A stretch of DNA of 64,000 nt from an uncultured Chloroflexia bacterium (GCA_963748625.1 CAVVJT010000008.1:32001-96000), one strand, 5' to 3'; shown: positions 1 through 64,000, counted from the first letter of the stretch. Numbers and translations: made by a program. Notes: generated by a model not told the origin, from the sequence alone.

Positions 1-233
1 TTGTAGCCCGGGCCGCCGGTGCCAACGCGGGACGTGTTGAGGGACGCCTTCTTGCCGAACTCGCCGTCGCCGCCCTGGACCATGAAGCCCGGGATGACGC
101 GGTGGAAGATGACGCCGTCGTAGAAGCCGGCCTTGGCGAGCTTCACGAAGTTGGCGGCGGCAAGGGGGGCGCCCTCGGTGAAGAGGTCGGCCTCCATCGT
201 GCCGGCGTCGGTGGCGATGATCACGCGGGTCAT
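1..233 (-). CDS. Cyclophilin-type peptidyl-prolyl cis-trans isomerase (cytoplasmic; 3' end runs off the window)
   Basis: Not in the ORF track. Hand translation from ATG at 233 gives [18 protein letters not shown]...[29 protein letters not shown] (cyclophilin signature). GAGGAG SD upstream. Confidence 0.9.
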
Positions 234-275
234 TGACAGCTCCTCGTTCGGCTGGCGTCTGCAGGTTGGGGACGG

Positions 276-992
276 CTAGGGGTTGGTGACGGTGGCCTTC
301 TTGATGACCACCGGGTTCTCCGGCTGCTCGACGCCGGCCGCGGCCTCCGTGATGGCGTCCGCGACGTCCATGCCCTCGATGACCTCACCGAAGATCTGGT
401 ACGTGTTGTAGCTCTCGAGCGCCTGGCGGGCGGCATCGTCGGTGACGATGAAGAACTGGGAGCCGACGCTGTTGGGGGCGCTGGTCCTGGCCCAGGCGAC
501 GGTGCCGCGGCCGTACTTGGCAGTCACGGGCTCGTCCTCGATGGTGTAGCCCGGGCCGCCGGTGCCGGCCATCCCGGGGATCCAGTCCGGGGCGCGGCCG
601 AACTGGCCGTCACCGCCCTGGATGACGAAGCCCGGCACGACGCGGTGGAAGATGACGTTGTCGTAGAAGCCGCAGTCCGCGAGCGCCACGAAGTTGCCGG
701 CGGCGATGGGCGAGAGGTCGGCCTCGACCTTGATGACGATCTTGCCCTTGTCGGTGTCGAGCGTGACGGTCCGGGTCTCCCCGGCGGCGAGCGCGTCGGG
801 CTGGGCCTCCGGGCAGCCCGGCGGATAGGTGGGTCCCGGGTGGGTGGGCGCGGGCGTCGGCGTCTCCGGCGCGAGCGAGGGGATGGTCGGCAGCGGCGAG
901 GCGGCGCCGGTGCCACCTCCGCCGGTGCAGGCGGCGAGCAGCAGTGGGACGGCGACGGCGGCCAGGACCCGGGTCAGAGCACGGCGGTTCAT
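276..992 (-). CDS. Cyclophilin-type PPIase, lipoprotein
   Basis: Lipobox LLLAAC, Pro-rich linker, FYDNVIFHRVVPGFVIQGGD, GSQFFI, IFGEVIEGMDV. Confidence 0.92.
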   Translation of the reverse strand: MNRRALTRVLAAVAVPLLLAACTGGGGTGAASPLPTIPSLAPETPTPAPTHPGPTYPPGCPEAQPDALAAGETRTVTLDTDKGKIVIKVEADLSPIAAGNFVALADCGFYDNVIFHRVVPGFVIQGGDGQFGRAPDWIPGMAGTGGPGYTIEDEPVTAKYGRGTVAWARTSAPNSVGSQFFIVTDDAARQALESYNTYQIFGEVIEGMDVADAITEAAAGVEQPENPVVIKKATVTNP

Positions 993-1693
993 GCGGTTGC
1001 GGCCTCCAGGGCGGCGGGAAGGTCGATGGCCCCTGAGAGGATGGCCTCTCCGAGGATGCAGCCGGCCACGCCGGCATCGCGCAGCCGGCGGATGCCGGCC
1101 AGGTCGTTGACTCCGCCCGCGACGAGGACGTCCACGTCGTGGCGGCGGGTGAGCGAGTCCAGGAGACCGGTGTCGGGGGCGGCTCCACCGTGGCTCAGCA
1201 CCACGCGGTGGACGCCCGCGGCGACCAGCTCCTCCACAAGGGTATCGAGGGTCGGCGGAATCGTCCGTTTCCAGGGGTAGGCGGCGATCCGCTCGGGGCG
1301 TGGATCGAGCCCGACGGCCAGCCAGTCACCCGCCACGCCGACGCAGGCCCGCAGGTCGTCGGGGCGTTCGACGATCGCCGTGGAGAGCACCACGCGCGTC
1401 GCTCCCGCGGCGAACGCGAGCCGGATGTGGTCGGCATCACCCAGGCCGCCGGCGACCTGCAGCGGCACCGCGACCTTCGCCGCCACCGCGCCGATCACCT
1501 CGAGCGCCGCGGGTGCGCCGCGGGTCGCACCGTCGAAGTCCACGAGGTGGATGATCCGCGCCCCCTGGGCGACCAGCTGCTCTGCGATCCGGTCAGGACG
1601 ATCGGTGGGCGCACCGGTGCCGGACGCGGCGCCCGGCCAGTACACGAGCCGCGAGCGCCCGCTCTTGACGTCGATCGCCGGGATGATATCCAC
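989..1693 (-). CDS. HisA/HisF-related TIM-barrel protein
   Basis: DIIPAIDV, IHLVDFDGA, QVAGGL, VAGGV, GCILGEA motifs. Likely GTG start at 1693, just after the DUF885 stop. Confidence 0.8.
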   Translation of the reverse strand: MDIIPAIDVKSGRSRLVYWPGAASGTGAPTDRPDRIAEQLVAQGARIIHLVDFDGATRGAPAALEVIGAVAAKVAVPLQVAGGLGDADHIRLAFAAGATRVVLSTAIVERPDDLRACVGVAGDWLAVGLDPRPERIAAYPWKRTIPPTLDTLVEELVAAGVHRVVLSHGGAAPDTGLLDSLTRRHDVDVLVAGGVNDLAGIRRLRDAGVAGCILGEAILSGAIDLPAALEAATA

Positions 1694-1697
1694 CGGG

Positions 1698-3374
1698 TCA
1701 GACGCCCTCCCGCAGGAGGCGGGCATGGAACGAGATCGGCAGGGAGCCGTTCACGAGCAGCGTGTCGTGGAAGGCCTTGAGGCTGAACGCCGCGCCGCGC
1801 CGCCGCCGCTCCTCCTCGCGGAGGCCCAGGATCAGGACCTTGCCCAGGAGGTAGCTCAACTGGTAGCCGGGTGTGTAGGTGTACCGGCGGACCTCGGCCC
1901 GGGCGTTCGCCTGCTCGAAGGCGGTGTGCTCCACCATGAAGTCCACGGCCTCGGCCTCGGAGAGCTCGCCGCGGTGCATCCGGATGTCCAGGATGATCCG
2001 GCAGGCCCGCCAGACGACGTCGGTCCACATGGCCACGCGGAATGCGGGACCCGTGTCGAAGCCCTCCTCGCGCATCATCTGCTCGGTGTACATGCCCCAG
2101 CCCTCGACGAACTCGGGGGCCTCGGTGAGCATCCGGGTGAGTGACGGGTGCTTCGCTGCGACCGCCAGCTGGAGGTGGTGGCCCGGGTAGGCCTCGTGGA
2201 TGCTGGTGTTGGAGATGGACGCCCAGTAGTGCTCGCGCATGGCGTTGGGGTCGTTGTCCACGGCCGGCGTGACGACGTAGAGGCCGCGCTGGTCCGCGTC
2301 GAAGCGGGCTGGGTTGAAGTACGCCGCGAACGGCATGACGCTGCGCAGGTACTCCGGGGTCTCGATGACCTCGAGAACCTCGTCGGGTGGGATGCTGGCG
2401 AGGTCCCGCTCCAGGATGTGGGCGCGAGCGCGCCGCATCGCGTCCCGGTAGCCCTCGAGCGCGTCGTCGAAGGTGGCGGGACGGTCATCCTTGAGGCGGT
2501 CGATGACGGCCAGGGTGTCCCGGTCCGGGTCGAGCTCTCGGGCGGCCTCGCGGCGCGCGTCCAGGCTGGTCCGCAGCTGGTCCCAGCCGATCGCGAGGAT
2601 CGCGTCCGCGTCCAGGTCCCCGAACGACCGGCGGCGGACGAGCTCGTCGTAGGGGTCGCGGCCCAGCGCCCAGTCGTCGGTGGAGGAGGCGAGGGTCCCG
2701 TCGAGCCAGGTGACGTAGGCATCGAGTGCGCCGTTCGCCTTCGCGACGGCCCGGTCCAGGCGGATGGCCTCGCGCTCGTCGAGGACGCCGGCACCGGCGG
2801 TCGACACCTCGGCGAAGAGGCCGGGCATGTCCACGGCATAGCGCCGTTCGACGCGCTGCCACGTTGCGACCTGTGGCCCGACGGCCCGGCTGCGTGCCTC
2901 CTGGAGGAAGCGCGGTACCTGCTCGAGGCGGTCGGCGATACGCGCAAGCCGCTCGCCCAGGGGCGCGGCGCCGCGCGCGAACAGCAGGTAGACGGCGTCG
3001 CCCACCTCGCCTGCCGCCGTGCCCATCCGCTCCCAGCGGCGGACCTCGTCGATCTCGAAGAGGCGCAGGCGCAGATTGTGGACCTCGAGGTCGCGCTCGA
3101 AGCGGGCCTCGGCGGACAGGCCATCGGAAGGGAGCGCCTCGATGGCGGCGAGGTGCGCCTTCTCCTCGGCGATCTCCTCGAGGATGGCCTCGCGGGAGCC
3201 ATCGCCCAGCCGGTGGTCCTCGGTGTGGATACCCAGGATGCTCGCCTCCACCGGGTTGGTGTGGACCAGGCGCCGGACGCGGGTCTCGACCAGGTCGAAG
3301 AGGGTTGTGTCGAGCGGGCCCTCGTCCGGTGCGGCCGCCGGGCGCGGGAGCTGGTACTGCGCGGTGGGGAGCAC
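1698..3374 (-). CDS. DUF885 family protein (putative Zn metallopeptidase-like)
   Basis: HEAYPGHHLQ, FVEGWGMYTE, EVRRYTYTPGYQLSYLLGK, FHDTLL motifs. Confidence 0.88.
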   Translation of the reverse strand: MLPTAQYQLPRPAAAPDEGPLDTTLFDLVETRVRRLVHTNPVEASILGIHTEDHRLGDGSREAILEEIAEEKAHLAAIEALPSDGLSAEARFERDLEVHNLRLRLFEIDEVRRWERMGTAAGEVGDAVYLLFARGAAPLGERLARIADRLEQVPRFLQEARSRAVGPQVATWQRVERRYAVDMPGLFAEVSTAGAGVLDEREAIRLDRAVAKANGALDAYVTWLDGTLASSTDDWALGRDPYDELVRRRSFGDLDADAILAIGWDQLRTSLDARREAARELDPDRDTLAVIDRLKDDRPATFDDALEGYRDAMRRARAHILERDLASIPPDEVLEVIETPEYLRSVMPFAAYFNPARFDADQRGLYVVTPAVDNDPNAMREHYWASISNTSIHEAYPGHHLQLAVAAKHPSLTRMLTEAPEFVEGWGMYTEQMMREEGFDTGPAFRVAMWTDVVWRACRIILDIRMHRGELSEAEAVDFMVEHTAFEQANARAEVRRYTYTPGYQLSYLLGKVLILGLREEERRRRGAAFSLKAFHDTLLVNGSLPISFHARLLREGV

Positions 3375-4529
3375 TCAGGCTGTCCCGTCGTGCGCGGATG
3401 CGGTGGTCCCGACGGGCACGGTTGCGGTCGCCGTCGCGCCGGGTGCCGTCGTCTGGAGCGCCTCGGCCACGACGTCCACCACGCGGTCCACGTCGGTCGC
3501 GGCGACTCCGTAATGGGTCACGGCACGGATGGAGCCGTTCGCGTAGGGGACCATGAGCACACCGCGTGCCTCGAGGGCCGCAAGGAAGGCTGACCGGTCC
3601 CGGTGAACGCGGAACAGGACGAAGTTGGTGACGGCGCGCCCGGGATCGAGGCGGTCGCCGTCGGGCTGGGCGATGCCGCCGGGGGAGCCGATGCCGTCGA
3701 GCTGCGCGAGGCCCTCCGCGAGGCGTCGGGCGTTGACATGGTCCTCCGCCAGGCGGTCGATCATGCCGTCGGGCCCGTCGCTCAAGGCCACCAGACCGGC
3801 GGCCGCGAGGACGCCCACCTGGCGCATGCCGCCGCCGACGAGCTTGCGGGCGCGCCGGGCGCGGTCGATGAACGCGGCCGGACCCACGACGACGGAGCCG
3901 ATGGGCGCGGCGAGGCCCTTGGACAGGCAGAACGTGACGGTGTCGGCAGGCGCGGCAAGCTGCACCGGGGTCACTCCGAGCGCGACCGCGGCGTTGAAGA
4001 ACCGTGCGCCGTCCATGTGCAGCGGGATGCCACCGTCCTGGGCGATGCGCGCCACCTCCTCGACGTATTCGAGCGGGAGTGGACGGCCGCCGGTGTGGGC
4101 GTGGGTGTTCTCCAGGACGATGAGGCTGGTGATGGGCTCGTGATAGTCCGTCGGGTCGCGGAAGGCGGCACGGATCCGGGCCGGGTCCATGGTGCCGTCG
4201 GGACGCTCGGGCAGCGCGCGGATCGTGGCGCCCACGACGACCGCGTGACCGCCGGCCTCATCCATGACGGTGTGGGTGGTCTCGCCGGCGATCGCCTCGT
4301 GGCCGCGCGGCAGGTGGGCCATGAGGCTCACGAGGTTGCCCATGGTGCCGCTCGCGACGAAGAGGCCCGCCTCCTTGCCGAGCAGGGACGCGGCGCGGGC
4401 TTCCAACTCGTTGACGGTGGGGTCGTCGCTGAAGACGTCGTCGCCGACGCGGGCCTCGGCCATCGCGCGGCGCATGGCGGGCGTGGGGTGGGTGACGGTG
4501 TCGGAGCGCAGGTCGATCACGGGGGTCAT
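3375..4529 (-). CDS. ltaE: Low-specificity L-threonine aldolase (PLP)
   Basis: [38 protein letters not shown] (PLP Lys), GGGMRQ. Confidence 0.9.
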
Positions 4530-4865
4530 AGCCGGGCGAGCATAGCGCGGGCGTGCACACGGAGGCTCCGCGGGTCGTGAGACTGCCGACGTTCGGCCCA
4601 GGTGGGGGGCTTTTCGCGAACCTCCACGCACGAGCCGGGTGGCAAACCTCGAGTTACGAGCGCAGCGCACGCTCAGCGCGGGCCGCAACGCCCCACACGT
4701 GGGCCGACACGTCATGCGGGCCGACACGTCCCGTGGGCCGCCGCGTCAGGCCCCGGGTCAGCCCCCCGTCGAGGCCTCGCCTGCGCGCTGGGCCGGTCCT
4801 GCAACGTCACAGGTCCTTACAATCCACGTCGGCGGCGCGGATGCGCCGCGTCACGGAGGTGTGGG

Positions 4866-5501
4866 ATGACCCTGGTTATCGCGATTGTCGCGATGCTCAT
4901 CGGTGCTGCTTTCGCGTTTGCGGGCTGGCGCTTCTTCCTGTTGCTGCTCCCGTTCTGGGGCCTGCTCGTCGGCTTCAACGTGGGCACCGAGGTCGTGACC
5001 GCGATCTTCGGCGATGGCACGTTCGCGACCGTCACGTCGTGGGCGGTCGGCTTCGTGCTGGCGCTCGTGTTCGCCGTGCTCTCGTGGATGTGGTGGTACT
5101 TCGCGGTGGCGCTGCTCGGCGCATCGGTGGGCTTCGCGCTAGGCCAGGCCGCGTGGGGCATCATCGGCAGCGAGACCGGGCTGATCGCATTGGTGCTCGG
5201 CCTGGTCGTGGGTGCCGTGTTCGGCATCGGCGTGCTGGTCCTCAACGTGCCCCGGGTGCTCGTCATCGTGCTCTCGGGCCTCGGCGGTGCCGCCGCGATC
5301 CTCGCCGGCTGGTTCGTCCTGACGGGTGCCATCCCGTCCGACCAGATCCGCTGGGTCATGGTGGGCAAGGAGATCACGTCGAGCTGGTTCTACCTGATCG
5401 TCTGGGCCGTCATCGCGGGCGCCGGGATGATCGCCCAGCTCAAGGTGCCGGACTTCGGCACGACCCAGTTCGAGTACTCGAAGGACTCGTACCGCTACTA
5501 G
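4866..5501 (+). CDS. DUF4203/TM7S3-like multi-pass membrane protein
   Basis: GGAGG SD then ATG at 4866; about 7 Gly-rich hydrophobic segments. Confidence 0.7.
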   Translation: MTLVIAIVAMLIGAAFAFAGWRFFLLLLPFWGLLVGFNVGTEVVTAIFGDGTFATVTSWAVGFVLALVFAVLSWMWWYFAVALLGASVGFALGQAAWGIIGSETGLIALVLGLVVGAVFGIGVLVLNVPRVLVIVLSGLGGAAAILAGWFVLTGAIPSDQIRWVMVGKEITSSWFYLIVWAVIAGAGMIAQLKVPDFGTTQFEYSKDSYRY

Positions 5502-5515
5502 GTCTCAAGCGCACG

Positions 5516-5553
5516 AGGCCCGGGACCGGACGCCCATCCGGCTCCCGGGCTTC
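5516..5553 (+). terminator. GC-rich hairpin between convergent genes
   Basis: gaggcccggga-ccgga...tccgg-ctcccgggcttc inverted repeat right after the stop codon. Confidence 0.5.
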
Positions 5554-5648
5554 TTCATGTCCGGGGGCTTCTTCATGTCCGGGCGGTGTTCCGGGCGGTG
5601 TCCGGCGGGGCGACCCCTTGCCCGCGCGCCTACCCCTTGCCCGCGCGC

Positions 5649-6917
5649 CTACCCCTTGTCGCCGGGCGCAGTGAAGTGATCGGCGACCGAAGCCGGCTCG
5701 TCGCCCGGCACGGGCTCCACCTTGTTGCGGAGCAGCGCGGCGTACGGCCTCGAGGCCGGGTAGTGCTCCATCAGCGCGAGCAGGCCCACGGTGAGCGGCA
5801 CGGCCAGGAGCGCGCCGGCCGCGCCCAGGATCCAGGCCCAGACAACCACGGCGATGAACACCACCAGCGGAGAGAGGTTGAGCTCCGAGCCCATCACGAT
5901 CGGCTGCAGGAACTGGTCCTGGATCATGTTGATCACGAGGTAGGCGACCAGGACGATCCCCGCGGTGACCAGCCCGCCGTCGAGGAACGCGAGCACCAGG
6001 GTGGGCACCATTGCGATGATCGAGCCGACGTTGGGGATGAACGACGCCAGGAAGACGAGGAACGCCCAGAGCAGCGGCAGCGGCACGCTCAGCACCACCA
6101 GCACCACGAAGATCGCGACGGCCGCGAAGAGGCCCAGCTTCGCGCGCACGACGAGGTAGTGGCGCAGGTCGATGCCGAACTGCTTCACGCCCGTCAGCAG
6201 ATCGTGGTGGATGCCGAAGGCGACCATCGCCCGATCCCCCATGGAGTTGCCGCCCGCGAGGGCGTAGACCATCGTGAGCGCCAGGATGAGGATGGCGATG
6301 CCGCCGCCTGACACCGCCGAGGCCACCGGCCGCACGAAACCGGCGATCTGCTCGGGCGAGATGACCGAGAGGATGGCCTCCAGCTCGACGACGATCCCAA
6401 ACGTGGCGAGGATGGCCGTGATCCGCTCGATCTCGGTGGCGACCGTGTTCTGGTACTTGGGGATCTGGATGACCAGTTCGCCTACCGACAGCGCGATCAC
6501 GCCAGCGGTCACGAGGAGGACCACGAGCACGGCGATCAGGGTGATCGCCAGCGCACCCGCGTGCTTGATGCCGCGCCTCTGGAGCGCAGGAATCGCAGGA
6601 TAGGTGAGCAGGGCCAGGAACAGGCCGAAGATCACCGGCACGATCAGCGAGGCGACCTCGCGCAGGAGCAGCGCCGCCAGCAGGACGAGGACAAGACCCG
6701 CCACCGCCGTGAGCGGTCCGGGCGGGACGCGCAGGGCCGCCACGCCCCCGGGCGTGGGCGCAGGCGTGGGCGCAGGCTTCACCGGGGGTGACGCAGGGAC
6801 GGGCTCGGACGCAGGGACGGGCTCGGACGCAGGGACGGGCTCGGACGCAGGGACGGGCTCGGACGCAGGGACGGGCTCGGACGCAGGGACGGGCTCGGAC
6901 GCTCCGGGATCGGTCAT
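5649..6917 (-). CDS. AI-2E family transporter
   Basis: FLASFIPNVGS, LQPIVMGSELNLSPLVV, GALLAVPLT; N-terminal ASEPVP repeats. Confidence 0.9.
   Translation of the reverse strand: MTDPGASEPVPASEPVPASEPVPASEPVPASEPVPASEPVPASPPVKPAPTPAPTPGGVAALRVPPGPLTAVAGLVLVLLAALLLREVASLIVPVIFGLFLALLTYPAIPALQRRGIKHAGALAITLIAVLVVLLVTAGVIALSVGELVIQIPKYQNTVATEIERITAILATFGIVVELEAILSVISPEQIAGFVRPVASAVSGGGIAILILALTMVYALAGGNSMGDRAMVAFGIHHDLLTGVKQFGIDLRHYLVVRAKLGLFAAVAIFVVLVVLSVPLPLLWAFLVFLASFIPNVGSIIAMVPTLVLAFLDGGLVTAGIVLVAYLVINMIQDQFLQPIVMGSELNLSPLVVFIAVVVWAWILGAAGALLAVPLTVGLLALMEHYPASRPYAALLRNKVEPVPGDEPASVADHFTAPGDKG
6790..6902. repeat. 18-bp tandem repeat x6 (gacgcagggacgggctcg), encodes ASEPVP-type repeat
   Basis: Read directly from the sequence. 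Confidence 0.95.
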
Positions 6918-6966
6918 CGTGCTGACTCTAGCGCGCCATGGCCGCGGTGGTCGATCGGTGCGGACC

Positions 6967-8193
6967 TCAGGCCGTGCCCGTCGCCGCGCCCGAGCCCGTG
7001 TCCGCCGCCGCCGTGCCAGCCGGTGCCGCCGCCGTGCCAGCCGGTGCCGCCGGTGCTCCGGCCGGATCCACGGCCTCGGCCACCTCGCGTGCCGCGATCA
7101 GGCCGCCGAGCAGGTCCGGCCCGCCGAGATTGACCACGGCCCGTGCGTTCCCAGCGAGCTCCTGGGCGACACGCAGGCGCTGCAGCTCGAGGTCGTAGCG
7201 CGCCGCATGCGGGTTGGCGGCGAGCCGCTCCTCGAGCCCGGCGAGGCGGATGGCCTCGTTCTCGGCCTCGAGCTCCACGGCGCGCCGATGGCTCTGCGCC
7301 TCTTGCGCGATGAGCGCGGCTGCATCGGCGAGGCGCCGCTTGTCCAGCTCGTAGTTCTCGGACTGGGCCGCCAGCTGGAGCGTCGCGAGGCGGCGTGCCT
7401 CGAGGGACTCGGTCACGGCCGCGGGCAGGCTCACCCGCGTGATCGCCACGCCGGAGATATGCACGCCGTACGGATCGAGCTTGGGCGCGACGACCTCCTT
7501 CATGCGCTCCGCATGAATGGCCCCGAGGTCCAGTGTGGCGAGCGCATCGATGCCGCGGACGAGCATCCGTACCGCGTCCTGGCACGCCGCCTGGATGTAC
7601 TGGTCGGCGTCGCCGGCGGTGATCGAGTACACGAACTTCACGGGGTCCGCGATCTTGATCGTCAGCAGCGAGTCGATGGTGATCCCGATCCCGTCCGAAG
7701 AGCGAACCTCGGTCACGGGCACGTCGAACGCGATCTCGCGCGTGGTCACGATATGCGAGAGGGCGACGAGCGGGTTGACCCAGCGCACGCCCTCGTCGAG
7801 TACCCGGGAGTGGCGGCCGCCCTTGATGATCAGGCCGACGGTGCCCGGCGGGATGCGGATGATGAGGCGGGACATGATCCCGGCGAACACCAGTGCGGCG
7901 CCCGCGATCACGATGACCGCCCTGATGGCCGTGGCGAGCGGCACGAACAGGCCAGAGGCCACGATCGCGATGGCGATCAGGATCAGCGTCGGGTTCACCG
8001 GTGCCTGACGCCGGACCCGGACCACCACCGGAATGCGTCCGAACTCATCGGCGCGCTCGATGGCCTCGCCAGCCTCAAGTGGACCGGCCTCGGCTTCCGT
8101 CAGCTGCACGTATGGAGCCGCGGCGACTCGCGCCGCAACGGAGGCGGCGGCCTCGTTCGTGCTGTCCGAGATCCGGGCGGGATCGTCGCTCAC
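6967..8193 (-). CDS. SPFH/band-7 domain membrane protein
   Basis: Two TM helices, then IRIPPGTVGL...SSDGIGITID...YGVHISGVAITRVSLP and a coiled-coil tail. Confidence 0.8.
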   Translation of the reverse strand: MSDDPARISDSTNEAAASVAARVAAAPYVQLTEAEAGPLEAGEAIERADEFGRIPVVVRVRRQAPVNPTLILIAIAIVASGLFVPLATAIRAVIVIAGAALVFAGIMSRLIIRIPPGTVGLIIKGGRHSRVLDEGVRWVNPLVALSHIVTTREIAFDVPVTEVRSSDGIGITIDSLLTIKIADPVKFVYSITAGDADQYIQAACQDAVRMLVRGIDALATLDLGAIHAERMKEVVAPKLDPYGVHISGVAITRVSLPAAVTESLEARRLATLQLAAQSENYELDKRRLADAAALIAQEAQSHRRAVELEAENEAIRLAGLEERLAANPHAARYDLELQRLRVAQELAGNARAVVNLGGPDLLGGLIAAREVAEAVDPAGAPAAPAGTAAAPAGTAAADTGSGAATGTA

Positions 8194-9644
8194 GGCTGGG
8201 TGCTCCTCTGGGTGGCCGCGGCGCGGGCGGCGTAGGTGGCGGGCATGGGCCGTGCGCCGGCCGGGGCGGACCCGGCGGCCATGGCTGCGGCTGTGGTGGT
8301 TCGACCTGCGTTCGACGCGGCCGCAGGGGTCGCGACGGCTCTCGCTGCGACAGGGGACCCCGCGGACCCGGGCAGGCGCGACGGCGGGAGGGTCGCGGTC
8401 ATCGCCGGCACGCTCGGCTTCCGGTAGACCGAGGGCGTCGCCTTGGCGATCGTCGACGTGCTGGCCCTGCGCCGGTCACCCGGCAGCACGCCCGCGGGGG
8501 CCGCAGGATCTCCCAGGCGGCCGTTCGCGTAGCGGATCAGGTCGCGTCCGATGGCCACGATCGGCGCGGCGGCCAGCAGCCACACGACCCCGAACTGGCT
8601 CAGCACCACGATGGCCGGGATCAGCAGCCCCGGGTGGACATCGAGCACGCCGCGCGACATCCGCGTCTCCACGACGGAGGACGCGAGCTTCACGGAGACC
8701 ACGTAGACGATCACGGATGCGACGAACACCTCGGGTCCGCCGATCGGCAGGGCGAGGAGGAGCGGGAAGAAGCCGATGAAGAAGCCGAGCTCCGGGATGA
8801 GCTGCAGCGCACCCAGGAGGACGGCGGCGGCAACGCCGAACCGGAACTCGCCGATGCCCAGCTCATGGGCTGCGGCGAGGCCCACGTAGATCAGGAACCC
8901 GGCGATGATCGCCAGCAGGAGGCGGACCCGGAGGAACGTGGCGAGTGCCCGGTCGACGATCCGGAACAGGGCCCAGACGTCCTTGCGGATTGCCGGCGCG
9001 AAGAGCTTGGCGCCCCGCTGCTTGATGGTGCGCTCGTCGGCCACCATGGTCAGGATCCAGGCCGGGATGACGAGCAGTCCGAGCAGGGTGGACAGGGTCC
9101 CCACGACGCCCAGGATCTGGTTGGTGACGATCTGCGCCGCCTGGTCGACGAAGCCCTGGAGGACGACCTGGATGTTGGCGGAGACCTCGGTCAGCAGGTT
9201 CAGCACGATGGTGCGCATGGGCTCCGGCATCGTGCCCAGCTGCTGCTGGATCTGGGCCGCCCAGGCCTCGAGCCGCTCCGGGCTCGGCAGGCCGTTGACG
9301 ACGGAGGTGACGCCCGTGATCAGGGGCGGCAGGACCACGGCGACGACGCCCACGAGGATCGCCACCGCCACCAGCTCGGCGAGCAGCGCGGCAAACACGC
9401 GGGGCATGAACGCGTCGAGGCGGTTGGCCAGGGGCAGGACCGCGTACGCGAGGACGGCGCCCGCCACGAACGGCGCGAGCGCCGGCCACGAGGCGATGGC
9501 AAGCCAGGTCGACACGCCCAGGACGCCGAGTCCGATCAGGCCGCGCGTGAGCGCCTGCGGGCTGACGGACTGGACTCGCTCGCGCAGGAGCCGCCATCGC
9601 TGGCCCGCGCGGGCGCGGGCCTCGGGCGTCGCGGAGAGGGTCAT
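8190..9644 (-). CDS. AI-2E family transporter
   Basis: LAYAVLPLANRL, LQLIPELGFFIG, DVHPGLLI, LLAAAPI; stop overlaps the SPFH start. Confidence 0.85.
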   Translation of the reverse strand: MTLSATPEARARAGQRWRLLRERVQSVSPQALTRGLIGLGVLGVSTWLAIASWPALAPFVAGAVLAYAVLPLANRLDAFMPRVFAALLAELVAVAILVGVVAVVLPPLITGVTSVVNGLPSPERLEAWAAQIQQQLGTMPEPMRTIVLNLLTEVSANIQVVLQGFVDQAAQIVTNQILGVVGTLSTLLGLLVIPAWILTMVADERTIKQRGAKLFAPAIRKDVWALFRIVDRALATFLRVRLLLAIIAGFLIYVGLAAAHELGIGEFRFGVAAAVLLGALQLIPELGFFIGFFPLLLALPIGGPEVFVASVIVYVVSVKLASSVVETRMSRGVLDVHPGLLIPAIVVLSQFGVVWLLAAAPIVAIGRDLIRYANGRLGDPAAPAGVLPGDRRRASTSTIAKATPSVYRKPSVPAMTATLPPSRLPGSAGSPVAARAVATPAAASNAGRTTTAAAMAAGSAPAGARPMPATYAARAAATQRSTQP

Positions 9645-9804
9645 CGGAGAACCTCGGTGAGGGTCCGGCAGGCGGCCGGCCGTGGATCGAGTGGCGGAAT
9701 CTGGGAAGGATCCGGCTGCGGCGGAGTATAGGGCCGCCGAATCGAACGCTGGTCATCCCGTTGGCGTGAGGTCCGGACCCCTGCTATCATCCGCCGTCGG
9801 CCGC

Positions 9805-9881
9805 GGACCCGTGGTGTAGCGGCCCAACATGCCAGCCTGTCACGCTGGAGATCGCCGGTTCGAATCCGGTCGGGTCCGCCA
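9805..9881 (+). tRNA. tRNA-Asp (GTC)
   Basis: Acceptor stem ggacccg/cgggtcc, anticodon arm ccagc-CT-GTC-AC-gctgg, T-loop GTTCGAATC, encoded CCA; TATCAT -10 at 9785-9790. Confidence 0.97.
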
Positions 9882-9900
9882 TCCACTCGATTCCTCGCAC

Positions 9901-9934
9901 GCCCCGTCCGCCCGCCCGGACGGGGCGTCTTTCT
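9901..9934 (+). terminator. Intrinsic terminator after tRNA
   Basis: gccccgtccg-cccgcc-cggacggggc followed by gtctttct. Confidence 0.75.
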
Positions 9935-9960
9935 GCCCCCGGGTTACACTCTGCGCCCAC

Positions 9961-11844
9961 ATGAGCGTCCGAGATCCAGGATTCGATCCGCGCACGCAAC
10001 ACCCGCGCAGTGGAGCCCACCCGGTGGGCAGCCACCCGCCGGGTGGGCCAGTGACGCCCCCGAGTCCCGATCCCGTGTCCCGTGGTGGCTCGCCTGCCCC
10101 GCGACCCCGCCGACCGGGCTCCGCGCGTTCCGGCGGCTCGCGCGGGTCGTCGAGCTGGTTCCTGCCGGCCATCGGGATCATCGCCCTGCTCCTGGTCGTC
10201 GGCATCGGGTTCGGGTCGGGCGTGGTGGGCCGCGCGTCCGATCCGGCGGCTGCGGCGGGGTCGGCGTCGCCCGGCGCGAGTGCCGTCGGTGGGGTCACCT
10301 CCCCGGCGACCGGGGAGGTGGCGTCGGCGGACCCTGGGACCGGCGAGGCCACGGCGCCGCCTGCGGAGGAGCCCGCTGCGGAGGAGCCGACCCCCGGAGA
10401 GAGTGCCGTACCCGCGGTCCTCGTCGAGGCCGACGTCCCGGTCGTCCCCGTCACCAACTTCCGCTCGGCGCGTACGACCGTGAAGGCGGCCGATGTCGAA
10501 GCCATCGCTGCCGGCACCGGTGCCTACAAGGGCCTCGTCCTGCTCAAGGCCGACGCCGGGCCGATCCTGGCCGCCCTCGGGCTCGACCGCTCGTCGTTCG
10601 GCTCCCGCTTGGCCACCGTCAAGTCACCGCGTGCGCTGCAGCAGCACCTGTCGGCCAATCGCGGCTGGCTGGGCTTCCTGCGCGCCGACCAGGTGGATCC
10701 GTCGGTGCGCGCGCTCGCGTGGGGCAACAAGAGCCTGTTCGGCAACGGGCGCATCAAGAGCCTCGCGAAGTGGCCGCTGACGGCCCGCCTCGAGGCGCCG
10801 GAGGGCGCGGCCACGGCCTACGACCCCGGCCAGGCCTGGACGCTGGTGGCGGGCGGCGACATCCTGCTGGACCGTGGCGTGTCGCTTGCCATCAACGATG
10901 CCGCACGCGGCGACGATTTCCCGTTCGACGGCGGCACCGTGAACATCACCGGCCGCTGCAAGGACTGCTCGCCCATGGGCTGGGACCTGCCGTACACGAA
11001 GAAGACCGGCAACGCCGGCATCGTGCGCGAGCTCCTGTCCGAGGCCGACCTCTCGATCGCCAACTTCGAGAACCCGGCGCCGGACGACTGGCGCTTCCAC
11101 GGCAAAGGGATGATGTTCTCGGCCAACCCGAAGCACATCGCGGGCCTCGTGGATGCCGGGCTCGACTGGGTGTCGCTGGCCAACAACCACATGGGCGACT
11201 CGGGCGACAGCGGGATCCTCCAGACGATCAAGAACCTCGACAAGTACGGCCTCGCCCATGGCGGCGCGGGTGCCAATACCAAGCAGGCCCACAAGGCGAC
11301 GCTGCTCAAGGCGGGCGGCGTGACCGTTGGGATCCTGGGCTACGACTCGATCGCGGGCTACTACCGCTCCACGGCCACCTCGCCGGGCACGTCACGGCTG
11401 TCCACCAAGGCGCTGGCCAAGGACATCGCCGCGGCCCGCGCAGCCGGCGCCGACCTCGTGATCGTGTTCCCCCACTGGGGCATCGAGTACCGCGAGAAGC
11501 CGTCCCAGTACCAGGTGGACATGGGCCGGGCAGCCATCGACGCCGGCGCCGACATGGTGATCGGCAACCACCCCCACTGGGTGGAGGGGATGGAGGTCTA
11601 CAAGGGCAAGCCGATCTGGTACGCGCTGGGCAACTTCGTGTTCGACCAGTCCTGGTCCGAGTACACGATGGAGGGGCTCACGCTCGAGCTCACGCTGCAG
11701 GGCACCGAACTGCGCCAGATCCGCATCCGCCCGCACCTGATCATGGGCAAGGCCCAGCCGAACGTCATGGATCCGGCGACCATGGGCGGAAAGTTCGTGA
11801 TGGACCAGTTCTGGCGCTCGTCGAAGGGCCACTTGGACTGGTAG
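9961..11844 (+). CDS. CapA/PGA_cap family metallophosphoesterase-fold protein, membrane-anchored
   Basis: GGDILLDRGV, ANFENP, SLANNHMGD, FPHWGIEY, IGNHPHWV, YALGNFVFDQ; N-terminal TM; start uncertain (9961 or 10051). Confidence 0.88.
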   Translation: MSVRDPGFDPRTQHPRSGAHPVGSHPPGGPVTPPSPDPVSRGGSPAPRPRRPGSARSGGSRGSSSWFLPAIGIIALLLVVGIGFGSGVVGRASDPAAAAGSASPGASAVGGVTSPATGEVASADPGTGEATAPPAEEPAAEEPTPGESAVPAVLVEADVPVVPVTNFRSARTTVKAADVEAIAAGTGAYKGLVLLKADAGPILAALGLDRSSFGSRLATVKSPRALQQHLSANRGWLGFLRADQVDPSVRALAWGNKSLFGNGRIKSLAKWPLTARLEAPEGAATAYDPGQAWTLVAGGDILLDRGVSLAINDAARGDDFPFDGGTVNITGRCKDCSPMGWDLPYTKKTGNAGIVRELLSEADLSIANFENPAPDDWRFHGKGMMFSANPKHIAGLVDAGLDWVSLANNHMGDSGDSGILQTIKNLDKYGLAHGGAGANTKQAHKATLLKAGGVTVGILGYDSIAGYYRSTATSPGTSRLSTKALAKDIAAARAAGADLVIVFPHWGIEYREKPSQYQVDMGRAAIDAGADMVIGNHPHWVEGMEVYKGKPIWYALGNFVFDQSWSEYTMEGLTLELTLQGTELRQIRIRPHLIMGKAQPNVMDPATMGGKFVMDQFWRSSKGHLDW

Positions 11845-11860
11845 GGGCTCCGGCGCCGGA

Positions 11861-12157
11861 GCCGCGGGTCAGCCCCAGCCGCGGGTCAGCCCCAGCCGGG
11901 TGCGCTGCTTGTCCCCGTCCCCTGTGCGCGCGCGGCAATAGATCGCCAGCCCCATGTCGCCCCGATGCTCATCGGGCATTGGGTCGACAAGGTTCGCCCA
12001 GGCTCACCCCGCGATCACGCCGTTCGCGTGTGCCGTGAGCAACGGCACGACATCCTTGGGCGCAAGTATTGCTTGGCTCGCGCGATCCGCTGCGCCCGGA
12101 GCCACCGTACCGGTGCCGTGCCGCGGGTCAGCCCCAGCCGCGGGTCAGCCCCAGCCG
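11861..12157. repeat. 38-bp direct repeats (11861-11898, 12120-12157) flanking a long imperfect palindrome
   Basis: gccgcgggtcagccccagccgcgggtcagccccagccg occurs twice; internal inverted blocks are in register. Confidence 0.85.
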
Positions 12158-13149
12158 TAGGGGCCCGGTTCGCGGCTGAGGATCCCTTCGAAGAGGTCGG
12201 ATTCGTGCGCGGGCGCGTCCACGCGCGTCTCGCGGCGGACGAACGCCTCCTGGAACCAGAAGTCGCGCCAGGCATCGGGGCCGAAGCGCACGAAGGGGTT
12301 CTCGTCGCTGATCTGCGTCACGTGCGCGCGGAACGCCTGCCAGCGCTGCTCCAGCTCGTCGGACACGTCCACCCAGGCCGTCACCGTCTCGTCGGGGACG
12401 AGCATCTTCGCGGCGAACGCCTCGAACTCGGCGAGCTGCTCCGGCGTCGCGTCGGGCGGGGGTGACCAGAACGAGCGCTCGCCGATGGCATCCATGCGCT
12501 CCTGGATCGCCTGGCGCACGGACGCGGGGATCGCCTGCTCGTAGAGCTTCGCCGGCGACCACGGCGCAAGCCCGCCCTCCTCGCTCGGCGCGCCGGTCCC
12601 GCCGTGCTCGGGCGCGATCTGCTCCGGATACCAGGCCGGATCGCCCGCGCGCGCGAAGGCACCCACCGCGACGAGGTGCGTGCGGATGTGATCGGGATGC
12701 CCGTATCCGCCGAAGGCGTTGTAGGTGGTCATCACGTCTGGCTGGTACCTGCGCACCATCCAGACCAGGCGCCCGATCGCCTCGTCCAGGTCCGCCCGCC
12801 AGAAGGTGCGCGGGTCGTGGTTCCCCGGGCGGCCCATCATGTCGGAGTCCCTGTAGCCGAGGTTCTCCCACTCGGTGACGCCCAACGCCTCCATCGCGCG
12901 CTCCAGCTCCACGGCGCGCAGCTCGCCCAGGCGACGGTGGTTGTCGGGCGTGTCCAGCTCCGCGACGACGATGTCGCCCATCTCGCCGCGGGTGCAGGTG
13001 ACCAGGACCACCCGGCGGCCCTGCTTGACAGCCTTCGCCATGAGACCGCCCGTGCCGATGACCTCGTCGTCCGGGTGGGCATGGGTGGTCATCAGGGTGG
13101 GCACGTGCGGCGTCGGCACGCTCGGCAGGGTCGGGGACGTCTCGCTCAT
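12145..13149 (-). CDS. PIG-L family deacetylase (Mca/MshB-like)
   Basis: HAHPDDE, LVTCTRGEMG, LGYRDSDM, GGYGHPDH, AHVTQI, C-terminal ESDLFEG. Confidence 0.88.
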   Translation of the reverse strand: MSETSPTLPSVPTPHVPTLMTTHAHPDDEVIGTGGLMAKAVKQGRRVVLVTCTRGEMGDIVVAELDTPDNHRRLGELRAVELERAMEALGVTEWENLGYRDSDMMGRPGNHDPRTFWRADLDEAIGRLVWMVRRYQPDVMTTYNAFGGYGHPDHIRTHLVAVGAFARAGDPAWYPEQIAPEHGGTGAPSEEGGLAPWSPAKLYEQAIPASVRQAIQERMDAIGERSFWSPPPDATPEQLAEFEAFAAKMLVPDETVTAWVDVSDELEQRWQAFRAHVTQISDENPFVRFGPDAWRDFWFQEAFVRRETRVDAPAHESDLFEGILSREPGPYGWG

Positions 13150-13201
13150 GGATGCATCCTACTGTCCGGCGGCCTAGGACCGGTGATGGCACCTTCTGGG
13201 G

Positions 13202-13521
13202 ATGTCGCTGCTGCCCCCGTCCGTCGTCATCCTGATCGTCCTCGCGGACGGGGCGATGCTCGCCGCGCTGTGGCGGGTGGTCCTGCCTGCAAGCCGCGGG
13301 CGCGCCTGGGACGCAGTGTCACCGCCGACATGGGCGTGTGATTCGTGGTGATGGAAGGTCTGGACGTGTGCCGAATCGATCTTGCGCCGCCGGATCGGCC
13401 GGTGTTCGTGGGCGTCACCGGTGGCGCGCACACGGCCGACTTCCATGTTCGCGTGGGCAACGCGACGCGCCGGCTGCTGACCGACGAGGTCCTCGATTAC
13501 CAGGAGCGCCGCTGGGGCTGA
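13202..13521 (+). pseudogene. Remnant resembling the C-terminus of an AlbA_2/Schlafen-domain protein
   Basis: One frame reads RLGRSVTADMGV*FVVMEGLDVCRIDLAPPDRPVFV...FHVRVGNATRRLLTDEVLDYQERRWG* with an internal TGA at 13339; a short hydrophobic ORF lies upstream. Confidence 0.5.
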
Positions 13522-13654
13522 GCGCGCCAGATCCGCCACGAGACGCGTGACCCCACCCGGAGTCACCCAGGGCCGCCTCCCGCACGACCAGTACACGCAA
13601 CGTCGACTTTGCCGTACGCGCGCCGCACGGTCAGGGCTCTCCTGACTCGCAGCG

Positions 13655-13755
13655 GAGTCCGCGCCCGGCGGCGAGTCCGCGCCCGGCGGCGAGTCCGCGC
13701 CCGGCGGCGAGTCCGCGCCCGGCGGCGAGTCCGCGCCCGGCGGCGAGTCCGCGCC
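13655..13755. repeat. 18-bp tandem repeat x5.6 (gagtccgcgcccggcggc), intergenic
   Basis: Read directly from the sequence. Confidence 0.95.
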
Positions 13756-13770
13756 ACGCTGCTGCCCCGG

Positions 13771-14433
13771 TCAGGACGGCCGTCGAGCCTCGATCCGGTG
13801 GGCGAGGGCGATCGGGCCGGGCCACCGCCATGGGCGCTCGTCCACGATCTCCAGCGCGGATCCCTCGACGTGGTCGACCGGGTGGTACCCACCACCGTGG
13901 AGCGGGACAAAGGCACCGCCCAGGTCGTAGATCAGGGCCGTCCCGCCCGGGCGCAGCACCCGCGCCACCTCTGCGAGACCGGCTCCCTTGTCGGCCCAGT
14001 GGTGCATCGACAGCGTGCTCACCACGACGTCGAAGCTGGCGTCGTCGAAGGGGAGCGCGGCCACGTCGGCGACGCGCACGTCGGCATCCGGACCGAGCCG
14101 GAGTCGGGCCTGCCCGACCATCCGCGGATCGAGGTCGATGGCGGTCACGTCGAGGCTGCGCCTGGCCAGGTCGGCCGCCAGGTGGCCCGGGCCGCATCCG
14201 ATGTCCAGGACCCGGGCGCCGGCGGGCGCGGTCGAGGCGATGTCGCGCGCGACCCCCGCGTAGAAGGAGCCGAGCAGGAAGCCCGCGATCCGGTCGTACG
14301 CGCCTGCGTCGGCGATGAGGATGCCCTCGGGCGTGTCGCGCGCGACACCGGGGCCCCGGCGATGGAGCAGCACCGCGACGGTGGCGACCCCGGCGGCTGT
14401 CCCGGCGGCGACGATGAGCGGAGTCCTGCGCAT
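13771..14433 (-). CDS. Class I SAM-dependent methyltransferase
   Basis: VLDIGCGPG, LPFDDASFDVVVS, ARVLRPGG. Confidence 0.9.
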   Translation of the reverse strand: MRRTPLIVAAGTAAGVATVAVLLHRRGPGVARDTPEGILIADAGAYDRIAGFLLGSFYAGVARDIASTAPAGARVLDIGCGPGHLAADLARRSLDVTAIDLDPRMVGQARLRLGPDADVRVADVAALPFDDASFDVVVSTLSMHHWADKGAGLAEVARVLRPGGTALIYDLGGAFVPLHGGGYHPVDHVEGSALEIVDERPWRWPGPIALAHRIEARRPS

Positions 14434-14483
14434 GCGGGTGACCTCGGAGAGCGGCTGGGGCCTCCCGAGTGTAGGCTGCCCCG

Positions 14484-15263
14484 ATGACCGACCAGCCCAC
14501 CGCCCCGGAGACCCCGGCGATCCCGGTGACCCCGGACGTGCCGCCCGCCCCGGCGATCCCGGTGACCCCGGACGTGCCGCCCACCCCGGCGATCCCGGTG
14601 ACCCCGGACGTGCCGCCCGCCCCGGCGATCCCGGTGACCCCGGACGTGCCGCCCGCCCCGGCGATCCCGGTGACCCCGGACGTGCCGCCCGCCCCGGCGA
14701 TCCCGGTGACCCCGGACGTGCCGCCCGCCCCGGCGATCCCGGTGACCCCGGACGTGCCGCCCGCCCCGGCGATCCCGGTGACCCCCGCCATCGCGGCGCT
14801 CGAGGCCGCGGGTGTCGCCTTCCGGGTCGTCCGCACCGAGATCGCCCGCAGCGCCGAGGAGAGCGCCTCGTTCCAGGGCATCCCGGTGGGGTCGCTCCTG
14901 CGCTCGATCCTCGTCCGGCGCGGCACCGACGACTTCTTCTTCGTGCTCGTGCCCGGCGGCCGCCGCTTCAACTGGCCGAAGCTGCGCCAGCTCCTGGGCA
15001 CCAACCGCCTGACCCTTCCCACCGAGGAGGAGGCCAAGGCCGAGACCGGCTACGTCCGCGGCGCGATCACCCCATTCGGCGCGCGGCGACCGTGGCCTGT
15101 CATCGCCGACGAGACCGTGATGGCCTGGGAGGTCGTCGCGATCGGCGGGGGCGCGCGCGGTGTGAACGTGCATCTTGCGCCTGCGGACCTGGTCAGGGCG
15201 ACGGACGCACAGGTCGTGGACATCACGATCCCCGACGAGCCGAAAGAAGCGGCCGAGGGCTGA
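14484..15263 (+). CDS. YbaK/EbsC family aminoacyl-tRNA deacylase with repetitive N-terminal extension
   Basis: TGYVRGAITPFG, AIGGGARG; N-terminal (PAIPVTPDVPPA)x7. Confidence 0.85.
   Translation: MTDQPTAPETPAIPVTPDVPPAPAIPVTPDVPPTPAIPVTPDVPPAPAIPVTPDVPPAPAIPVTPDVPPAPAIPVTPDVPPAPAIPVTPDVPPAPAIPVTPAIAALEAAGVAFRVVRTEIARSAEESASFQGIPVGSLLRSILVRRGTDDFFFVLVPGGRRFNWPKLRQLLGTNRLTLPTEEEAKAETGYVRGAITPFGARRPWPVIADETVMAWEVVAIGGGARGVNVHLAPADLVRATDAQVVDITIPDEPKEAAEG
14514..14786. repeat. 36-bp coding tandem repeat x7.6
   Basis: ccggcgatcccggtgaccccggacgtgccgcccgcc, head-to-tail with no spacers. Confidence 0.95.
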
Positions 15264-15573
15264 GGCAGAGCTCCGCCTCGCGCGCAGCGGGCCCTCGCGC
15301 TGAGGCAGGCCCACTCCCGCACAGCGGGTCCTATGTGCGACATCTCGCGCAGGCAGCCCGCTGGGCGGCAGGAATGGCCCCGTTCGATCCGATGTCACGC
15401 CGCTCTGCCCGCTGGCCGGGAGAGATGCGCGGAATCCTGTACGTAAGGCCCGCCAGGCGGGAGAGGGTGGCGTGGCGCCAGGCGGGAGGGGGTGGCATCG
15501 GGCGGCGTCAGGTCCCGGCAGGGTGGACCGCCCAGGGATCCGGCACGGAGGCCGCGGCCGTACCATCACCGGC

Positions 15574-16824
15574 ATGGAGACTCCCGCCAGCGACGGCCCC
15601 CTTGCCGGCATCCGCGTGATCGACTGCTCGGCCGTGCTCGCCGGACCGTACTGCACGATGCTCCTCGCGGACCTGGGCGCGGACGTGGTCAAGGTGGAGC
15701 CGCCCGAGGGAGACGGCACCCGTGGCTGGGGCCCGCCATGGGTGGGCGACGAGGCGGCCGGCACGAGGACCGCGGCCTACTTCCAGGCGGTGAACCGCAA
15801 CAAGCGCTCCATCCGCCTCGACCTCAAGACCGCCAGCGGGCGCGAGGTGCTCACCCACCTCCTCGCCGATGCGGACGTCTTCGTGGAGAACTTCCGGGCC
15901 GGCGGGCTCGAGCGCCTCGGCTTCGGGGACGACGTTCTCGAGGCGATCAACCCGGACCTGGTCCACCTCGCGATCAGCGGGTACGGCACGGTGGGGCCCG
16001 ACGCACAGAAGCCCGGCTACGACTTCGTGATCCAGGCCCAGGGCGGCCTCATGTCGATCACGGGCGCGCGCGATGCGCAGGGCGGCGCGCCGACCAAGGT
16101 GGGCGTGGCCATCAGCGATGTCGTGACCGGCCTCTTCGGGACGGTGACCGTGCTGGCGGGCCTCCTCGCGCGCGAGCGCGGGCGGGTCCCCGGGGCGGGC
16201 GAGGGCCATGGCGGCCAGCGGATCGACGTCAACCTGCTCGCCTCCACGCTGGCGGTGCTGGTGAACCAGGCCCAGAACGCGTTCGTATCGGACGCCGCGC
16301 CCGGACGGATGGGCAACGCGCACCCCAACATCGTTCCGTACGAGACCTTCGCCACGGCCGATGGCGAGATCGCGCTCGCGGTGGGCAGCGAGCGGCAGTG
16401 GGCCCGCCTGTGCGACCTGCTCGACCGGCCCAACCTGCGCGACGACCCGAGGTTCGCGGCCAACGGCGCACGGGTGGCCAACCGGGTCGAGCTCAGGGCG
16501 CTCCTTGCCGCCCGCTTCAGCACCCGGCCCACGGACGCCTGGCTGGACAGCCTCGACGCGGCCGAGATCCCGTGCGGCGCCATCAACGACATCGCCGAGG
16601 CGTTCGCGATGCCCCAGGCGGTCGCGCTCGGCATGGCGGTGGACGTGGAGCACCCGGTGCTCGGGGTGGTCCGCCAGGCCGGCATCCCGTTCACCCTGTC
16701 GGCCACGCCGGCGTCGATCCGGACCGCACCGCCGCTCCTGGGCGAGCACACGGACGCCATCCTGGCCGAGGCCGGCTACGAGGACGACGAGATCTCGCGC
16801 CTCAGGGCGGACGGGATCGTCTGA
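15574..16824 (+). CDS. CaiB/BaiF family (class III) CoA-transferase
   Basis: LAGPYCTMLLADLGADVVKVE, NRNKRS, ENFRAG, PGYDFVIQ (catalytic Asp), PPLLGEHT. Confidence 0.93.
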   Translation: METPASDGPLAGIRVIDCSAVLAGPYCTMLLADLGADVVKVEPPEGDGTRGWGPPWVGDEAAGTRTAAYFQAVNRNKRSIRLDLKTASGREVLTHLLADADVFVENFRAGGLERLGFGDDVLEAINPDLVHLAISGYGTVGPDAQKPGYDFVIQAQGGLMSITGARDAQGGAPTKVGVAISDVVTGLFGTVTVLAGLLARERGRVPGAGEGHGGQRIDVNLLASTLAVLVNQAQNAFVSDAAPGRMGNAHPNIVPYETFATADGEIALAVGSERQWARLCDLLDRPNLRDDPRFAANGARVANRVELRALLAARFSTRPTDAWLDSLDAAEIPCGAINDIAEAFAMPQAVALGMAVDVEHPVLGVVRQAGIPFTLSATPASIRTAPPLLGEHTDAILAEAGYEDDEISRLRADGIV

Positions 16825-16902
16825 GGGACCAACTGGCGCGATCGCGGCGACCATGACTGCGGCGGCCACGGCTGCGTCGAGGCCGACGACCCCGCTGGCC
16901 GC

Positions 16903-17553
16903 CTACCCGTTCGCGACGAGCCGGTCCTGGGTGTACTGGTAGTGCTCCCCGACCGCATGGGCGGCCGCCTCCGCGTCGCGCGCCCCGATCGCGTCCGCGA
17001 TCCGGCGGTGCAGGTCGACCGGGGGCGTCCAGGCGAGCGTGGCATGCGTTGCGAGGGCCGTCCGCATCAGCAGGACCGTCTGCGATGCGAGCCCGTCGAA
17101 CAGGTCCACCAGGCGCCGGTTGTCCGACATGCTGCAGTAGCTGCGATGGAACAGCATGTCCGCGTCCCACGCCGCGGGCAGGTCGTCGCGCCCATAGGCC
17201 GCCTCGGTCTCGGCGAGGCGCACATACATCTCGGCGATCTCGTCGTCTGTGGCCCGTGCGACGGCCGCACGAACCGCCGCCTCCTCGATGGCCCGACGGA
17301 GCACGTAGACCTCGGCAAGGTCCTTCTCCGAGAGCGAGGCGACGAAGGTTCCGCGCCGCGGGAGATCCTCTACGAGCCCTTCTCGAGCGAGCTCCGTGAG
17401 CGCGTCCCGGATGGGGCCGCGCGAGACGCCGAAGCGCTCGGCGAGATCGGTCTCCACGAGACGTGATCCGGCGGCGTAGCGGCCGTCGAGAATCTGCTCG
17501 CGGATCTCGTCGGCGATCGACTCCCACAGCTGCTTGTGCGTGAACGCTGCCAT
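16903..17553 (-). CDS. GntR family regulator (FCD domain)
   Basis: LAERFGVSRGPIRDAL...RRGTFV; D.LFH and H...ADAI...H FCD motifs. Confidence 0.92.
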   Translation of the reverse strand: MAAFTHKQLWESIADEIREQILDGRYAAGSRLVETDLAERFGVSRGPIRDALTELAREGLVEDLPRRGTFVASLSEKDLAEVYVLRRAIEEAAVRAAVARATDDEIAEMYVRLAETEAAYGRDDLPAAWDADMLFHRSYCSMSDNRRLVDLFDGLASQTVLLMRTALATHATLAWTPPVDLHRRIADAIGARDAEAAAHAVGEHYQYTQDRLVANG

Positions 17554-17619
17554 GCGCCCCACGATCCCCCCATGTTGCAATTAAGTGCCGACAGGGACTC
17601 GGCTGGCGGTCAGATTGCG

Positions 17620-17650
17620 TGTTGACATGACGATTGTCAACAGTTAGCCT
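17620..17650 (+). promoter_or_regulatory. Sigma70 promoter TTGACA-N17-TAGCCT overlapped by inverted repeat TGTTGACA-N7-TGTCAACA (putative GntR operator)
   Basis: Read directly; lies between divergent gntR and the catabolic operon. Confidence 0.75.
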
Positions 17651-17840
17651 CCCGCGGTCAGCCCCACGTGCGACGTTGCGCCCCCGCCACGGCGGGCTTG
17701 ATGTGACCAATGGACCTGTATTTCGACACTCCGGCCGTGTGGCCGATAGGACCCGGGGCGGGTAGGGTTCGGCGCCTACCCGCAACGCCACCAGTCGTCG
17801 CCGACACGTACCCGCACCCGCGATAGGAGCAGAAGCTCGA

Positions 17841-20348
17841 ATGGCTGACTTCCCGACCAGCGCCAAGGTCGTGATCATCGGCGCCGGCATCGTCGGCAAC
17901 AGCATCGCCTACCACCTCGCGCGCCTCGGCTGGAAGGACATCGTCCTGGTGGACAAGGGCCCGCTCCCCAACCCGGGCGGCTCCACCGGCCACGCATCGA
18001 ACTTCCTGTACCTCGCCGACCACAACAAGGAGATGGCGGAGCTGACGCTCGAGAGCGCCCGCCAGTACAAGGACTGGGGCGTCTACACGACGTGCGGCGG
18101 CCTTGAGGTTGCGCGCACGCAGACCCGCCTCGAGGAGATCCGCCGCAAGGTGGACTCGGCCAAGAACTGGGGCATCGACGCGTACCTCGTGAGCCCGGCC
18201 GAGATCAAGAAGCTCGTCCCGTTCATCAACGAGGAGATCCTGGTCGGCGGGTTCTACACGCCCGAGACCGGCGTCTGCGACTCGCTCCAGTTCGGCACCC
18301 TCTGCCGTGAGAAGGCCGAGGAGATGGGTGCGCTCACGAGCTTCGCGAACACCGAAGTCACCGCGATGGGCGTGGTGGACGGCCAGATCCGGAGCGTGAC
18401 CACGACGCGCGGCACCATCGAGGCCGAGTACGTGATCATCGCGGTGGGCGTCTGGGCTCCGCTCCTGGCCGAGATGGCCGGCGCGTACATCCCCCTCATC
18501 CCCGTGGTCCACCAGATGGCCGACTACGGCCCCGTGCCGCTCTTCGAGCAGTCCACCAAGGCGATCGAGTACCCGATCGTGCGCGACATGGACGTGCTCA
18601 TGTACGAGCGCCAGGACGGCATCGGCTTCGAGGTGGGCTCCTACGCCCACCGCTCCATCCTCCACGACCCGGAGACGATTCCGTCGAACGAGCAGGCGGC
18701 GCTCTCCCCGACCGAGTTCCCGTTCACCCAGGATGACTTCGACCCGCAGCTCGAGGATGCCCTCGAGCTGTTCCCCGAGATCCTGGGCGACGAGAAGGTC
18801 GGCCAGAAGTACGCCATCAACGGCCTGATCTCCCTCACGCCCGACGGCATGCCGATCCTGGGCGAGACCCCCGAGGTCAAGAACCTCTGGTCCGCCTGCG
18901 CGGTCTGGGTCAAGGAAGGCCCGGCGGTCGGCAAGGCCATCGCCGAGTGGATGACCCACGGCCAGCCGGAGATCGACTGCAACCAGAGCGACATCAGCCG
19001 CTTCCACGCCCACCAGAAGACGCGCCAGCACACCAAGGCGCGCTCCTTCGAGGCGTTCCCGAAGACCTACGGCATCGTCCACCCGGCCGAGCAGTACCAG
19101 TCCGACCGCGGCATCCGCAAGACCCCGATGTACGAGTGGCAGAAGGCCCACGACGCGGAGTTCTTCGAGGTCGTCGGCTGGGAGCGGGCCCAGTGGTACA
19201 AGTGCAACGCGCCCCTCGTTGAGAAGTACGGCGTCCTGGACCGCCCCAACGAGTGGGACGCCCGCTGGTGGAGCCCGATCATCAACGCCGAGCACCTCGC
19301 CATGCGCGAGTCGGCCGGCATCTTCGACCTCTCCGCCTTCGCCATCTTCGACATCCAGGGCCCGGGTGCCCTGGACTCGGTCCAGAAGGTCTGCGTCCGC
19401 CAGATGGACGTCGCGGTCGGCCGCGTGGTCTACACCCCGGTCCTCTCCGTCACGGGCGGCTTCAAGTCCGACCTCACCGTGATGCGCCTCGCCAGGAACC
19501 ACTTCCGCGTGGTCACCGGCGGCGCCCACGGCATGGCCGACCTGAAGTGGTTCGGGGACAACCTGGCCGAGAACGCCACGATCATCGACCTGACCACCGC
19601 CTACACGACGATCGGCCTGTGGGGTCCCAACGCCCGCAAGATCGCGCAGAAGCTGACCCGCGCCGACCTGTCCAAGGAGGCGTTCAAGTTCAGCACCTGC
19701 AAGACCATCGAGATGGGCAGCCAGCTCGTCCTGGCGTCGCGCATCAGCTACGTCGGCGACCTGGGCTGGGAGCTCTACGTCCCGATGGAGCAGGGCCAAC
19801 GCCTGTGGGACGAGATCTGGGAGGCCGGACAGGAGTTCGGCATCACCCCTTGCGGCATGGGTGTCTACGGCACCACCGGCCGCCTCGAGAAGGGCTACCG
19901 CGCGTACGGCGCCGAGCTCGACAACGACTACGACATGTTCGAAGCGGACATGACGACGCCCAGGCTCAAGGTCCAGGACTTCATCGGCCGCGCGGCCGTC
20001 GAGGCGGCCATGGGCAAGGAGCGCGCGGCAGTCTGCTGCACGCTGACCGTCGACGACCACACCAGCCCGCGGACGGGCGAGCGCCGGGTCATGCTCGGCC
20101 GCCAGCCGATCGTCCTCGAGGACGGCTCACCGATCGTGGACAGCAAGGGACGCCGGTCCTACGCCAACTCCGCCGGTGCCGGCCCCTCGCTGGGCAAGCA
20201 CCTGCTCATGGCGTACCTGCCGCCGGCCCAGGCCGTCGAGGGCACGAAGCTCTTCGTCCAGTACTTCGGCGACCTCTACCCGGTCACGGTGGCGCGCGTG
20301 GGTTCCGTCCCGCTGTTCGACCCCGAGAACGATCGCATCCGGGCCTGA
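17841..20348 (+). CDS. FAD-dependent oxidoreductase with GcvT folate-binding domain (dimethylglycine/sarcosine dehydrogenase family) #1
   Basis: IIGAGIVG, GGSTGHAS, TPDGMPILG, GWERAQW, RISYVGDLGWELY, RLEKGYR, FDPENDRIRA. Confidence 0.93.
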   Translation: MADFPTSAKVVIIGAGIVGNSIAYHLARLGWKDIVLVDKGPLPNPGGSTGHASNFLYLADHNKEMAELTLESARQYKDWGVYTTCGGLEVARTQTRLEEIRRKVDSAKNWGIDAYLVSPAEIKKLVPFINEEILVGGFYTPETGVCDSLQFGTLCREKAEEMGALTSFANTEVTAMGVVDGQIRSVTTTRGTIEAEYVIIAVGVWAPLLAEMAGAYIPLIPVVHQMADYGPVPLFEQSTKAIEYPIVRDMDVLMYERQDGIGFEVGSYAHRSILHDPETIPSNEQAALSPTEFPFTQDDFDPQLEDALELFPEILGDEKVGQKYAINGLISLTPDGMPILGETPEVKNLWSACAVWVKEGPAVGKAIAEWMTHGQPEIDCNQSDISRFHAHQKTRQHTKARSFEAFPKTYGIVHPAEQYQSDRGIRKTPMYEWQKAHDAEFFEVVGWERAQWYKCNAPLVEKYGVLDRPNEWDARWWSPIINAEHLAMRESAGIFDLSAFAIFDIQGPGALDSVQKVCVRQMDVAVGRVVYTPVLSVTGGFKSDLTVMRLARNHFRVVTGGAHGMADLKWFGDNLAENATIIDLTTAYTTIGLWGPNARKIAQKLTRADLSKEAFKFSTCKTIEMGSQLVLASRISYVGDLGWELYVPMEQGQRLWDEIWEAGQEFGITPCGMGVYGTTGRLEKGYRAYGAELDNDYDMFEADMTTPRLKVQDFIGRAAVEAAMGKERAAVCCTLTVDDHTSPRTGERRVMLGRQPIVLEDGSPIVDSKGRRSYANSAGAGPSLGKHLLMAYLPPAQAVEGTKLFVQYFGDLYPVTVARVGSVPLFDPENDRIRA

Positions 20349-20352
20349 TCGG

Positions 20353-21117
20353 ATGAAGGTTCTCGTCTGCATCAAGCGCGTCCCGGCCGTCGCCGGACGC
20401 ATCACGCTGACCGACGATGAGCGTGCGATCGACGTCAAGTACCTGGGCTACGCCATCGGCCCGCACGAGGAGTGCGCGGTCGAGGAGGCGGTGCGCCTGG
20501 TCGAGGCGAATGGCGGGGAGTCGGTGGTCTTCACCCTCGGCCCCGCCGAGGCCCTCGAGCAGCTCCGCGACGCCATGGCGATCGGGATCGGCCGGGCCAT
20601 CCACGTCGTCACCGACGGCGAGGAGTGGGACCCGCAGGCCACCGCCGGCGCGATCGTGGATGCGATACGCGCCGACGAGGCCGCGAGCGGCCCGTTCGAC
20701 CTCGTGCTCATGGGCAACGAGGCTGGCGACACCGGTGACTACCAGGTCGCGGTGCGTGTCGGCTACGCGCTGGGCCGGCCGGTCGTGACCGGCATCAAGG
20801 CCCTTGCGGCCAACGGTGGCAGCGTCCGCCTGGAGCAGGAGTCGGCGGGTGCGCGCGACGTCTACGAGGTGCCGATGCCGGCGGTCGTGGGTGTCCTCGA
20901 AGGCCTGAACCTGCCGCGGTACCCCTCGGTGCCCGGCCGGATCCGCGCCAAGAGCAAGCCGGTCGCCGGCTCCGAGCCCGCACGGCCCGGCGCGCGCCTG
21001 GAGATGGTCAAGCTCGTGGTCCCGCCGCAGACGTCCTCGCAGGCCGAGGTCCTGGGCAGCGGTCCCGAGGCCGCCCCCGCCGTCGTCGAGCTGTTGGCCA
21101 GCCTGGGGGTGCTCTAG
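20353..21117 (+). CDS. etfB: Electron transfer flavoprotein beta subunit
   Basis: MKVLVCIKRVP, ECAVEEAVRL, GNEAGDTG, NLPRYPS. Confidence 0.9.
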   Translation: MKVLVCIKRVPAVAGRITLTDDERAIDVKYLGYAIGPHEECAVEEAVRLVEANGGESVVFTLGPAEALEQLRDAMAIGIGRAIHVVTDGEEWDPQATAGAIVDAIRADEAASGPFDLVLMGNEAGDTGDYQVAVRVGYALGRPVVTGIKALAANGGSVRLEQESAGARDVYEVPMPAVVGVLEGLNLPRYPSVPGRIRAKSKPVAGSEPARPGARLEMVKLVVPPQTSSQAEVLGSGPEAAPAVVELLASLGVL

Positions 21118-22080
21118 ATGGCCGCCGTCCTCGTCTACGTCTCCACCACCGACGGCGCGCCCGACGAGGTCGCGCTGCAGGCCCTGGCCCTCGGCGCGCA
21201 GGTCGCCGCCGGCGGCCCTGTCAACGCGGTGGTCATCGGTGATGCCGCCGCAGCGGCGACGCTGGGCGCCTGGGGCGCAACCGCCGTCCACGTCGCAGAG
21301 CAGGCGGGTCTTGCCGTCATGGCGCCCGACGCTCGAGCCCGCGTCATCGCGGACCTCGCCGACCAGCTCGGCGTGGACGCGATCGTGGGTCCCGGCACCG
21401 AGGCCGGCAACACGATCCTGGCCCGTGTGGCCGCCCGCTCTGACCGGCCCTTCGCGGCCAACTGCAGCGCGGCGACGCCGGGCACGCCGCTCGCCGTCCG
21501 GCGCATCCGCTGGGGCGGCTCCCTCTCGGAGGACGCCGTGATCCACGGTGACCGCCCGATCCTGACGTCCGCCCCGCACACGCTGGCGGCCGTCGAAACC
21601 GGCGGCTCCGCTGCCGTGACGACATTTGCACCGGCCCTCGACGATGCGGACCTCGTGGTCCGGGTCGTCGACCGCACGGCGCCAGCCGCGTCCGGTGTCT
21701 CGCTTGCCGAGGCGAAGATCGTGGTGTCGGGTGGCCGTGGCGTCGGCTCCGAGGCGGGCTTCGGCCCGGTCGACGAGCTGGCAGGCCTCCTGGGCGCCGC
21801 CGTCGGCTGCTCCCGTGCCGTGACGATCGCCGGCTGGCGGTCCCACACGGCCCAGGTGGGCCAGACGGGCACCAAGATCGCGCCCGATCTCTACATCGCC
21901 GCCGGCATCAGCGGGGCAACCCAGCACATGGCCGGCTGCAAGGCATCCAAGAAGATCATCGCCATCAACAAGGACCCCGAGGCACCGATCATGGGTGACG
22001 CGGACTACGCCGTCATCGGTGACCTCCATGCCGTGCTCCCGGCCATCTCGGCCGAGATCCGGCGGGTACGCGGGTCCTAG
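21118..22080 (+). CDS. etfA: Electron transfer flavoprotein alpha subunit
   Basis: VVSGGRGVG, QVGQTG, GISGATQH, AINKDPEAPI. Confidence 0.92.
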   Translation: MAAVLVYVSTTDGAPDEVALQALALGAQVAAGGPVNAVVIGDAAAAATLGAWGATAVHVAEQAGLAVMAPDARARVIADLADQLGVDAIVGPGTEAGNTILARVAARSDRPFAANCSAATPGTPLAVRRIRWGGSLSEDAVIHGDRPILTSAPHTLAAVETGGSAAVTTFAPALDDADLVVRVVDRTAPAASGVSLAEAKIVVSGGRGVGSEAGFGPVDELAGLLGAAVGCSRAVTIAGWRSHTAQVGQTGTKIAPDLYIAAGISGATQHMAGCKASKKIIAINKDPEAPIMGDADYAVIGDLHAVLPAISAEIRRVRGS

Positions 22081-22261
22081 CACTTGGCAGCCGTGCGATC
22101 CGCCGAGACCGCCAGCCCGACCGGGAGCGTCCCCCCGGCCGGCGGGTCCCGTCGCACGGCATCGTGGTGAGCACCCTCCCCATGGAGGGCCGAAGCGTAG
22201 CGAGGTACTGCCGACACCATCAGGCGCTCTGTCAAGGTTCTGTTGGAGGAGGAGAACTCAC

Positions 22262-23634
22262 GTGATTTAGACTGGGACGAAGTATCGGATCGCAGGCCTT
22301 CTGGCCGCTGCGGCGCTCGTGGTGAGCGCGTGCGGCGGCTCGGCTGCAACCACGGCCCCGGCAACCGCCGCCCCCGCCACTGAGGCGCCCGCGGCCACGG
22401 AGGCGCCCGCCGCCAGCGATGGCGCGAGCACCGATCCGGCACGGCGTGCTCCGATGTCGCGCCGACCACCATCAAGATCGGGGTCTCCGGCCCGTTCACC
22501 GGCCCCAACGCCCTCACGGGCGAGGAGATCAAGAACTCCACCGCGATGGCCTTCGAGGCCATCGGCTCCAAGATCGGGCCGTACACCATCGAGCCCGTCT
22601 ACATCGACGACCAGTCCGACCCGGCCAAGGGCGCCGCCGCCTACGAGCAGGCGGTCGTGGGCCAGAAGATCGTCGCCGGCCTGGGTGGCTGGCACAGCTC
22701 CGTCGCAGTGGCCCAGATGGAAGTCACCGCGAAGTACAAGGTCCCGCACTTCTTCGCGATGGGCGCCACCGGCGTCGTCAACGAGAAGTTCAACAGCGAC
22801 AAGGAGAAGTACGGCTACTGGACGGTCAAGGGCTGGCCGGATCCCGCGAAGCTGACCATCGGCTACGTCCAGGCCATCGAGGACGCCATCACGGCGGGCA
22901 ACTTCTCCCCGGGCGAGAAGAAGGTCGCCATCTACGGTGAGGACACCGACTGGGGCCGCTCCTTCGGCCAGGGTCTCAAGGACCAGCTCACGGCCGTCGG
23001 CTGGACCGTCGCGAGTGAGGACTACTTCCCGACGACGCAGACCGACTTCTCGGCCATCGTCTCCCGCTACAAGAACGACAACATCCCGCTGATCGCCGGC
23101 ACCACCACGATCCCGGCCTCGATCGCATCCTTCCTCAAGGCTCTCGACGACTCCGGCGTCAAGTCCCTGGTCGTCGCCGACGGCCTCGGCTGGATCGGTG
23201 ACTGGTACAAGCTCAGCGGCTCCGCGTCCAACTACGTCGTGGACCAGATCCCGCAGTTCGCTTCCGACGCCGCGAAGAAGTTCGCCGCCGACTACGAGGC
23301 CAAGTACGGCAGCAAGCCGAGCCCGTCCGCGTCCGGCCTTTCCTACGACTTCGCCAACTACTTCATCAAGGTCGCTCAGCAGGCGCTGGCCGACTCCTGC
23401 GAGATCTCCAGCGCGTCCCTCTACAAGGTGGCCACGGAGCAGCTCTGGACCGGCAAGCTGACGTACACCGACGGCATCATCATGTCGAACTACGATTACT
23501 CGGAGGAGACCATCCCCGATCCGATCGTGGGCAAGGGCCACTACATCTTCCCGGCTCTCCAGTACATGGATGGCAACGCCACCGTGGTCTGGCCGGAGGA
23601 AGTCGCGACCGGCGGCATCCAGCAGAAGCCCTGA
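22262..23634 (+). CDS. LIV/HAAT-type ABC substrate-binding lipoprotein (TAG at codon 3; frameshift near 22440)
   Basis: GGAGGAGG SD then GTG ATT TAG ACT..., giving signal peptide KYRIAGLLAAAALVVSAC; after the shift TIKIGVSGPFTG, DDQSDP, GGWHSSV, EDTDWG. Confidence 0.8.
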
Positions 23635-23665
23635 CCTTCAACCCCAATCCCCTGACACGGGAGCC

Positions 23666-23692
23666 CTGGGGGCCGGCGCAGCCGGCCCCCAG
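23666..23692 (+). other. Intercistronic hairpin after the substrate-binding protein gene
   Basis: ctgggggccggc-gca-gccggcccccag. Confidence 0.6.
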
Positions 23693-23712
23693 GCAATCTG
23701 GCGAAGAGGCGT

Positions 23713-24441
23713 ATGGCGCTCCTTGAGCTCAACGAGGTCACCAAGCGGTTCGGTGGCCTGACCGCCGTCAACAACGTCACCTTCTCCGTCGAGGAGGGTG
23801 AGATCTTCGGCCTGATCGGTCCCAACGGGGCCGGCAAGTCGACGCTGCTCAACTGTCTCGCGGGGGCCACCAAGCCCAACGGCGGCACCGTCCGCCTCGA
23901 CGGCCAAGACACCACGGGCCTCACGGCCGACAAGATGTGCCGGCTTGGCGTGGGCCGGACCTTCCAGATCCCGCGGCCGTTCCCGGACCTCACCGTCCGC
24001 GAGAACGTCGTGGTCTCCGCGACGTTCGGCGACCCCCACATCCGCAACCACGATGTGAACGCCCGGGCCGCGGAGATGCTCGAGTACGTCGACTTCACCC
24101 GGCCGCTTGCCACGATCGCGTCGCACCTGAGCGCACTCGAGCTCAAGCGTCTCGACCTGGCCCGCGCGCTGGCCAGCAAGCCCAAGCTGCTGTTCCTCGA
24201 CGAGTTCGCCGCAGGCCTGACGCCGAGTGAGCTCGTGAACATCGCCGCCCTGCTCCGCCGCATCCGCGACGACGGCACGACGATCGTCATGGTCGAGCAC
24301 GTGATGCGGCTGATCCTCGACCTCTGCGGGCGCCTTGCGGTGCTCCAGTACGGCGAGCTCATCGCCTACGGCGAGGCGACCTCGGTCGCCCAGGACGAGC
24401 GGGTGCGCGAGGCCTACCTCGGCACTCATTACATGCTCTGA
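23713..24441 (+). CDS. LIV-type ABC ATP-binding protein (LivG-like)
   Basis: FGGLTAV, GPNGAGKST, RTFQIPRPF, FLDEFAAGL, VEHVM, EAYLG. Confidence 0.92.
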   Translation: MALLELNEVTKRFGGLTAVNNVTFSVEEGEIFGLIGPNGAGKSTLLNCLAGATKPNGGTVRLDGQDTTGLTADKMCRLGVGRTFQIPRPFPDLTVRENVVVSATFGDPHIRNHDVNARAAEMLEYVDFTRPLATIASHLSALELKRLDLARALASKPKLLFLDEFAAGLTPSELVNIAALLRRIRDDGTTIVMVEHVMRLILDLCGRLAVLQYGELIAYGEATSVAQDERVREAYLGTHYML

Positions 24442-24495
24442 GGGGTATCGGACCGCAATCCCGCCGCGGCGGATCGCAGACATCCGGAGGAAAGG

Positions 24496-25200
24496 GTGCT
24501 CCAACTCACCGGCGTCGAAGCTGGCTACGACCTCTTGCAGGTCCTGTGGGGCGTTGACCTACATGTCGAAGAGGGCGAGTTCGTGGCCCTCCTGGGCCCG
24601 AACGGCGCGGGCAAGTCGACCACGCTCCGCACCATTGCGGGCTTCGTCAAGCCCATCTCAGGCTCCATCGACTTCCGGGGCCAGTCGCTCGTGGGCGTGC
24701 CTGCCCACAAGGTGAGCACGGTCGGCCTCGGGTACGTCTCCGAGAGCCTGAACCTGTTCCCCGCGATGTCGGTCTACGAGAACCTCCTCGTCGGCGGCTA
24801 CACGATCCGCGACAAGGCCAAGATGAAGTCCACCATCGACCTCGTGTTCGAGTTGTTCCCGCGGCTCCTCGAGCGGCGTGACCAGCTCGCGGGCACCCTC
24901 AGCGGCGGCGAACGCAAGATGCTCGCCATCGGACGCGGGCTGATGCCGACACCCTCGATGCTGCTGGTGGACGAGCCGTCCCTGGGCCTCGCGCCCATGG
25001 CCACGCTGACCGCGTTCGAGGCGCTCAAGGCGCTGAGCCAGCGGGGTGTGACGATCCTGCTTGTCGAGCAGAACGTGAACACCACGCTCCGGCTCGTCGA
25101 TCGCGCCTATGTCCTGGAGCAGGGCCGCATCGTCCTTGAGGGGACGGGCGAGGAGCTGCTCGGGAACACCCACGTCCAGGAAGCCTACCTGGGGATCTGA
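24496..25200 (+). CDS. LIV-type ABC ATP-binding protein (LivF-like)
   Basis: GPNGAGKST, LFPRL, LSGGERKMLAIGR, DEPSLGLAP, VEQN. Confidence 0.93.
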   Translation: MLQLTGVEAGYDLLQVLWGVDLHVEEGEFVALLGPNGAGKSTTLRTIAGFVKPISGSIDFRGQSLVGVPAHKVSTVGLGYVSESLNLFPAMSVYENLLVGGYTIRDKAKMKSTIDLVFELFPRLLERRDQLAGTLSGGERKMLAIGRGLMPTPSMLLVDEPSLGLAPMATLTAFEALKALSQRGVTILLVEQNVNTTLRLVDRAYVLEQGRIVLEGTGEELLGNTHVQEAYLGI

Positions 25201-25207
25201 GCGACCG

Positions 25208-26245
25208 ATGACGACCGCAACCAACCTCAAGAAGGTTCCTCTCGCGAAGCGCTTCTTCACGTTCACGTGGTTCGTGATGTTCGCCCTGGTGCTCGTGCTC
25301 CTGCTGGCGGCCGTCCTCAGGCCCTCCATCCTCGTGGACACGCTCGTCACAGGCGGCATGTGGGCCCTCATGGCCGGCGGGCTGGCGCTCGTGTTCGGCG
25401 TGATGAACATCCCGAACTTCGCCCATGGCGAGTTCTTCATGATCGGCTCGCTCGTCGCGTTCACGGTGTTCGGGCCCATCCGGGACGCGTTCCTCGAGAA
25501 CCCCGACCTGCTCGTCCTCCAGATCGTCGGGCCGCTCCCGGGCATGGTCGTGGCTGCCATCGTCGGCTTCGGCTGCGGCGTGCTGCTCGAGGTGCTGCTG
25601 TTCCGGCCCCTGCGCAAGCGCAGCCGTGAGCAGTGGGTGATGAACACCTTCCTGTTGACGGCCGGCGTGTCGGTGATCCTCATCAACGGCGACCGCCTGA
25701 TCTTCGGCAACGAGTTCCGCGGCATCAGCCGCTACTGGGACGTCAAGCCGATCGAGATCCTCGGCGAGCCGGTCTCGGTGGACCGGGCGATGGTGTTCGT
25801 GATCGCCATGGTGATGATCGCGATCTTCGCCCTGTTCCTCCAGAAGACCCGGACCGGCCGCGCGATGCGGGCGGTCTCGCAGGACGAGACGGGTGCCCAG
25901 ATGGCCGGCATCGCCCTCAACCGGATCTTCGTCCTGACGATGGGCCTGAGCACCTCGCTTGCGGCGCTGGCGGGGGCGGCCCTGCTGTTCATGTTCCCGT
26001 CCTTCCCGGACGTGGGCATCCAGCCGTTGTACCTGGCCTGGTACGTGGTGATCCTCGCGGGGCTCGGCAACGTGCAAGGCGCGATCATCGGCTCCTTCAT
26101 CGTCGCCCTGCTCCAGACCCTGGCCGTGACGTTCGTCGGCCTCGGCTGGGTGGACGTGCTGCCGACCGTGTTCATCATCTTCATCCTGCTGTTCAAGCCT
26201 TCGGGGCTCTTCGGCAGCGAAGTGAAAGGCGTTTGGGAGCAGTAG
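25208..26245 (+). CDS. LIV-type ABC permease (LivH-like)
   Basis: GLALVFGVMNIPNFAHGEF, TRTGRAMRAVSQD, ILAGLGN, KPSGLFG. Confidence 0.92.
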   Translation: MTTATNLKKVPLAKRFFTFTWFVMFALVLVLLLAAVLRPSILVDTLVTGGMWALMAGGLALVFGVMNIPNFAHGEFFMIGSLVAFTVFGPIRDAFLENPDLLVLQIVGPLPGMVVAAIVGFGCGVLLEVLLFRPLRKRSREQWVMNTFLLTAGVSVILINGDRLIFGNEFRGISRYWDVKPIEILGEPVSVDRAMVFVIAMVMIAIFALFLQKTRTGRAMRAVSQDETGAQMAGIALNRIFVLTMGLSTSLAALAGAALLFMFPSFPDVGIQPLYLAWYVVILAGLGNVQGAIIGSFIVALLQTLAVTFVGLGWVDVLPTVFIIFILLFKPSGLFGSEVKGVWEQ

Positions 26246-27297
26246 TGGTCACCTTCGACTCCGCCTCCCCGGCGGTCATCAGCCAGGTCCGTGCCCGGAC
26301 GCGCCGCTACACGCAGGTCGCGTCGATCCTGCTGCTGCTCTTCGCGGTGGTCCTCCCGTTCATTCCGCCGTTCAACGGCCAGGACTACCAGCGGTGGCTG
26401 GTTGGCGCGGCGTTCATGGCGGCGATGGCCGTCGCCTTCGACTTCACGGCCGGCTACATCAACATCGTCAACTTCGGCTTCGCCGCGTTCGTGGGCGTCG
26501 GCGCCTACATGTCGGGCCTGATCGCGGCCAACCTCGGCATCCCGCGCCGATCGGCATGGTCATCGGCGGCGTCGCGTCGGGCTTCGTCGGCCTGCTCACC
26601 GGCATGCTCAGTGCTCCGCCTGCGCGGTATCTACGCGGCCGTGATGACCTGGTTCGTGGGCCTTGCGCTGATGGGCCTTGCCCGCAACCTGACCGACATC
26701 ACGCGCGGCTCGCTCGGCCTCAACGTGCCGCTGCTGCTCGATACGCTCGGACAACCTGCCGTACTACTACGTCGATCGCTCGGCCTGCTGCTCATCACGA
26801 TCCTGGTCCTCACCGCGGTCATCCGCTCCAAGTACGGTCTCGCGTTCCGCGCGATCGGCCAGAATCTGCAGGCCGCCAAGGCGTCGGGCATCAACCCCAC
26901 CAGGTTCCTCGTCATCAACTTCACGCTGTCGTGCTTCTTCGCCGGGATCCTGGGCGGGTTCTACGCCCACTACTACGGCATCCTGACCCCCGACATCATG
27001 CTCACCTCGCACACGGTCGAGGTCCTAGCGGTCGCATACATCGGCGGGCGCGGGAGCCTATGGGGACCCGCGATCATCGCGTTCCCCCTCACGATCGCCG
27101 TGGAGCTGATGCGCACCAACCTGTCGAACCTGCCGGGGCTGCACCTGGTGATCTACGGGGTGCTGCTCGTCGTGGTCATGATCTTCTGGCCGGGCGGCGT
27201 CGCGGGCGTGATCCGCAAGGCCGGGGCCCGGATGCAGGAGCGCTGGCTGACCAAGGCATCGACTGCCGAATCCGCCGGGGCCGCCAAGCCCGCCTGA
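26245..27297 (+). CDS. LIV-type ABC permease (LivM-like), with short compensated frameshifts
   Basis: GYINIVNFGFAAFVGVGAY, LRLRGIY, SKYGLAFRAI, IGGRGSLWGP. Stretches ~26541-26610 and ~26749-26777 read as expected TM sequence only in other frames. Confidence 0.85.
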   Translation: MVTFDSASPAVISQVRARTRRYTQVASILLLLFAVVLPFIPPFNGQDYQRWLVGAAFMAAMAVAFDFTAGYINIVNFGFAAFVGVGAYMSGLIAANLGIPRRSAWSSAASRRASSACSPACSVLRLRGIYAAVMTWFVGLALMGLARNLTDITRGSLGLNVPLLLDTLGQPAVLLRRSLGLLLITILVLTAVIRSKYGLAFRAIGQNLQAAKASGINPTRFLVINFTLSCFFAGILGGFYAHYYGILTPDIMLTSHTVEVLAVAYIGGRGSLWGPAIIAFPLTIAVELMRTNLSNLPGLHLVIYGVLLVVVMIFWPGGVAGVIRKAGARMQERWLTKASTAESAGAAKPA

Positions 27298-27310
27298 TCT
27301 CGCTCAAGGA

Positions 27311-27349
27311 CGACGGCCGTCGGCGACCTCAGGGTTCCGGCGGCCGTTC
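27311..27349. terminator. Hairpin between convergent operons
   Basis: gacggccgtcgg...ccggcggccgttc. Confidence 0.5.
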
Positions 27350-27375
27350 CTCATGTCCGGGCCGCGCGGGCCGTC

Positions 27376-27870
27376 TCAGGCGTCGGGCCGGCTCGCCGTC
27401 ATCGACACGATGTGCTCGTCGTCGTGATCGGCCGCCACCCTGAGCAGCGCAGCCACGTCGAGGCGGCCGTACCGCACGTGCATCCCGGTCCGAGCCCAGC
27501 CAGCCTCGTCGTAGGTGCTGGTCCGGGCAAGGGTGGCGGCGCGCTCGAGCGCGAACAGGGCAAGCGCCCCTTCGAGCGTCGCGGCAGACGGATCGTCCGT
27601 CGGCCCGGGCTCAGTCCAGCCCCAGTCGGGTTCCACGCCGGGCGCTGATCCAGCCAGCTGGTCGAGCCGCGCCCGCCAGATGCCACGCTCGACTGCGACC
27701 AGGTGGGCGACGTTCTCCCGCGCCGTCCACTCGCGGGCGGGCGGCCCGCCGGCGAGGGCATCGTCGTCAGCCACGACGTGCGCCACCCGCGCCAGCCGGG
27801 CCGGGAACTCGGTGAGGCGGGCCAGCACCGCATCCCGTTCCGACGCCGTCATCGGCCTGGACAGCGTCAT
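27376..27870 (-). CDS. DinB family protein
   Basis: EWTARENVAHL...DHDDEH His triad. Confidence 0.8.
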   Translation of the reverse strand: MTLSRPMTASERDAVLARLTEFPARLARVAHVVADDDALAGGPPAREWTARENVAHLVAVERGIWRARLDQLAGSAPGVEPDWGWTEPGPTDDPSAATLEGALALFALERAATLARTSTYDEAGWARTGMHVRYGRLDVAALLRVAADHDDEHIVSMTASRPDA

Positions 27871-27874
27871 CGGT

Positions 27875-29413
27875 CTAGACGTCCGAGTCCGGGAACGACG
27901 CCTTGCGCCTGGCGATGAACTCGGCGAGCGCCTCCGAGACGCCCTCGTCGAGCGCGGGCTGCTCGTACTCGGCCAGCATCTTCTTCCAGATCTTGTTGGC
28001 TCGCGCGGGCGCGTCCAGGGAACCCTCGTCGGCCCACTGCTCGAACGAGTTGTTGTCCGCGATGTCCGAGCGGTAGAACGCGGTCTCGAAGTTGGCCAGC
28101 GTGTGTGCGGTCCCCAGGAAGTGGTTGCCCGGCCCGTTGGTGAGCAGGGTGTCCATCGCCTGGCCGTTCTCGGACATGTCCACGCCGTTGACGAAGACGC
28201 CCATCATCCCGCACTGGTCCGCGTCGAGGATGAACTTCTCGTAGCCCATCGCCAGGCCGCCCTCGAGCCAGCCCGCCGCATGGAGCACGAAGTTGACGCC
28301 GCCGAGCACCGTCGGCTGGAGCGTGGCAGCAGACTCGTAGGCCGCCTGGGCATCGGGGACCTTGGAGGCGCAGAGGGAGCCGCCGGAACGGAAGGGGACG
28401 CCGAGGCGTCGGGCGAGGGCGGCCATCGTGTAGAGGACCAGCGCAGGCTCGGGCGTGCCGAACGTGGGCGCACCCGACTGCATGGAGATGGACGATGCGA
28501 ACGACCCGAAGACGACCGGGGCGCCCGGCCGGACGAGCTGGACGTACGCCATGCCGCCGAGCGCCTCGGCGAGGGTCTGCGTCACGGTCGCCGCCGCGGT
28601 GACCGGGGCCATGGCGCCCGCCAGGATGAAGGGCGTGATCAGGACCGCCTGGTTCGCCTTGGCGTAGGTGCGCGCGGCGCCGAGCATGATCGAGTCCCAG
28701 ACCATCGGCGAGTTCGCGTTGCACAGTGACAGGGTGACCGGATGGTCCTCGAGGTAGTCCGCGCCGAACACGATGCGCGCCATTTCGACGGTGTCCTGCG
28801 CCCGGTCGGGATGCGTGACCGAGCCCATGAACGGCTTGTCGGAGTAGCGCAGATGGGCCTCGACCATGTCGAAGTGGCGCTTGTTGACCGGCAGGTCGGT
28901 CGGCTCGCAGACGGTGCCGCCCGAATGGTGCATGTGCGGGCTGCTGTAGGCGAGCTTCACGAAGTTGCGGAAGTCCTCGATGGTGCCGTACCGGCGGCCA
29001 CCATCGAGATCGCGCACGAATGGCGAGCCGTACGCCGGCGCGAAGACCGTGGCGTCGCCGCCGATCTGCACATTCCGGGCAGGGTTGCGCGCGTACTGGG
29101 TGAACTGGCGCGGGGCGCTCGCCTGGATGATCTGGCGGCACATGCCCCGGGGGAAGCGGACCCGCTCGCCCTCGACATCGGCTCCGGCCGCACGCCAGGT
29201 GGCCAGGGCCTCATCGTCGCGGAACTCGAGGCCGACCTGCTCGAGCAGGATGTCCGCGTTCTCCTCGATCTGGGCGAGTCCCTCCTCGGACATGACCTCG
29301 AACGGCGCCAGCTTCCGGACGAGGAAGGGGACGCCCAGCGTGTGCGCGTGGGCGCGGGCCGCCTGGCGGGCGGCGCGTCCGCCGGACCGGCGATGGGTGG
29401 GCTCTGCGGTCAT
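27875..29413 (-). CDS. Trimethylamine methyltransferase (MttB) superfamily, non-pyrrolysine, #1
   Basis: FAPAYGSPFV, CEPTD, SDKPFMG, ILAGAMAPVT, SGAPTFGTPE, SKVPDAQAAYES, LHAAGWLEGG, GPGNHFLG; no in-frame TAG. Confidence 0.92.
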   Translation of the reverse strand: MTAEPTHRRSGGRAARQAARAHAHTLGVPFLVRKLAPFEVMSEEGLAQIEENADILLEQVGLEFRDDEALATWRAAGADVEGERVRFPRGMCRQIIQASAPRQFTQYARNPARNVQIGGDATVFAPAYGSPFVRDLDGGRRYGTIEDFRNFVKLAYSSPHMHHSGGTVCEPTDLPVNKRHFDMVEAHLRYSDKPFMGSVTHPDRAQDTVEMARIVFGADYLEDHPVTLSLCNANSPMVWDSIMLGAARTYAKANQAVLITPFILAGAMAPVTAAATVTQTLAEALGGMAYVQLVRPGAPVVFGSFASSISMQSGAPTFGTPEPALVLYTMAALARRLGVPFRSGGSLCASKVPDAQAAYESAATLQPTVLGGVNFVLHAAGWLEGGLAMGYEKFILDADQCGMMGVFVNGVDMSENGQAMDTLLTNGPGNHFLGTAHTLANFETAFYRSDIADNNSFEQWADEGSLDAPARANKIWKKMLAEYEQPALDEGVSEALAEFIARRKASFPDSDV

Positions 29414-31560
29414 CGGGACTCCTCCGGGACAGCGGTGGCTTCGGGCTGGCTGGCGTCACTCTGGCTGGCGTCACTCTGGCTGGCGTCACTCTGGGCGGAC
29501 AGAACTGCCGCGGACCCGGCGGGTGCAGCGGGTGCAGCGGACTGCGGGCGCCGGCGCCGGCCGCCCTCGCGCCCCGCTGCGACGGCGAAGCGGGGAGCGG
29601 GCAGGTCCACGGCGGCGGCGAGGTTGGTGGCCGGGGCGCTCTTGTGCGGGATCGCGAGCGCCTCCACGAAGTGCTCCTGGAAGCGGGGCTCCACGGCGGT
29701 CTCGATCTTCTCGACACGCCGGACGACGGCCTCCACCTCGGCGCGCGCGGCGCCCGAGAGGAGCGCGATCAGGGCGCCGGTGCCGGCCGCATTGCCGATC
29801 GACTTCACGTGCTCGAGGTCGCAGTCCGGGACCAGGCCCAGCACCATCGCGTGCTTCGTGTCGATATGGGAGCCGAAGGCGCCTGCCAGGTGGATCTCGT
29901 CCACGGCGTCCACGCCCAGGTGGTCCATGAGGAGCCGCGCGCCGGCGTACAGCGCGGCCTTGGCGAGCTGGATGGCCCGCACGTCGTCCTGGGTGACCAG
30001 GATCCGGGGCGAGCCGTCGTACAGCAGGTAGGAGAAGGTGCGTCCGGAGGCCTCGATGCGCGGCGAGCGCGCCGCCAGTCCGCCGTCGATCACCCCGTCC
30101 GAGGTGAGGATGCCGGCCAGGAAGAGCTCGGCGACCGCCTCGATGATCCCGGAGCCGCAGATGCCGGTGATCCCGGTGTCGGCGACGACCTTGCGGAAGC
30201 CCGGGTGGTCGGACCATCGGTCAGAGCCGATGACCTTGAACCGGGGCTCCAGGGTCACGGGGTCGATGCGCACCCGCTCGATGGCACCGGGCGCGGCGCG
30301 CTGGCCGCTGCTGATCTGGGCGCCCTCGAAGGCGGGGCCGGTGGGCGATGAGGCGGCCAGGAGCCGGTCGCGGTTGCCCAGCACGATCTCGGCGTTGGTG
30401 CCGACATCCACGATCAGCCGGATTGGCGCGGCGGTCTGCGGCTCGTCCGACAGGATCACGCCCGCGGTGTCGGCGCCCACGTGGCCCGCGATGCAGGGCA
30501 GGACGTAGACCCGGGCGCCGGGACGGAGGTGGAGGTCCAACGCCGCCGCCGTCGTCCTCACGGCAGCATCGGTGGCCAGGGCGAACGGCGCGCCGCCCAG
30601 GGGCACGGGGTCCAGCCCCAGCAGCAGGTGGTGCATGATCGGGTTGCCGACGAGCACGAGGTCGACGATGTCGTCCCGCTCCACGCCCGCCTGGGCGACC
30701 AGGCCCGTGAACAGGTCGTCGAGCGCCTCCCGGACGGCGCGCGTCATCTCGGCGGCACCGCCCTCGTTGAGCATCGCGTAGGACACGCGGCTCATGAGGT
30801 CCTCGCCGTACCGGATCTGGGGGTTCATGGCGCCGGCGGAGGCGAGCACCTCGCCCGTGACGAGGTTCGCGATGTGCCCCGCGATCGTCGTGGAGCCGAT
30901 GTCCACGGCGATCCCGAAGACCGCCTCACGCAGCCCCGGCCAGGCGGCAATGACGGCTCGCCCGTCGGGTCCGTCGTGGATCGCCACCGTCACCGCATAC
31001 GAGCCGGCACGGAGCGCGGCGGGCAGGTCGCGGACGACCGCGAGGTCAACGCGCAGGTCGTGCAGGCCCCACTCGCGCTCCAGGGCCGCCAGCAGGCGCT
31101 CCACCTCGCCCGAGGGGATGGCCATGTCCGGCGGCTCCACCTCGACGTAGCGCAGGACGACGACCGGGTCCACCTCGAACCGGCGGAGGTCGAGTGCCTT
31201 GCGGACCACCTGGCGGTGGACCTGGCTCTCGGCCGGGACGTCGATGACGAGGTCGCCCTCGACGGTGATCGCGCACGCGAGGCGGCGACCCTCGGCGAGG
31301 CCCTTGCGCTCGGCGTACTCGCGCTCCTTGGCCGCGGAGCCCGACAGGTTTCCGGGCGCAGACGTGATCCCGTGCTTGGGGAACTCGCCTGTCGCCTGGA
31401 CGACCTGGCAGCGCCCGCAGATGCCGCGCGTGCCACAGACCGAGTCGATGTCCACGCCCAGCGAGCGCGCTGCATCCAGCACGATGGTGCCCGTGGGGAA
31501 CCGGCCCCGCCGCCCCGATGGCGTGAAGACGACCAGCGCGTCTCCGCCCTGCTCAGTCAC
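29410..31560 (-). CDS. ASKHA-domain reductive activator of corrinoid proteins (RACE/RamA-like, DUF4445) with N-terminal 2Fe-2S domain
   Basis: CGTRGICGRC...RLAC, DIGSTT, NPQIRYGEDLMSR, DVGTNAEI, GPAFEG, GICGSG, LAGAFG; likely GTG start at 31560. Confidence 0.9.
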   Translation of the reverse strand: MTEQGGDALVVFTPSGRRGRFPTGTIVLDAARSLGVDIDSVCGTRGICGRCQVVQATGEFPKHGITSAPGNLSGSAAKEREYAERKGLAEGRRLACAITVEGDLVIDVPAESQVHRQVVRKALDLRRFEVDPVVVLRYVEVEPPDMAIPSGEVERLLAALEREWGLHDLRVDLAVVRDLPAALRAGSYAVTVAIHDGPDGRAVIAAWPGLREAVFGIAVDIGSTTIAGHIANLVTGEVLASAGAMNPQIRYGEDLMSRVSYAMLNEGGAAEMTRAVREALDDLFTGLVAQAGVERDDIVDLVLVGNPIMHHLLLGLDPVPLGGAPFALATDAAVRTTAAALDLHLRPGARVYVLPCIAGHVGADTAGVILSDEPQTAAPIRLIVDVGTNAEIVLGNRDRLLAASSPTGPAFEGAQISSGQRAAPGAIERVRIDPVTLEPRFKVIGSDRWSDHPGFRKVVADTGITGICGSGIIEAVAELFLAGILTSDGVIDGGLAARSPRIEASGRTFSYLLYDGSPRILVTQDDVRAIQLAKAALYAGARLLMDHLGVDAVDEIHLAGAFGSHIDTKHAMVLGLVPDCDLEHVKSIGNAAGTGALIALLSGAARAEVEAVVRRVEKIETAVEPRFQEHFVEALAIPHKSAPATNLAAAVDLPAPRFAVAAGREGGRRRRPQSAAPAAPAGSAAVLSAQSDASQSDASQSDASQPEATAVPEESR
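29446..29494. repeat. 15-bp coding repeat x3 (SDASQ)
   Basis: ctggctggcgtcact x3. Confidence 0.9.
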
Positions 31561-31570
31561 AGGATCTGCC

Positions 31571-32470
31571 TCAGCCCGCCTGGCGGCGGCGGTTGACCCT
31601 GCGGCCGCCGTCCTCGCCATCCGGCGGGGCGACGCGGAACTGGCGGATCCAGCGGGCCGCGTCCTGGTCGTTGCCCAGCAGCACGTCCGAGGCCATGACG
31701 GCGTGCTTGACGCCCTCGGCGATCGGGTTGGTGATCGCGGAGGTGAGGCCGTTCGAGATCGCCATCGAGAGGAAGGCGGCGTTGACGCCCTCGCGGTTCG
31801 GCAGGCCGAAGCTCACGTTGGATGCGCCACAGGTCGTGTTGACGCCCAGCTCGTCGCGCAGGCGGGCAAGGAGGCGGAACACGCCCCGGCCGGCGGTGGA
31901 GACGGCGCCGATCGGCATGACGAGCGGATCGACCACGATGTCGTCCTTGGGGATGCCGTAGTCAGCGGCCCGCTCGACGATCCTCTTCGCGACGGCGTAG
32001 CGGACGTCGGGATCCATCGAGATGCCGGTCTCGTCGTTGGAGATGGCCACGACGGCCGCGCCGTACTTCTTGACCAGCGGCAGGACGCGCTCCAGGCGTT
32101 CCTCCTCACCGGTCACGGAGTTCACGAGGGCCTTGCCCTGGTAGACGGCCAGGCCGGCCTCGAGCGCTTCCACGATCGACGAGTCGATCGATAGCGGCAG
32201 GTCCGTGAGCGACTGGACCAGCTGGATCGTCCTGGCGAGGATCGCGGGCTCGTCGGCGAGCGGGATGCCGGCGTTCACGTCGAGCATGTGGGCGCCCGCC
32301 GCGACCTGGGCGAGCACGTCCGATTCGACACGGCTGAAGTCGCCCGCGGCCATCTCCGCGGCCAGGACCTTGCGGCCCGTGGGGTTGATGCGCTCGCCGA
32401 TGATGGCGAAGGGCCGGTCGTCGCCGATCACGACCGTGCGGGTCGCCGACGAGACGATGGTGTGAGCCAA
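31571..32470 (-). CDS. Pterin-binding methyl-THF:corrinoid methyltransferase (AcsE/MtgA-like)
   Basis: IIGERINPTGRK, LDVNAG, LSIDSS, LVNSV, VVDPL, GASNVSFGLP. Confidence 0.9.
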   Translation of the reverse strand: MAHTIVSSATRTVVIGDDRPFAIIGERINPTGRKVLAAEMAAGDFSRVESDVLAQVAAGAHMLDVNAGIPLADEPAILARTIQLVQSLTDLPLSIDSSIVEALEAGLAVYQGKALVNSVTGEEERLERVLPLVKKYGAAVVAISNDETGISMDPDVRYAVAKRIVERAADYGIPKDDIVVDPLVMPIGAVSTAGRGVFRLLARLRDELGVNTTCGASNVSFGLPNREGVNAAFLSMAISNGLTSAITNPIAEGVKHAVMASDVLLGNDQDAARWIRQFRVAPPDGEDGGRRVNRRRQAG

Positions 32471-32578
32471 CGCGGAAGCCTCCTGGGGCCTGGAGCGGTA
32501 GCGGTGGCGCGGGGACGGCGCCGGCCTCTGGTTGCGGAGCGGCCCGGCCGTGACGACCGGGCCCCGGAGCGGTTCGGG

Positions 32579-33253
32579 CTAGGCGACGAGTCTGGTCGCG
32601 GTCTCGGCGGCCACCGCGGCGTCGCGGCAGTACGCGTCGGCGCCGACGGCGTTGGCGAAGTCCTCGTTGAGGGGCGCGCCGCCGACCATCACGATGTACT
32701 TGTCGCGCAGGCCGCGCTCCTTGAGCGTGTCGATGACGACCTTCATGTACGGCATCGTCGTGGTCAGCAACGCCGACATCCCCAGGATGTTGGGCTGGTG
32801 CTCCTCGAGCGCCGCCAGGAACTTGTCGGCGTCGGTGTTGATGCCGAGGTCGATGACCTCGAAGCCCGCGCCCTCGAGCATCATGCCCACGAGGTTCTTG
32901 CCGATGTCGTGGATGTCGCCCTTGACCGTACCGATGACGACCTTGCCCACAGGCTTGGCACCTGTCTCGGCGAGCAGCGGACGCAGGATCGCCATGCCCT
33001 TCTTCATCGCGTTGGCGGCGAGCAGAACCTCGGGGACGAACAGGATGCCGTCGCGGAAGTCCACGCCGACGATCCGCATGCCCTCGACGAGGGCCTCGTT
33101 GAGGACCCGGCTGGGGCTCCAGCCGCGGCCGAGGAGGATGTTGGTGCCCGCGGTGACCTCATCGGCCAGGCCGTCGTACAGATCGTTGTGCATCTGCTCG
33201 ACGAGCTCCTCGTCGGACAGGCTGGCGAGGTCGAGCTCCTGGTCGTCGGTCAT
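32579..33253 (-). CDS. Corrinoid (B12-binding) protein
   Basis: ATG 33253 with GGAGG SD; cap domain GMRIVG..FVPEVL; GTVKGDIHDIGKNLV (DxHxxG); SALLTTTM; VGGAPL. Confidence 0.93.
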   Translation of the reverse strand: MTDDQELDLASLSDEELVEQMHNDLYDGLADEVTAGTNILLGRGWSPSRVLNEALVEGMRIVGVDFRDGILFVPEVLLAANAMKKGMAILRPLLAETGAKPVGKVVIGTVKGDIHDIGKNLVGMMLEGAGFEVIDLGINTDADKFLAALEEHQPNILGMSALLTTTMPYMKVVIDTLKERGLRDKYIVMVGGAPLNEDFANAVGADAYCRDAAVAAETATRLVA

Positions 33254-33336
33254 CCGGCGGCTCCTCCTTGAAGGCCTGGATTCCGGCCGGCGGTGGGACG
33301 TTGCCGCGGCGTCGGGGGGCGGTGCGCATTTCGTGG

Positions 33337-33371
33337 GTTCCACGATGCGGAACAATTCCGTATGATGGAAC
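33337..33371. promoter_or_regulatory. Two tandem TTCC-N7-GGAAC palindromes (putative IclR operators)
   Basis: GTTCCACGATGCGGAAC and ATTCCGTATGATGGAAC between divergent corrinoid operon and iclR. Confidence 0.7.
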
Positions 33372-33406
33372 AGATGGTTGCTGAAGGGTAGAGCAATGGG
33401 GGCGCC

Positions 33407-34168
33407 ATGGCAAGAGTCCAATCGATCGAGCGGGCATTCGACGTGCTCGGCGCGCTCGGCAATGGGCCGCTCGGCGTGACCGGGATCGCGGACCGGGTCG
33501 GCCTGCCGAAGTCGACGGTCGCACGCCTGCTCGACGCGCTGGTCGCCGAGGGCGCGGTGGAGCAGCTCACCGACGGCACCGACTACCGGATCGGGGAACG
33601 ACTCGTGTCCCTGGCGGCGGGCGTCCAGCCCACCCGTTCGCTGATCGCGCTGGCGCGGCCGCACCTGGTCTCCCTGGCTGCCGCGACGGGCGAGGCGTGC
33701 GGCCTGTCGATCGCCGATGGGGACCTGGTCCATTACGTGGACCAGGAGGACAGCCCGCACCCGGTCTCGATCCGGGACTGGACGGGCACCCGCTTCCCGA
33801 TGCACGCCGTGTCCGCCGGTGTGGTGATCCTCGCGCATCGCCGGCCCGACCAGGTGGAGCGGTACCTGGCGGGTCCGCTCGAGCGGCTGACCGGTGCGAC
33901 CGTCGTGGATCCTGGCGCCCTGCGGGAGCGGATCGCGCGCGCACGCGTGGACGGGTTTGCCTGGACGAGCGGGGAGGTGGCCGAGGGGATCACATCGGTC
34001 GCCGCAGCCGTCGCAGACGAGTCCGGCGAGGTGATCGGCGCCGTGCACGTCCACGGGCCGTCCTACCGGTTCCCGGATCCCGAGGACGCGTCGGCCGCGA
34101 GGTCCGTGGAGGTCTGGGTGGTCGCGACGGCAGCGTCGGTCGCGGGGAGCCTCCGCCGGGCCGGCTGA
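33407..34168 (+). CDS. IclR family regulator #1
   Basis: VQSIERAFDVL, GLPKSTVARLL, PMHAVSAG, SVAAAV. Confidence 0.93.
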   Translation: MARVQSIERAFDVLGALGNGPLGVTGIADRVGLPKSTVARLLDALVAEGAVEQLTDGTDYRIGERLVSLAAGVQPTRSLIALARPHLVSLAAATGEACGLSIADGDLVHYVDQEDSPHPVSIRDWTGTRFPMHAVSAGVVILAHRRPDQVERYLAGPLERLTGATVVDPGALRERIARARVDGFAWTSGEVAEGITSVAAAVADESGEVIGAVHVHGPSYRFPDPEDASAARSVEVWVVATAASVAGSLRRAG

Positions 34169-34267
34169 CCAGGTCTCGAGGTGCGGCGCTCGGGACGCCC
34201 ACGGGAGCGGTACGCGATCCCGGAGTGGGCGATGATCGCTCTCACACGCCGCAACGGAGAAGGACCC

Positions 34268-35425
34268 ATGGGCGCGATCGAGGAAGTGATCCGCCACCAG
34301 CTCGACGTGCGCCCGGAGCGCCTCGACCCTGTGCCGGGCAGACCGACCATGAAGGCGGTCGTCACCACCGGCAACGGGGGCCTTGACCGCCTCGTGTACC
34401 GCGATGTCGCGCTCCCCGTGCCCGGCCCCGGCGAGGTCCTTATTCATGTGCTCGCTGCCGGCGTGAACAACACCGAGATCAACACGCGTCTCGGCTGGTA
34501 CTCGTCGTCGGTGACCACCGGCACGGGCGCGGCCTGGGAGGCGGAGGAGCACTGGGCCGTCCAGAAGGCCGACGGCGGTTGGAGCACCCCGACGCCGTTC
34601 CCCTTCATCCAGGGGACGGACTGCTGCGGTCGGGTGGTGGAGCTGGGCCAGGGCGTGGACCCGGACCTGATCGGGAAGCGCATCCTCGTCCGGCCCAACA
34701 TGCGGCCCGACGGCTTCGGGTCCCTGCGCAACGTCTGGATGGCGTCGGAGTTCGACGGTGCCTTCGCCCAGTTCGTGAAGGCGCCCGCGTCCGAGGTCTT
34801 CCCGGTGGAGAGCACCTGGACGGACGTCGAGCTCGGCTCGATCCCGTGCTCCTATGCGACCGCCGAGAACATGATCCACCGGGCGGGTGTCGCAGCCGGC
34901 GACCATGTCCTCGTCACCGGCGCCAGCGGCGGCGTGGGGTCGGCGGCCGTCCAGCTCGCGCGACGCCGCGGCGCCCGGGTCACCGCCATCGCCGCCCGCG
35001 ACAAGGCCGACGCGATCCTCGCCCTGGGCGCAGAGCACGTCCTCGACCGCCACGACGACGTCCTCGCTGCGCTCGGTGTCGAGTCCGTGGACGTCGTGGT
35101 CGACGCCGTCGGCGGGTCCCAGCTCGGCGCGCGGATCGAGACCCTCCTGACCGGCGGGCGCTATGCCATCGCCGGCGCGATCAGCGGCCCGATGGTGATG
35201 CTCGACGCGCGGTCGCTCTACCTGCGCGACATCACCCTGATCGGCTGCACGGCCTGGGACGAGCCAGTCTTCCCGAACCTCGTGGGCTACATCGAGCGTG
35301 GCGAGATCCGTCCGCTCGTCGCGGAGGTGTTCCCGCTGGCCGACATCGCCGCCGCCCAGACCGAGTTCCTCGCGAAGCGGCACGTGGGCAAGCTCGTCCT
35401 CGTGCCGCCGCCCCTGGAGGGATGA
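34268..35425 (+). CDS. MDR superfamily alcohol dehydrogenase/quinone oxidoreductase-like protein
   Basis: AAGVNNTEI, FIQGTDCCG, VLVTGASGGVG, GKLVL. Confidence 0.88.
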   Translation: MGAIEEVIRHQLDVRPERLDPVPGRPTMKAVVTTGNGGLDRLVYRDVALPVPGPGEVLIHVLAAGVNNTEINTRLGWYSSSVTTGTGAAWEAEEHWAVQKADGGWSTPTPFPFIQGTDCCGRVVELGQGVDPDLIGKRILVRPNMRPDGFGSLRNVWMASEFDGAFAQFVKAPASEVFPVESTWTDVELGSIPCSYATAENMIHRAGVAAGDHVLVTGASGGVGSAAVQLARRRGARVTAIAARDKADAILALGAEHVLDRHDDVLAALGVESVDVVVDAVGGSQLGARIETLLTGGRYAIAGAISGPMVMLDARSLYLRDITLIGCTAWDEPVFPNLVGYIERGEIRPLVAEVFPLADIAAAQTEFLAKRHVGKLVLVPPPLEG

Positions 35426-35429
35426 CCGC

Positions 35430-36611
35430 TCAGTTGAGGGGCAGCCGCCGGTAGTGGCCGTCGCTCCAGGGGTCCGTGAAGTGGTTCATCGGCCCGTGCT
35501 CCACGTAGTGCTGGTGCCAGCGGGCCATCCCCTCGCGGTCCAGCTCAACCCCGAGGCCCGGTCCCTCCGGGACGCGGATCACGTTGTCGGTCTGGCGGAA
35601 CGGCCCGTTGACGATCACGTCGCCCACCTGCCATCGGAACAGCGACTGGCTGGGCTCCGTGATGTGGGGCATCGCCGCCACCATGTGCAGGTAGGCGGCA
35701 GTGCAGATCCCGGCATCGCCGCTGTAGCACCAGAAGCCCACGCCCATGGCCTCGCAGGCGCCGATGAACCGGACCGCCCGCGAGATCCCTCCCAGCACCG
35801 CGAAGTTCACGACGATCGTGTCCGGCACGCCGAGCGCGACCGCGCGGCGCAGGTCCGGCACGTGGCTGGAGAACGGGATCGAGGAGTGCTGGCGGAGCGC
35901 CGCCATCTCCTCCCAGGTGCCGACCGGGTCCTCGTAGTTGCGGACGTCGTATGGCTCGAGCTCGCGCAGAACCCGCCGCGCGGTGGTCAGCGACCACTGC
36001 ATGTTGGAGTCGAGGCGAATCATGGCCTTGGGCCCGAGCGCCTCGCGCATGCGCCGGACGGTCTCGACCTCGAGGTCGGGATCGCCCAGGATGAGCTTGC
36101 CCTCGAAGAACGTCGAGCCGTGCTCCTCGCGCATCCGGAGGCAGTAGTCCACGACGGCCTCGGGCGTCATCTCGGCGGGCGTCCCGTCGGCCATGGCCCG
36201 GAAGGAGAAGTACTCGGTGAAGGGGATGTCCTTGCGGACCGCTCCACCGAGCAACTGGTAGAGCGGCTGGCCCCACGCCTTGCCGCGCAGGTCCCACAGC
36301 GCGATCTCGAGCGCGCCGAATGCGCGCACGACGGCGTTGCCGTCGGTGTTCTGGACGATCTGCCAGGGCGGCACGCAGCGTCCCTCGAGATCGGCGATAT
36401 CGAGTGGGTCACAGCCGATGATCCGCTCGGCCAGGCCGCGCAGGGTGGGCAGCAGGTCGTCCGATGGTGCCTCGCCCAGGCCCACCAGGCCCTCGTCGGT
36501 CTCGACCTCCACGATGACCTTGCTCGTCCCCGGGTAGAGCCCGCCCGTCCACAGGAACGGCACGTCGAGCGGGATGTTGACCGGCGTCAGCCGGACCGCG
36601 GTGATCTTCAT
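35430..36611 (-). CDS. Enolase superfamily (MR/MLE, glucarate-dehydratase-like) enzyme
   Basis: VETDEGLVGLGE, ALWDLRGK..GQPLYQLLGG, IRLDSN, NYEDP, VPEGPGLGVELD. Confidence 0.88.
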   Translation of the reverse strand: MKITAVRLTPVNIPLDVPFLWTGGLYPGTSKVIVEVETDEGLVGLGEAPSDDLLPTLRGLAERIIGCDPLDIADLEGRCVPPWQIVQNTDGNAVVRAFGALEIALWDLRGKAWGQPLYQLLGGAVRKDIPFTEYFSFRAMADGTPAEMTPEAVVDYCLRMREEHGSTFFEGKLILGDPDLEVETVRRMREALGPKAMIRLDSNMQWSLTTARRVLRELEPYDVRNYEDPVGTWEEMAALRQHSSIPFSSHVPDLRRAVALGVPDTIVVNFAVLGGISRAVRFIGACEAMGVGFWCYSGDAGICTAAYLHMVAAMPHITEPSQSLFRWQVGDVIVNGPFRQTDNVIRVPEGPGLGVELDREGMARWHQHYVEHGPMNHFTDPWSDGHYRRLPLN

Positions 36612-36705
36612 GTGTCTCGCTCCCGGCGTCGTCGCCTCGTGGCAGCTCCCGAAGGGGGGTGGCCGCCGGCGGAACGCCGCCGGCGGCCACGGGGATCGGC
36701 GGAGG

Positions 36706-39222
36706 TCAGCCGCGCATCCGCAGGTTCTCGGGATCGAACACGGCCGTCGCCCCGACGGCGGCGACGGTGACCGGGTAGAGCTCGCCGATGTACTCCACGG
36801 CCAGGGTGTTGCCCGTGACCGCCTCCTCGATCGGCAGATAGGCCATGAGCAGGTGCTTGCCCACGGACACCCCGGTGGCGGCCGTTGTCACGAACGAGCG
36901 ACGGCCCTTGCGGTCGACGAGCACGGTGCCGTCAGGCTTGCATATGGGCTCGCGGCCGAGCATGTAGCGCTTGACGCCCGAGGCCGAGGTGGTGTCCTCC
37001 ACCGCGAGCGTGCACAGCAGGCTGGCCGGTCCCTCGGCGCGCTGCGCCAGGTACGCGGCCTTGCCGATGAAGTCGGCCTCCTTCACCTTGGGCCGGGCCA
37101 TGCCGGCTTCGACCAGGGTGCGGTCCAGCTCGAGCTCGTTGCCCATGAGGCGGTAGCCCTTCTCGACCCGCAGGCTGCCACCGTAGGCCGCGAGGCCCAC
37201 CGCAACCACCCCGTGCGGTTGTCCCGCCTCCCAGAGGATGTCCCACAGGCGGGCGCCCTGCTCCATGGGGACGTGGAGCTCCCAGCCCAGCTCGCCGGCA
37301 TAGGAGATCCGGGTGGCGATCACCCTGACCGACCCGATGTCAAGCGGCAGGCAGCTTCCCCACGGCAGCGCGGCGTCCGACACGTCGTCGGTGGTGGCCG
37401 ACGCGACGAGGTCGCGGGCCCGCGGTCCCCAGACCGCGATCATCGACCATGATGTGGTCACGTCGGCGAAGTTGACCGAGCCGTCGGCGGGGAGGTGGTC
37501 GGTCATCCACTTGCGGTCGGCGTTGCCCGCGAAGCCCGCGTCCACCACGCGGAAGAGGTCATAGGCAAGGCGCATCACGACGATGTCGGCCCTGATCCCA
37601 CCGGCCTCGTTGAGCAACTGCGTGTAGACCATCCGGCCGACCGGCACGTCGACCTGGCCGACGGCCATGTGCTGGAGCCAGGCGAGGGCGCCCGGGCCCG
37701 ACACGTCCCACTCGGCGAAGGCCGGGTTCTCGACCATGCCCACGCGATCGCGCAGGGCCAGGTGCTCGGCGTTGGCGATGGGGCTCCACCAGCGGCTGTC
37801 CCACTCGTGCTCGCGGTCCATGACCCGGTCGCCATACTCGGCCAGCAGCTTCTCGTTGCTCCGGTACCAGTTGGGGCGCTCCCAGCCTGAGATCTCGACG
37901 AGCTCCGCGCCCAGGGCCACGTGCTGGGCGTGCGCGGCGCCCAGGCGGACGTTGCGGTCGGTGTCCCACTGCTCGCCGGGATGGACGATGCCGTAGAACT
38001 TGGGGAACCACTCCGCGCCCCGTGACTCGACATGGAGCGGCGTCTTCTGGGTGTCGTAGAAGCGCGCGATGTTGGCGCTGGCCGGATCCATCTCCGGCTT
38101 CCCGTCGGTCATCCACTCCGCGAGCATGCGGGTGAGGCTCGGGGCCTCCTTGATCCACATGGCCGCGCACGACCAGAGGCCCTTCACCTCGGGCGTCTCG
38201 CCGAGGAGCGGCATGCCGTCTGCGGTCAGCGAGATGAGGCCGTTGATCGCGTGCTTGATGCCCACCTTCTCGTTGCCGACGATGGCCGGGTAGAGCTCGA
38301 GGGCCTTCTCCATGTGCTCGTCGAAGTCCTCGGGGGTGAATGGCATCTCGGTCGGCGTGAGGCGCGCCTGCTCGTTGGACGGGATGTCCTCCACCGGCAC
38401 CAGGATCGAGCGGTGGGCGTACGACCCGATCTCGAGGTCGCCGCCCGCCTGGCGCTCGTACATCCGGGCGTCCATGTCCCGGATGACGGGGAAGGCGAGC
38501 GGGTTGTCGAGCGCCTCGAACTCGGGCACCGGGCCCACGTCGATCATCTGGTGCACCGCCGGCACGAGCGGGATCACCGCCCCGGCCATCGCGGCCACCT
38601 TGCGGCTCCAGACGCCGCCGCAGACGACGATGAGGTCGGCGGCGATGTGGCCCTTGGTCGTGGTGATCCCTGTGACCCGGCCACGCTCCACGTCCACGCC
38701 CAGGACCTCGGTGTTGGCCGAGACCGTGAGCGCGCCCATCTCCATGGCCCGCTCGCGCCAGATCGTTCCGGCGTAGAGCGGGTCCACCACGCCGACCATC
38801 GGCACGTGGAACCCGCCGAGGATCTTGGTGTCGTCCAGGAAGGGCATCAGGTCCCGGACGCCGGCCGGGCCGAGCAGCTCGGCGTCCACCCCGTACGCGT
38901 GTGCCGCGGACAGCCGCCGGCGGAGCTCGTGCATCCGCTCCTCGGTCCGGGCGACCTCGATCCCGCCGCACCGGGTGAACACGCCCATGTCCGTGAACTG
39001 CCCGATCCCGTCGAGGCACCACTCGGTCATCTGGCGCGAGTACTCGACCGGGAAGGTGAAGGACGAGGCGTGGCCGGTGGAGCCGCCCGGGTTGGGCAGC
39101 GGACCCTTGTCCAACTGGACCATGTCCCGCCAGCCGAGGCGGGCCAGGTGGTACGCGAGACCGTTCCCGGCGATGCCGGCGCCCACGATGACGACCCGAG
39201 CCTGGGTCGGCAGTTCACTCAT
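36706..39222 (-). CDS. FAD/GcvT-family demethylating oxidoreductase #2
   Basis: ATG 39222; VIVGAGIAG, GGSTGHAS, TADGMPLLG, GWERPNW, RISYAGELGWELH, LRVEKGYR. Confidence 0.93.
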   Translation of the reverse strand: MSELPTQARVVIVGAGIAGNGLAYHLARLGWRDMVQLDKGPLPNPGGSTGHASSFTFPVEYSRQMTEWCLDGIGQFTDMGVFTRCGGIEVARTEERMHELRRRLSAAHAYGVDAELLGPAGVRDLMPFLDDTKILGGFHVPMVGVVDPLYAGTIWRERAMEMGALTVSANTEVLGVDVERGRVTGITTTKGHIAADLIVVCGGVWSRKVAAMAGAVIPLVPAVHQMIDVGPVPEFEALDNPLAFPVIRDMDARMYERQAGGDLEIGSYAHRSILVPVEDIPSNEQARLTPTEMPFTPEDFDEHMEKALELYPAIVGNEKVGIKHAINGLISLTADGMPLLGETPEVKGLWSCAAMWIKEAPSLTRMLAEWMTDGKPEMDPASANIARFYDTQKTPLHVESRGAEWFPKFYGIVHPGEQWDTDRNVRLGAAHAQHVALGAELVEISGWERPNWYRSNEKLLAEYGDRVMDREHEWDSRWWSPIANAEHLALRDRVGMVENPAFAEWDVSGPGALAWLQHMAVGQVDVPVGRMVYTQLLNEAGGIRADIVVMRLAYDLFRVVDAGFAGNADRKWMTDHLPADGSVNFADVTTSWSMIAVWGPRARDLVASATTDDVSDAALPWGSCLPLDIGSVRVIATRISYAGELGWELHVPMEQGARLWDILWEAGQPHGVVAVGLAAYGGSLRVEKGYRLMGNELELDRTLVEAGMARPKVKEADFIGKAAYLAQRAEGPASLLCTLAVEDTTSASGVKRYMLGREPICKPDGTVLVDRKGRRSFVTTAATGVSVGKHLLMAYLPIEEAVTGNTLAVEYIGELYPVTVAAVGATAVFDPENLRMRG

Positions 39223-39401
39223 CGTCGTTTCCTCACCTGCGGGGGACCTGAGGCGCGCCTCCCATAACCGGGTACGAGGCGGGCGACGGCGGCATTCTGG
39301 CAGCATGCGGGCGTCGCAAGCGCAGCGATTTCCGGTCCCCGCGCGCCAAGCCCTGCACGAATGGCGATGGGAGTTCCGGCGAGCCGTTGCAACGCTGCCA
39401 A

Positions 39402-39424
39402 ATCGTTCCGGATTGCGGAACGAT
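39402..39424. promoter_or_regulatory. GTTCC-N7-GGAAC palindrome (third putative IclR operator)
   Basis: ATCGTTCCGGATTGCGGAACGAT upstream of GcvT #2. Confidence 0.65.
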
Positions 39425-39441
39425 GGCGACGATGCCGGGGG

Positions 39442-40191
39442 TCAGGGCTCCGCCCGCAGCACGGCCGACATCCGACCCGCCGCGTCGGCCACCAGGCGCC
39501 CGATCCCGTCCCTGCGGCCGGGGGGCGGGAAACGGAACGAGGGACCGTGCAGGCCGATGGAGCACACGAACCGCCCGCTCGCGTCGGCAACCCCGGCTGC
39601 CACCGACGTCAGGCCTTCGTGCGCTTCGCCGACCACCCACGCGTAGCGGGCCTCCACGATCGCGCGCAGCCGCCAGCGCAGGACGTTCGGGTCGGTGATC
39701 GTGGCCAGCGTGGCCGCCTCCAGCCGCTCGGACAGATAGGCGGCCATCTCAGCGTCGCTGTAGCTGGTCAGCAGGACCTGGCCGCCGGACGTCTGGTGCA
39801 TCGGGATGCGGGAGCCGGTCCAGTCCCGGACCGAGATCTCGTGGCTCCCTCCGACCTGGTCGATGAACAGGGTCTGGCGTCCGTCGGGGAGCCCGAGCAT
39901 GGCGATCTCACCGGTTGCCTCGGCGATCTCCGTGAGGAACGGCCGGGCGATCGACACGAGCCGCTGGGCGGGTTGCAGGCCCCGCGCGAGCTGCCGCATG
40001 CGTGGTCCGACGTGATAGTGCCCGCCCGAGAGCTGCTCCACGGCCTGCTGGTCCTTGAGGGCTGCCAGGATTCGGGCGGTGGTGGACTTCGGCAGCCCGA
40101 CGCGACGGGCGATCTCGCTGACCCCGAGCGGGCCGCCGCCGAGCGCTTCGAGGATGGCGAACGCCCGGTCAACCGACTGGACGTGCGCCAT
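39442..40191 (-). CDS. IclR family regulator #2 (paralog of #1)
   Basis: VQSVDRAFAIL, GLPKSTTARIL; shares RDWTG and HGPS.RFP with IclR #1. Confidence 0.92.
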   Translation of the reverse strand: MAHVQSVDRAFAILEALGGGPLGVSEIARRVGLPKSTTARILAALKDQQAVEQLSGGHYHVGPRMRQLARGLQPAQRLVSIARPFLTEIAEATGEIAMLGLPDGRQTLFIDQVGGSHEISVRDWTGSRIPMHQTSGGQVLLTSYSDAEMAAYLSERLEAATLATITDPNVLRWRLRAIVEARYAWVVGEAHEGLTSVAAGVADASGRFVCSIGLHGPSFRFPPPGRRDGIGRLVADAAGRMSAVLRAEP

Positions 40192-40327
40192 CGACTCCTC
40201 CACGTTCGGTGTTGCCGGCGCCTGCCGGGCCGGGGATCGCCATTGTGACCGACCGCAGGCCGTCCGCGAACCCAGGCGTGGCGGCGTGGCGGGGCGGCCC
40301 GGACCACCCCCCCGACCCCGCCTCGTT

Positions 40328-41299
40328 TCAGGTCTTCCTGGATCGGAGCTCCGCGGCGAGCGCAGGCGCCACCTCGAACATGTCGCCCACGACGAACAAG
40401 TCCGCGATCTCGGCCATGGGGGCCTCCGGGTCCTTGTTCACGGCCACGATCGCGTCGGAGCGCTGCATGCCCACGCGGTGCTGCATCGCCCCCGAGACCC
40501 CGAGCGCGACGTACAGGGCCGGCTTCACCATCTTCCCGGTCTGGCCCACCTGGCGGGCATACGGGATCCAGCCGGCGTCCACCGCCGCCCGTGAGGCGCC
40601 CACCACGCCGCCAAGGGCGTCCGCAAGATCCTCCACGACGCGGAAGCCTTCCTCGCTGCCCACGCCGCGCCCGCCGGTGACCACGACGCGGGCGTCCTCG
40701 AGCGACACCTGCGAACCTGCCTCCGCCACCCGGTCACGGACCGCGACGGTCGTCCCGACGGGTCCCGCCGGCTCTCGAGCCTCCACGGTCCCGGTGGTGC
40801 CGGCGGGCTGCGCGGTGATCGAGGTGGGCCGTACGGTGATGACGCCGCACGGGCCGGTGATCGTGCTCCGGACGATGGCCTTGCCCGCGAGCACCAGGGA
40901 GGAGATCTCCGGGGCGCCGTCCACCCAGGTGGCTCCGTCGGCGTTGGCGAGATAGCCCCAGCCCGTGCGCGCGAGCAGGGCGCCCGCGACGTCGCGGCTG
41001 TCGGTGCCGGCGCCGAGAATCACGTGTGTCACGCCCTCGTCCACGAGCCGCAGCACCTCGGCGAGCACGTGGGCTGCCGGGAGCTGGTCCGCCAGCGCGG
41101 GCACCGGGACGGCCACGACGCGCGGCAGGTACGTGGCGAGCTCGGCTGCGGCGACGGTGGGGTCCGGCGCGACCACGAGGCCGAGCACCGGTGCGCCGGC
41201 CTGTGCGGCCAGTGACCGGGCGAGCGTGGCCGCCTCGGCCGACAGGCGGGTGAGGTCGCCGTCGGCGACCTCGGCGACGGCGAGGATCACGGGGGGCAT
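40328..41299 (-). CDS. etfA: ETF alpha subunit #2
   Basis: TGGRGVG, GASRAAVDAG, QVGQTG, GVSGAMQH, VNKDPEAP. Confidence 0.92.
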   Translation of the reverse strand: MPPVILAVAEVADGDLTRLSAEAATLARSLAAQAGAPVLGLVVAPDPTVAAAELATYLPRVVAVPVPALADQLPAAHVLAEVLRLVDEGVTHVILGAGTDSRDVAGALLARTGWGYLANADGATWVDGAPEISSLVLAGKAIVRSTITGPCGVITVRPTSITAQPAGTTGTVEAREPAGPVGTTVAVRDRVAEAGSQVSLEDARVVVTGGRGVGSEEGFRVVEDLADALGGVVGASRAAVDAGWIPYARQVGQTGKMVKPALYVALGVSGAMQHRVGMQRSDAIVAVNKDPEAPMAEIADLFVVGDMFEVAPALAAELRSRKT

Positions 41300-42084
41300 C
41301 AGATGATCCTCCGGTCAGCGAGGAAGTCGGCGATCTCACGTGCCGCGTCGGCTGCGGGCAGGTTGATGACCCGGCCCGCGGCCCGGGCGGGCGGTGGCTC
41401 CACGGCCACCACGGAGCTGGTCCAGGCGCCGTCCGCCGGGGCCAGCCCGTCTCCGAGATCGGCCAGGGACAGGCGCCGGATCTCGCGGGTCCGGGCCGCC
41501 ATGATCCCCTTGAGCGACGGGTAGCGCGGCGTGCCGAGCGCCTGGGTCCCGGTCACGACGGCCGGCATCGGGGCTTCGACAAGGTCGTACCCCTTCGCCG
41601 AGAGGCGGCGGACCTGGACGTGTCCGGCCGCCGGATCGGGCTCGATGCGCGCCGCGGCCGACAGCAGCGGCAGGCCGAGCAGCGAGGCCACCCCCGCCGC
41701 CACCACACCGCCCCCGCCGTCGGAGGTCTCGAGACCGGCGAGCAGGAGGTCGAACTCCTCCGTTCGCACGGCCGCGGCGAGGACGCGGATGGTCGTGGGG
41801 ACGTCGGCGCCGGCGAGGGCGTCGTCACACACGAGCACGCCGCGCTGGGCCCCCATCGCGAGCGCCTTGCGCATGGTGTCGATCCCATGCCCGGGCGCCA
41901 TGGTCAGGATGGCCACCTCACCGCCGTGCGCCTCCACGAGCTGCAGGGCAGCTTCGAGCGCGTACTCGTCATTGCCGTTGACGACGTTCGGCGAGGATGT
42001 CCGGTCGAGCCGGTTGTCAGGGCCCAGCTTCTCCGCCGCAATGGCGGTGTCCGGGACGGGCTTGGTCAGGACAAGGATGCGCAT
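41299..42084 (-). CDS. etfB: ETF beta subunit #2
   Basis: KPVPDT, DEYALEAAL, ALAMGA, PRYPSLKGIM. Confidence 0.92.
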   Translation of the reverse strand: MRILVLTKPVPDTAIAAEKLGPDNRLDRTSSPNVVNGNDEYALEAALQLVEAHGGEVAILTMAPGHGIDTMRKALAMGAQRGVLVCDDALAGADVPTTIRVLAAAVRTEEFDLLLAGLETSDGGGGVVAAGVASLLGLPLLSAAARIEPDPAAGHVQVRRLSAKGYDLVEAPMPAVVTGTQALGTPRYPSLKGIMAARTREIRRLSLADLGDGLAPADGAWTSSVVAVEPPPARAAGRVINLPAADAAREIADFLADRRII

Positions 42085-42091
42085 CGCCGGT

Positions 42092-44514
42092 TCAGGCGCG
42101 CGGGAGGAGGTTGGCCGGGTCGTACGCCGGCTCGGCCAGGACCACGGCCGGCCTGCGGTCGCCCAGCAATGCCACCGTGAGCTCCGTGCCCGCCGCCTCC
42201 GACCCGGTCGCGACGTACGCGAAGGCGTAGCTCCGGCCGGTCGCGTGCCCGTGCCCGCCCGACGTCGTCACGCCCACCGCGACATCGCCGGCGTACACCG
42301 GCTCACCGCCGCGCGGGTCGTAGTCGGATGCGTCCACGGCCAGCAGGACCAGGTGGGTCGCTGCGCCCTCCGCCTGCCGCGCCTCCACGGCCGCCCGGCC
42401 GCGGAAGTCGTGGTCGAAGCGGACGAACCGGAGCATGCCGGCCTCGACCGGCGTGATCTCGTTGGTCAGCTCGGCGCCCCAGCCCGCGTACCCCTTCTCA
42501 AGGCGCAGGCTGTTCATCGCGTACAGGCCGAAGTCGGCGATCCCGAACGGCTCGCCCTCGGCCCACACCGCCTCGTACACCGCGACCGCCGAGGCCATCG
42601 GCACGTGGAGCTCCCAGCCCAGCTCGCCGACGTAGTTGACCCGCAGCGCGATCACGTCCTGCCCGGCCACACGGGCGGCCTTGGCGGTGAGCCAGGGGAA
42701 GGCCTCGTTCGACAGGTCGGCGTCGGTGATCCCGGCCAGGACCTCCCGGGCCCGCGGCCCGGCCACGATCAGCGTGGTGTACGCCTCGGTCAGGTCCTCG
42801 ATCGTGACGTCCTCGCCGTCGGCCACCGCCAAGCGCAGCATGTCCAGGTCCTGCAGGTGGGCGTAGGCGCCCGACAGCACCAGGAACCGGTCGCCGGGCA
42901 GCCGGGTGATGGTCGCCTCGGTCAGGAAGCGGCCGTTGTCCGACAGGGCGTGCGCAAGCACCATGCCGCCCTCACGGCGCGGCATCCTGTTGGCGAACAC
43001 CCGCTCCAGGGCTGCGGACGCGTCAGAACCCGACACCATGTACGTCGCGAACGACGGCAGCTCCATCACGCCCACGCGCTCGCGCACGGCCCGGCACTCC
43101 TCGGCCACGACCGGGAACGCGTTCGTCCGGCGGAACGTCGGCTCCTCCTCGGTGACGCCCGCCGGCGGGAACCACTTCGGGCGCTCCCAGCCGAAGCCTT
43201 CGCCGAAGATGCAGCCCTTGGCCGCCAGCACCGGGTACAGCGGGGAGGCCTTCGCGGGACGGCCGTCGAGCCGCTCCTCGCCGGGCGGGACCAGCCGGTA
43301 CATGTCCCAGTACTCGCGGTGCGCCTTGGCCGACGCGTAGTCCTGGTCGCAGAACGGCCCGTACCGGCGCGGATCCATGCCCAGCATGTTGATCTCGGCA
43401 TCGCCGTGGACCATCTGCTGCGCGAGGAAGCGGCCGCAGCCGGGACCCTGCGCGATGCCGATGCCCGTGCCGGTGGCCAGCCAGTAGTTGCGCACGCCCG
43501 GTGCGGGTCCCACCAACGGGTTGGAGTCGGGCGTGTGCGAGATCGCCCCGTTCACGACCTTCTTGATCCCGGCCTCGGCGAAGATGGGCATGCGCTCCAT
43601 CACGCGCTCGAGGTACGGCAGGATCCGGTCCAGCTGGGGCTCGAAGAGCTCGAACGTGGAGTCCCAGGCCGGGCCGCCCTGCGCCTTCCAGGCCTCCTCG
43701 GTGTCCTCGTGCTCGTAGATGCCGATCAGGCCCGACTTCTGCTCCTGGCGGTAGTACGAGGAGCAGTGCGGGTCGCGCATGACCGGGATCTCGCCGTCGC
43801 GCTCCAGGAACTCCTTGACCGGCCCCGTCACCACGTACTGGTGCTTCATGTTCGCGAAGCGCGTCTGGACGCCCAGCCAGGCCGACACGCGATCGGCGAA
43901 GCAGCCCGCGGCGTTCACGACGTGCTCGGCGGTGACGTCGCCCTTGTCGGTGCGCACGAGGAACTCGCCCGTGGGCAGCTGCTCGATGCCCAGCACCCGG
44001 GTGTGGATCGAGATGGACGCGCCCAGGCCCTTCGCCTGCTTGGCCATCTGGTTGCAGGCGGAGCTGACGGGTCGACGTAGCCGTCGTCGAGCGTCCACGC
44101 GCCCGCCAGCACGCCCTCGGTGGTGACGTACGGGTTGATCCGCCGGATTTCCTCGGGCGAGATGACCTGCATCCGGAACCCCATCAGGTCCGACACGCCG
44201 GCGACCTTCTTGAAGTAGTCCAGCTCCAGCTGGTTCGTGGCGAAGCGGATACCGCCCGCCTGGTGCCAGCCGGTGGCCTGCGTCTCCGCCTCGAGCCGTG
44301 CGTACAGGTCGTTCGAGTAGGCGTGGACCTTGGCCAGGCTGTAGTCCGCGATGAACGACGGGCACTGTCCGGCGGCGTGCCAGGTGGAGCCCGACGTCAG
44401 CTCGCCCTTCTCGATGAGCAGGACGTCGGTCCAGCCCTCCAGCGCCAGCCCGTGGAGGAGGCCGATGCCCATGGCGCCTCCGCCGATGATCACGACGCGT
44501 GCCTGTGACTGCAT
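42092..44514 (-). CDS. FAD/GcvT-family demethylating oxidoreductase #3 (DMGDH-like), frameshift near 44068
   Basis: ORF 43915-44514 (IIGGGAMG, LTSGSTWHAAG, DGYVDP) joins ORF 42092-44365 (TPDSNPLVG, GWERPKW, YVGELGWELH, LRLEKGY). Confidence 0.87.
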
Positions 44515-44526
44515 GATCAGCCTCCC

Positions 44527-46066
44527 TCAGATGCGCCAGCGGGCGTTCCCGGGCCGCATCGCGGACCGGGGCAGCTGGATGTCGAACTGTTCCCGGAGCC
44601 GCCGGTCCGTGGTCTCGTCAATGTGCTCGGGGTAGTAGGTCGTGAGGACGTCCCGCACGCGCTCCCGTGCCCGATCGCGCACGTCGTGATAGCCATCCTC
44701 CTCCCAGGCCGTGGGAGGTCGGCGGTCGCCCACCTGCGGGTAGACGAAGTCCGTCTTCATCCGGGCCAGCGTGTCCGGCTGGCCCAGGAAGTGGCCTTCG
44801 CCTGCGACGACGTTGCGGATCACGTCGAAGGCGAGCGTCTCCTCGCTCACCTCCACGCCGCGGATCCCGCGCATGACCGAGCCAAGCATGTCGTTGTCGA
44901 TGACCAGCGCCTCGAGCGACACGGACATCAGGCTCGCCTGCATGCCGGCCGCCTCGAGCACCATCGAGGCGCCCGCTTGGGCGGCGAGGGTGATGGTGTG
45001 CCCCTTCTCGGCGCCGGCCTGCGCGTCGGGGATCTTGGCGTCGGTCATGCCCGCGGCCACGCTGCCGGGCAGGTCCCAGAACCGCAGGAGCTGCGCGCAC
45101 ACCGCGGCCATCGCGCCCTGCTCGCCGCTGCCGCCGGTCATGGCACCCGTGCGCAGGTCGGAGACGAACGGGAAGAACGAGATGGGCGCGGCACAGGCGG
45201 GGTCCAGGAGCGAGGCGAAGACGAGGCCCGCGAGTCCATCGGCGGCGGCCTGCGCCACGGTGCCCGCGAGCGTCACAGGTCCGGTCGCCCCGGCCTGGGG
45301 CGCGATCACCAAGTTGACGGGCACCCCGGCGCGGATGCCCGCCTCGAGCGCGAGGCAGGAGTCCGCGGCGAACCGCATCGGCGGCACCACGAAGGTGCAC
45401 GCGATCGACGCGATGGGCCGCTCCCGGCGCGCCCGCTCCCCGCCCGCCACCACGTCGAGGAGCTCAACGCCGCGCTGCACGCTGGCGTCGTTGACGAACG
45501 AGGCCGTGGCGTGCTTGGTGGAGCCCGCCAGCAGGGCGTACATGGTGTTGAGGTCCATCGCCTCCCAGCCGTCCACGTCGCGGGCGACCGAGGTGCGCCA
45601 GTTGAAGTGGATGTTGTCGAGGCGGTCGATGAGGCGGCTGATGTCGTAGACATCGGCGAGGGTCGAGGGGCGGGTCCGGTCCGTCCCGAAGTCCAGCATC
45701 AGCGGCGCCGCGCCGGCGGTCCCGAGGTGCACACGCCCGCCGCCGAGCAGCAGATCGTGGCGGGGGTCCTGGCCGGCCAGCAGCACGCTGCTCGGCGACC
45801 TGGCGATGACGTCCTCCAGCGAGGGCCCGCGGGATGTGCAGGCGGCCGTCGTCGTCGAGGCGGCAGCCACCCGCGGTCATCACCTCGATCATCGACGGGG
45901 TCGCACCGGCGTAGCCGATCTCGTCCGCGAGCCGCAGCGCCGTGGCGTGCAGCAGCTCCAGCTCGTGGCGGGTCAGGGGCTCGTAGCGGCCGCCCACCAG
46001 GCCGGCGGGCGCGACGGGCGCGGTCTCTCCGCTGCGGGGCCGTTCCCGTCGTCCGGTTCGCGTCAT
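44527..46066 (-). CDS. MttB superfamily methyltransferase, non-pyrrolysine, #2, frameshift near 45819
   Basis: N-terminal GGRYEPL..LHATAL..EIG joins QAGATGPVTLAG, SDLRTGAM, TDAKIPDAQAG, GHFLG. Confidence 0.85.
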
Positions 46067-46088
46067 GGCGGCCTCCCTCGCGTGGTCG

Positions 46089-48581
46089 TCAGGCCCGGAT
46101 GCGGGCGTTGGTCGGGTCGTAGGGCGCTCGCAGCGACGCGGTGGCGCCGAAGCGCTCGCCCGCGACCTCCAGCTCGTAGCGGCCGGCGTTGATCCACTCG
46201 GGGGTTGCCGGGCCGCCGTCGGTGCGCTTGACGTAGCCGAGGCCGATGGAGCGCCCGATGGTGTGGCCGAACATGGCCGAGGTGATCCAGCCCACGAGCT
46301 CGCCGTCTCGCCAGACGGGCTCGTTGTGGTACATCAGCGGCTCGTGGTCGTCGAGGACGAAGGCGACGAGGCGCCTGGTGAGGCCCGCCTCGCGCTGGCG
46401 CAGCAGGGCCTCGCGGCCGATGAAGCCGCCAGGCTTGTCCCAGGCCGCCGTGAAGCCGAGACCGGCCTCGAGGAGCGTGTCCTCGTCGCTCATGTCGTGA
46501 CCCCAGTGGCGGTACGCCTTCTCCATCCGTAGGGAGTTGAGGGCGTGGTAGCCGGCATGGCGGAGGTCGAAGGCCGCGCCCGCCTCGACGATCGCGTCGT
46601 AGATATGGGTGGCGAACTCCATCGGCGCGTAGAGCTCCCAGCCCAGCTCGCCCACGTAGGTCGTGCGGGCCGCTCGGGCGAACGCGTAGCCGAGGTCGAT
46701 CTCGCGCGCGGTCCCGAACGGGAAGGCCTCGTTGGACAGGTCCGCGTCCGTCATCGACTGCAGGAGCGCGCGCGAGCGCGGGCCCATGATGCTGATCACG
46801 GCCTCGGCGGAGGTCGTGTCGGTCAGGGTCACGTGGGCGTCGGGGTCCACGTGCTTCGCGATCCAGTCCAGGTCACGCATGGTCTGGGTGCCGGTGGTGA
46901 CGACCAGGAACCGGTCGACCGCGAGGCGCGTGACCGTCACGTCCGCCTCGACGCCACCCCACTCGTTGCAGAACTGGGTGTAGACGATGCGCCCGGGCGC
47001 CACGTCCACGTCGGCGGTGCAGATCCGGTTGAGTTCCCGCGCGGCATCGCGCCCGGCGACCTGGATCTTGCCGAAGGAGGTCTGGTCGAAGAGCGTGACG
47101 CCCTCGCGGACGGCGCGGTGCTCCTCGGCCGAGTAGGGGAACCAGTTCTGGCGGCCGTACGAGTATTCGTAGCGCGGCTCCACACCGTCGGGGGCGTACC
47201 AGTTCGCGCGCTCCCAGCCGTAGACCTCCCCGAAGCACGCGCCCTTCGCGGCCAGCCGGTCGTGGAGCGGCGAGCGGCGGATGCCGCGGGCCGTCTCGAC
47301 CTGGCGGAACGGCCAGTGCATCTCGTAGAGCAGGCCCAGGGTCTCGGTCGTGCGCTCGTGGAGGTAGCGGCGGCTGCGCTGGAACGGCATGAACCGCCGG
47401 ATGTCCACCTCCCAGAGGTCCATCGGCGGCCGCGCGTCGACCACCCAGTCGGCCACGGCCTTGCCTGCACCCGGTCCCGACGCGAAGCCGACCGAGTTGA
47501 AGCCGGCGGCGACGAAGTACCCGGGGAGCTGGGGCGCCTCGCCCAGGATGTAGCGGTCGTCGGGGGTGAAGGACTCGGGGCCGTTGAAGAAGAGCTGGAT
47601 GCCCACCTGGCCGAAGGCAGGGATCGCCTTGGCCGCGGCGAGGATGTGGGGCTCGAGGTGGTCCCAGTCCTCGGGCAGGGTCATGAAGCCGTCGTTGTCG
47701 GGGATCCCGTGCGTGGCCCAGGGCTTGGCACCTGGCTCGAAGAAGCCGACCATCAGCTTGCCGGCCTCGTTGCGCGCGTAGGTGCAGATGTCCGGCATGC
47801 GCAGGACCGGCAGGTCGGGCGCGAGGCCGGGCACTTCCTCGGTGACGAGGTAGAAGTGCTCGGCGGCATGGAGCGGGACCACGATGTCGTCCTGGGCGCC
47901 CAGCTCCCGGGCCCACATGCCGGTGCAGCTGACGACGTACTCGCACTCGATGATGCCGCGGTCCGTCTCGACGCCCGCGACCCTGCCGTCCTTGCGCAGG
48001 ATGCGCGTCACCTTCGTGTTCTCGAAGACCTGCGCGCCACCCATGCGCGCGGCCTTGGCCATCGCGAGGGTGGTGTCCACCGGGTTGGCCATGCCGTCGC
48101 CTGGGATGAAGGCGGCGCCGACCACCCCGTCGGTGTCCATCAGGGGCCACATCTCGCCGAGCCGCTCGGGCGTGATGAACTCCAGGTCCACGCCCTGCAG
48201 CTTCGCCATCGACGCACCGCGGCGGATCTCGTCCCAGCGGCCCTCGGTATGGGCGACCAGCACTGACCCGTGCTGCACGAAGCCGGTCGAGTCGCCGGTG
48301 CGCCGCTCGAGGTCGCGGAAGAGGTCCTTCGCGTAGCTCGCGAGCGCGGTCATGTTGTACGTGGCGCGGAGCTGCCCGACGAGGCCGGCGGCATGCCAGG
48401 TCGTGCCGGAGGTGAGCTTCTTGCGCTCGAGGAGGACGACGTCCGTCCAGCCGCGCTCCGTCAGGTGGAACAGGACGCTCGTGCCGACGATGCCGCCGCC
48501 GATGACGACGACGCGCGCCTGGGTCGGGAAGGCGGGGGCTCCGGTTGTCCCGGGGGCGGTGGCGGGCTGCCCGTCGTGCAT
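46089..48581 (-). CDS. FAD/GcvT-family demethylating oxidoreductase #4 (sarcosine dehydrogenase-like)
   Basis: ATG 48581 with GGAGG SD; IGGGIVG, LTSGTTWHAAG, NGPESFTPD, GWERANW, YVGELGWELY, LRMEKAYR. Confidence 0.93.
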   Translation of the reverse strand: MHDGQPATAPGTTGAPAFPTQARVVVIGGGIVGTSVLFHLTERGWTDVVLLERKKLTSGTTWHAAGLVGQLRATYNMTALASYAKDLFRDLERRTGDSTGFVQHGSVLVAHTEGRWDEIRRGASMAKLQGVDLEFITPERLGEMWPLMDTDGVVGAAFIPGDGMANPVDTTLAMAKAARMGGAQVFENTKVTRILRKDGRVAGVETDRGIIECEYVVSCTGMWARELGAQDDIVVPLHAAEHFYLVTEEVPGLAPDLPVLRMPDICTYARNEAGKLMVGFFEPGAKPWATHGIPDNDGFMTLPEDWDHLEPHILAAAKAIPAFGQVGIQLFFNGPESFTPDDRYILGEAPQLPGYFVAAGFNSVGFASGPGAGKAVADWVVDARPPMDLWEVDIRRFMPFQRSRRYLHERTTETLGLLYEMHWPFRQVETARGIRRSPLHDRLAAKGACFGEVYGWERANWYAPDGVEPRYEYSYGRQNWFPYSAEEHRAVREGVTLFDQTSFGKIQVAGRDAARELNRICTADVDVAPGRIVYTQFCNEWGGVEADVTVTRLAVDRFLVVTTGTQTMRDLDWIAKHVDPDAHVTLTDTTSAEAVISIMGPRSRALLQSMTDADLSNEAFPFGTAREIDLGYAFARAARTTYVGELGWELYAPMEFATHIYDAIVEAGAAFDLRHAGYHALNSLRMEKAYRHWGHDMSDEDTLLEAGLGFTAAWDKPGGFIGREALLRQREAGLTRRLVAFVLDDHEPLMYHNEPVWRDGELVGWITSAMFGHTIGRSIGLGYVKRTDGGPATPEWINAGRYELEVAGERFGATASLRAPYDPTNARIRA

Positions 48582-48635
48582 CGCGTTCGGCTCCTCCTGC
48601 GTACCCGGCTCCTGCGGCGAGGCCACCGGAGCGCG

Positions 48636-48662
48636 GATCATAACACCGCAATATTACAAATA
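48636..48662 (-). promoter_or_regulatory. AT-rich extended -10 promoter (TGtTATGAT) with imperfect palindrome TGTAATATTGCG
   Basis: Minus strand reads tatttgtaatattgcggtgttatgat upstream of GcvT #4. Confidence 0.5.
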
Positions 48663-48674
48663 GAAGAGGGGATC

Positions 48675-49286
48675 TCAGGCGGCCTCGGCCGGCCTGAGCA
48701 GCGCCGTCGCGGTGTCCAGGAGCAGGGCCCGGATGCGGTCCGCGTCGATGTCCGGGGCGCCCAGCGAGATGCCCACCGAGGCCCCGTCGCCGATCATGAT
48801 GAACAGGTTGACGATGTCCTCCGCCGCGAGCACCGGGTGGAAGACGCCCGCCTCGACCCCGGCCTCGATCGCATCGCGGAACGGCGGGCGCCAGGCGTCG
48901 TAGAAGCCGTCGAGCTTCGCGCGCAACACGTCGTCGCGGGCCATGGCGCAGAACTCGATCCAGATGCGACTCCGCCACAGCGCAGGCTCCGGCAGCGAGG
49001 CGCTCAGCAGCGCGACCATGCGCGACCACGGGTCGCCCTCGTCGGGGACGGCGTCGGTCCAGGTGCGCAGGCGGCGCTCGGCGGACCAGTCGAAGAGGTC
49101 CTCGATCAGGCGGTCACGGGTGTCGAAGTAGTGCTGCACCGTGCCGACGGAGACGCCGGCGGCCTCCGCGACGTCCCGCAGACGGCTTCGCTCGACACCG
49201 TGGCTGACCAGGAGGGACTCGGCGGCCGACAGGATGCGCTCGCGCTGGGCCGCCCGGAGCACCTCGTCCCGCGGCCGTCCTGCCAA
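48675..49286 (-). CDS. TetR family regulator (BetI-like C-terminus)
   Basis: LRDVAEAAGVSVGTVQHYF, RIWIEFCA; start is TTG 49286 (GGAGG SD) or ATG 49304/49349. Confidence 0.88.
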   Translation of the reverse strand: MAGRPRDEVLRAAQRERILSAAESLLVSHGVERSRLRDVAEAAGVSVGTVQHYFDTRDRLIEDLFDWSAERRLRTWTDAVPDEGDPWSRMVALLSASLPEPALWRSRIWIEFCAMARDDVLRAKLDGFYDAWRPPFRDAIEAGVEAGVFHPVLAAEDIVNLFIMIGDGASVGISLGAPDIDADRIRALLLDTATALLRPAEAA

Positions 49287-49455
49287 CGCGCGTTCCTCCC
49301 TCATGTGGCTGTTGCCGCGGGCTGGCGTGTGTCCACGAGCATTCACCATACGGGAGTATGACGTATCGCGACAGAGGAGGCGACCGCTGCCTGATACGCC
49401 GACGACCGCCCCAGGGATGGGCGGTCGTCGGCAAGGGGAGGAGAGTTGAGACGGG

Positions 49456-49493
49456 GATGGCGGCCCGGCGCCCTCAGCGGCCGGGCCGCCATC
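49456..49493 (-). terminator. Hairpin downstream of nirK (a second one lies at ~49398-49432)
   Basis: gatggcggcccggc...gccgggccgccatc. Confidence 0.6.
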
Positions 49494-49511
49494 GATGCCT
49501 GGAGGTGGCGG

Positions 49512-50909
49512 TCAGTTGAGCGGGTCGCCGTCGCCGGCGCTGAAGATGCCGAGCGCCCCGTGACCGACGAGGTTGAACGCGTGGGACACGAACGGGTACA
49601 TGCCGTCCTCGGCCGCGGTGAACTCGATGATCGCGCCCTGGGCAGGGGAGAGATCCACCGCCTGGGCGCCCCAGCCGCCCGCGTTGCCGCGCCGCAGCTC
49701 GATGCCCTCCTTGACGACGTTGTCGAAGATCGTGCCGACGACGTGGTAGGAGCTGTCCATGGACGGCCCGGCGTCGAGCACGAAGACGCGCACGTTCTTG
49801 GCGGGCTCGATCTGGATCGGGTTGTCGGCGTACTGGTTGGCGACGCCGTTGAAGACCACGAAGTCGGGCGCGGCAGCCGTCTGGTTGGCCTTGGCGTAGT
49901 CGGCCGGCTGGCCCTGGGCGCCGAGGTACCACTCACTCTGGACGAAGGCGAACTCCTGGTCGACAGGGGGCAAGCCACCCTCCGGCTCGACAATGACCAT
50001 GCCGAACATGCCGTTGGCGATGTGGTGCAGGGCGGGCGCCGTCCCGCAGTGGTACATCCAGACGCCCGCGTAGTCGGCGGTGAAGGTGTAGGTGAACGTC
50101 GCGCCGGGCTTGATCTCCACCATCTGGTGGTTCATCGCGGTCTGGCTGGCGTGGAAGTCGATCGAGTGGCTCATCTGGCCGTCGTTGCGGAGGTGGACGT
50201 TGACGGTATCGCCGAGCTTCACCCGGATCGCCGGGCCGGGCACGGTGCCGCCAAAGGTCCACGCGTGGACCACGAACCCGTCGGCGACGGTGATGTCCTT
50301 CTCGATGATCGGGAAGTCGACGTCGTGGACGGTGCCCGCGAGCAGCTTGGGCGCCTTGGGGTCGTAGACGGTGTACTTGGGGGCGTTCGGGTCGGCGACG
50401 GGGCTGGTCGCGGCGGCCGGCGCGGTGCTGGCCGCCGGCTCCTCCATGCCCGGCATGGCGGCACCCGCGACGGTGATTGCGCCGGTCATGCCCGCCTGCT
50501 CGTGGCCGGGAATCGAGCAGATGTACGTCAGACCGCCGTCGGGGACGGTGACCTGGCTGGTGGCGGTCTGGCCGGCCTCGGCGACGAGCTGGGTTCCGTC
50601 GGCGAAGGTGATGTCGTGGGTCGTGGTCCCCGTGTTGGCGAGGGTGACCTCGTACGTGCCTGCGGCCGGGACGGTGATGGCGGCGGGCGTGAAGCCGAGG
50701 TCGAACGACTCGAACGCGATGCTGCCGGTTGTGGCGGTCGTGGCCTCGCCGGCGGTGTTGCCGGGCTGGTCGACGGGCGCCTGGACCGTCGGGGGATTCG
50801 GCGTGGACGGGGGCCCGAAGCTCCAGGCGGGGGCGGCGGCGTTGCCGCAAGCGGCGGTCACGAGCGCGAGCAGCACGGCGGCTGCAAGGGGACGACGGCT
50901 GTGAACCAT
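49512..50909 (-). CDS. nirK: Copper-containing nitrite reductase, lipoprotein, with extra N-terminal cupredoxin domain
   Basis: Lipobox VTAAC; cupredoxin H...YICSIPGHEQAGM; NirK motifs HSIDFH, YHCGTAPALHHIANGM, SSYHVVG, YPFVSH. Confidence 0.85.
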   Translation of the reverse strand: MVHSRRPLAAAVLLALVTAACGNAAAPAWSFGPPSTPNPPTVQAPVDQPGNTAGEATTATTGSIAFESFDLGFTPAAITVPAAGTYEVTLANTGTTTHDITFADGTQLVAEAGQTATSQVTVPDGGLTYICSIPGHEQAGMTGAITVAGAAMPGMEEPAASTAPAAATSPVADPNAPKYTVYDPKAPKLLAGTVHDVDFPIIEKDITVADGFVVHAWTFGGTVPGPAIRVKLGDTVNVHLRNDGQMSHSIDFHASQTAMNHQMVEIKPGATFTYTFTADYAGVWMYHCGTAPALHHIANGMFGMVIVEPEGGLPPVDQEFAFVQSEWYLGAQGQPADYAKANQTAAAPDFVVFNGVANQYADNPIQIEPAKNVRVFVLDAGPSMDSSYHVVGTIFDNVVKEGIELRRGNAGGWGAQAVDLSPAQGAIIEFTAAEDGMYPFVSHAFNLVGHGALGIFSAGDGDPLN

Positions 50910-51003
50910 GATGTGATCCTTTCGAGCTTCCCGGCCGGCTGTCCGGGCGGTCCGTGCCTTCACCGCTGGCGTCCTTGCGCCGGGCGGCTCCCTGAGGCAC
51001 CGT

Positions 51004-51029
51004 AACTATCACTAATTTAGTATACGTTT
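51004..51029. promoter_or_regulatory. AT-rich palindrome (ACTAA-T-TTAGT), putative Rrf2 operator overlapping -10 TAGTAT
   Basis: aactatcactaatttagtatacgttt in a high-GC background between divergent genes. Confidence 0.6.
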
Positions 51030-52496
51030 GTGATGATGACAAGTGACCCGAACCAGGCAGGCCGTCCGGCCCCTCGTGGGGCAGGTGGTCCGGAGCCTCC
51101 CGCCAGCCCGCAGCCCGTTTCGCAACGGGAGGCGCCCGTGCAGCGACGGGAGCCGCCCGCGCGCGCGCCGCTGGCCGTTCCGCTCCGGACCGTGCCCCTG
51201 CCTTCCGGTCCCCAGGGGCCGTATCGCCCCGGCCCGCGCCGCGCCGACGACCGGCGGATCGCGACGGCATCGATCGTCCTCGCGGCCACCTTCCTCGTCT
51301 TGGCGGTCGCCTCGATCGTTGCGGCGGCGCTCGGGGCTGCGGTCCTCTCGCCGTGGCTGCCGCTGCATCTCGCGCTGGCCGGCGGCGCGTCCACCGCGAT
51401 CGCCGGGGTCATGCCGTTCTTCGTCAGCGCCCTGGCGGCGGGCTATCCGGCGGATCGCCGGCTTCGGGCCGGCGCGGTGGCGCTGGTGGCTGTCGGGGCG
51501 GGGCTGGTCGCGCTGCGCGGGGTGGTGCTTCCCGCGGCGGGCGGGGAGCTGGTAGCCCTGCTCCCGGCGCTCGGCGGGTCGCTGTACCTGCTGGGGATCG
51601 GCGCGACGGCGCTGGCGGTGCGGGACGGTGGGCGCGCCGGCCTGATGATGCGGCGACCGGTGGTCACGTTCGGGTACACGATGGCGCTGCTGAACGTGGC
51701 CGTGGGTGCGCTCCTCGCGACGCTCATGGTGGCGGGGTGGGGGCCGGTCCTGGAGCGATGGGTGGTCCTGCGGCCCGCGCACGCCTGGACCAACCTCATC
51801 GGGTTCGTGTCGCTGGTGATCGTGGCGACGCTGCTGCACTTCCTGCCGACGGTGCTCGGGACGCGGATCCTGCCGCGCCGCTCGGCGGTGGTGGCCGTGT
51901 ATGCCGTGGGGCTCGCCGCGCCGGTGGTGGTCGGGGGCCTGCTGCTTGGGGTGGGGGCAGTGGCGGCCGCAGGCGGGCTGCTCGGTGTGGTCGGCGCGAT
52001 CGCGATGGGCGTGGAGGCGACCTCTGTCGTCCGCGACCGCGGCGCCTGGACGAGCGACGCCGGGTGGCACCGCTTCGCATCGGCCGGCCTGGTGAACGGC
52101 GTCGGCTGGTTCGTGGTGGGGACGGCGGTCGCCGCGTGGCTCCTCATCACCGACGGCGCGACGGCCGGCGCCTGGTCGACGGCCCTGGTGGGGGCGCCCC
52201 TGGTGCTGGGCTGGGTGGCCCAGGTGCTGATGGCTTCGTGGACGCATCTGCTGCCATCGATCGGCCCGGGCGGCCCCGCCGACCACGCAGTCCAGCGGCG
52301 GACATTGGGGCGTGCGTCACGGACGCGGCTGGTGGCGCTCAACGCGGGGGTCGCGCTCGTGGCGGTGGGCTGGCCGCTGGGCGCACCGCCGCTCGCAGGG
52401 GCCGGTCTGGCCCTGTTCGCGGCTGGCCTGCTCGGGACGGTCGTCCTCACGGTGCTCGCCCTGCGCGTGCCGAAGCCTGGCAACGAGCGTCCCTGA
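51030..52496 (+). CDS. Polytopic His-containing membrane protein (NnrS-like, NirK-associated)
   Basis: About 12 TM segments; WLPLHLAL, PAHAWTNLIG, LLHFLP, WTHLLP. Confidence 0.65.
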   Translation: MMMTSDPNQAGRPAPRGAGGPEPPASPQPVSQREAPVQRREPPARAPLAVPLRTVPLPSGPQGPYRPGPRRADDRRIATASIVLAATFLVLAVASIVAAALGAAVLSPWLPLHLALAGGASTAIAGVMPFFVSALAAGYPADRRLRAGAVALVAVGAGLVALRGVVLPAAGGELVALLPALGGSLYLLGIGATALAVRDGGRAGLMMRRPVVTFGYTMALLNVAVGALLATLMVAGWGPVLERWVVLRPAHAWTNLIGFVSLVIVATLLHFLPTVLGTRILPRRSAVVAVYAVGLAAPVVVGGLLLGVGAVAAAGGLLGVVGAIAMGVEATSVVRDRGAWTSDAGWHRFASAGLVNGVGWFVVGTAVAAWLLITDGATAGAWSTALVGAPLVLGWVAQVLMASWTHLLPSIGPGGPADHAVQRRTLGRASRTRLVALNAGVALVAVGWPLGAPPLAGAGLALFAAGLLGTVVLTVLALRVPKPGNERP

Positions 52497-52579
52497 ACTG
52501 GCCCCAGGCCGGCCAAGGGGCCCGCCCCGCCCCACTTCGCCTCCTGTCACACGGCGCCGCGACGATCCCCCATCCGCGT

Positions 52580-52737
52580 TGACACTCCGGGCATCAGCAG
52601 TGATGCCGCCCCGATGCCGACACACGCTCCCTCACCGAGACGGTGATGACACTCCGGGCATCGGCGAGTGGGTGGAGCGTTGCCGCCGGGGCCTCCACCG
52701 GCCGGCGGCCTCTCCGCCGCCATGCCCGGAGTGTCAT
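52580..52737. repeat. REP-like element: perfect 16-bp inverted repeat plus a third direct copy
   Basis: atgacactccgggcat (52646-52661) / atgcccggagtgtcat (52722-52737); tgacactccgggcatc at 52580. Confidence 0.85.
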
Positions 52738-52794
52738 ATCGAATGTGGGAGTCTGTTCCTGTGGAGTTCGAGGCAGGGCGCCAGCTGCCGGTGG

Positions 52795-53247
52795 TCAGGC
52801 CCGCGGCTGCCGGTGGTCAGGCCCGCGGCTGCCGGTGGTGGCGCGCGGGGCCGCCAGGTCCGCCAGCGATGACGATGCGAGGTGCGCCAGCAGCGCCTCC
52901 TGGCCGAAGAAGAACACGTCGTGCACGTCGCAGAACCCGTCGAGCCCGCACGGTGCACCACGCAGGACGCACGCCTGCCGGCGCGAGTCCCCCTCGACCG
53001 CCTCGATCACCTCGAGGAGCGAGATCGACGATGACTCCCGCGCGAGCCGGTACCCGCCTGATCGCCCGGGTAGCGCCTCAACGAGCCCCGCCCGCTGGAG
53101 ATCGGTCAGCACCTGGGGCAGGAACCGCACCGGGATCCCCATTGCGTCCGAGATGCGGCGCGCCGAAAGCAGGCCGGGGCCGCCACGCGCGAGCGCAAGC
53201 ATGGCCCTCACCGCGTAGTCGCCGCGCTTGGTGAGCTCGAGTCGCAT
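52795..53247 (-). CDS. Rrf2 family regulator with three Cys (Fe-S, NsrR/IscR-like)
   Basis: MRLELTKRGDYAVRAML, GRSGGYRLAR, ISLLEVIEAVEG, CVLRGAPCGLDGFC. Confidence 0.9.
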   Translation of the reverse strand: MRLELTKRGDYAVRAMLALARGGPGLLSARRISDAMGIPVRFLPQVLTDLQRAGLVEALPGRSGGYRLARESSSISLLEVIEAVEGDSRRQACVLRGAPCGLDGFCDVHDVFFFGQEALLAHLASSSLADLAAPRATTGSRGPDHRQPRA

Positions 53248-53387
53248 TCGCGCAGTATGCCGGTGCTCGTTGGCGCCCGTCGCCACGACGGGCGGCCGCC
53301 TGGTCGGGACACCTGCCGGGGATACCTGCTGGGGACGCCCCGGGGCCGCCCCGGGGCCGCCACGGCCACACCCGGTAGACTCCACGG

Positions 53388-54495
53388 ATGCCCCGCTTCA
53401 ACTACGGCGGTCAGGCGCTCATCGAGGGCGTCATGATGCGCGGTCGCGACGCCATCGCGGTCGCCCTGCGCCATCCCGACGGCCACATCGTCTTCGAGCA
53501 CGAGCGTCTCGACGCGGGCGCCGTCCACGGCCACAGGGCAGCCCGCTGGCCGTTCGTTCGTGGCCTGGTGATCCTCTACGAGCAGTTGGTCATCGGCACC
53601 CGGTGGCTGATCCGCAGCGCCGGCATCCAGGCCGAGGACGAAGGCGTCGAGATCGGCAAGGGCAGCGTCGCCCTCATGCTCGGCATCACCGCTGTCCTGG
53701 GCATCGGGCTCTTCTTCATCCTGCCCCTGCTCGTGGCCACCCTCACCGCGGGCTCCATCGAGAACGACTTCTGGCAGCACTTCGTCGAAGGCCTGACCCG
53801 GATCGTGATCTTCATCGGCTACCTGTGGGTCATCGGGCGCACGCCGGACATCCAGCGCGTGTTCATGTACCACGGTGCCGAGCACATGGCGATCCACACG
53901 CTCGAGGCCGGCGAGCCGCTCCGCCCGGAGTACGTCCGCACCCACCCCACGGCCCACCAGCGCTGTGGCACCGAGTTCCTGGTGGTCGTGATCCTGCTCT
54001 CGATCCTTGCCTTCAGCCTGGTCGGCCGGCAGTCCCCGTTGTTCATGATCGCCAGCCGGATCCTGCTGATCCCGGTCATCGCCAGCATCGGCTACGAGCT
54101 CCTCCGCCTGGGCGCCCGCCACCGGTCGAACCCCCTCGTGAAGGTGGTCATGTGGCCGGGGATCCTGGTCCAGAAGATCACCACGAAGCAGCCCACCGAC
54201 GACATGATCGAAGTCGCGATCGTCTCGCTGGAGGAGGCGATCAAGGCCGACGGTGACCCCGTCCCCGAGGGCGGCATGGACTACGCGCGCAGTGCGATGC
54301 CCAAGCCGGGCGAGCTCGCGGCCGCCCGCCAGGCGGGAGATGCCGAGGCCGACACCTCCGCCGAGGCCGACACCTCCGCCGAGGCCGACGGCTGCACCAC
54401 CAGCCGCCGACACCACCGCCGCCGCGGCCGACGCTGCACCACCAGCCGCCGACACCACCGCTGCCCCCACCGCGCAAGCCGCCATCGATGGCTGA
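53388..54495 (+). CDS. DUF1385 domain protein (+1 frameshift at ~54391 in the repeat tail)
   Basis: [36 protein letters not shown]. Removing the extra G gives a stop at 54495 overlapping the prfA ATG. Confidence 0.87.
54342..54462. repeat. Nested coding repeats (18-bp unit, then a ~42-bp unit x2)
   Basis: gccgaggccgacacctcc; gccgacgctgcaccaccagccgccgacaccaccgc. Confidence 0.8.
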
Positions 54496-55594
54496 CGCCA
54501 ACCTCGACCCCAAGCTCGAGGCCCTGGCCCGCCAGTACGAGGAGGTCTCCGCGCTCCTCGCCACGCCCGAGGTCCACGCCGACCTGGACAGGCTTCGCAC
54601 CCTCGGCCGTGAGCTCGCGCGCCTGGAGCCCGTGGTTGCGGCCTGGAAGGAGCTGGGCGAGATCCGCAGTCAGCTCGACGGCGCCCGCCACATGCGCGAT
54701 TCCGAGCACGACGACGAGCTCAAGGCCATGGCCCGCGACGAGATCGCGGAGCTGGAGGGCCGCGAGGAGCAGCTCCTCGCCGACCTCAAGGTCGCCCTCA
54801 TCCCGCGCGATCCCAACGACGACCGCAACGTGATCGTGGAGATCCGGGCCGGCGCCGGCGGCGAGGAGGCGGCCCTGTTCGCGGCCGAGCTCCTGCGCAT
54901 GTACTCCCGCTACGCGCAGGAGCACAAGTTCCAGACCGACATCATGAGCCTCAACGAGACCGGCATCGGCGGCATCAAGGAGGCCATCCTCGAGGTCATC
55001 GGGGACGGCGCCTACAGCCGCCTCAAGTTCGAGGGCGGCGTCCACCGCGTCCAGCGCGTCCCGTCCACGGAGTCCAGCGGCCGCATCCACACCTCGACGG
55101 CCACGGTGATCGTGATGCCCGAGGCGGACGAGGTCGAGGTCTCCATCGACGAGGAGCGCGACCTCCGCATCGACGTCAAGCGCAGCTCCGGCCCGGGCGG
55201 CCAGTCGGTCAACACCACCGACTCCGCCGTGCGGATCACCCACCTGCCGACGGGGCTGGTGGTCGAGATCCAGGACGAGAAGAGCCAGCACAAGAACAAG
55301 GCCAAGGCCATGTCCGTGCTGCGCTCGCGCCTGTACGACCTGGAGCTGTCCAAGGCCCGCGAGCGCGACAGCGCCGCCCGCAAACTGATGGTCCAGGCCG
55401 GCGACCGCTCCGAGAAGATCCGGACCTACAACTTCCCGGACAACCGGGTCACGGACCACCGGATCGGGGCGACCATCCACAACGTCCCCGGCGTCCTCGA
55501 GGGCCAGCTGGACCCGCTCATCGACGCGCTCGTCATGGCCGACCAGGCCGACCGCCTCGCCGCCCTGACGGAGACGGATCCCGCCGCCTCCTGA
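54488..55594 (+). CDS. prfA: Peptide chain release factor 1
   Basis: [20 protein letters not shown] (PxT), [19 protein letters not shown]. Confidence 0.97.
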
Positions 55595-55609
55595 CCCCGA
55601 GGACCGCTG

Positions 55610-56557
55610 ATGCCCGTGACCGTCGCCGCGCTCGTCGCCGACGCCACCTCACGCCTCGCGGCATCCGGCTCCTCCTCGCCCCGCCTGGACGCGGAGCTGC
55701 TGCTCGGGTTCGCGCTGGGTGTGGACCGCGTGGGGGTGATCGCCCATCCCGAGGCGCCGGTACCCCTGGGCGTCGCTGATGCCTTCGAGGCATACGTCGC
55801 GCGCCGGGAGCGCGGCGAGCCCGTCGCCTACATCCGCGGGTTCCGCGAGTTCCATGGCCTCGCGATCAGCACGGATGCCCGTGCCCTCATCCCGCGCCCC
55901 GAGACCGAGGAGCTCGTGGACGAGGCCGTCGCCGACATCGCGCGCCGCCTGACCGTCGCCCCGCGGCCGGCCGGGACCCCGCCGCTGCGGGTGGCCGACG
56001 TGGGCACCGGGTCGGGGGCGATCGCTGTCGCGCTGGTCGTCGCCCTGCGGCGGCGCCGCATGGACGCGTATGTCGAGGTGACGGCCATGGACATCTCGCC
56101 CGACGCGCTGGATCTCGCGAAGGAGAACGCCGTCGGGCACGGGGTTGCAGACCGGATGGCCTTCCGCGCGGGCGACCTGCTGGCTGGCGACCTGCCCGAA
56201 GGCGTCGACCTGCCCGAAGGCGTCGACCCCCGGTTCGACGTCGTCTGTGCGAACCTGCCCTACGTGGCGGCCGGGGTGATCGACGGACTCGCGCCGGAGC
56301 TGGGATTCGAGCCGCGCGGCGCCCTCGACGGGGGGCCGGACGGCCTCGACGTCATCCGCCGCCTGCTCGACCAATTGCCGCGCGGGCTGGCGGCCGATGG
56401 TGTGGCATTCCTCGAGATCGGGTCGGACCAGGGCGAGGCCATCGGCGCGGAGGTGGCGGCCCGCCTGCCGGGCTGGCGGTGCGAGGTCCTCGCCGACCTC
56501 GCGGGGCACCCGCGCGTGGCCCGGATCGAGCGCCACGCGCCGGTGTCGCCCGCATGA
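55610..56557 (+). CDS. prmC: Release factor glutamine methyltransferase
   Basis: GEPVAYI, LIPRPETE, DVGTGSG, NLPY, EPRGALDGG; follows prfA. Confidence 0.95.
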   Translation: MPVTVAALVADATSRLAASGSSSPRLDAELLLGFALGVDRVGVIAHPEAPVPLGVADAFEAYVARRERGEPVAYIRGFREFHGLAISTDARALIPRPETEELVDEAVADIARRLTVAPRPAGTPPLRVADVGTGSGAIAVALVVALRRRRMDAYVEVTAMDISPDALDLAKENAVGHGVADRMAFRAGDLLAGDLPEGVDLPEGVDPRFDVVCANLPYVAAGVIDGLAPELGFEPRGALDGGPDGLDVIRRLLDQLPRGLAADGVAFLEIGSDQGEAIGAEVAARLPGWRCEVLADLAGHPRVARIERHAPVSPA

Positions 56558-57549
56558 GCGATCACCGGCCGGCCACCCGACCCGCACCCGAGTTCCCCAT
56601 CCGGATGCTCGCGCTCGACATCGACGGCACGATCGTGGGCCATGACGTCGCCCTGACCGAGCGGACCATCGCGGCCATCGGGGAGGCCGTCCGGCGCGGC
56701 GTGCGGGTGAGCCTCGCGACCGGCCGGACGCCCGGATCCGCGGTGGTCTTCGCGACCCGCCTTGGCCTGGTGGAACCGATCGTCGGCCACCAGGGCGCCG
56801 TCATGCGGGCTATGCCGGCGCCGGACGTGCAGGCGGACGTCCAGATGCTCGCGTCGGGCGCCGTCCGCGGCCGGGTCGGCAGGCTCCTGTACCACCGGCC
56901 GATGGCCGCCGACACGGTCCGCGAGGCCCTGGCCTGGTGCTGGGCGAACGACCTCCAGCCGCACATCAACCACCTCGAGCGGGTGCTGGTCCAGGACGAC
57001 GATCCGCACTTCGAGGACTACTCCAACTACTTCGGCAAGCGCGCCGAGACCTACCCGGACCTGATCGCGGCGATCCGCACGCCCCAGTCCAAGGTGATTT
57101 CGGTGGGGGAGCCGCCGCGGCCGATGGAGCTCATCGGGGTGGCGCGCCGGCTGTTCGCAGGGCGGGCATGGCCCACCGTGTCGCACCCGCGGTTCCTGGA
57201 ATTCGTGGCGCCCGGTGTGTCCAAGGGGCACGCGGTCGCGCTGCTGGCGAGGCGCGCGGGCATCCCGATGGGCCAGGTGATGACGATGGGCGACGCGCTC
57301 AACGACTACGAGATGATCGTGGCGGCGGGCCACGGGACGGCGATGGCCACGGCACCGGCCGAGGTGCGGTCCGTCGCGCGCTACATCGCGCCGCCGGTCG
57401 CGGACGACGGATCCGCAGCCCTGATCGAGGCGCTGGTGCTGGCCTCGCCCGCCGAGGCGCGGCGCAACGCGGCCCGCCTGGAGGAGGAGGCACGGGCCTT
57501 GCGCGACGGGCCGGGGGTGGCGGCCCACGACGGGATGCCCCGCGCATGA
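56554..57549 (+). CDS. Cof-type HAD-IIB hydrolase
   Basis: LDIDGT, LATGR, VSKG, GDALND; ATGA overlaps on both sides. Confidence 0.9.
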   Translation: MSDHRPATRPAPEFPIRMLALDIDGTIVGHDVALTERTIAAIGEAVRRGVRVSLATGRTPGSAVVFATRLGLVEPIVGHQGAVMRAMPAPDVQADVQMLASGAVRGRVGRLLYHRPMAADTVREALAWCWANDLQPHINHLERVLVQDDDPHFEDYSNYFGKRAETYPDLIAAIRTPQSKVISVGEPPRPMELIGVARRLFAGRAWPTVSHPRFLEFVAPGVSKGHAVALLARRAGIPMGQVMTMGDALNDYEMIVAAGHGTAMATAPAEVRSVARYIAPPVADDGSAALIEALVLASPAEARRNAARLEEEARALRDGPGVAAHDGMPRA

Positions 57550-58208
57550 CCGGCTCCCGATCCGCCCGCATCCTCCCCGATGGCGACGCCGCCCGCGCCG
57601 AGGCGGTGGAGCTGCTCCGGGCGGGTCGCATCGTCGCCGTCCCCACGGACACGGTCTACGGGATCGCTGCCGACATGGCGCTGCCCGATGCGATCGAGCG
57701 CCTGTTCGCCGCCAAGCAGCGGCCTCCCGAGAAAGCCGTCGCCGTTCTCCTGGCCGACATCGACCAGGCGTGGGGGTTGGGCGTTGGCTCACCCGCAGCC
57801 CGGGTGCTGGCCGAGCGGTTCTGGCCCGGCGGCCTGACGCTCGTCCTCCCGATCCAGCCCGGCGTGAACCTGCCGCGCGTGCTGGCCGCCGGCACACCGA
57901 CCATCGGCGTCCGGGTGCCCGACCACCACGCGCCGCGCGCGGTCGCCCGCGTGCTCGGGCCGCTGCCCACCACCTCGGCGAACGTGTCCGGCCTGCCCGA
58001 CCTGCGTGATGCCCGCGAGATCGCCGAGCGCCTGGGGGACGCGATCGCACTCGTCCTCGACGGCGGACCAATCTCGGGCGGTCCCGCCTCCACGGTGGTG
58101 GACTGCACGCTCGAGTGGCCGTCGATCCTGCGCGAGGGCGCCATCCCGGCTGCGGCGATCGTGGAGGCGCTCGAGGTCGAGCGGATCCGGCACGCGATCG
58201 AGCTGTAG
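57546..58208 (+). CDS. tsaC: L-threonylcarbamoyladenylate synthase (YrdC/Sua5)
   Basis: PTDTVYG, AKQRP, WPGGLT, GVRVPD, TTSANVSG, STVVD. Confidence 0.93.
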   Translation: MTGSRSARILPDGDAARAEAVELLRAGRIVAVPTDTVYGIAADMALPDAIERLFAAKQRPPEKAVAVLLADIDQAWGLGVGSPAARVLAERFWPGGLTLVLPIQPGVNLPRVLAAGTPTIGVRVPDHHAPRAVARVLGPLPTTSANVSGLPDLRDAREIAERLGDAIALVLDGGPISGGPASTVVDCTLEWPSILREGAIPAAAIVEALEVERIRHAIEL

Positions 58209-58219
58209 CGCGTCGCCCT

Positions 58220-58867
58220 CTACGTCGCGGGGCCGCTGATCACCACCGTCTCGAGCGTGGGCGTCAGGCGCGTTCGCGATCCCGGCAGGGCGGCGCGGTA
58301 CTCGGCGTTCGTCCGCCAGACGGTCCCGCCCGAAGGGAAGTTCGGGTCGGCGCTGGCGCGCTGCCGGTCCCCGTGGAGGTTGAACGTCCGGATGAGCGCC
58401 CGCTGGACCTGTCGCGGGAGCACCGGGAAGAACGGCACGTGATAGTGCGGCTCCAGCCATGCGTAGCGGTAGGGGACGATGAGCGCCCACTGCCGCCCGA
58501 TCCGCCGGATTGCCGCGGTCGCACGGGCGAAGTCCTCCGGGTCGGTGACGTGCTCCAGCATGCCCACCGAGATCACGAGGTCGAACTCGCCGTCGGCGAA
58601 GATGGACAGGTCCGTCGCCGAGCCCCGCCGGTAGGTGAAGCCCGGGTGGTCGTGGCTGACCTTCGACACCGGGAACAAGTCCACCCCGACGATGGTCCAG
58701 CTCGACGGCGCGAAGTCGGACACGGAGCGGCCGCTGTGGCCGCAGCCAAGGTCCAGCACCCGCATCCCTTCCCACGTGCGCACCTGGCCGACCAGGAACT
58801 GGAACCTGGAGCGCCGGCGCGCCTGGAGGAGACGCCGCATCGGCCACGAGCGGTTGTCGTTCGGCAT
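58220..58867 (-). CDS. Class I SAM-dependent methyltransferase
   Basis: VLDLGCG, FADGEFDLVIS..MLEHV, EPHYHVPF. Confidence 0.85.
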   Translation of the reverse strand: MPNDNRSWPMRRLLQARRRSRFQFLVGQVRTWEGMRVLDLGCGHSGRSVSDFAPSSWTIVGVDLFPVSKVSHDHPGFTYRRGSATDLSIFADGEFDLVISVGMLEHVTDPEDFARATAAIRRIGRQWALIVPYRYAWLEPHYHVPFFPVLPRQVQRALIRTFNLHGDRQRASADPNFPSGGTVWRTNAEYRAALPGSRTRLTPTLETVVISGPAT

Positions 58868-59055
58868 GGCTCCACCCCTTGCGATGTGCCCACCCGGAGA
58901 CGGCGGCGTACCCCGTCCCGTGACGCCGGCCGCGGCGGGGTGCCCATCCCGCGGTCGTCGGAGCACAGGGGTCCGCATGTGTGACCCTACCCCTTCCGGG
59001 CATGGGAGAATGGGAGCCGACGTTTCCGCGCCAGTCACCCCGAGGAGGCTCCGCC

Positions 59056-60390
59056 GTGTCCCACGCCGCCCCGTCCACCGCATGGGCGTCCATCGCCGAG
59101 GTGGATCCTGACCTGTGGGCTGCGATGGAGGCCGAGCGCCATCGCCAGGCGGACAAGATCGAGCTCATCGCGAGCGAGAACTACACCTATGCCGCCGTCA
59201 ACGAGGCGCAGGGCAGCTGGCTGACGAACAAGTACGCCGAGGGCCTGCCCGGCAAGCGCTACTACGGCGGCTGCGAGCACGTGGACGTGGTGGAGGACCT
59301 GACCCGCCAGCGCGCCCTCGCCCTCTTCCCCGGCGCAGATCACGTCAACGTCCAGCCCCACTCGGGTGCCCAGGCCAACATGGCGGCCTACTTTGCGGTG
59401 CTCAAGCCGGGCGACCGGATCCTGGGCATGAACCTTGCCCACGGCGGCCACCTCACCCACGGCTCCCCGGTGAACTTCTCGGGCAAGCTGTACGAGGTCC
59501 ACGCGTACGGCGTCGACCGCGTGACGGAGCAGATCGACTACGACGTCATCGCCGCCCAGGCCGAGGCCGTGCGACCCAAGGTCTTGGTCGCGGGCGCGTC
59601 CGCCTATCCCCGCACCTGGGACTTCGAGCGGCTCGGCGCCATCGCCCATGGGGTCGGCGCGCTGCTCTTCGTGGACATGGCCCACGTGGCCGGTCTCGTC
59701 GCGGCGGGCCTTCACCCGAGCCCGTTCCCGCACGCGGATCTCGTGACCACCACCACGCACAAGACCCTGCGCGGCCCGAGGGGCGGCCTCCTGTTCGCCC
59801 GCGCCGATCTGCCGGAAGGCGTGGATCGCGCGGACTTCCCGGCGCTGGGCAAGAACACGCTTGCCGCCGCCATCGACAAGTCCGTCTTCCCGGGCGTCCA
59901 GGGTGGTCCGCTCATGCACGTCATCGCCGCCAAGGGCGTGGCGCTCCACCTGGCCCAGACCGATGGCTTCCGTGAGGACCAGGCCCGCACCGTGGAGAAC
60001 GCCCGCGTGCTCGCCGAGACCCTCGCGTCAGCCGGTGCCCGCCTGGTGTCCGGCGGCACGGACAACCACCTCGCCCTGGTGGACGTCACCCCGATGGGCG
60101 TCACCGGCCGCGAGGCCGAGGTGCTGCTCGACGACGTCGGGATCACCGTGAACAAGAACGCGATCCCCTTCGACCAGAACCCGCCGAACATCGCGTCGGG
60201 GATCCGGATCGGCACACCGGCGACCACCACCCGCGGCATGGGTCCTGACGAGATGCGCCTGATCGGCGCCTGGATCGTGGAGGCCCTGCGCGAGCGCGAG
60301 TCGGCGGCGGTCCACGAGCGCATCCGGGGCGAGATCCGCGACCTCGTCGCGCAGTTCCCGGTCCCCGGCCTCCCGCGCGACCGCGCGTAG
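59056..60390 (+). CDS. glyA: Serine hydroxymethyltransferase
   Basis: GAGGAGG SD then GTG; [42 protein letters not shown]. Confidence 0.97.
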
Positions 60391-60426
60391 CGCGCCCGCG
60401 AGCATGACGCAGGGGCGAGTGGGCCG

Positions 60427-61694
60427 ATGAAGCTGATCCCCAGCTTCAGCGACGCGCTCCCGTTCTTCGTCGCGGCCTTCGTGGCGGCGGCGCTGCTCGC
60501 GCTGCTCCTCACCCCGCTCGTGCGGCGGGTGGCGATCCGCCTGGGCAACATCGACCAGCCCGACCACCGCCGCGTCAACGCCCAGCCCATCCCGCGTGGC
60601 GGGGGTGTCGCCGTGGCCGTCGCGTTCCTGGCGGTGACCCTGGGCGGCATGGCCCTCAACACCCAGACCGGCGTTATCGCGATCCCGCGGACCCTTGGTC
60701 CCGAGGAGCTCGTCGCCCTGTTCGCGGGCGGTGCCCTGGCCACGGTGCTGGGGGTGCTCGACGACACCTGGCAGCTGCGCGCACGCTGGCAGTTCGGCGG
60801 CCAGCTCGCGCTCGCACTGCTCGCGGTGGCCGCCGGCATCACGGTCACGTACATCAACAACCCGCTCGGGCCGGGCAGCATCAACCTGTCGGGGATCTTC
60901 GCCGTGGGGTTCACGGTGCTGTGGATCGTGGGGATGATCAACAGCATCAACTTCATCGACGGCCTTGACGGGCTCTCGTCGGGCATCGCCCTGATCGCGG
61001 CCATGACGCTGGGGCTGATCTCGCTCACGACGGCCGTGGCCCAGCCGTTCATCGGGATCCTGTGCTTTGCGCTCGCGGGGTCGCTGCTGGGCTTCCTGCG
61101 CTGGAACTTCCACCCGGCCTCGATCTTCATCGGGACGAGCGGGGTGATGTTCGTGGGCTACACGCTCGCGATCCTCTCGATCCTGGGCACCGCCAAGGTG
61201 GCCGTCGCGCTCCTCGTGCTGGGCGTGCCCATCATCGACACCTTCTGGATCATCGTCCGGCGGCTTGCGACGGGCCACTCGCCGTTCACCCCGGACCGCG
61301 GCCACATCCACCATCGGCTGCTGGGTCTCGGCCTCTCGCACAGTCAGACGGTGCTGGTCATCTACGCCCTGTGCATTGGCCTCGCGGCGCTGACCTTCGT
61401 ACTCTCGGGCACGGGCCAGCTCTACGCGTTCATGGGTCTTGGGGTCCTGTTCGGCCTGGTCCTGTTCGTGGCAACGCGCGGCGAGACGGGCGATGCGCTG
61501 GAAGCCGAGACGTACGACGGCCAAGAGTCGGGCGACACCAAGGCCGATGCCGACCGCCCGGCCGAAGGCGACACCAGGCCGATGCCGACCGCCCGGCCGA
61601 AGGCGACACCACGGCCGATGCCGACCGCCCGGCCGAAGGCGACACCACCGCCGATGCCGACACCGCGACCCCTGGAGATGACCCGGCCCGCTGA
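60427..61694 (+). CDS. MraY/WecA/TagO-family undecaprenyl-phosphate HexNAc-1-P transferase
   Basis: PIPRGGG, GVLDD, NFIDGLDGL, NFHPASIF, HIHHRL. A probable 1-bp loss near 61576 extends the as-read ORF to 61773. Confidence 0.88.
61531..61665. repeat. 36-bp coding repeat x~3.5 (ADADRPAEGDTT)
   Basis: gccgatgccgaccgcccggccgaaggcgacacc repeated. Confidence 0.85.
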
Positions 61695-61779
61695 CGACCT
61701 GCCACCGGGAACTGGGGCGCCTGAGGGTGCGGTGTTAGCATCCCGCTCGCCGGCATCAATGCCGGTGGCCTGAGGTTCC

Positions 61780-62793
61780 ATGCAGCCGTTCATCATCGCC
61801 GCTCTCGTCATCCTGGCCATCGTCGCGGCTGGGACGCTGGTGGTGCTCACGCGCCACCGGCACCGGGGCGAGGACGCCGCGGCCAAGGAGCTGGCGCTCC
61901 TCCAGATGACCCAGGACGAGATCGCCTACCGGATCGGCATCTCCGACCGCCCGATGCAGACGGGCCTGATCGCCGCCGTGTCCGAGACCGCCGTGTCCGA
62001 GACCGCCGCACTCGCCCAGACTGACCAGCTGATCGCGGACGCGGAGGAGCAGGGGATCGAGCCACAGCCGGTCGCCGTGGCGGTCTCCGCAGTCGGGGTC
62101 ACCTCGGCCGGTGCCGCCCGAGAGGTGGCGGATTCGCGTCGGTACCGCCTCTGGCGGGACTCCGCGGCCGTCCTGCTCACGGTCAGCCTGCTGCTTCTCG
62201 CGGTGACGACGTTCGCGCCCGGGCTCCTGGGCGGGACGACCGCCACGCCCGAGCCGTCCGCGATCGCCGTGGTGGAGACGCCGGAGCCGACGGACGAGCC
62301 GACCCCGACCCCGTCACCGACCCCGTCGCCTTCGCCCAGTCCGACGCCGAGTCCGTCCCCGAGCCCTTCGCCGTCACCGACCCCGTCACCAACGCCCAGT
62401 CCCTCGCCGTCCCCGACGGCCGCGCCCACGCCCAAGCCGACGCCCAGGCGCACCCCTCGCCCGACCCCGCGCCCGACGCCCAGACCCACCCCGAAACCCA
62501 CACCCAAGCCGACGCCCAAGCCGACGCCCAAGCCCACGCCGAAGCCAGTGGCGAAGCTCAGCCTGGGGATCTCCTGCGTCAACTCCACGACGGTGCGGTA
62601 CACGGCAGCCACGAGCGGGGTCTCGGTGAAGCGCTACGAATGGTTCTTCGACTTCACGGGCAACCCGGGGACGAAGTCGGTGACATGGGACTTCGGTGGC
62701 CCGACGGATGCCGGCAGCATTGTCGTCGTCAAGGTCTACTTCACGAATGGCGCTGTGAGGTCGGAGAGCGGGGCGACGCCTTCCTGCAATTGA
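61780..62793 (+). CDS. Hypothetical membrane protein with Pro/Thr/Ser linker and PKD/Ig-like C-terminal domain
   Basis: Two TM segments, (PS/PT/PK)n stalk, beta-rich tail (YEWFFDF, VTWDFG) bracketed by two Cys. Confidence 0.65.
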
Positions 62794-62922
62794 CGCATGC
62801 CATCGCGGCCCTGCCGCATAGGTGCAGCGAGCGGGCCCTCGATACGCACACCCGTCCAGTAGCGCGTAATGGCCGTGTGGGCGAACATGGGGACCTCGGT
62901 CGACCTCGGGAGGATTCCACGC

Positions 62923-64000
62923 GTGCTCCGGCGCCTGCTCACCGCATCGTTCATCACCTTGCTGATCGCCGGGGCGCTGCCCGCCGGCGTCCTTGCCGTC
63001 GCCCCGGTCGCGACGCCGCAGTCGGTGACCACCGATGAGGACACCGGCGTGGCGATCACCCTCGCCGGTACCGACGCTGAGCTTGACCCCCTGACGTTCG
63101 ACGTCGTCGCGGGACCTGCCCACGGTTCCCTAACCGGCACCGCGCCCGACCTCACCTACACGCCTGCCACCAACTTCAACGGGCCTGACAGCTTCACGTT
63201 CACGGCCAACGACGGGACGGAAGACTCGGGCCCGGCCACCGTCGACATCACCGTGAACCCGGTCAACGATCCGCCCGTCGCCGTGGACGATCCGGGGACG
63301 GCGTGCGGGCCCCTGAGCAGCTTCGGTGGATCCTTCCCGATCCCGGAAGACTGGAGCGGCGGCTCCGTCGGGTATGAAGGCTGGTTCGCCCTCGTCGGCA
63401 GCTGTGCTCCGATGCGCAATGACACCGATCCTGATGGCGACGAGCTGACCTTCGAGCTTGTCGGCGACCCGGCTCATGGTGACGCCACCTTCCTGCCCGA
63501 CGGCTTCCTCGCCTACGATCCGGCCCCTGACTACAGCACGCCTGGCGGCGATCAGCCCGGTGGCACATGGGTCTCCGACACCATCCACTACCGCGTGTTC
63601 GACGGGAACCTCTACTCCGACACCGCGAGCTACCGGCTCTGGGTCTCTCCCGTCAACGACGCTCCGAGCTTCACGGCCGGACCGGATGTGACCGTGAACG
63701 AGGACTCGGGCGCGTACGTTGGAGCGTGGGCGAGCGACATCGATCCAGGCCCCAACGATGGCTACCAGACGGTCGATTTCGTCATCGACGCCGTCTCCAA
63801 CCCCTCCCTGTTCGCGTCGGCGCCCTCGATCTCCTCCACCGGCGTCCTCTCCTTCAAGCCCGCTCTGGACCTGTACGGCCTGTCAACGGTCACGGTCCAT
63901 GCGCAGGACGACGGAGGTTTGGAAGACTACGGCGTGGCTAGCGTGAGCCCGGACGACACGTCGGACTCCGTCGTCTTCACCATCTCGGTCACGCCGATCA
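62923..64000 (+). CDS. Secreted Ig-like/cadherin-like (tandem-95, Big_9) repeat surface protein, partial
   Basis: Not in the ORF track (runs off the end). GGGAGG SD then GTG; signal peptide; VTTDEDT, PAHGSL, LTYTPATNFNGPDSFTF, VNDPPVAVDD, VNDAPSF. Confidence 0.88.
   Translation, partial: MLRRLLTASFITLLIAGALPAGVLAVAPVATPQSVTTDEDTGVAITLAGTDAELDPLTFDVVAGPAHGSLTGTAPDLTYTPATNFNGPDSFTFTANDGTEDSGPATVDITVNPVNDPPVAVDDPGTACGPLSSFGGSFPIPEDWSGGSVGYEGWFALVGSCAPMRNDTDPDGDELTFELVGDPAHGDATFLPDGFLAYDPAPDYSTPGGDQPGGTWVSDTIHYRVFDGNLYSDTASYRLWVSPVNDAPSFTAGPDVTVNEDSGAYVGAWASDIDPGPNDGYQTVDFVIDAVSNPSLFASAPSISSTGVLSFKPALDLYGLSTVTVHAQDDGGLEDYGVASVSPDDTSDSVVFTISVTPI

Follow-up and report, generated by a model that had tools for sequence, protein, structure and literature searches.

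Does a single locus in a soil-type Chloroflexota bacterium encode the removal of every methyl group from betaines and, if so, from which ones? The 32-kb island that raises this question spans positions 16,903 to 49,286 of the window, by which we mean the whole 64,000-nt stretch analysed. The host assembly consists of 10 contigs, and the nearest relatives carry the labels Limnocylindria or ‘Chloroflexia’.

Gene content and proposed route

Genes were called by third-position GC and scanned with Pfam and NCBIfam. Every part listed in the first-pass annotation was present, but MttB2, GcvT3 and an importer binding protein are broken in frame here. Pfam identified four flavoproteins in the window, each with DAO+FAO_M+GCV_T+GCV_T_C domains, as well as two MTTB-family genes and two ETF beta/alpha pairs. 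The island is real and reads as two parallel lines with a common corrinoid set. Each line comprises a single MttB together with two DMGDH-family flavoproteins and its own ETF pair, and the gene arithmetic (two MttB, four flavoproteins, two ETF pairs) gives two sets for three methyls each. The probable flavoprotein part of line 1, the importer and two further enzymes are as follows.

17841-20348, plus strand: GcvT1, DMGDH/DMGO-family FAD/folate N-demethylase, 835 aa (DAO+FAO_M+GCV_T+GCV_T_C)
20353-22080, plus strand: ETF pair 1, beta 20353-21117 and alpha 21118-22080 (Pfam ETF, ETF_alpha)
~22277-27297, plus strand: LIV-type ABC importer, five genes (Peripla_BP_6, ABC_tran x2, BPD_transp_2 x2)
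~22277-23634, plus strand: LIV lipoprotein binding protein, frame break near 22450; the expected start codon at 22277 reads ACG
23713-24441 and 24496-25200, plus strand: LIV ATPases (ABC_tran)
25208-26245 and 26245-27297, plus strand: LIV permeases (BPD_transp_2)
34268-35425, plus strand: MDR-family oxidoreductase (ADH_N, ADH_zinc_N)
35430-36611, minus strand: enolase-superfamily (MR/MLE) enzyme, downstream of GcvT2 (MR_MLE_N/C)
36706-39222, minus strand: GcvT2, DMGO-like FAD/folate N-demethylase, 838 aa (Pfam; 537 bits against 1pj5)

GcvT1 and GcvT2 are 53% identical, and GcvT1 scored 493 bits against the Arthrobacter DMG oxidase 1pj5 and 307 against human DMGDH. The genes of ETF pair 1 lie 4 nt (beta) and 0 nt (alpha) from their upstream neighbours. 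The signal peptide and lipobox of the LIV binding protein are in another frame. The MDR protein matched a PIG3-type model at 151 bits, under the cut-off, and in the same-genus genome G062 its 73% orthologue comes after ETF alpha 1. The top PDB matches of the enolase-superfamily enzyme were uncharacterised structures (149 bits); it reached only 62 bits against the proline-betaine epimerase entry 2pmq, and its top NCBIfam model, cis-3-hydroxy-L-proline dehydratase, gave 103 bits, short of the 500-bit cut-off.

We think it fairly probable, on sequence grounds, that this is an aerobic-type cobalamin-dependent N-demethylation island with two lines, a LIV importer and an ETF-linked aerobic chain. 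Glycine betaine and a second methylated amine would most likely both be fully demethylated, via a B12 carrier and folate-linked flavoenzymes. Glycine betaine would donate a single methyl to the Co(I) corrinoid protein in a transfer catalysed by MttB1. From there the pterin methyltransferase would hand the methyl on to tetrahydrofolate (THF), and the RACo-type activase would re-reduce oxidised corrinoid. The dimethylglycine left over, and then sarcosine, would each lose a methyl by oxidation, with carbon going to THF and electrons to ETF; the two DMGDH/DMGO-family flavoproteins responsible are probably GcvT1 and GcvT2. Line 2, the tightly packed TetR-GcvT4-MttB2-GcvT3-ETF beta/alpha run, would take a second quaternary amine through an equivalent three-step demethylation, borrowing the corrinoid set of line 1. 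Import is likely to be through the LIV-type ABC system, and the separate operons would be under GntR, IclR (two) and TetR control. The sequence of events suggested in the first-pass annotation (a non-Pyl MttB to a corrinoid to THF, then DMGDH-family enzymes and ETF) fits the homology, the active-site conservation of MttB1 and the gene order.

The same annotation had described a complete, oxygenase-free pathway, with neither a Rieske oxygenase nor a homocysteine methyltransferase in the window. Indeed, Pfam and NCBIfam scans detected no Rieske or S-methyl_trans domain among the window genes scanned, and the window likewise lacks oxygenase and BHMT domains. However, the pathway is not complete in cis. 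The genes for MTHFR, DUF1638 and ETF:quinone oxidoreductase (ETF-QO) lie outside the window, elsewhere in the genome, and this off-island position counts against our reading. The genome contains COX1 as well as ETF-QO, and ETF would be re-oxidised via this ETF-QO and an aerobic chain encoded elsewhere.

MttB1 and its corrinoid cassette

32605-33253, minus strand: corrinoid (cobalamin-binding) carrier protein, 216 aa, from a six-frame reading, with D-I-H-D-I-G
31571-32470, minus strand: pterin-binding methyl-corrinoid:THF methyltransferase (Pterin_bind; NF005719 348 bits, over the cut-off of 259)
29410-31560, minus strand: RACo-type ASKHA reductive activase for the corrinoid protein (RACo_linker, Raco_middle, RACo_C_ter)
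27875-29413, minus strand: MttB1, non-pyrrolysine MttB family, aerobic MtgB clade (MTTB 763.6 bits, full profile)
27376-27870, minus strand: DinB_2 family protein, 4 nt downstream of MttB1 (Pfam DinB_2)

MttB1 scored 732.5 bits against 4yyc and 420 bits against D. hafniense MtgB (2qne/9yce). Mutagenesis and a ligand-bound structure show that MtgB binds glycine betaine through Y97, R312, H348 and F356 (PMC13080624). Three of these four residues are kept in MttB1, where Y128, R342 and H378 correspond to Y97, R312 and H348, and they are invariant in all 75 clade members examined. The fourth, F356, is Gly in MttB1, which counts against our reading; an invariant Trp located four positions earlier might stand in for it. 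We propose from these residues and scores that MttB1 is a glycine betaine:corrinoid methyltransferase.

The corrinoid protein matched MtgC-type models at 202 and 178 bits, under the cut-off, and pyl_corrinoid at 181 bits, and the activase matched an AcsV-like NCBIfam model at 375 bits, under the cut-off of 800. The pterin methyltransferase corresponds in its job to MtgD of aerobes or MtgA of Desulfitobacterium.

All four cassette proteins have orthologues in the mtg locus of Sinorhizobium meliloti, at 65% identity for MttB1, 58% for the activase, 63% for the pterin methyltransferase and 76% for the corrinoid protein; there the four genes are neighbours, together with DUF1638, MTHFR and bmt. 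Mausz et al. 2025 (PMC12478193) give this locus the name MtgBCD, for a glycine betaine demethylase that is aerobic and cobalamin-dependent. The order with DUF1638, MTHFR and bmt is the arrangement they describe for MtgBCDE, and they state that in Alpha-, Gamma- and Deltaproteobacteria the genes for the later demethylations often lie close to mtgBCD. The gene combination is therefore not unprecedented, contrary to the first impression that no characterised locus in this kind of organism was known to hold all of it. The island is another example of the core system described in 2025 in other aerobic bacteria, not a new kind.

MttB2 and the second line

48675-49304, minus strand: TetR regulator whose C-terminal domain is of BetI type, opening the TetR-GcvT4-MttB2-GcvT3-ETF run (TetR_N + TetR_C_6)
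46089-48641, minus strand: GcvT4, DMGDH-like FAD/folate N-demethylase, 850 aa (Pfam DAO+FAO_M+GCV_T+GCV_T_C)
44527-46066, minus strand: MttB2, non-pyrrolysine MttB-family methyltransferase (MTTB 334 bits, profile positions 85-490), frame broken near 45820
42092-44514, minus strand: GcvT3, DMGDH-like FAD/folate N-demethylase, frame broken near 44065
40328-42084, minus strand: ETF pair 2, alpha 40328-41299 and beta 41299-42084, end of the run (Pfam)

The intergenic gaps along this run, from TetR to ETF alpha, are 33, 22, 12, 7 and -1 nt. The TetR start is more likely at 49304 than at 49286. ETF pair 2 shares 40% and 32% identity with pair 1. Profile positions 4-84 of MttB2 are found in a shifted frame, and its intact homologues have ~511 aa. 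Likewise, the N-terminal DAO part of GcvT3 is in a shifted frame, while an intact orthologue of 806 aa occurs in locus L001.

These two breaks, together with the one at ~22450 in the binding-protein gene, count against our reading. Assembly errors are their likeliest cause, because the orthologues are intact and other genes of the 10-contig assembly are also split. In four of seven own-genome family searches, matches elsewhere (C5, C4, C10) came in two adjacent pieces, and in the 7-contig G062 assembly other genes, namely GcvT1 and ABC2, are split. Third-position GC is 0.86-0.97 throughout the broken genes. A contig from run X4 has 2 bases fewer at 44066, which restores the GcvT3 frame, though this is weak evidence, from short reads of another sample at depth 2. 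It is somewhat unlikely that the breaks are instead real mutations, leaving line 2 and the importer as pseudogenes in this strain. That would agree with all three lying within the island, two of them in adjacent genes, and with the lack of a long homopolymer at the GcvT3 and MttB2 break sites. Of 300 other genomes of the class, 4 have an MttB2 orthologue (E <= 1e-100), a rarity that would fit a patchy, dispensable module.

MttB2 scored 176 bits against MttB 7xcl and 169 bits against MtgB. Its signature is G/S/M/E/L, with Gly, Ser, Glu and Leu at MtgB Y97, R312, H348 and F356. Across 117 homologues, the Ser is kept in 102 (the others have Gly, Ala or Cys) and the Glu in 116. MttB2 is a member of a widespread uncharacterised clade in which all four betaine-binding residues are swapped, with a conserved Glu in place of the carboxylate-binding His of MtgB. 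The pocket thus lacks the MtgB carboxylate-binding residues, and the substrate is therefore probably a quaternary amine without a carboxylate. MttB2-type genes are often next to a GcvT3-like flavoprotein, and an MttB2-type gene with two DMGDH-family genes is found again in L147, L094, the R. pomeroyi megaplasmid and S. meliloti.

Could the substrates be the other way round? The MttB2 operon would then be a complete route from glycine betaine to glycine, with MttB2 binding betaine in a manner unlike MtgB, and MttB1 with GcvT1 and GcvT2 would act on another carboxylate betaine, e.g., proline betaine or beta-alanine betaine. GcvT3 and GcvT4 are the paralogues nearest mitochondrial DMGDH, a point against our own assignment: the C-terminal 651 aa of GcvT3 gave 461 bits against human DMGDH, and GcvT4 gave 452 bits against human DMGDH 5l46 and 395 against DMGO, with T-W-H-A-A-G at residue 82. 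The TetR does carry a BetI-type domain, but the BetI likeness suggested at first pass reaches a weak 41.7 bits, with the model's cut-off at 201.3. In L090, sarcosine-oxidase-like (SoxA/SoxB-like) genes adjoin the MttB2-GcvT3 pair; in both L090 and L101 the pair has ADP-forming CoA-ligase, acyl-CoA dehydrogenase and enoyl-CoA hydratase genes for neighbours, joined in L101 by 3-hydroxyacyl-CoA dehydrogenase and BKACE genes. We take these neighbours to resemble carnitine and gamma-butyrobetaine catabolic genes; with the DMGDH likeness, they would also fit glycine betaine as the MttB2 substrate. We nevertheless consider the exchange unlikely. GcvT1 and GcvT2 are equally close to a proven DMG oxidase, it is MttB1 rather than MttB2 that is orthologous to a gene within the S. 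meliloti mtgBCDE locus, and the residues of the MttB2 clade speak against it, since H348E abolished MtgB activity (PMC13080624).

Linkage in relatives and regulation

We counted neighbours within 10 kb of MttB1 in 49 relatives' loci flanked by 8 kb or more on either side. RACo was present in 43, the pterin methyltransferase in 41 and the corrinoid protein in 39; in 27 loci, across phyla, at least one GcvT flavoprotein or ETF gene was within that distance. In L007 and L019, GcvT1-ETF1 directly adjoins the cassette, and in G098/L001 a 77% GcvT2 orthologue is directly next to MttB1. A DinB_2 homologue (at least 40% identity) adjoins MttB1 in 8 of 80 loci. Module order differs among G000, G062 and G098, but the modules lie within ~40 kb in all three same-genus genomes with MttB2. 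The sub-clusters are thus linked, though shuffled, in two same-genus genomes. TetR orthologues (72-74%) adjoin MttB2 in G062 and G098, and LIV orthologues (72-86%) lie beside TetR-MttB2 in G062 and GcvT4-GcvT3-MttB2-TetR in G098.

The proposal that all listed genes form one island held for these sub-clusters but less well for the rest. Outside the genus, the LIV importer and MDR were near MttB1 in none of the 49 loci and an enolase homologue in one, which also counts against our reading. The importer and MDR remain within the island in same-genus genomes; the enolase gene was not found in the same-genus genome pieces examined.

Four distinct regulators and at least five transcription units are present. 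The remaining regulators are listed here.

16903-17580, minus strand: GntR/FCD regulator, divergent from GcvT1 (Pfam GntR+FCD)
33443-34168, plus strand: IclR1 regulator, divergent from the corrinoid gene (Pfam)
39442-40203, minus strand: IclR2 regulator, 50% identical to IclR1 (Pfam)

With so many regulators and units, the island might be a neighbourhood of independent operons for different N-methylated compounds that have only cofactors in common, with enolase, MDR, DinB and the LIV importer belonging to unrelated catabolism. The shuffled module order, the extra-genus counts and the homologues elsewhere in the genome (nine MttB, about 7-8 corrinoid-protein and three RACo) agree with this. We find it quite unlikely, however, given the ~40-kb clustering in the genus and the 27 loci with a flavoprotein or ETF gene near MttB1. 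Furthermore, the Pfam scan found no corrinoid protein, methyltransferase II or activase in the MttB2 operon itself.

It is very unlikely that the corrinoid protein and pterin methyltransferase are mainly a split methionine synthase, like MtgC and MtgD of R. pomeroyi, with betaine demethylation as a side role. In favour of this, R. pomeroyi mtgC and mtgD mutants are methionine auxotrophs (PMC12478193), and a stand-alone homocysteine S-methyltransferase gene exists (261.8 bits, 344-aa frame). In the available text of that paper, knockouts are reported for these two genes only and MtgB1 and MtgB2 rest on proteomics, which counts against our main reading. Against the methionine synthase role, the stand-alone gene is on C7, a different contig from the cassette, a second S-methyl_trans match in a 797-aa frame on C3 is read as a MetH-type gene, the genome has the other corrinoid-protein homologues, and the cassette sits among catabolic flavoproteins under IclR control.

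GntR orthologues (70-71%) adjoin GcvT1 orthologues in L007 and G062, and an IclR1 orthologue (at least 50% identity) occurs in 16 of the 49 MttB1 loci. The GntR-GcvT1 intergenic region holds a perfect inverted repeat, TGTTGACA-N7-TGTCAACA, at 17620-17642. The sequence CGGAACAAT occurs at 33348 between IclR1 and the corrinoid gene, and a palindrome, ATCGTTCCG-N5-CGGAACGAT, lies at 39402-39424 between IclR2 and GcvT2.

Gene content and layout of the island

The G+C content of the window is about 71%, so plain ORF lists are swamped. Genes were called using third-position GC, and domains were assigned by scanning with Pfam and NCBIfam. All of the parts named in the first-pass annotation were recovered between positions 16903 and 49304. 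The domain scan gave four DAO+FAO_M+GCV_T+GCV_T_C flavoproteins of the DMGDH family (GcvT1 to GcvT4), two ETF beta/alpha pairs, two MTTB-family genes (MttB1 and MttB2), a Pterin_bind methyltransferase, a RACo-type ASKHA activase and a five-gene LIV-type ABC importer. It also gave an enolase-superfamily gene, an MDR gene, a DinB_2 gene and four regulators: one GntR/FCD, two IclR (IclR1 and IclR2) and one TetR with a BetI-type C-terminal domain.

Features of the island and its surroundings (window coordinates; gaps between successive genes in nt)
GntR gene, divergent from GcvT1
17620-17642, perfect inverted repeat TGTTGACA-N7-TGTCAACA, between GntR and GcvT1
GcvT1, ETF beta 1, ETF alpha 1, plus strand, gaps 4 and 0, followed by the ABC importer
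32605-33253, minus strand, corrinoid protein of 216 aa found by six-frame reading, with D-I-H-D-I-G; matches corrinoid-protein models, below the MtgC cut-offs
Corrinoid protein, pterin methyltransferase, RACo, MttB1, DinB_2, minus strand, gaps 134, 10, -4 and 4
IclR1, divergent from the corrinoid-protein operon, with MDR downstream of IclR1
IclR2, GcvT2, enolase gene, minus strand, in that order
TetR, GcvT4, MttB2, GcvT3, ETF beta 2, ETF alpha 2, minus strand, gaps 33, 22, 12, 7 and -1
49512-50876, minus strand, multicopper-oxidase/cupredoxin gene flanking the island and adjoining TetR
59056-60390, plus strand, serine hydroxymethyltransferase gene, 10 kb downstream of the island

The run from TetR to ETF alpha 2 is almost certainly a single operon. 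The Rieske and homocysteine methyltransferase domains, already noted as absent in the first-pass annotation, were absent from every scanned gene of the window, as were MTHFR, DUF1638 and ETF-QO. Searches of the same genome located homocysteine methyltransferase and ETF-QO genes outside the window and DUF1638 at three places on contig C10. For MTHFR they returned only weak matches and one MTHFR C-terminal-domain gene, on C10 beside another corrinoid cluster. Genome totals were nine MttB-family genes, eight corrinoid-protein, five pterin methyltransferase and three RACo homologues. We considered the enolase-superfamily gene as a proline-betaine/hydroxyproline-betaine epimerase and found no support for this: it scored only 62 bits to 2pmq (which we take to be the entry for that epimerase) against 149 bits to uncharacterised structures. 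The gene was not found in the examined pieces of two same-genus genomes, G062 and G098.

Three genes are interrupted by frame breaks. In GcvT3, the stretch upstream of about 44065 that encodes the N-terminal DAO half (profile positions 1-149) is out of frame with the rest, and the same holds for the first 84 profile positions of MttB2, upstream of about 45820. In the importer binding protein, the frame of the signal peptide and lipobox differs from that of the mature part, and ACG stands at the expected start-codon position. Orthologues of MttB2 and GcvT3 in one retrieved locus, L001, are intact at 514 and 806 aa, and MttB2 homologues of about 511 aa were likewise found intact. In the window's own genome (4.6 Mb, 10 contigs), four of seven family searches gave matches elsewhere, on C5, C4 and C10, that were split into two adjacent pieces; other genes are split in the assembly of G062. 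One short-read contig from another sample has 2 bases fewer exactly at 44066, which restores the GcvT3 frame. It is the only short-read contig over that site, and its depth of 2 makes it weak evidence; next to nothing covered 45820. A word search of read runs at the breaks found no run with at least half of the words (best 0.24). Assembly error is the likeliest, if unproven, explanation for all three breaks.

The MttB1 cassette, the flavoproteins and a proposed two-line scheme

MttB1 matched the full MTTB profile at 763.6 bits. It scored 732.5 bits to PDB 4yyc, which is presumably from S. meliloti and for which our literature search found no paper, 420 bits to D. hafniense MtgB (2qne, 9yce) and only 107 bits to the pyrrolysine enzyme. 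It has no in-frame TAG, carries Leu at the Pyl position and, like MttB2, falls short of the NCBIfam trimeth_pyl cut-off (263 and 293 bits for the two genes, cut-off 525). Over residues 28-510 it is 65% identical to a gene of the S. meliloti mtg locus. The annotated record of that locus places a cobalamin-binding protein, DUF1638, a formyl transferase, MTHFR, a methyl-THF:cobalamin methyltransferase, an ASKHA protein and bmt next to it. Identity to these neighbours is 76% for the corrinoid protein, 63% for the pterin methyltransferase and 58% for RACo. The pterin methyltransferase itself scored 100.5 bits to Pterin_bind and 348 bits to NF005719 (cut-off 259).

In the available part of Picking et al. 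2026 (PMC13080624), mutagenesis and a ligand-bound structure identify Y97, R312, H348 and F356 as the residues that bind glycine betaine in MtgB. We mapped these positions by HMMER alignment to 9yce, whose index is the PMC13080624 numbering minus 2. MttB1 has Y128, R342, H378 and G386 there, keeping three of the four with Gly in place of F356. We then looked at the clade, taking the best 80 MttB1 loci from species-representative genomes and leaving out five in which no alignment piece reached both 430 columns and 60% identity. The Tyr, Arg and His were invariant (75/75), and so was a Trp four residues before the F356 position (75/75). Among the nine MttB genes of the genome, only MttB1 has this triad. 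Given the kept residues and the orthology to the S. meliloti mtg locus, glycine betaine is our best guess for the substrate of MttB1, one that we think somewhat better than even.

All four flavoproteins have the same four-domain architecture as mitochondrial DMGDH/SARDH and Arthrobacter globiformis DMG oxidase (5L46, 4PAA, 1PJ5); we know of no solved SARDH structure for comparison. What differs from those enzymes is that the island holds four paralogues together, at mutual identities of only 31-53%: GcvT1 and GcvT2 share 53%, and every other pair 31-34%.

Bit scores of the four flavoproteins (Arthrobacter DMG oxidase; mitochondrial DMGDH)
GcvT1: 493; 307
GcvT2: 537; 266
GcvT3, C-terminal 651 aa only: 251; 461
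GcvT4: 395; 452

The His of the N-terminal flavin motif, which we take to be the site of covalent FAD attachment, is present in all four (T-W-H-A-A-G in GcvT3 and GcvT4, S-T-G-H-A-S in GcvT1 and GcvT2). ETF genes adjoin flavoprotein genes in the island, and the genome has ETF-QO beside a third ETF pair. A haem-copper oxidase (COX1) is also encoded, so a route from ETF to quinone to oxygen exists.

With two MttB enzymes, four flavoproteins and two ETF pairs, the island could support two lines of three demethylations each. The first methyl would be removed by a Co(I) nucleophile rather than by an oxygenase. The second line, made up of MttB2, GcvT3, GcvT4 and ETF pair 2, would have to borrow its corrinoid protein, methyltransferase II and activase, since the island has a single set of these.

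The serine hydroxymethyltransferase gene downstream sits amid housekeeping genes (RF1, PrmC, Sua5) and is probably an ordinary glyA. Its product would consume the glycine and methylene-THF produced by the island.

The MttB2 clade

MttB2 is only 27% identical to MttB1 and scored about equally to pyrrolysine MttB (176 bits) and MtgB (169 bits). We compared its key positions with those of 117 homologues of at least 470 aa; these come from the 120 matches listed, after removal of two short proteins and of the truncated one from the window itself.

Residues at key positions (MttB2; the 117 homologues)
Pyl position, aligned with X of chain 7xcl: Met; M 116
Y97: Gly; G 117
R312: Ser; S 102, G 10, A 3, C 2
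H348: Glu; E 116
F356: Leu; L 117

Pyrrolysine was considered for MttB2-like proteins and rejected: the apparent internal TAG codons in three genomes (G062, G227 and G008) proved on translation to be terminal stop codons, with Met at the Pyl position.

None of the four glycine-betaine-binding residues of MtgB is kept in MttB2, so it fails as a glycine-betaine site of the MtgB type. According to the available part of PMC13080624, MtgB shares a conserved acid-binding Arg with the other four characterised quaternary-amine members in the alignment given there, MtcB, MtpB, MthB and MtyB keeping R312 for the acidic group, and the H348E change abolishes MtgB activity. Since R312 and H348 are both replaced in the MttB2 clade, its predicted pocket does not look like a carboxylate-betaine site.

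The clade also has a recurring partner. Across all 80 loci examined, a GcvT3-like gene adjoins the MttB2-type gene on the same strand in 28. It does so at half of the metagenome loci with at least 46% identity and at least 2.6 kb on both sides (12/24), and at none of the nine loci below 46%. A Roseovarius indicus plasmid has the order LysR, MttB (56%), GcvT3-like (54%), and S. meliloti has LysR, DMGDH-family genes, MttB (46%). On the R. pomeroyi DSS-3 megaplasmid (L169, NC_006569.1, 339974-350270) the order is LysR, MttB (50%), a class-III aminotransferase, two DMGDH-family genes and a TPP enzyme. This operon reads like a route for complete demethylation of a trimethylammonium compound, whose primary-amine product would then undergo transamination and a TPP-dependent reaction. 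Elsewhere the neighbours are varied. Sarcosine-oxidase-like genes occur at L090; CoA-ligase, acyl-CoA dehydrogenase and enoyl-CoA hydratase genes at L090 and L101; 3-hydroxyacyl-CoA dehydrogenase and BKACE genes also at L101; a sulfatase at L121; and IclR at L113 and L158. They give no single answer as to the substrate.

Tentatively, and with the odds against it, we propose that proteins of the MttB2 clade, which are non-Pyl, lack the acid-binding Arg and carry a conserved pocket Glu, represent a new substrate class among the cobalamin-dependent quaternary-amine methyltransferases. With ETF and two dedicated flavoproteins of the DMGDH family, such an enzyme may form a self-contained oxygenase-free module that takes a trimethylammonium compound lacking a carboxylate to the primary amine, using a corrinoid shuttle borrowed from the glycine betaine system. 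Choline is a first guess at the substrate. We regard MttB2 as the more useful lead: the clade has a characteristic set of residues and a conserved gene partner, both tied to an unassigned specificity. Carriers of MttB2-type modules include soil Chloroflexota, marine Actinomycetota and Alphaproteobacteria. Some of the last, R. pomeroyi, Roseovarius indicus and S. meliloti, are cultured, which makes the substrate accessible to ordinary genetics and enzyme assays; the proposal is directly testable in R. pomeroyi, which is genetically tractable, and in S. meliloti.

Linkage, regulation and comparison with known systems

The first-pass annotation had named unlinked sub-clusters in relatives as part of what would refute its pathway. 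At genus level the sub-clusters are linked: a span of about 40 kb holds the MttB1 cassette, GcvT2, TetR-MttB2-GcvT3, GcvT4 and the LIV importer in both G062 and G098, though the order has changed, and in G062 GntR-GcvT1-ETF1 and MDR also lie inside that span. For wider linkage we used the 49 of the best 80 MttB1 loci that had at least 8 kb on both sides. A match required at least 50% query coverage and, for cassette proteins, at least 50% identity as well.

Number of the 49 loci with each gene inside the MttB1 flanks
RACo: 43
Pterin methyltransferase: 41
Corrinoid protein: 39
All three cassette partners: 36
Any GcvT flavoprotein: 18
ETF alpha: 10
GcvT flavoprotein or ETF: 27
MttB2-type: 2
Enolase: 1
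LIV importer: 0
MDR: 0

Beyond the genus, only the association of the cassette with flavoprotein or ETF genes holds. The closest MttB1 loci (73-83% identity) are labelled Chloroflexota, Limnocylindria or 'Chloroflexia'; next come Gaiellales and Thermoleophilia, and after them Proteobacteria at 65-71%. Among 300 other genomes sampled from the class, 45 had MttB1 orthologues (E <= 1e-150), all in the window's own family (45/91); none was found at that threshold in the 209 sampled genomes of four other families. For MttB2, four of the 300 had orthologues (E <= 1e-100). The frequency of MttB1 in the family implies that the turnover of osmolytes in soils carries a demand for cobalamin. As a separate observation, the multicopper-oxidase gene next to TetR has a 67% orthologue in L001 at the opposite end of the rearranged island, adjoining IclR1. 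This suggests inversion or shuffling of the island's interior while its flanks stayed in place.

An Rfam scan of the window found no riboswitch, its sole match being one tRNA, and a promoter and terminator scan of 32400-49600 gave nothing above chance. The half-site CGGAACRAT occurs five times in the window (0.84 expected). Three of these, at 33348-33356 and 39402-39424, are in two IclR-adjacent intergenic regions, one of them as the palindrome ATCGTTCCG-N5-CGGAACGAT at 39402-39424. In relatives, the IclR1-corrinoid spacer has the hexamer in only 12 of 24 cases and the full palindrome in 2 of 24. The motif is suggestive as a candidate IclR operator shared by the corrinoid and GcvT2 operons. 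The inverted repeat between GntR and GcvT1 occurs once in the window and is a likely GntR operator.

The first-pass annotation knew of no characterised locus with this combination. For Chloroflexota our literature search, mostly of titles and abstract openings, yielded none; loci of this kind have been known since 2025 (Mausz et al., PMC12478193). The available part of that paper describes aerobic MtgBCD(E) as a cobalamin-dependent glycine betaine demethylase and split methionine synthase in Ruegeria pomeroyi DSS-3, Phaeobacter inhibens and a S. meliloti locus. It reports that glycine betaine use by R. pomeroyi requires MtgC and MtgD, and that downstream demethylase genes are co-located with mtgBCD in several marine groups. 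Its S. meliloti MtgBCDE arrangement matches the locus whose genes are 58-76% identical to the island cassette. The island shares with it a non-Pyl MttB-family MtgB, a separate cobalamin-binding protein, a MetH-like pterin-binding methyltransferase, an ASKHA activase, an aerobic host (as judged by COX1) and co-located downstream demethylase genes. However, the host here belongs to Chloroflexota rather than Pseudomonadota. DUF1638, MetF2 and MtgE are missing in cis, and the island adds a DinB_2 gene, an IclR regulator and a second MttB line that has separate flavoproteins and ETF.

The island also shares its logic of substrate methyltransferase, corrinoid protein and THF methyltransferase with D. 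hafniense MtgB/MtgC/MtgA (2QNE, 9YCE; PMC13080624, available part). MttB1 keeps Y97, R312 and H348 of that MtgB but has Gly at F356, and the island adds four flavoproteins and ETF to what is found in Desulfitobacterium. The Desulfitobacterium pathway ends at dimethylglycine, and D. hafniense MtgA belongs to another fold family than the Pterin_bind (MetH/AcsE-like) THF methyltransferase of the island. The oxygenase route GbcAB-DgcAB-SoxBDAG of Pseudomonas and the BHMT route of SAR11 also convert glycine betaine to glycine, with ETF serving the dimethylglycine step. The overall conversion is the same, whereas the window has neither their Rieske oxygenase nor their homocysteine methyltransferase. 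In Eubacterium limosum, the MttB paralogues MtpB, MtcB, MtyB and MthB use a common corrinoid protein, according to the available part of PMC12478193. The island resembles this in that several MttB enzymes apparently depend on one corrinoid/methyltransferase/activase set, the MttB2 operon having no set of its own. However, those paralogues keep the R312 equivalent (PMC13080624, available part), whereas the MttB2 clade has Ser, Gly, Ala or Cys there and Glu at H348.

Our literature search, which included few subscription journals and mostly titles and abstract openings, found none that deals with the signature of MttB2 or reports such a locus from Chloroflexota. For MttB and dimethylglycine dehydrogenase together it returned only work on cold-seep methanogenesis. 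The present locus contributes the two-line layout in one island, the residue signature of the MttB2 clade and its cultured carriers. Aerobic B12-dependent breakdown of betaine, so far shown in marine Proteobacteria, would thereby be extended to common soil and freshwater Chloroflexota.

Other MttB genes of the same genome lie outside the window. On contig C10 (980000-992000), a second corrinoid cluster with a layout like that of the S. meliloti mtg locus encodes a URO-D-like methyltransferase, DUF1638, Pterin_bind, an MTHFR C-terminal-domain protein, a short RACo (538 aa), a corrinoid protein and two MttB proteins. Both of these MttB genes lack the betaine-binding triad, and the second contains an in-frame TAG close to profile position 125-138, which differs from the position of pyrrolysine. 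On C5 (75000-79000), an MttB gene with 41% identity to MttB1, in which only the R312 equivalent is kept, is divergent from another GcvT-type flavoprotein gene, each being in two pieces in the assembly. Finally, a 969-aa open frame on C7 (615491-618382; L083:7480-10389, minus strand) has two tandem MTTB domains; in its vicinity are a third MttB gene, an AIR-synthase-like gene and an SBP_bac_8 ABC importer. Either a genuine fusion or an assembly error that joined two genes could account for this frame.
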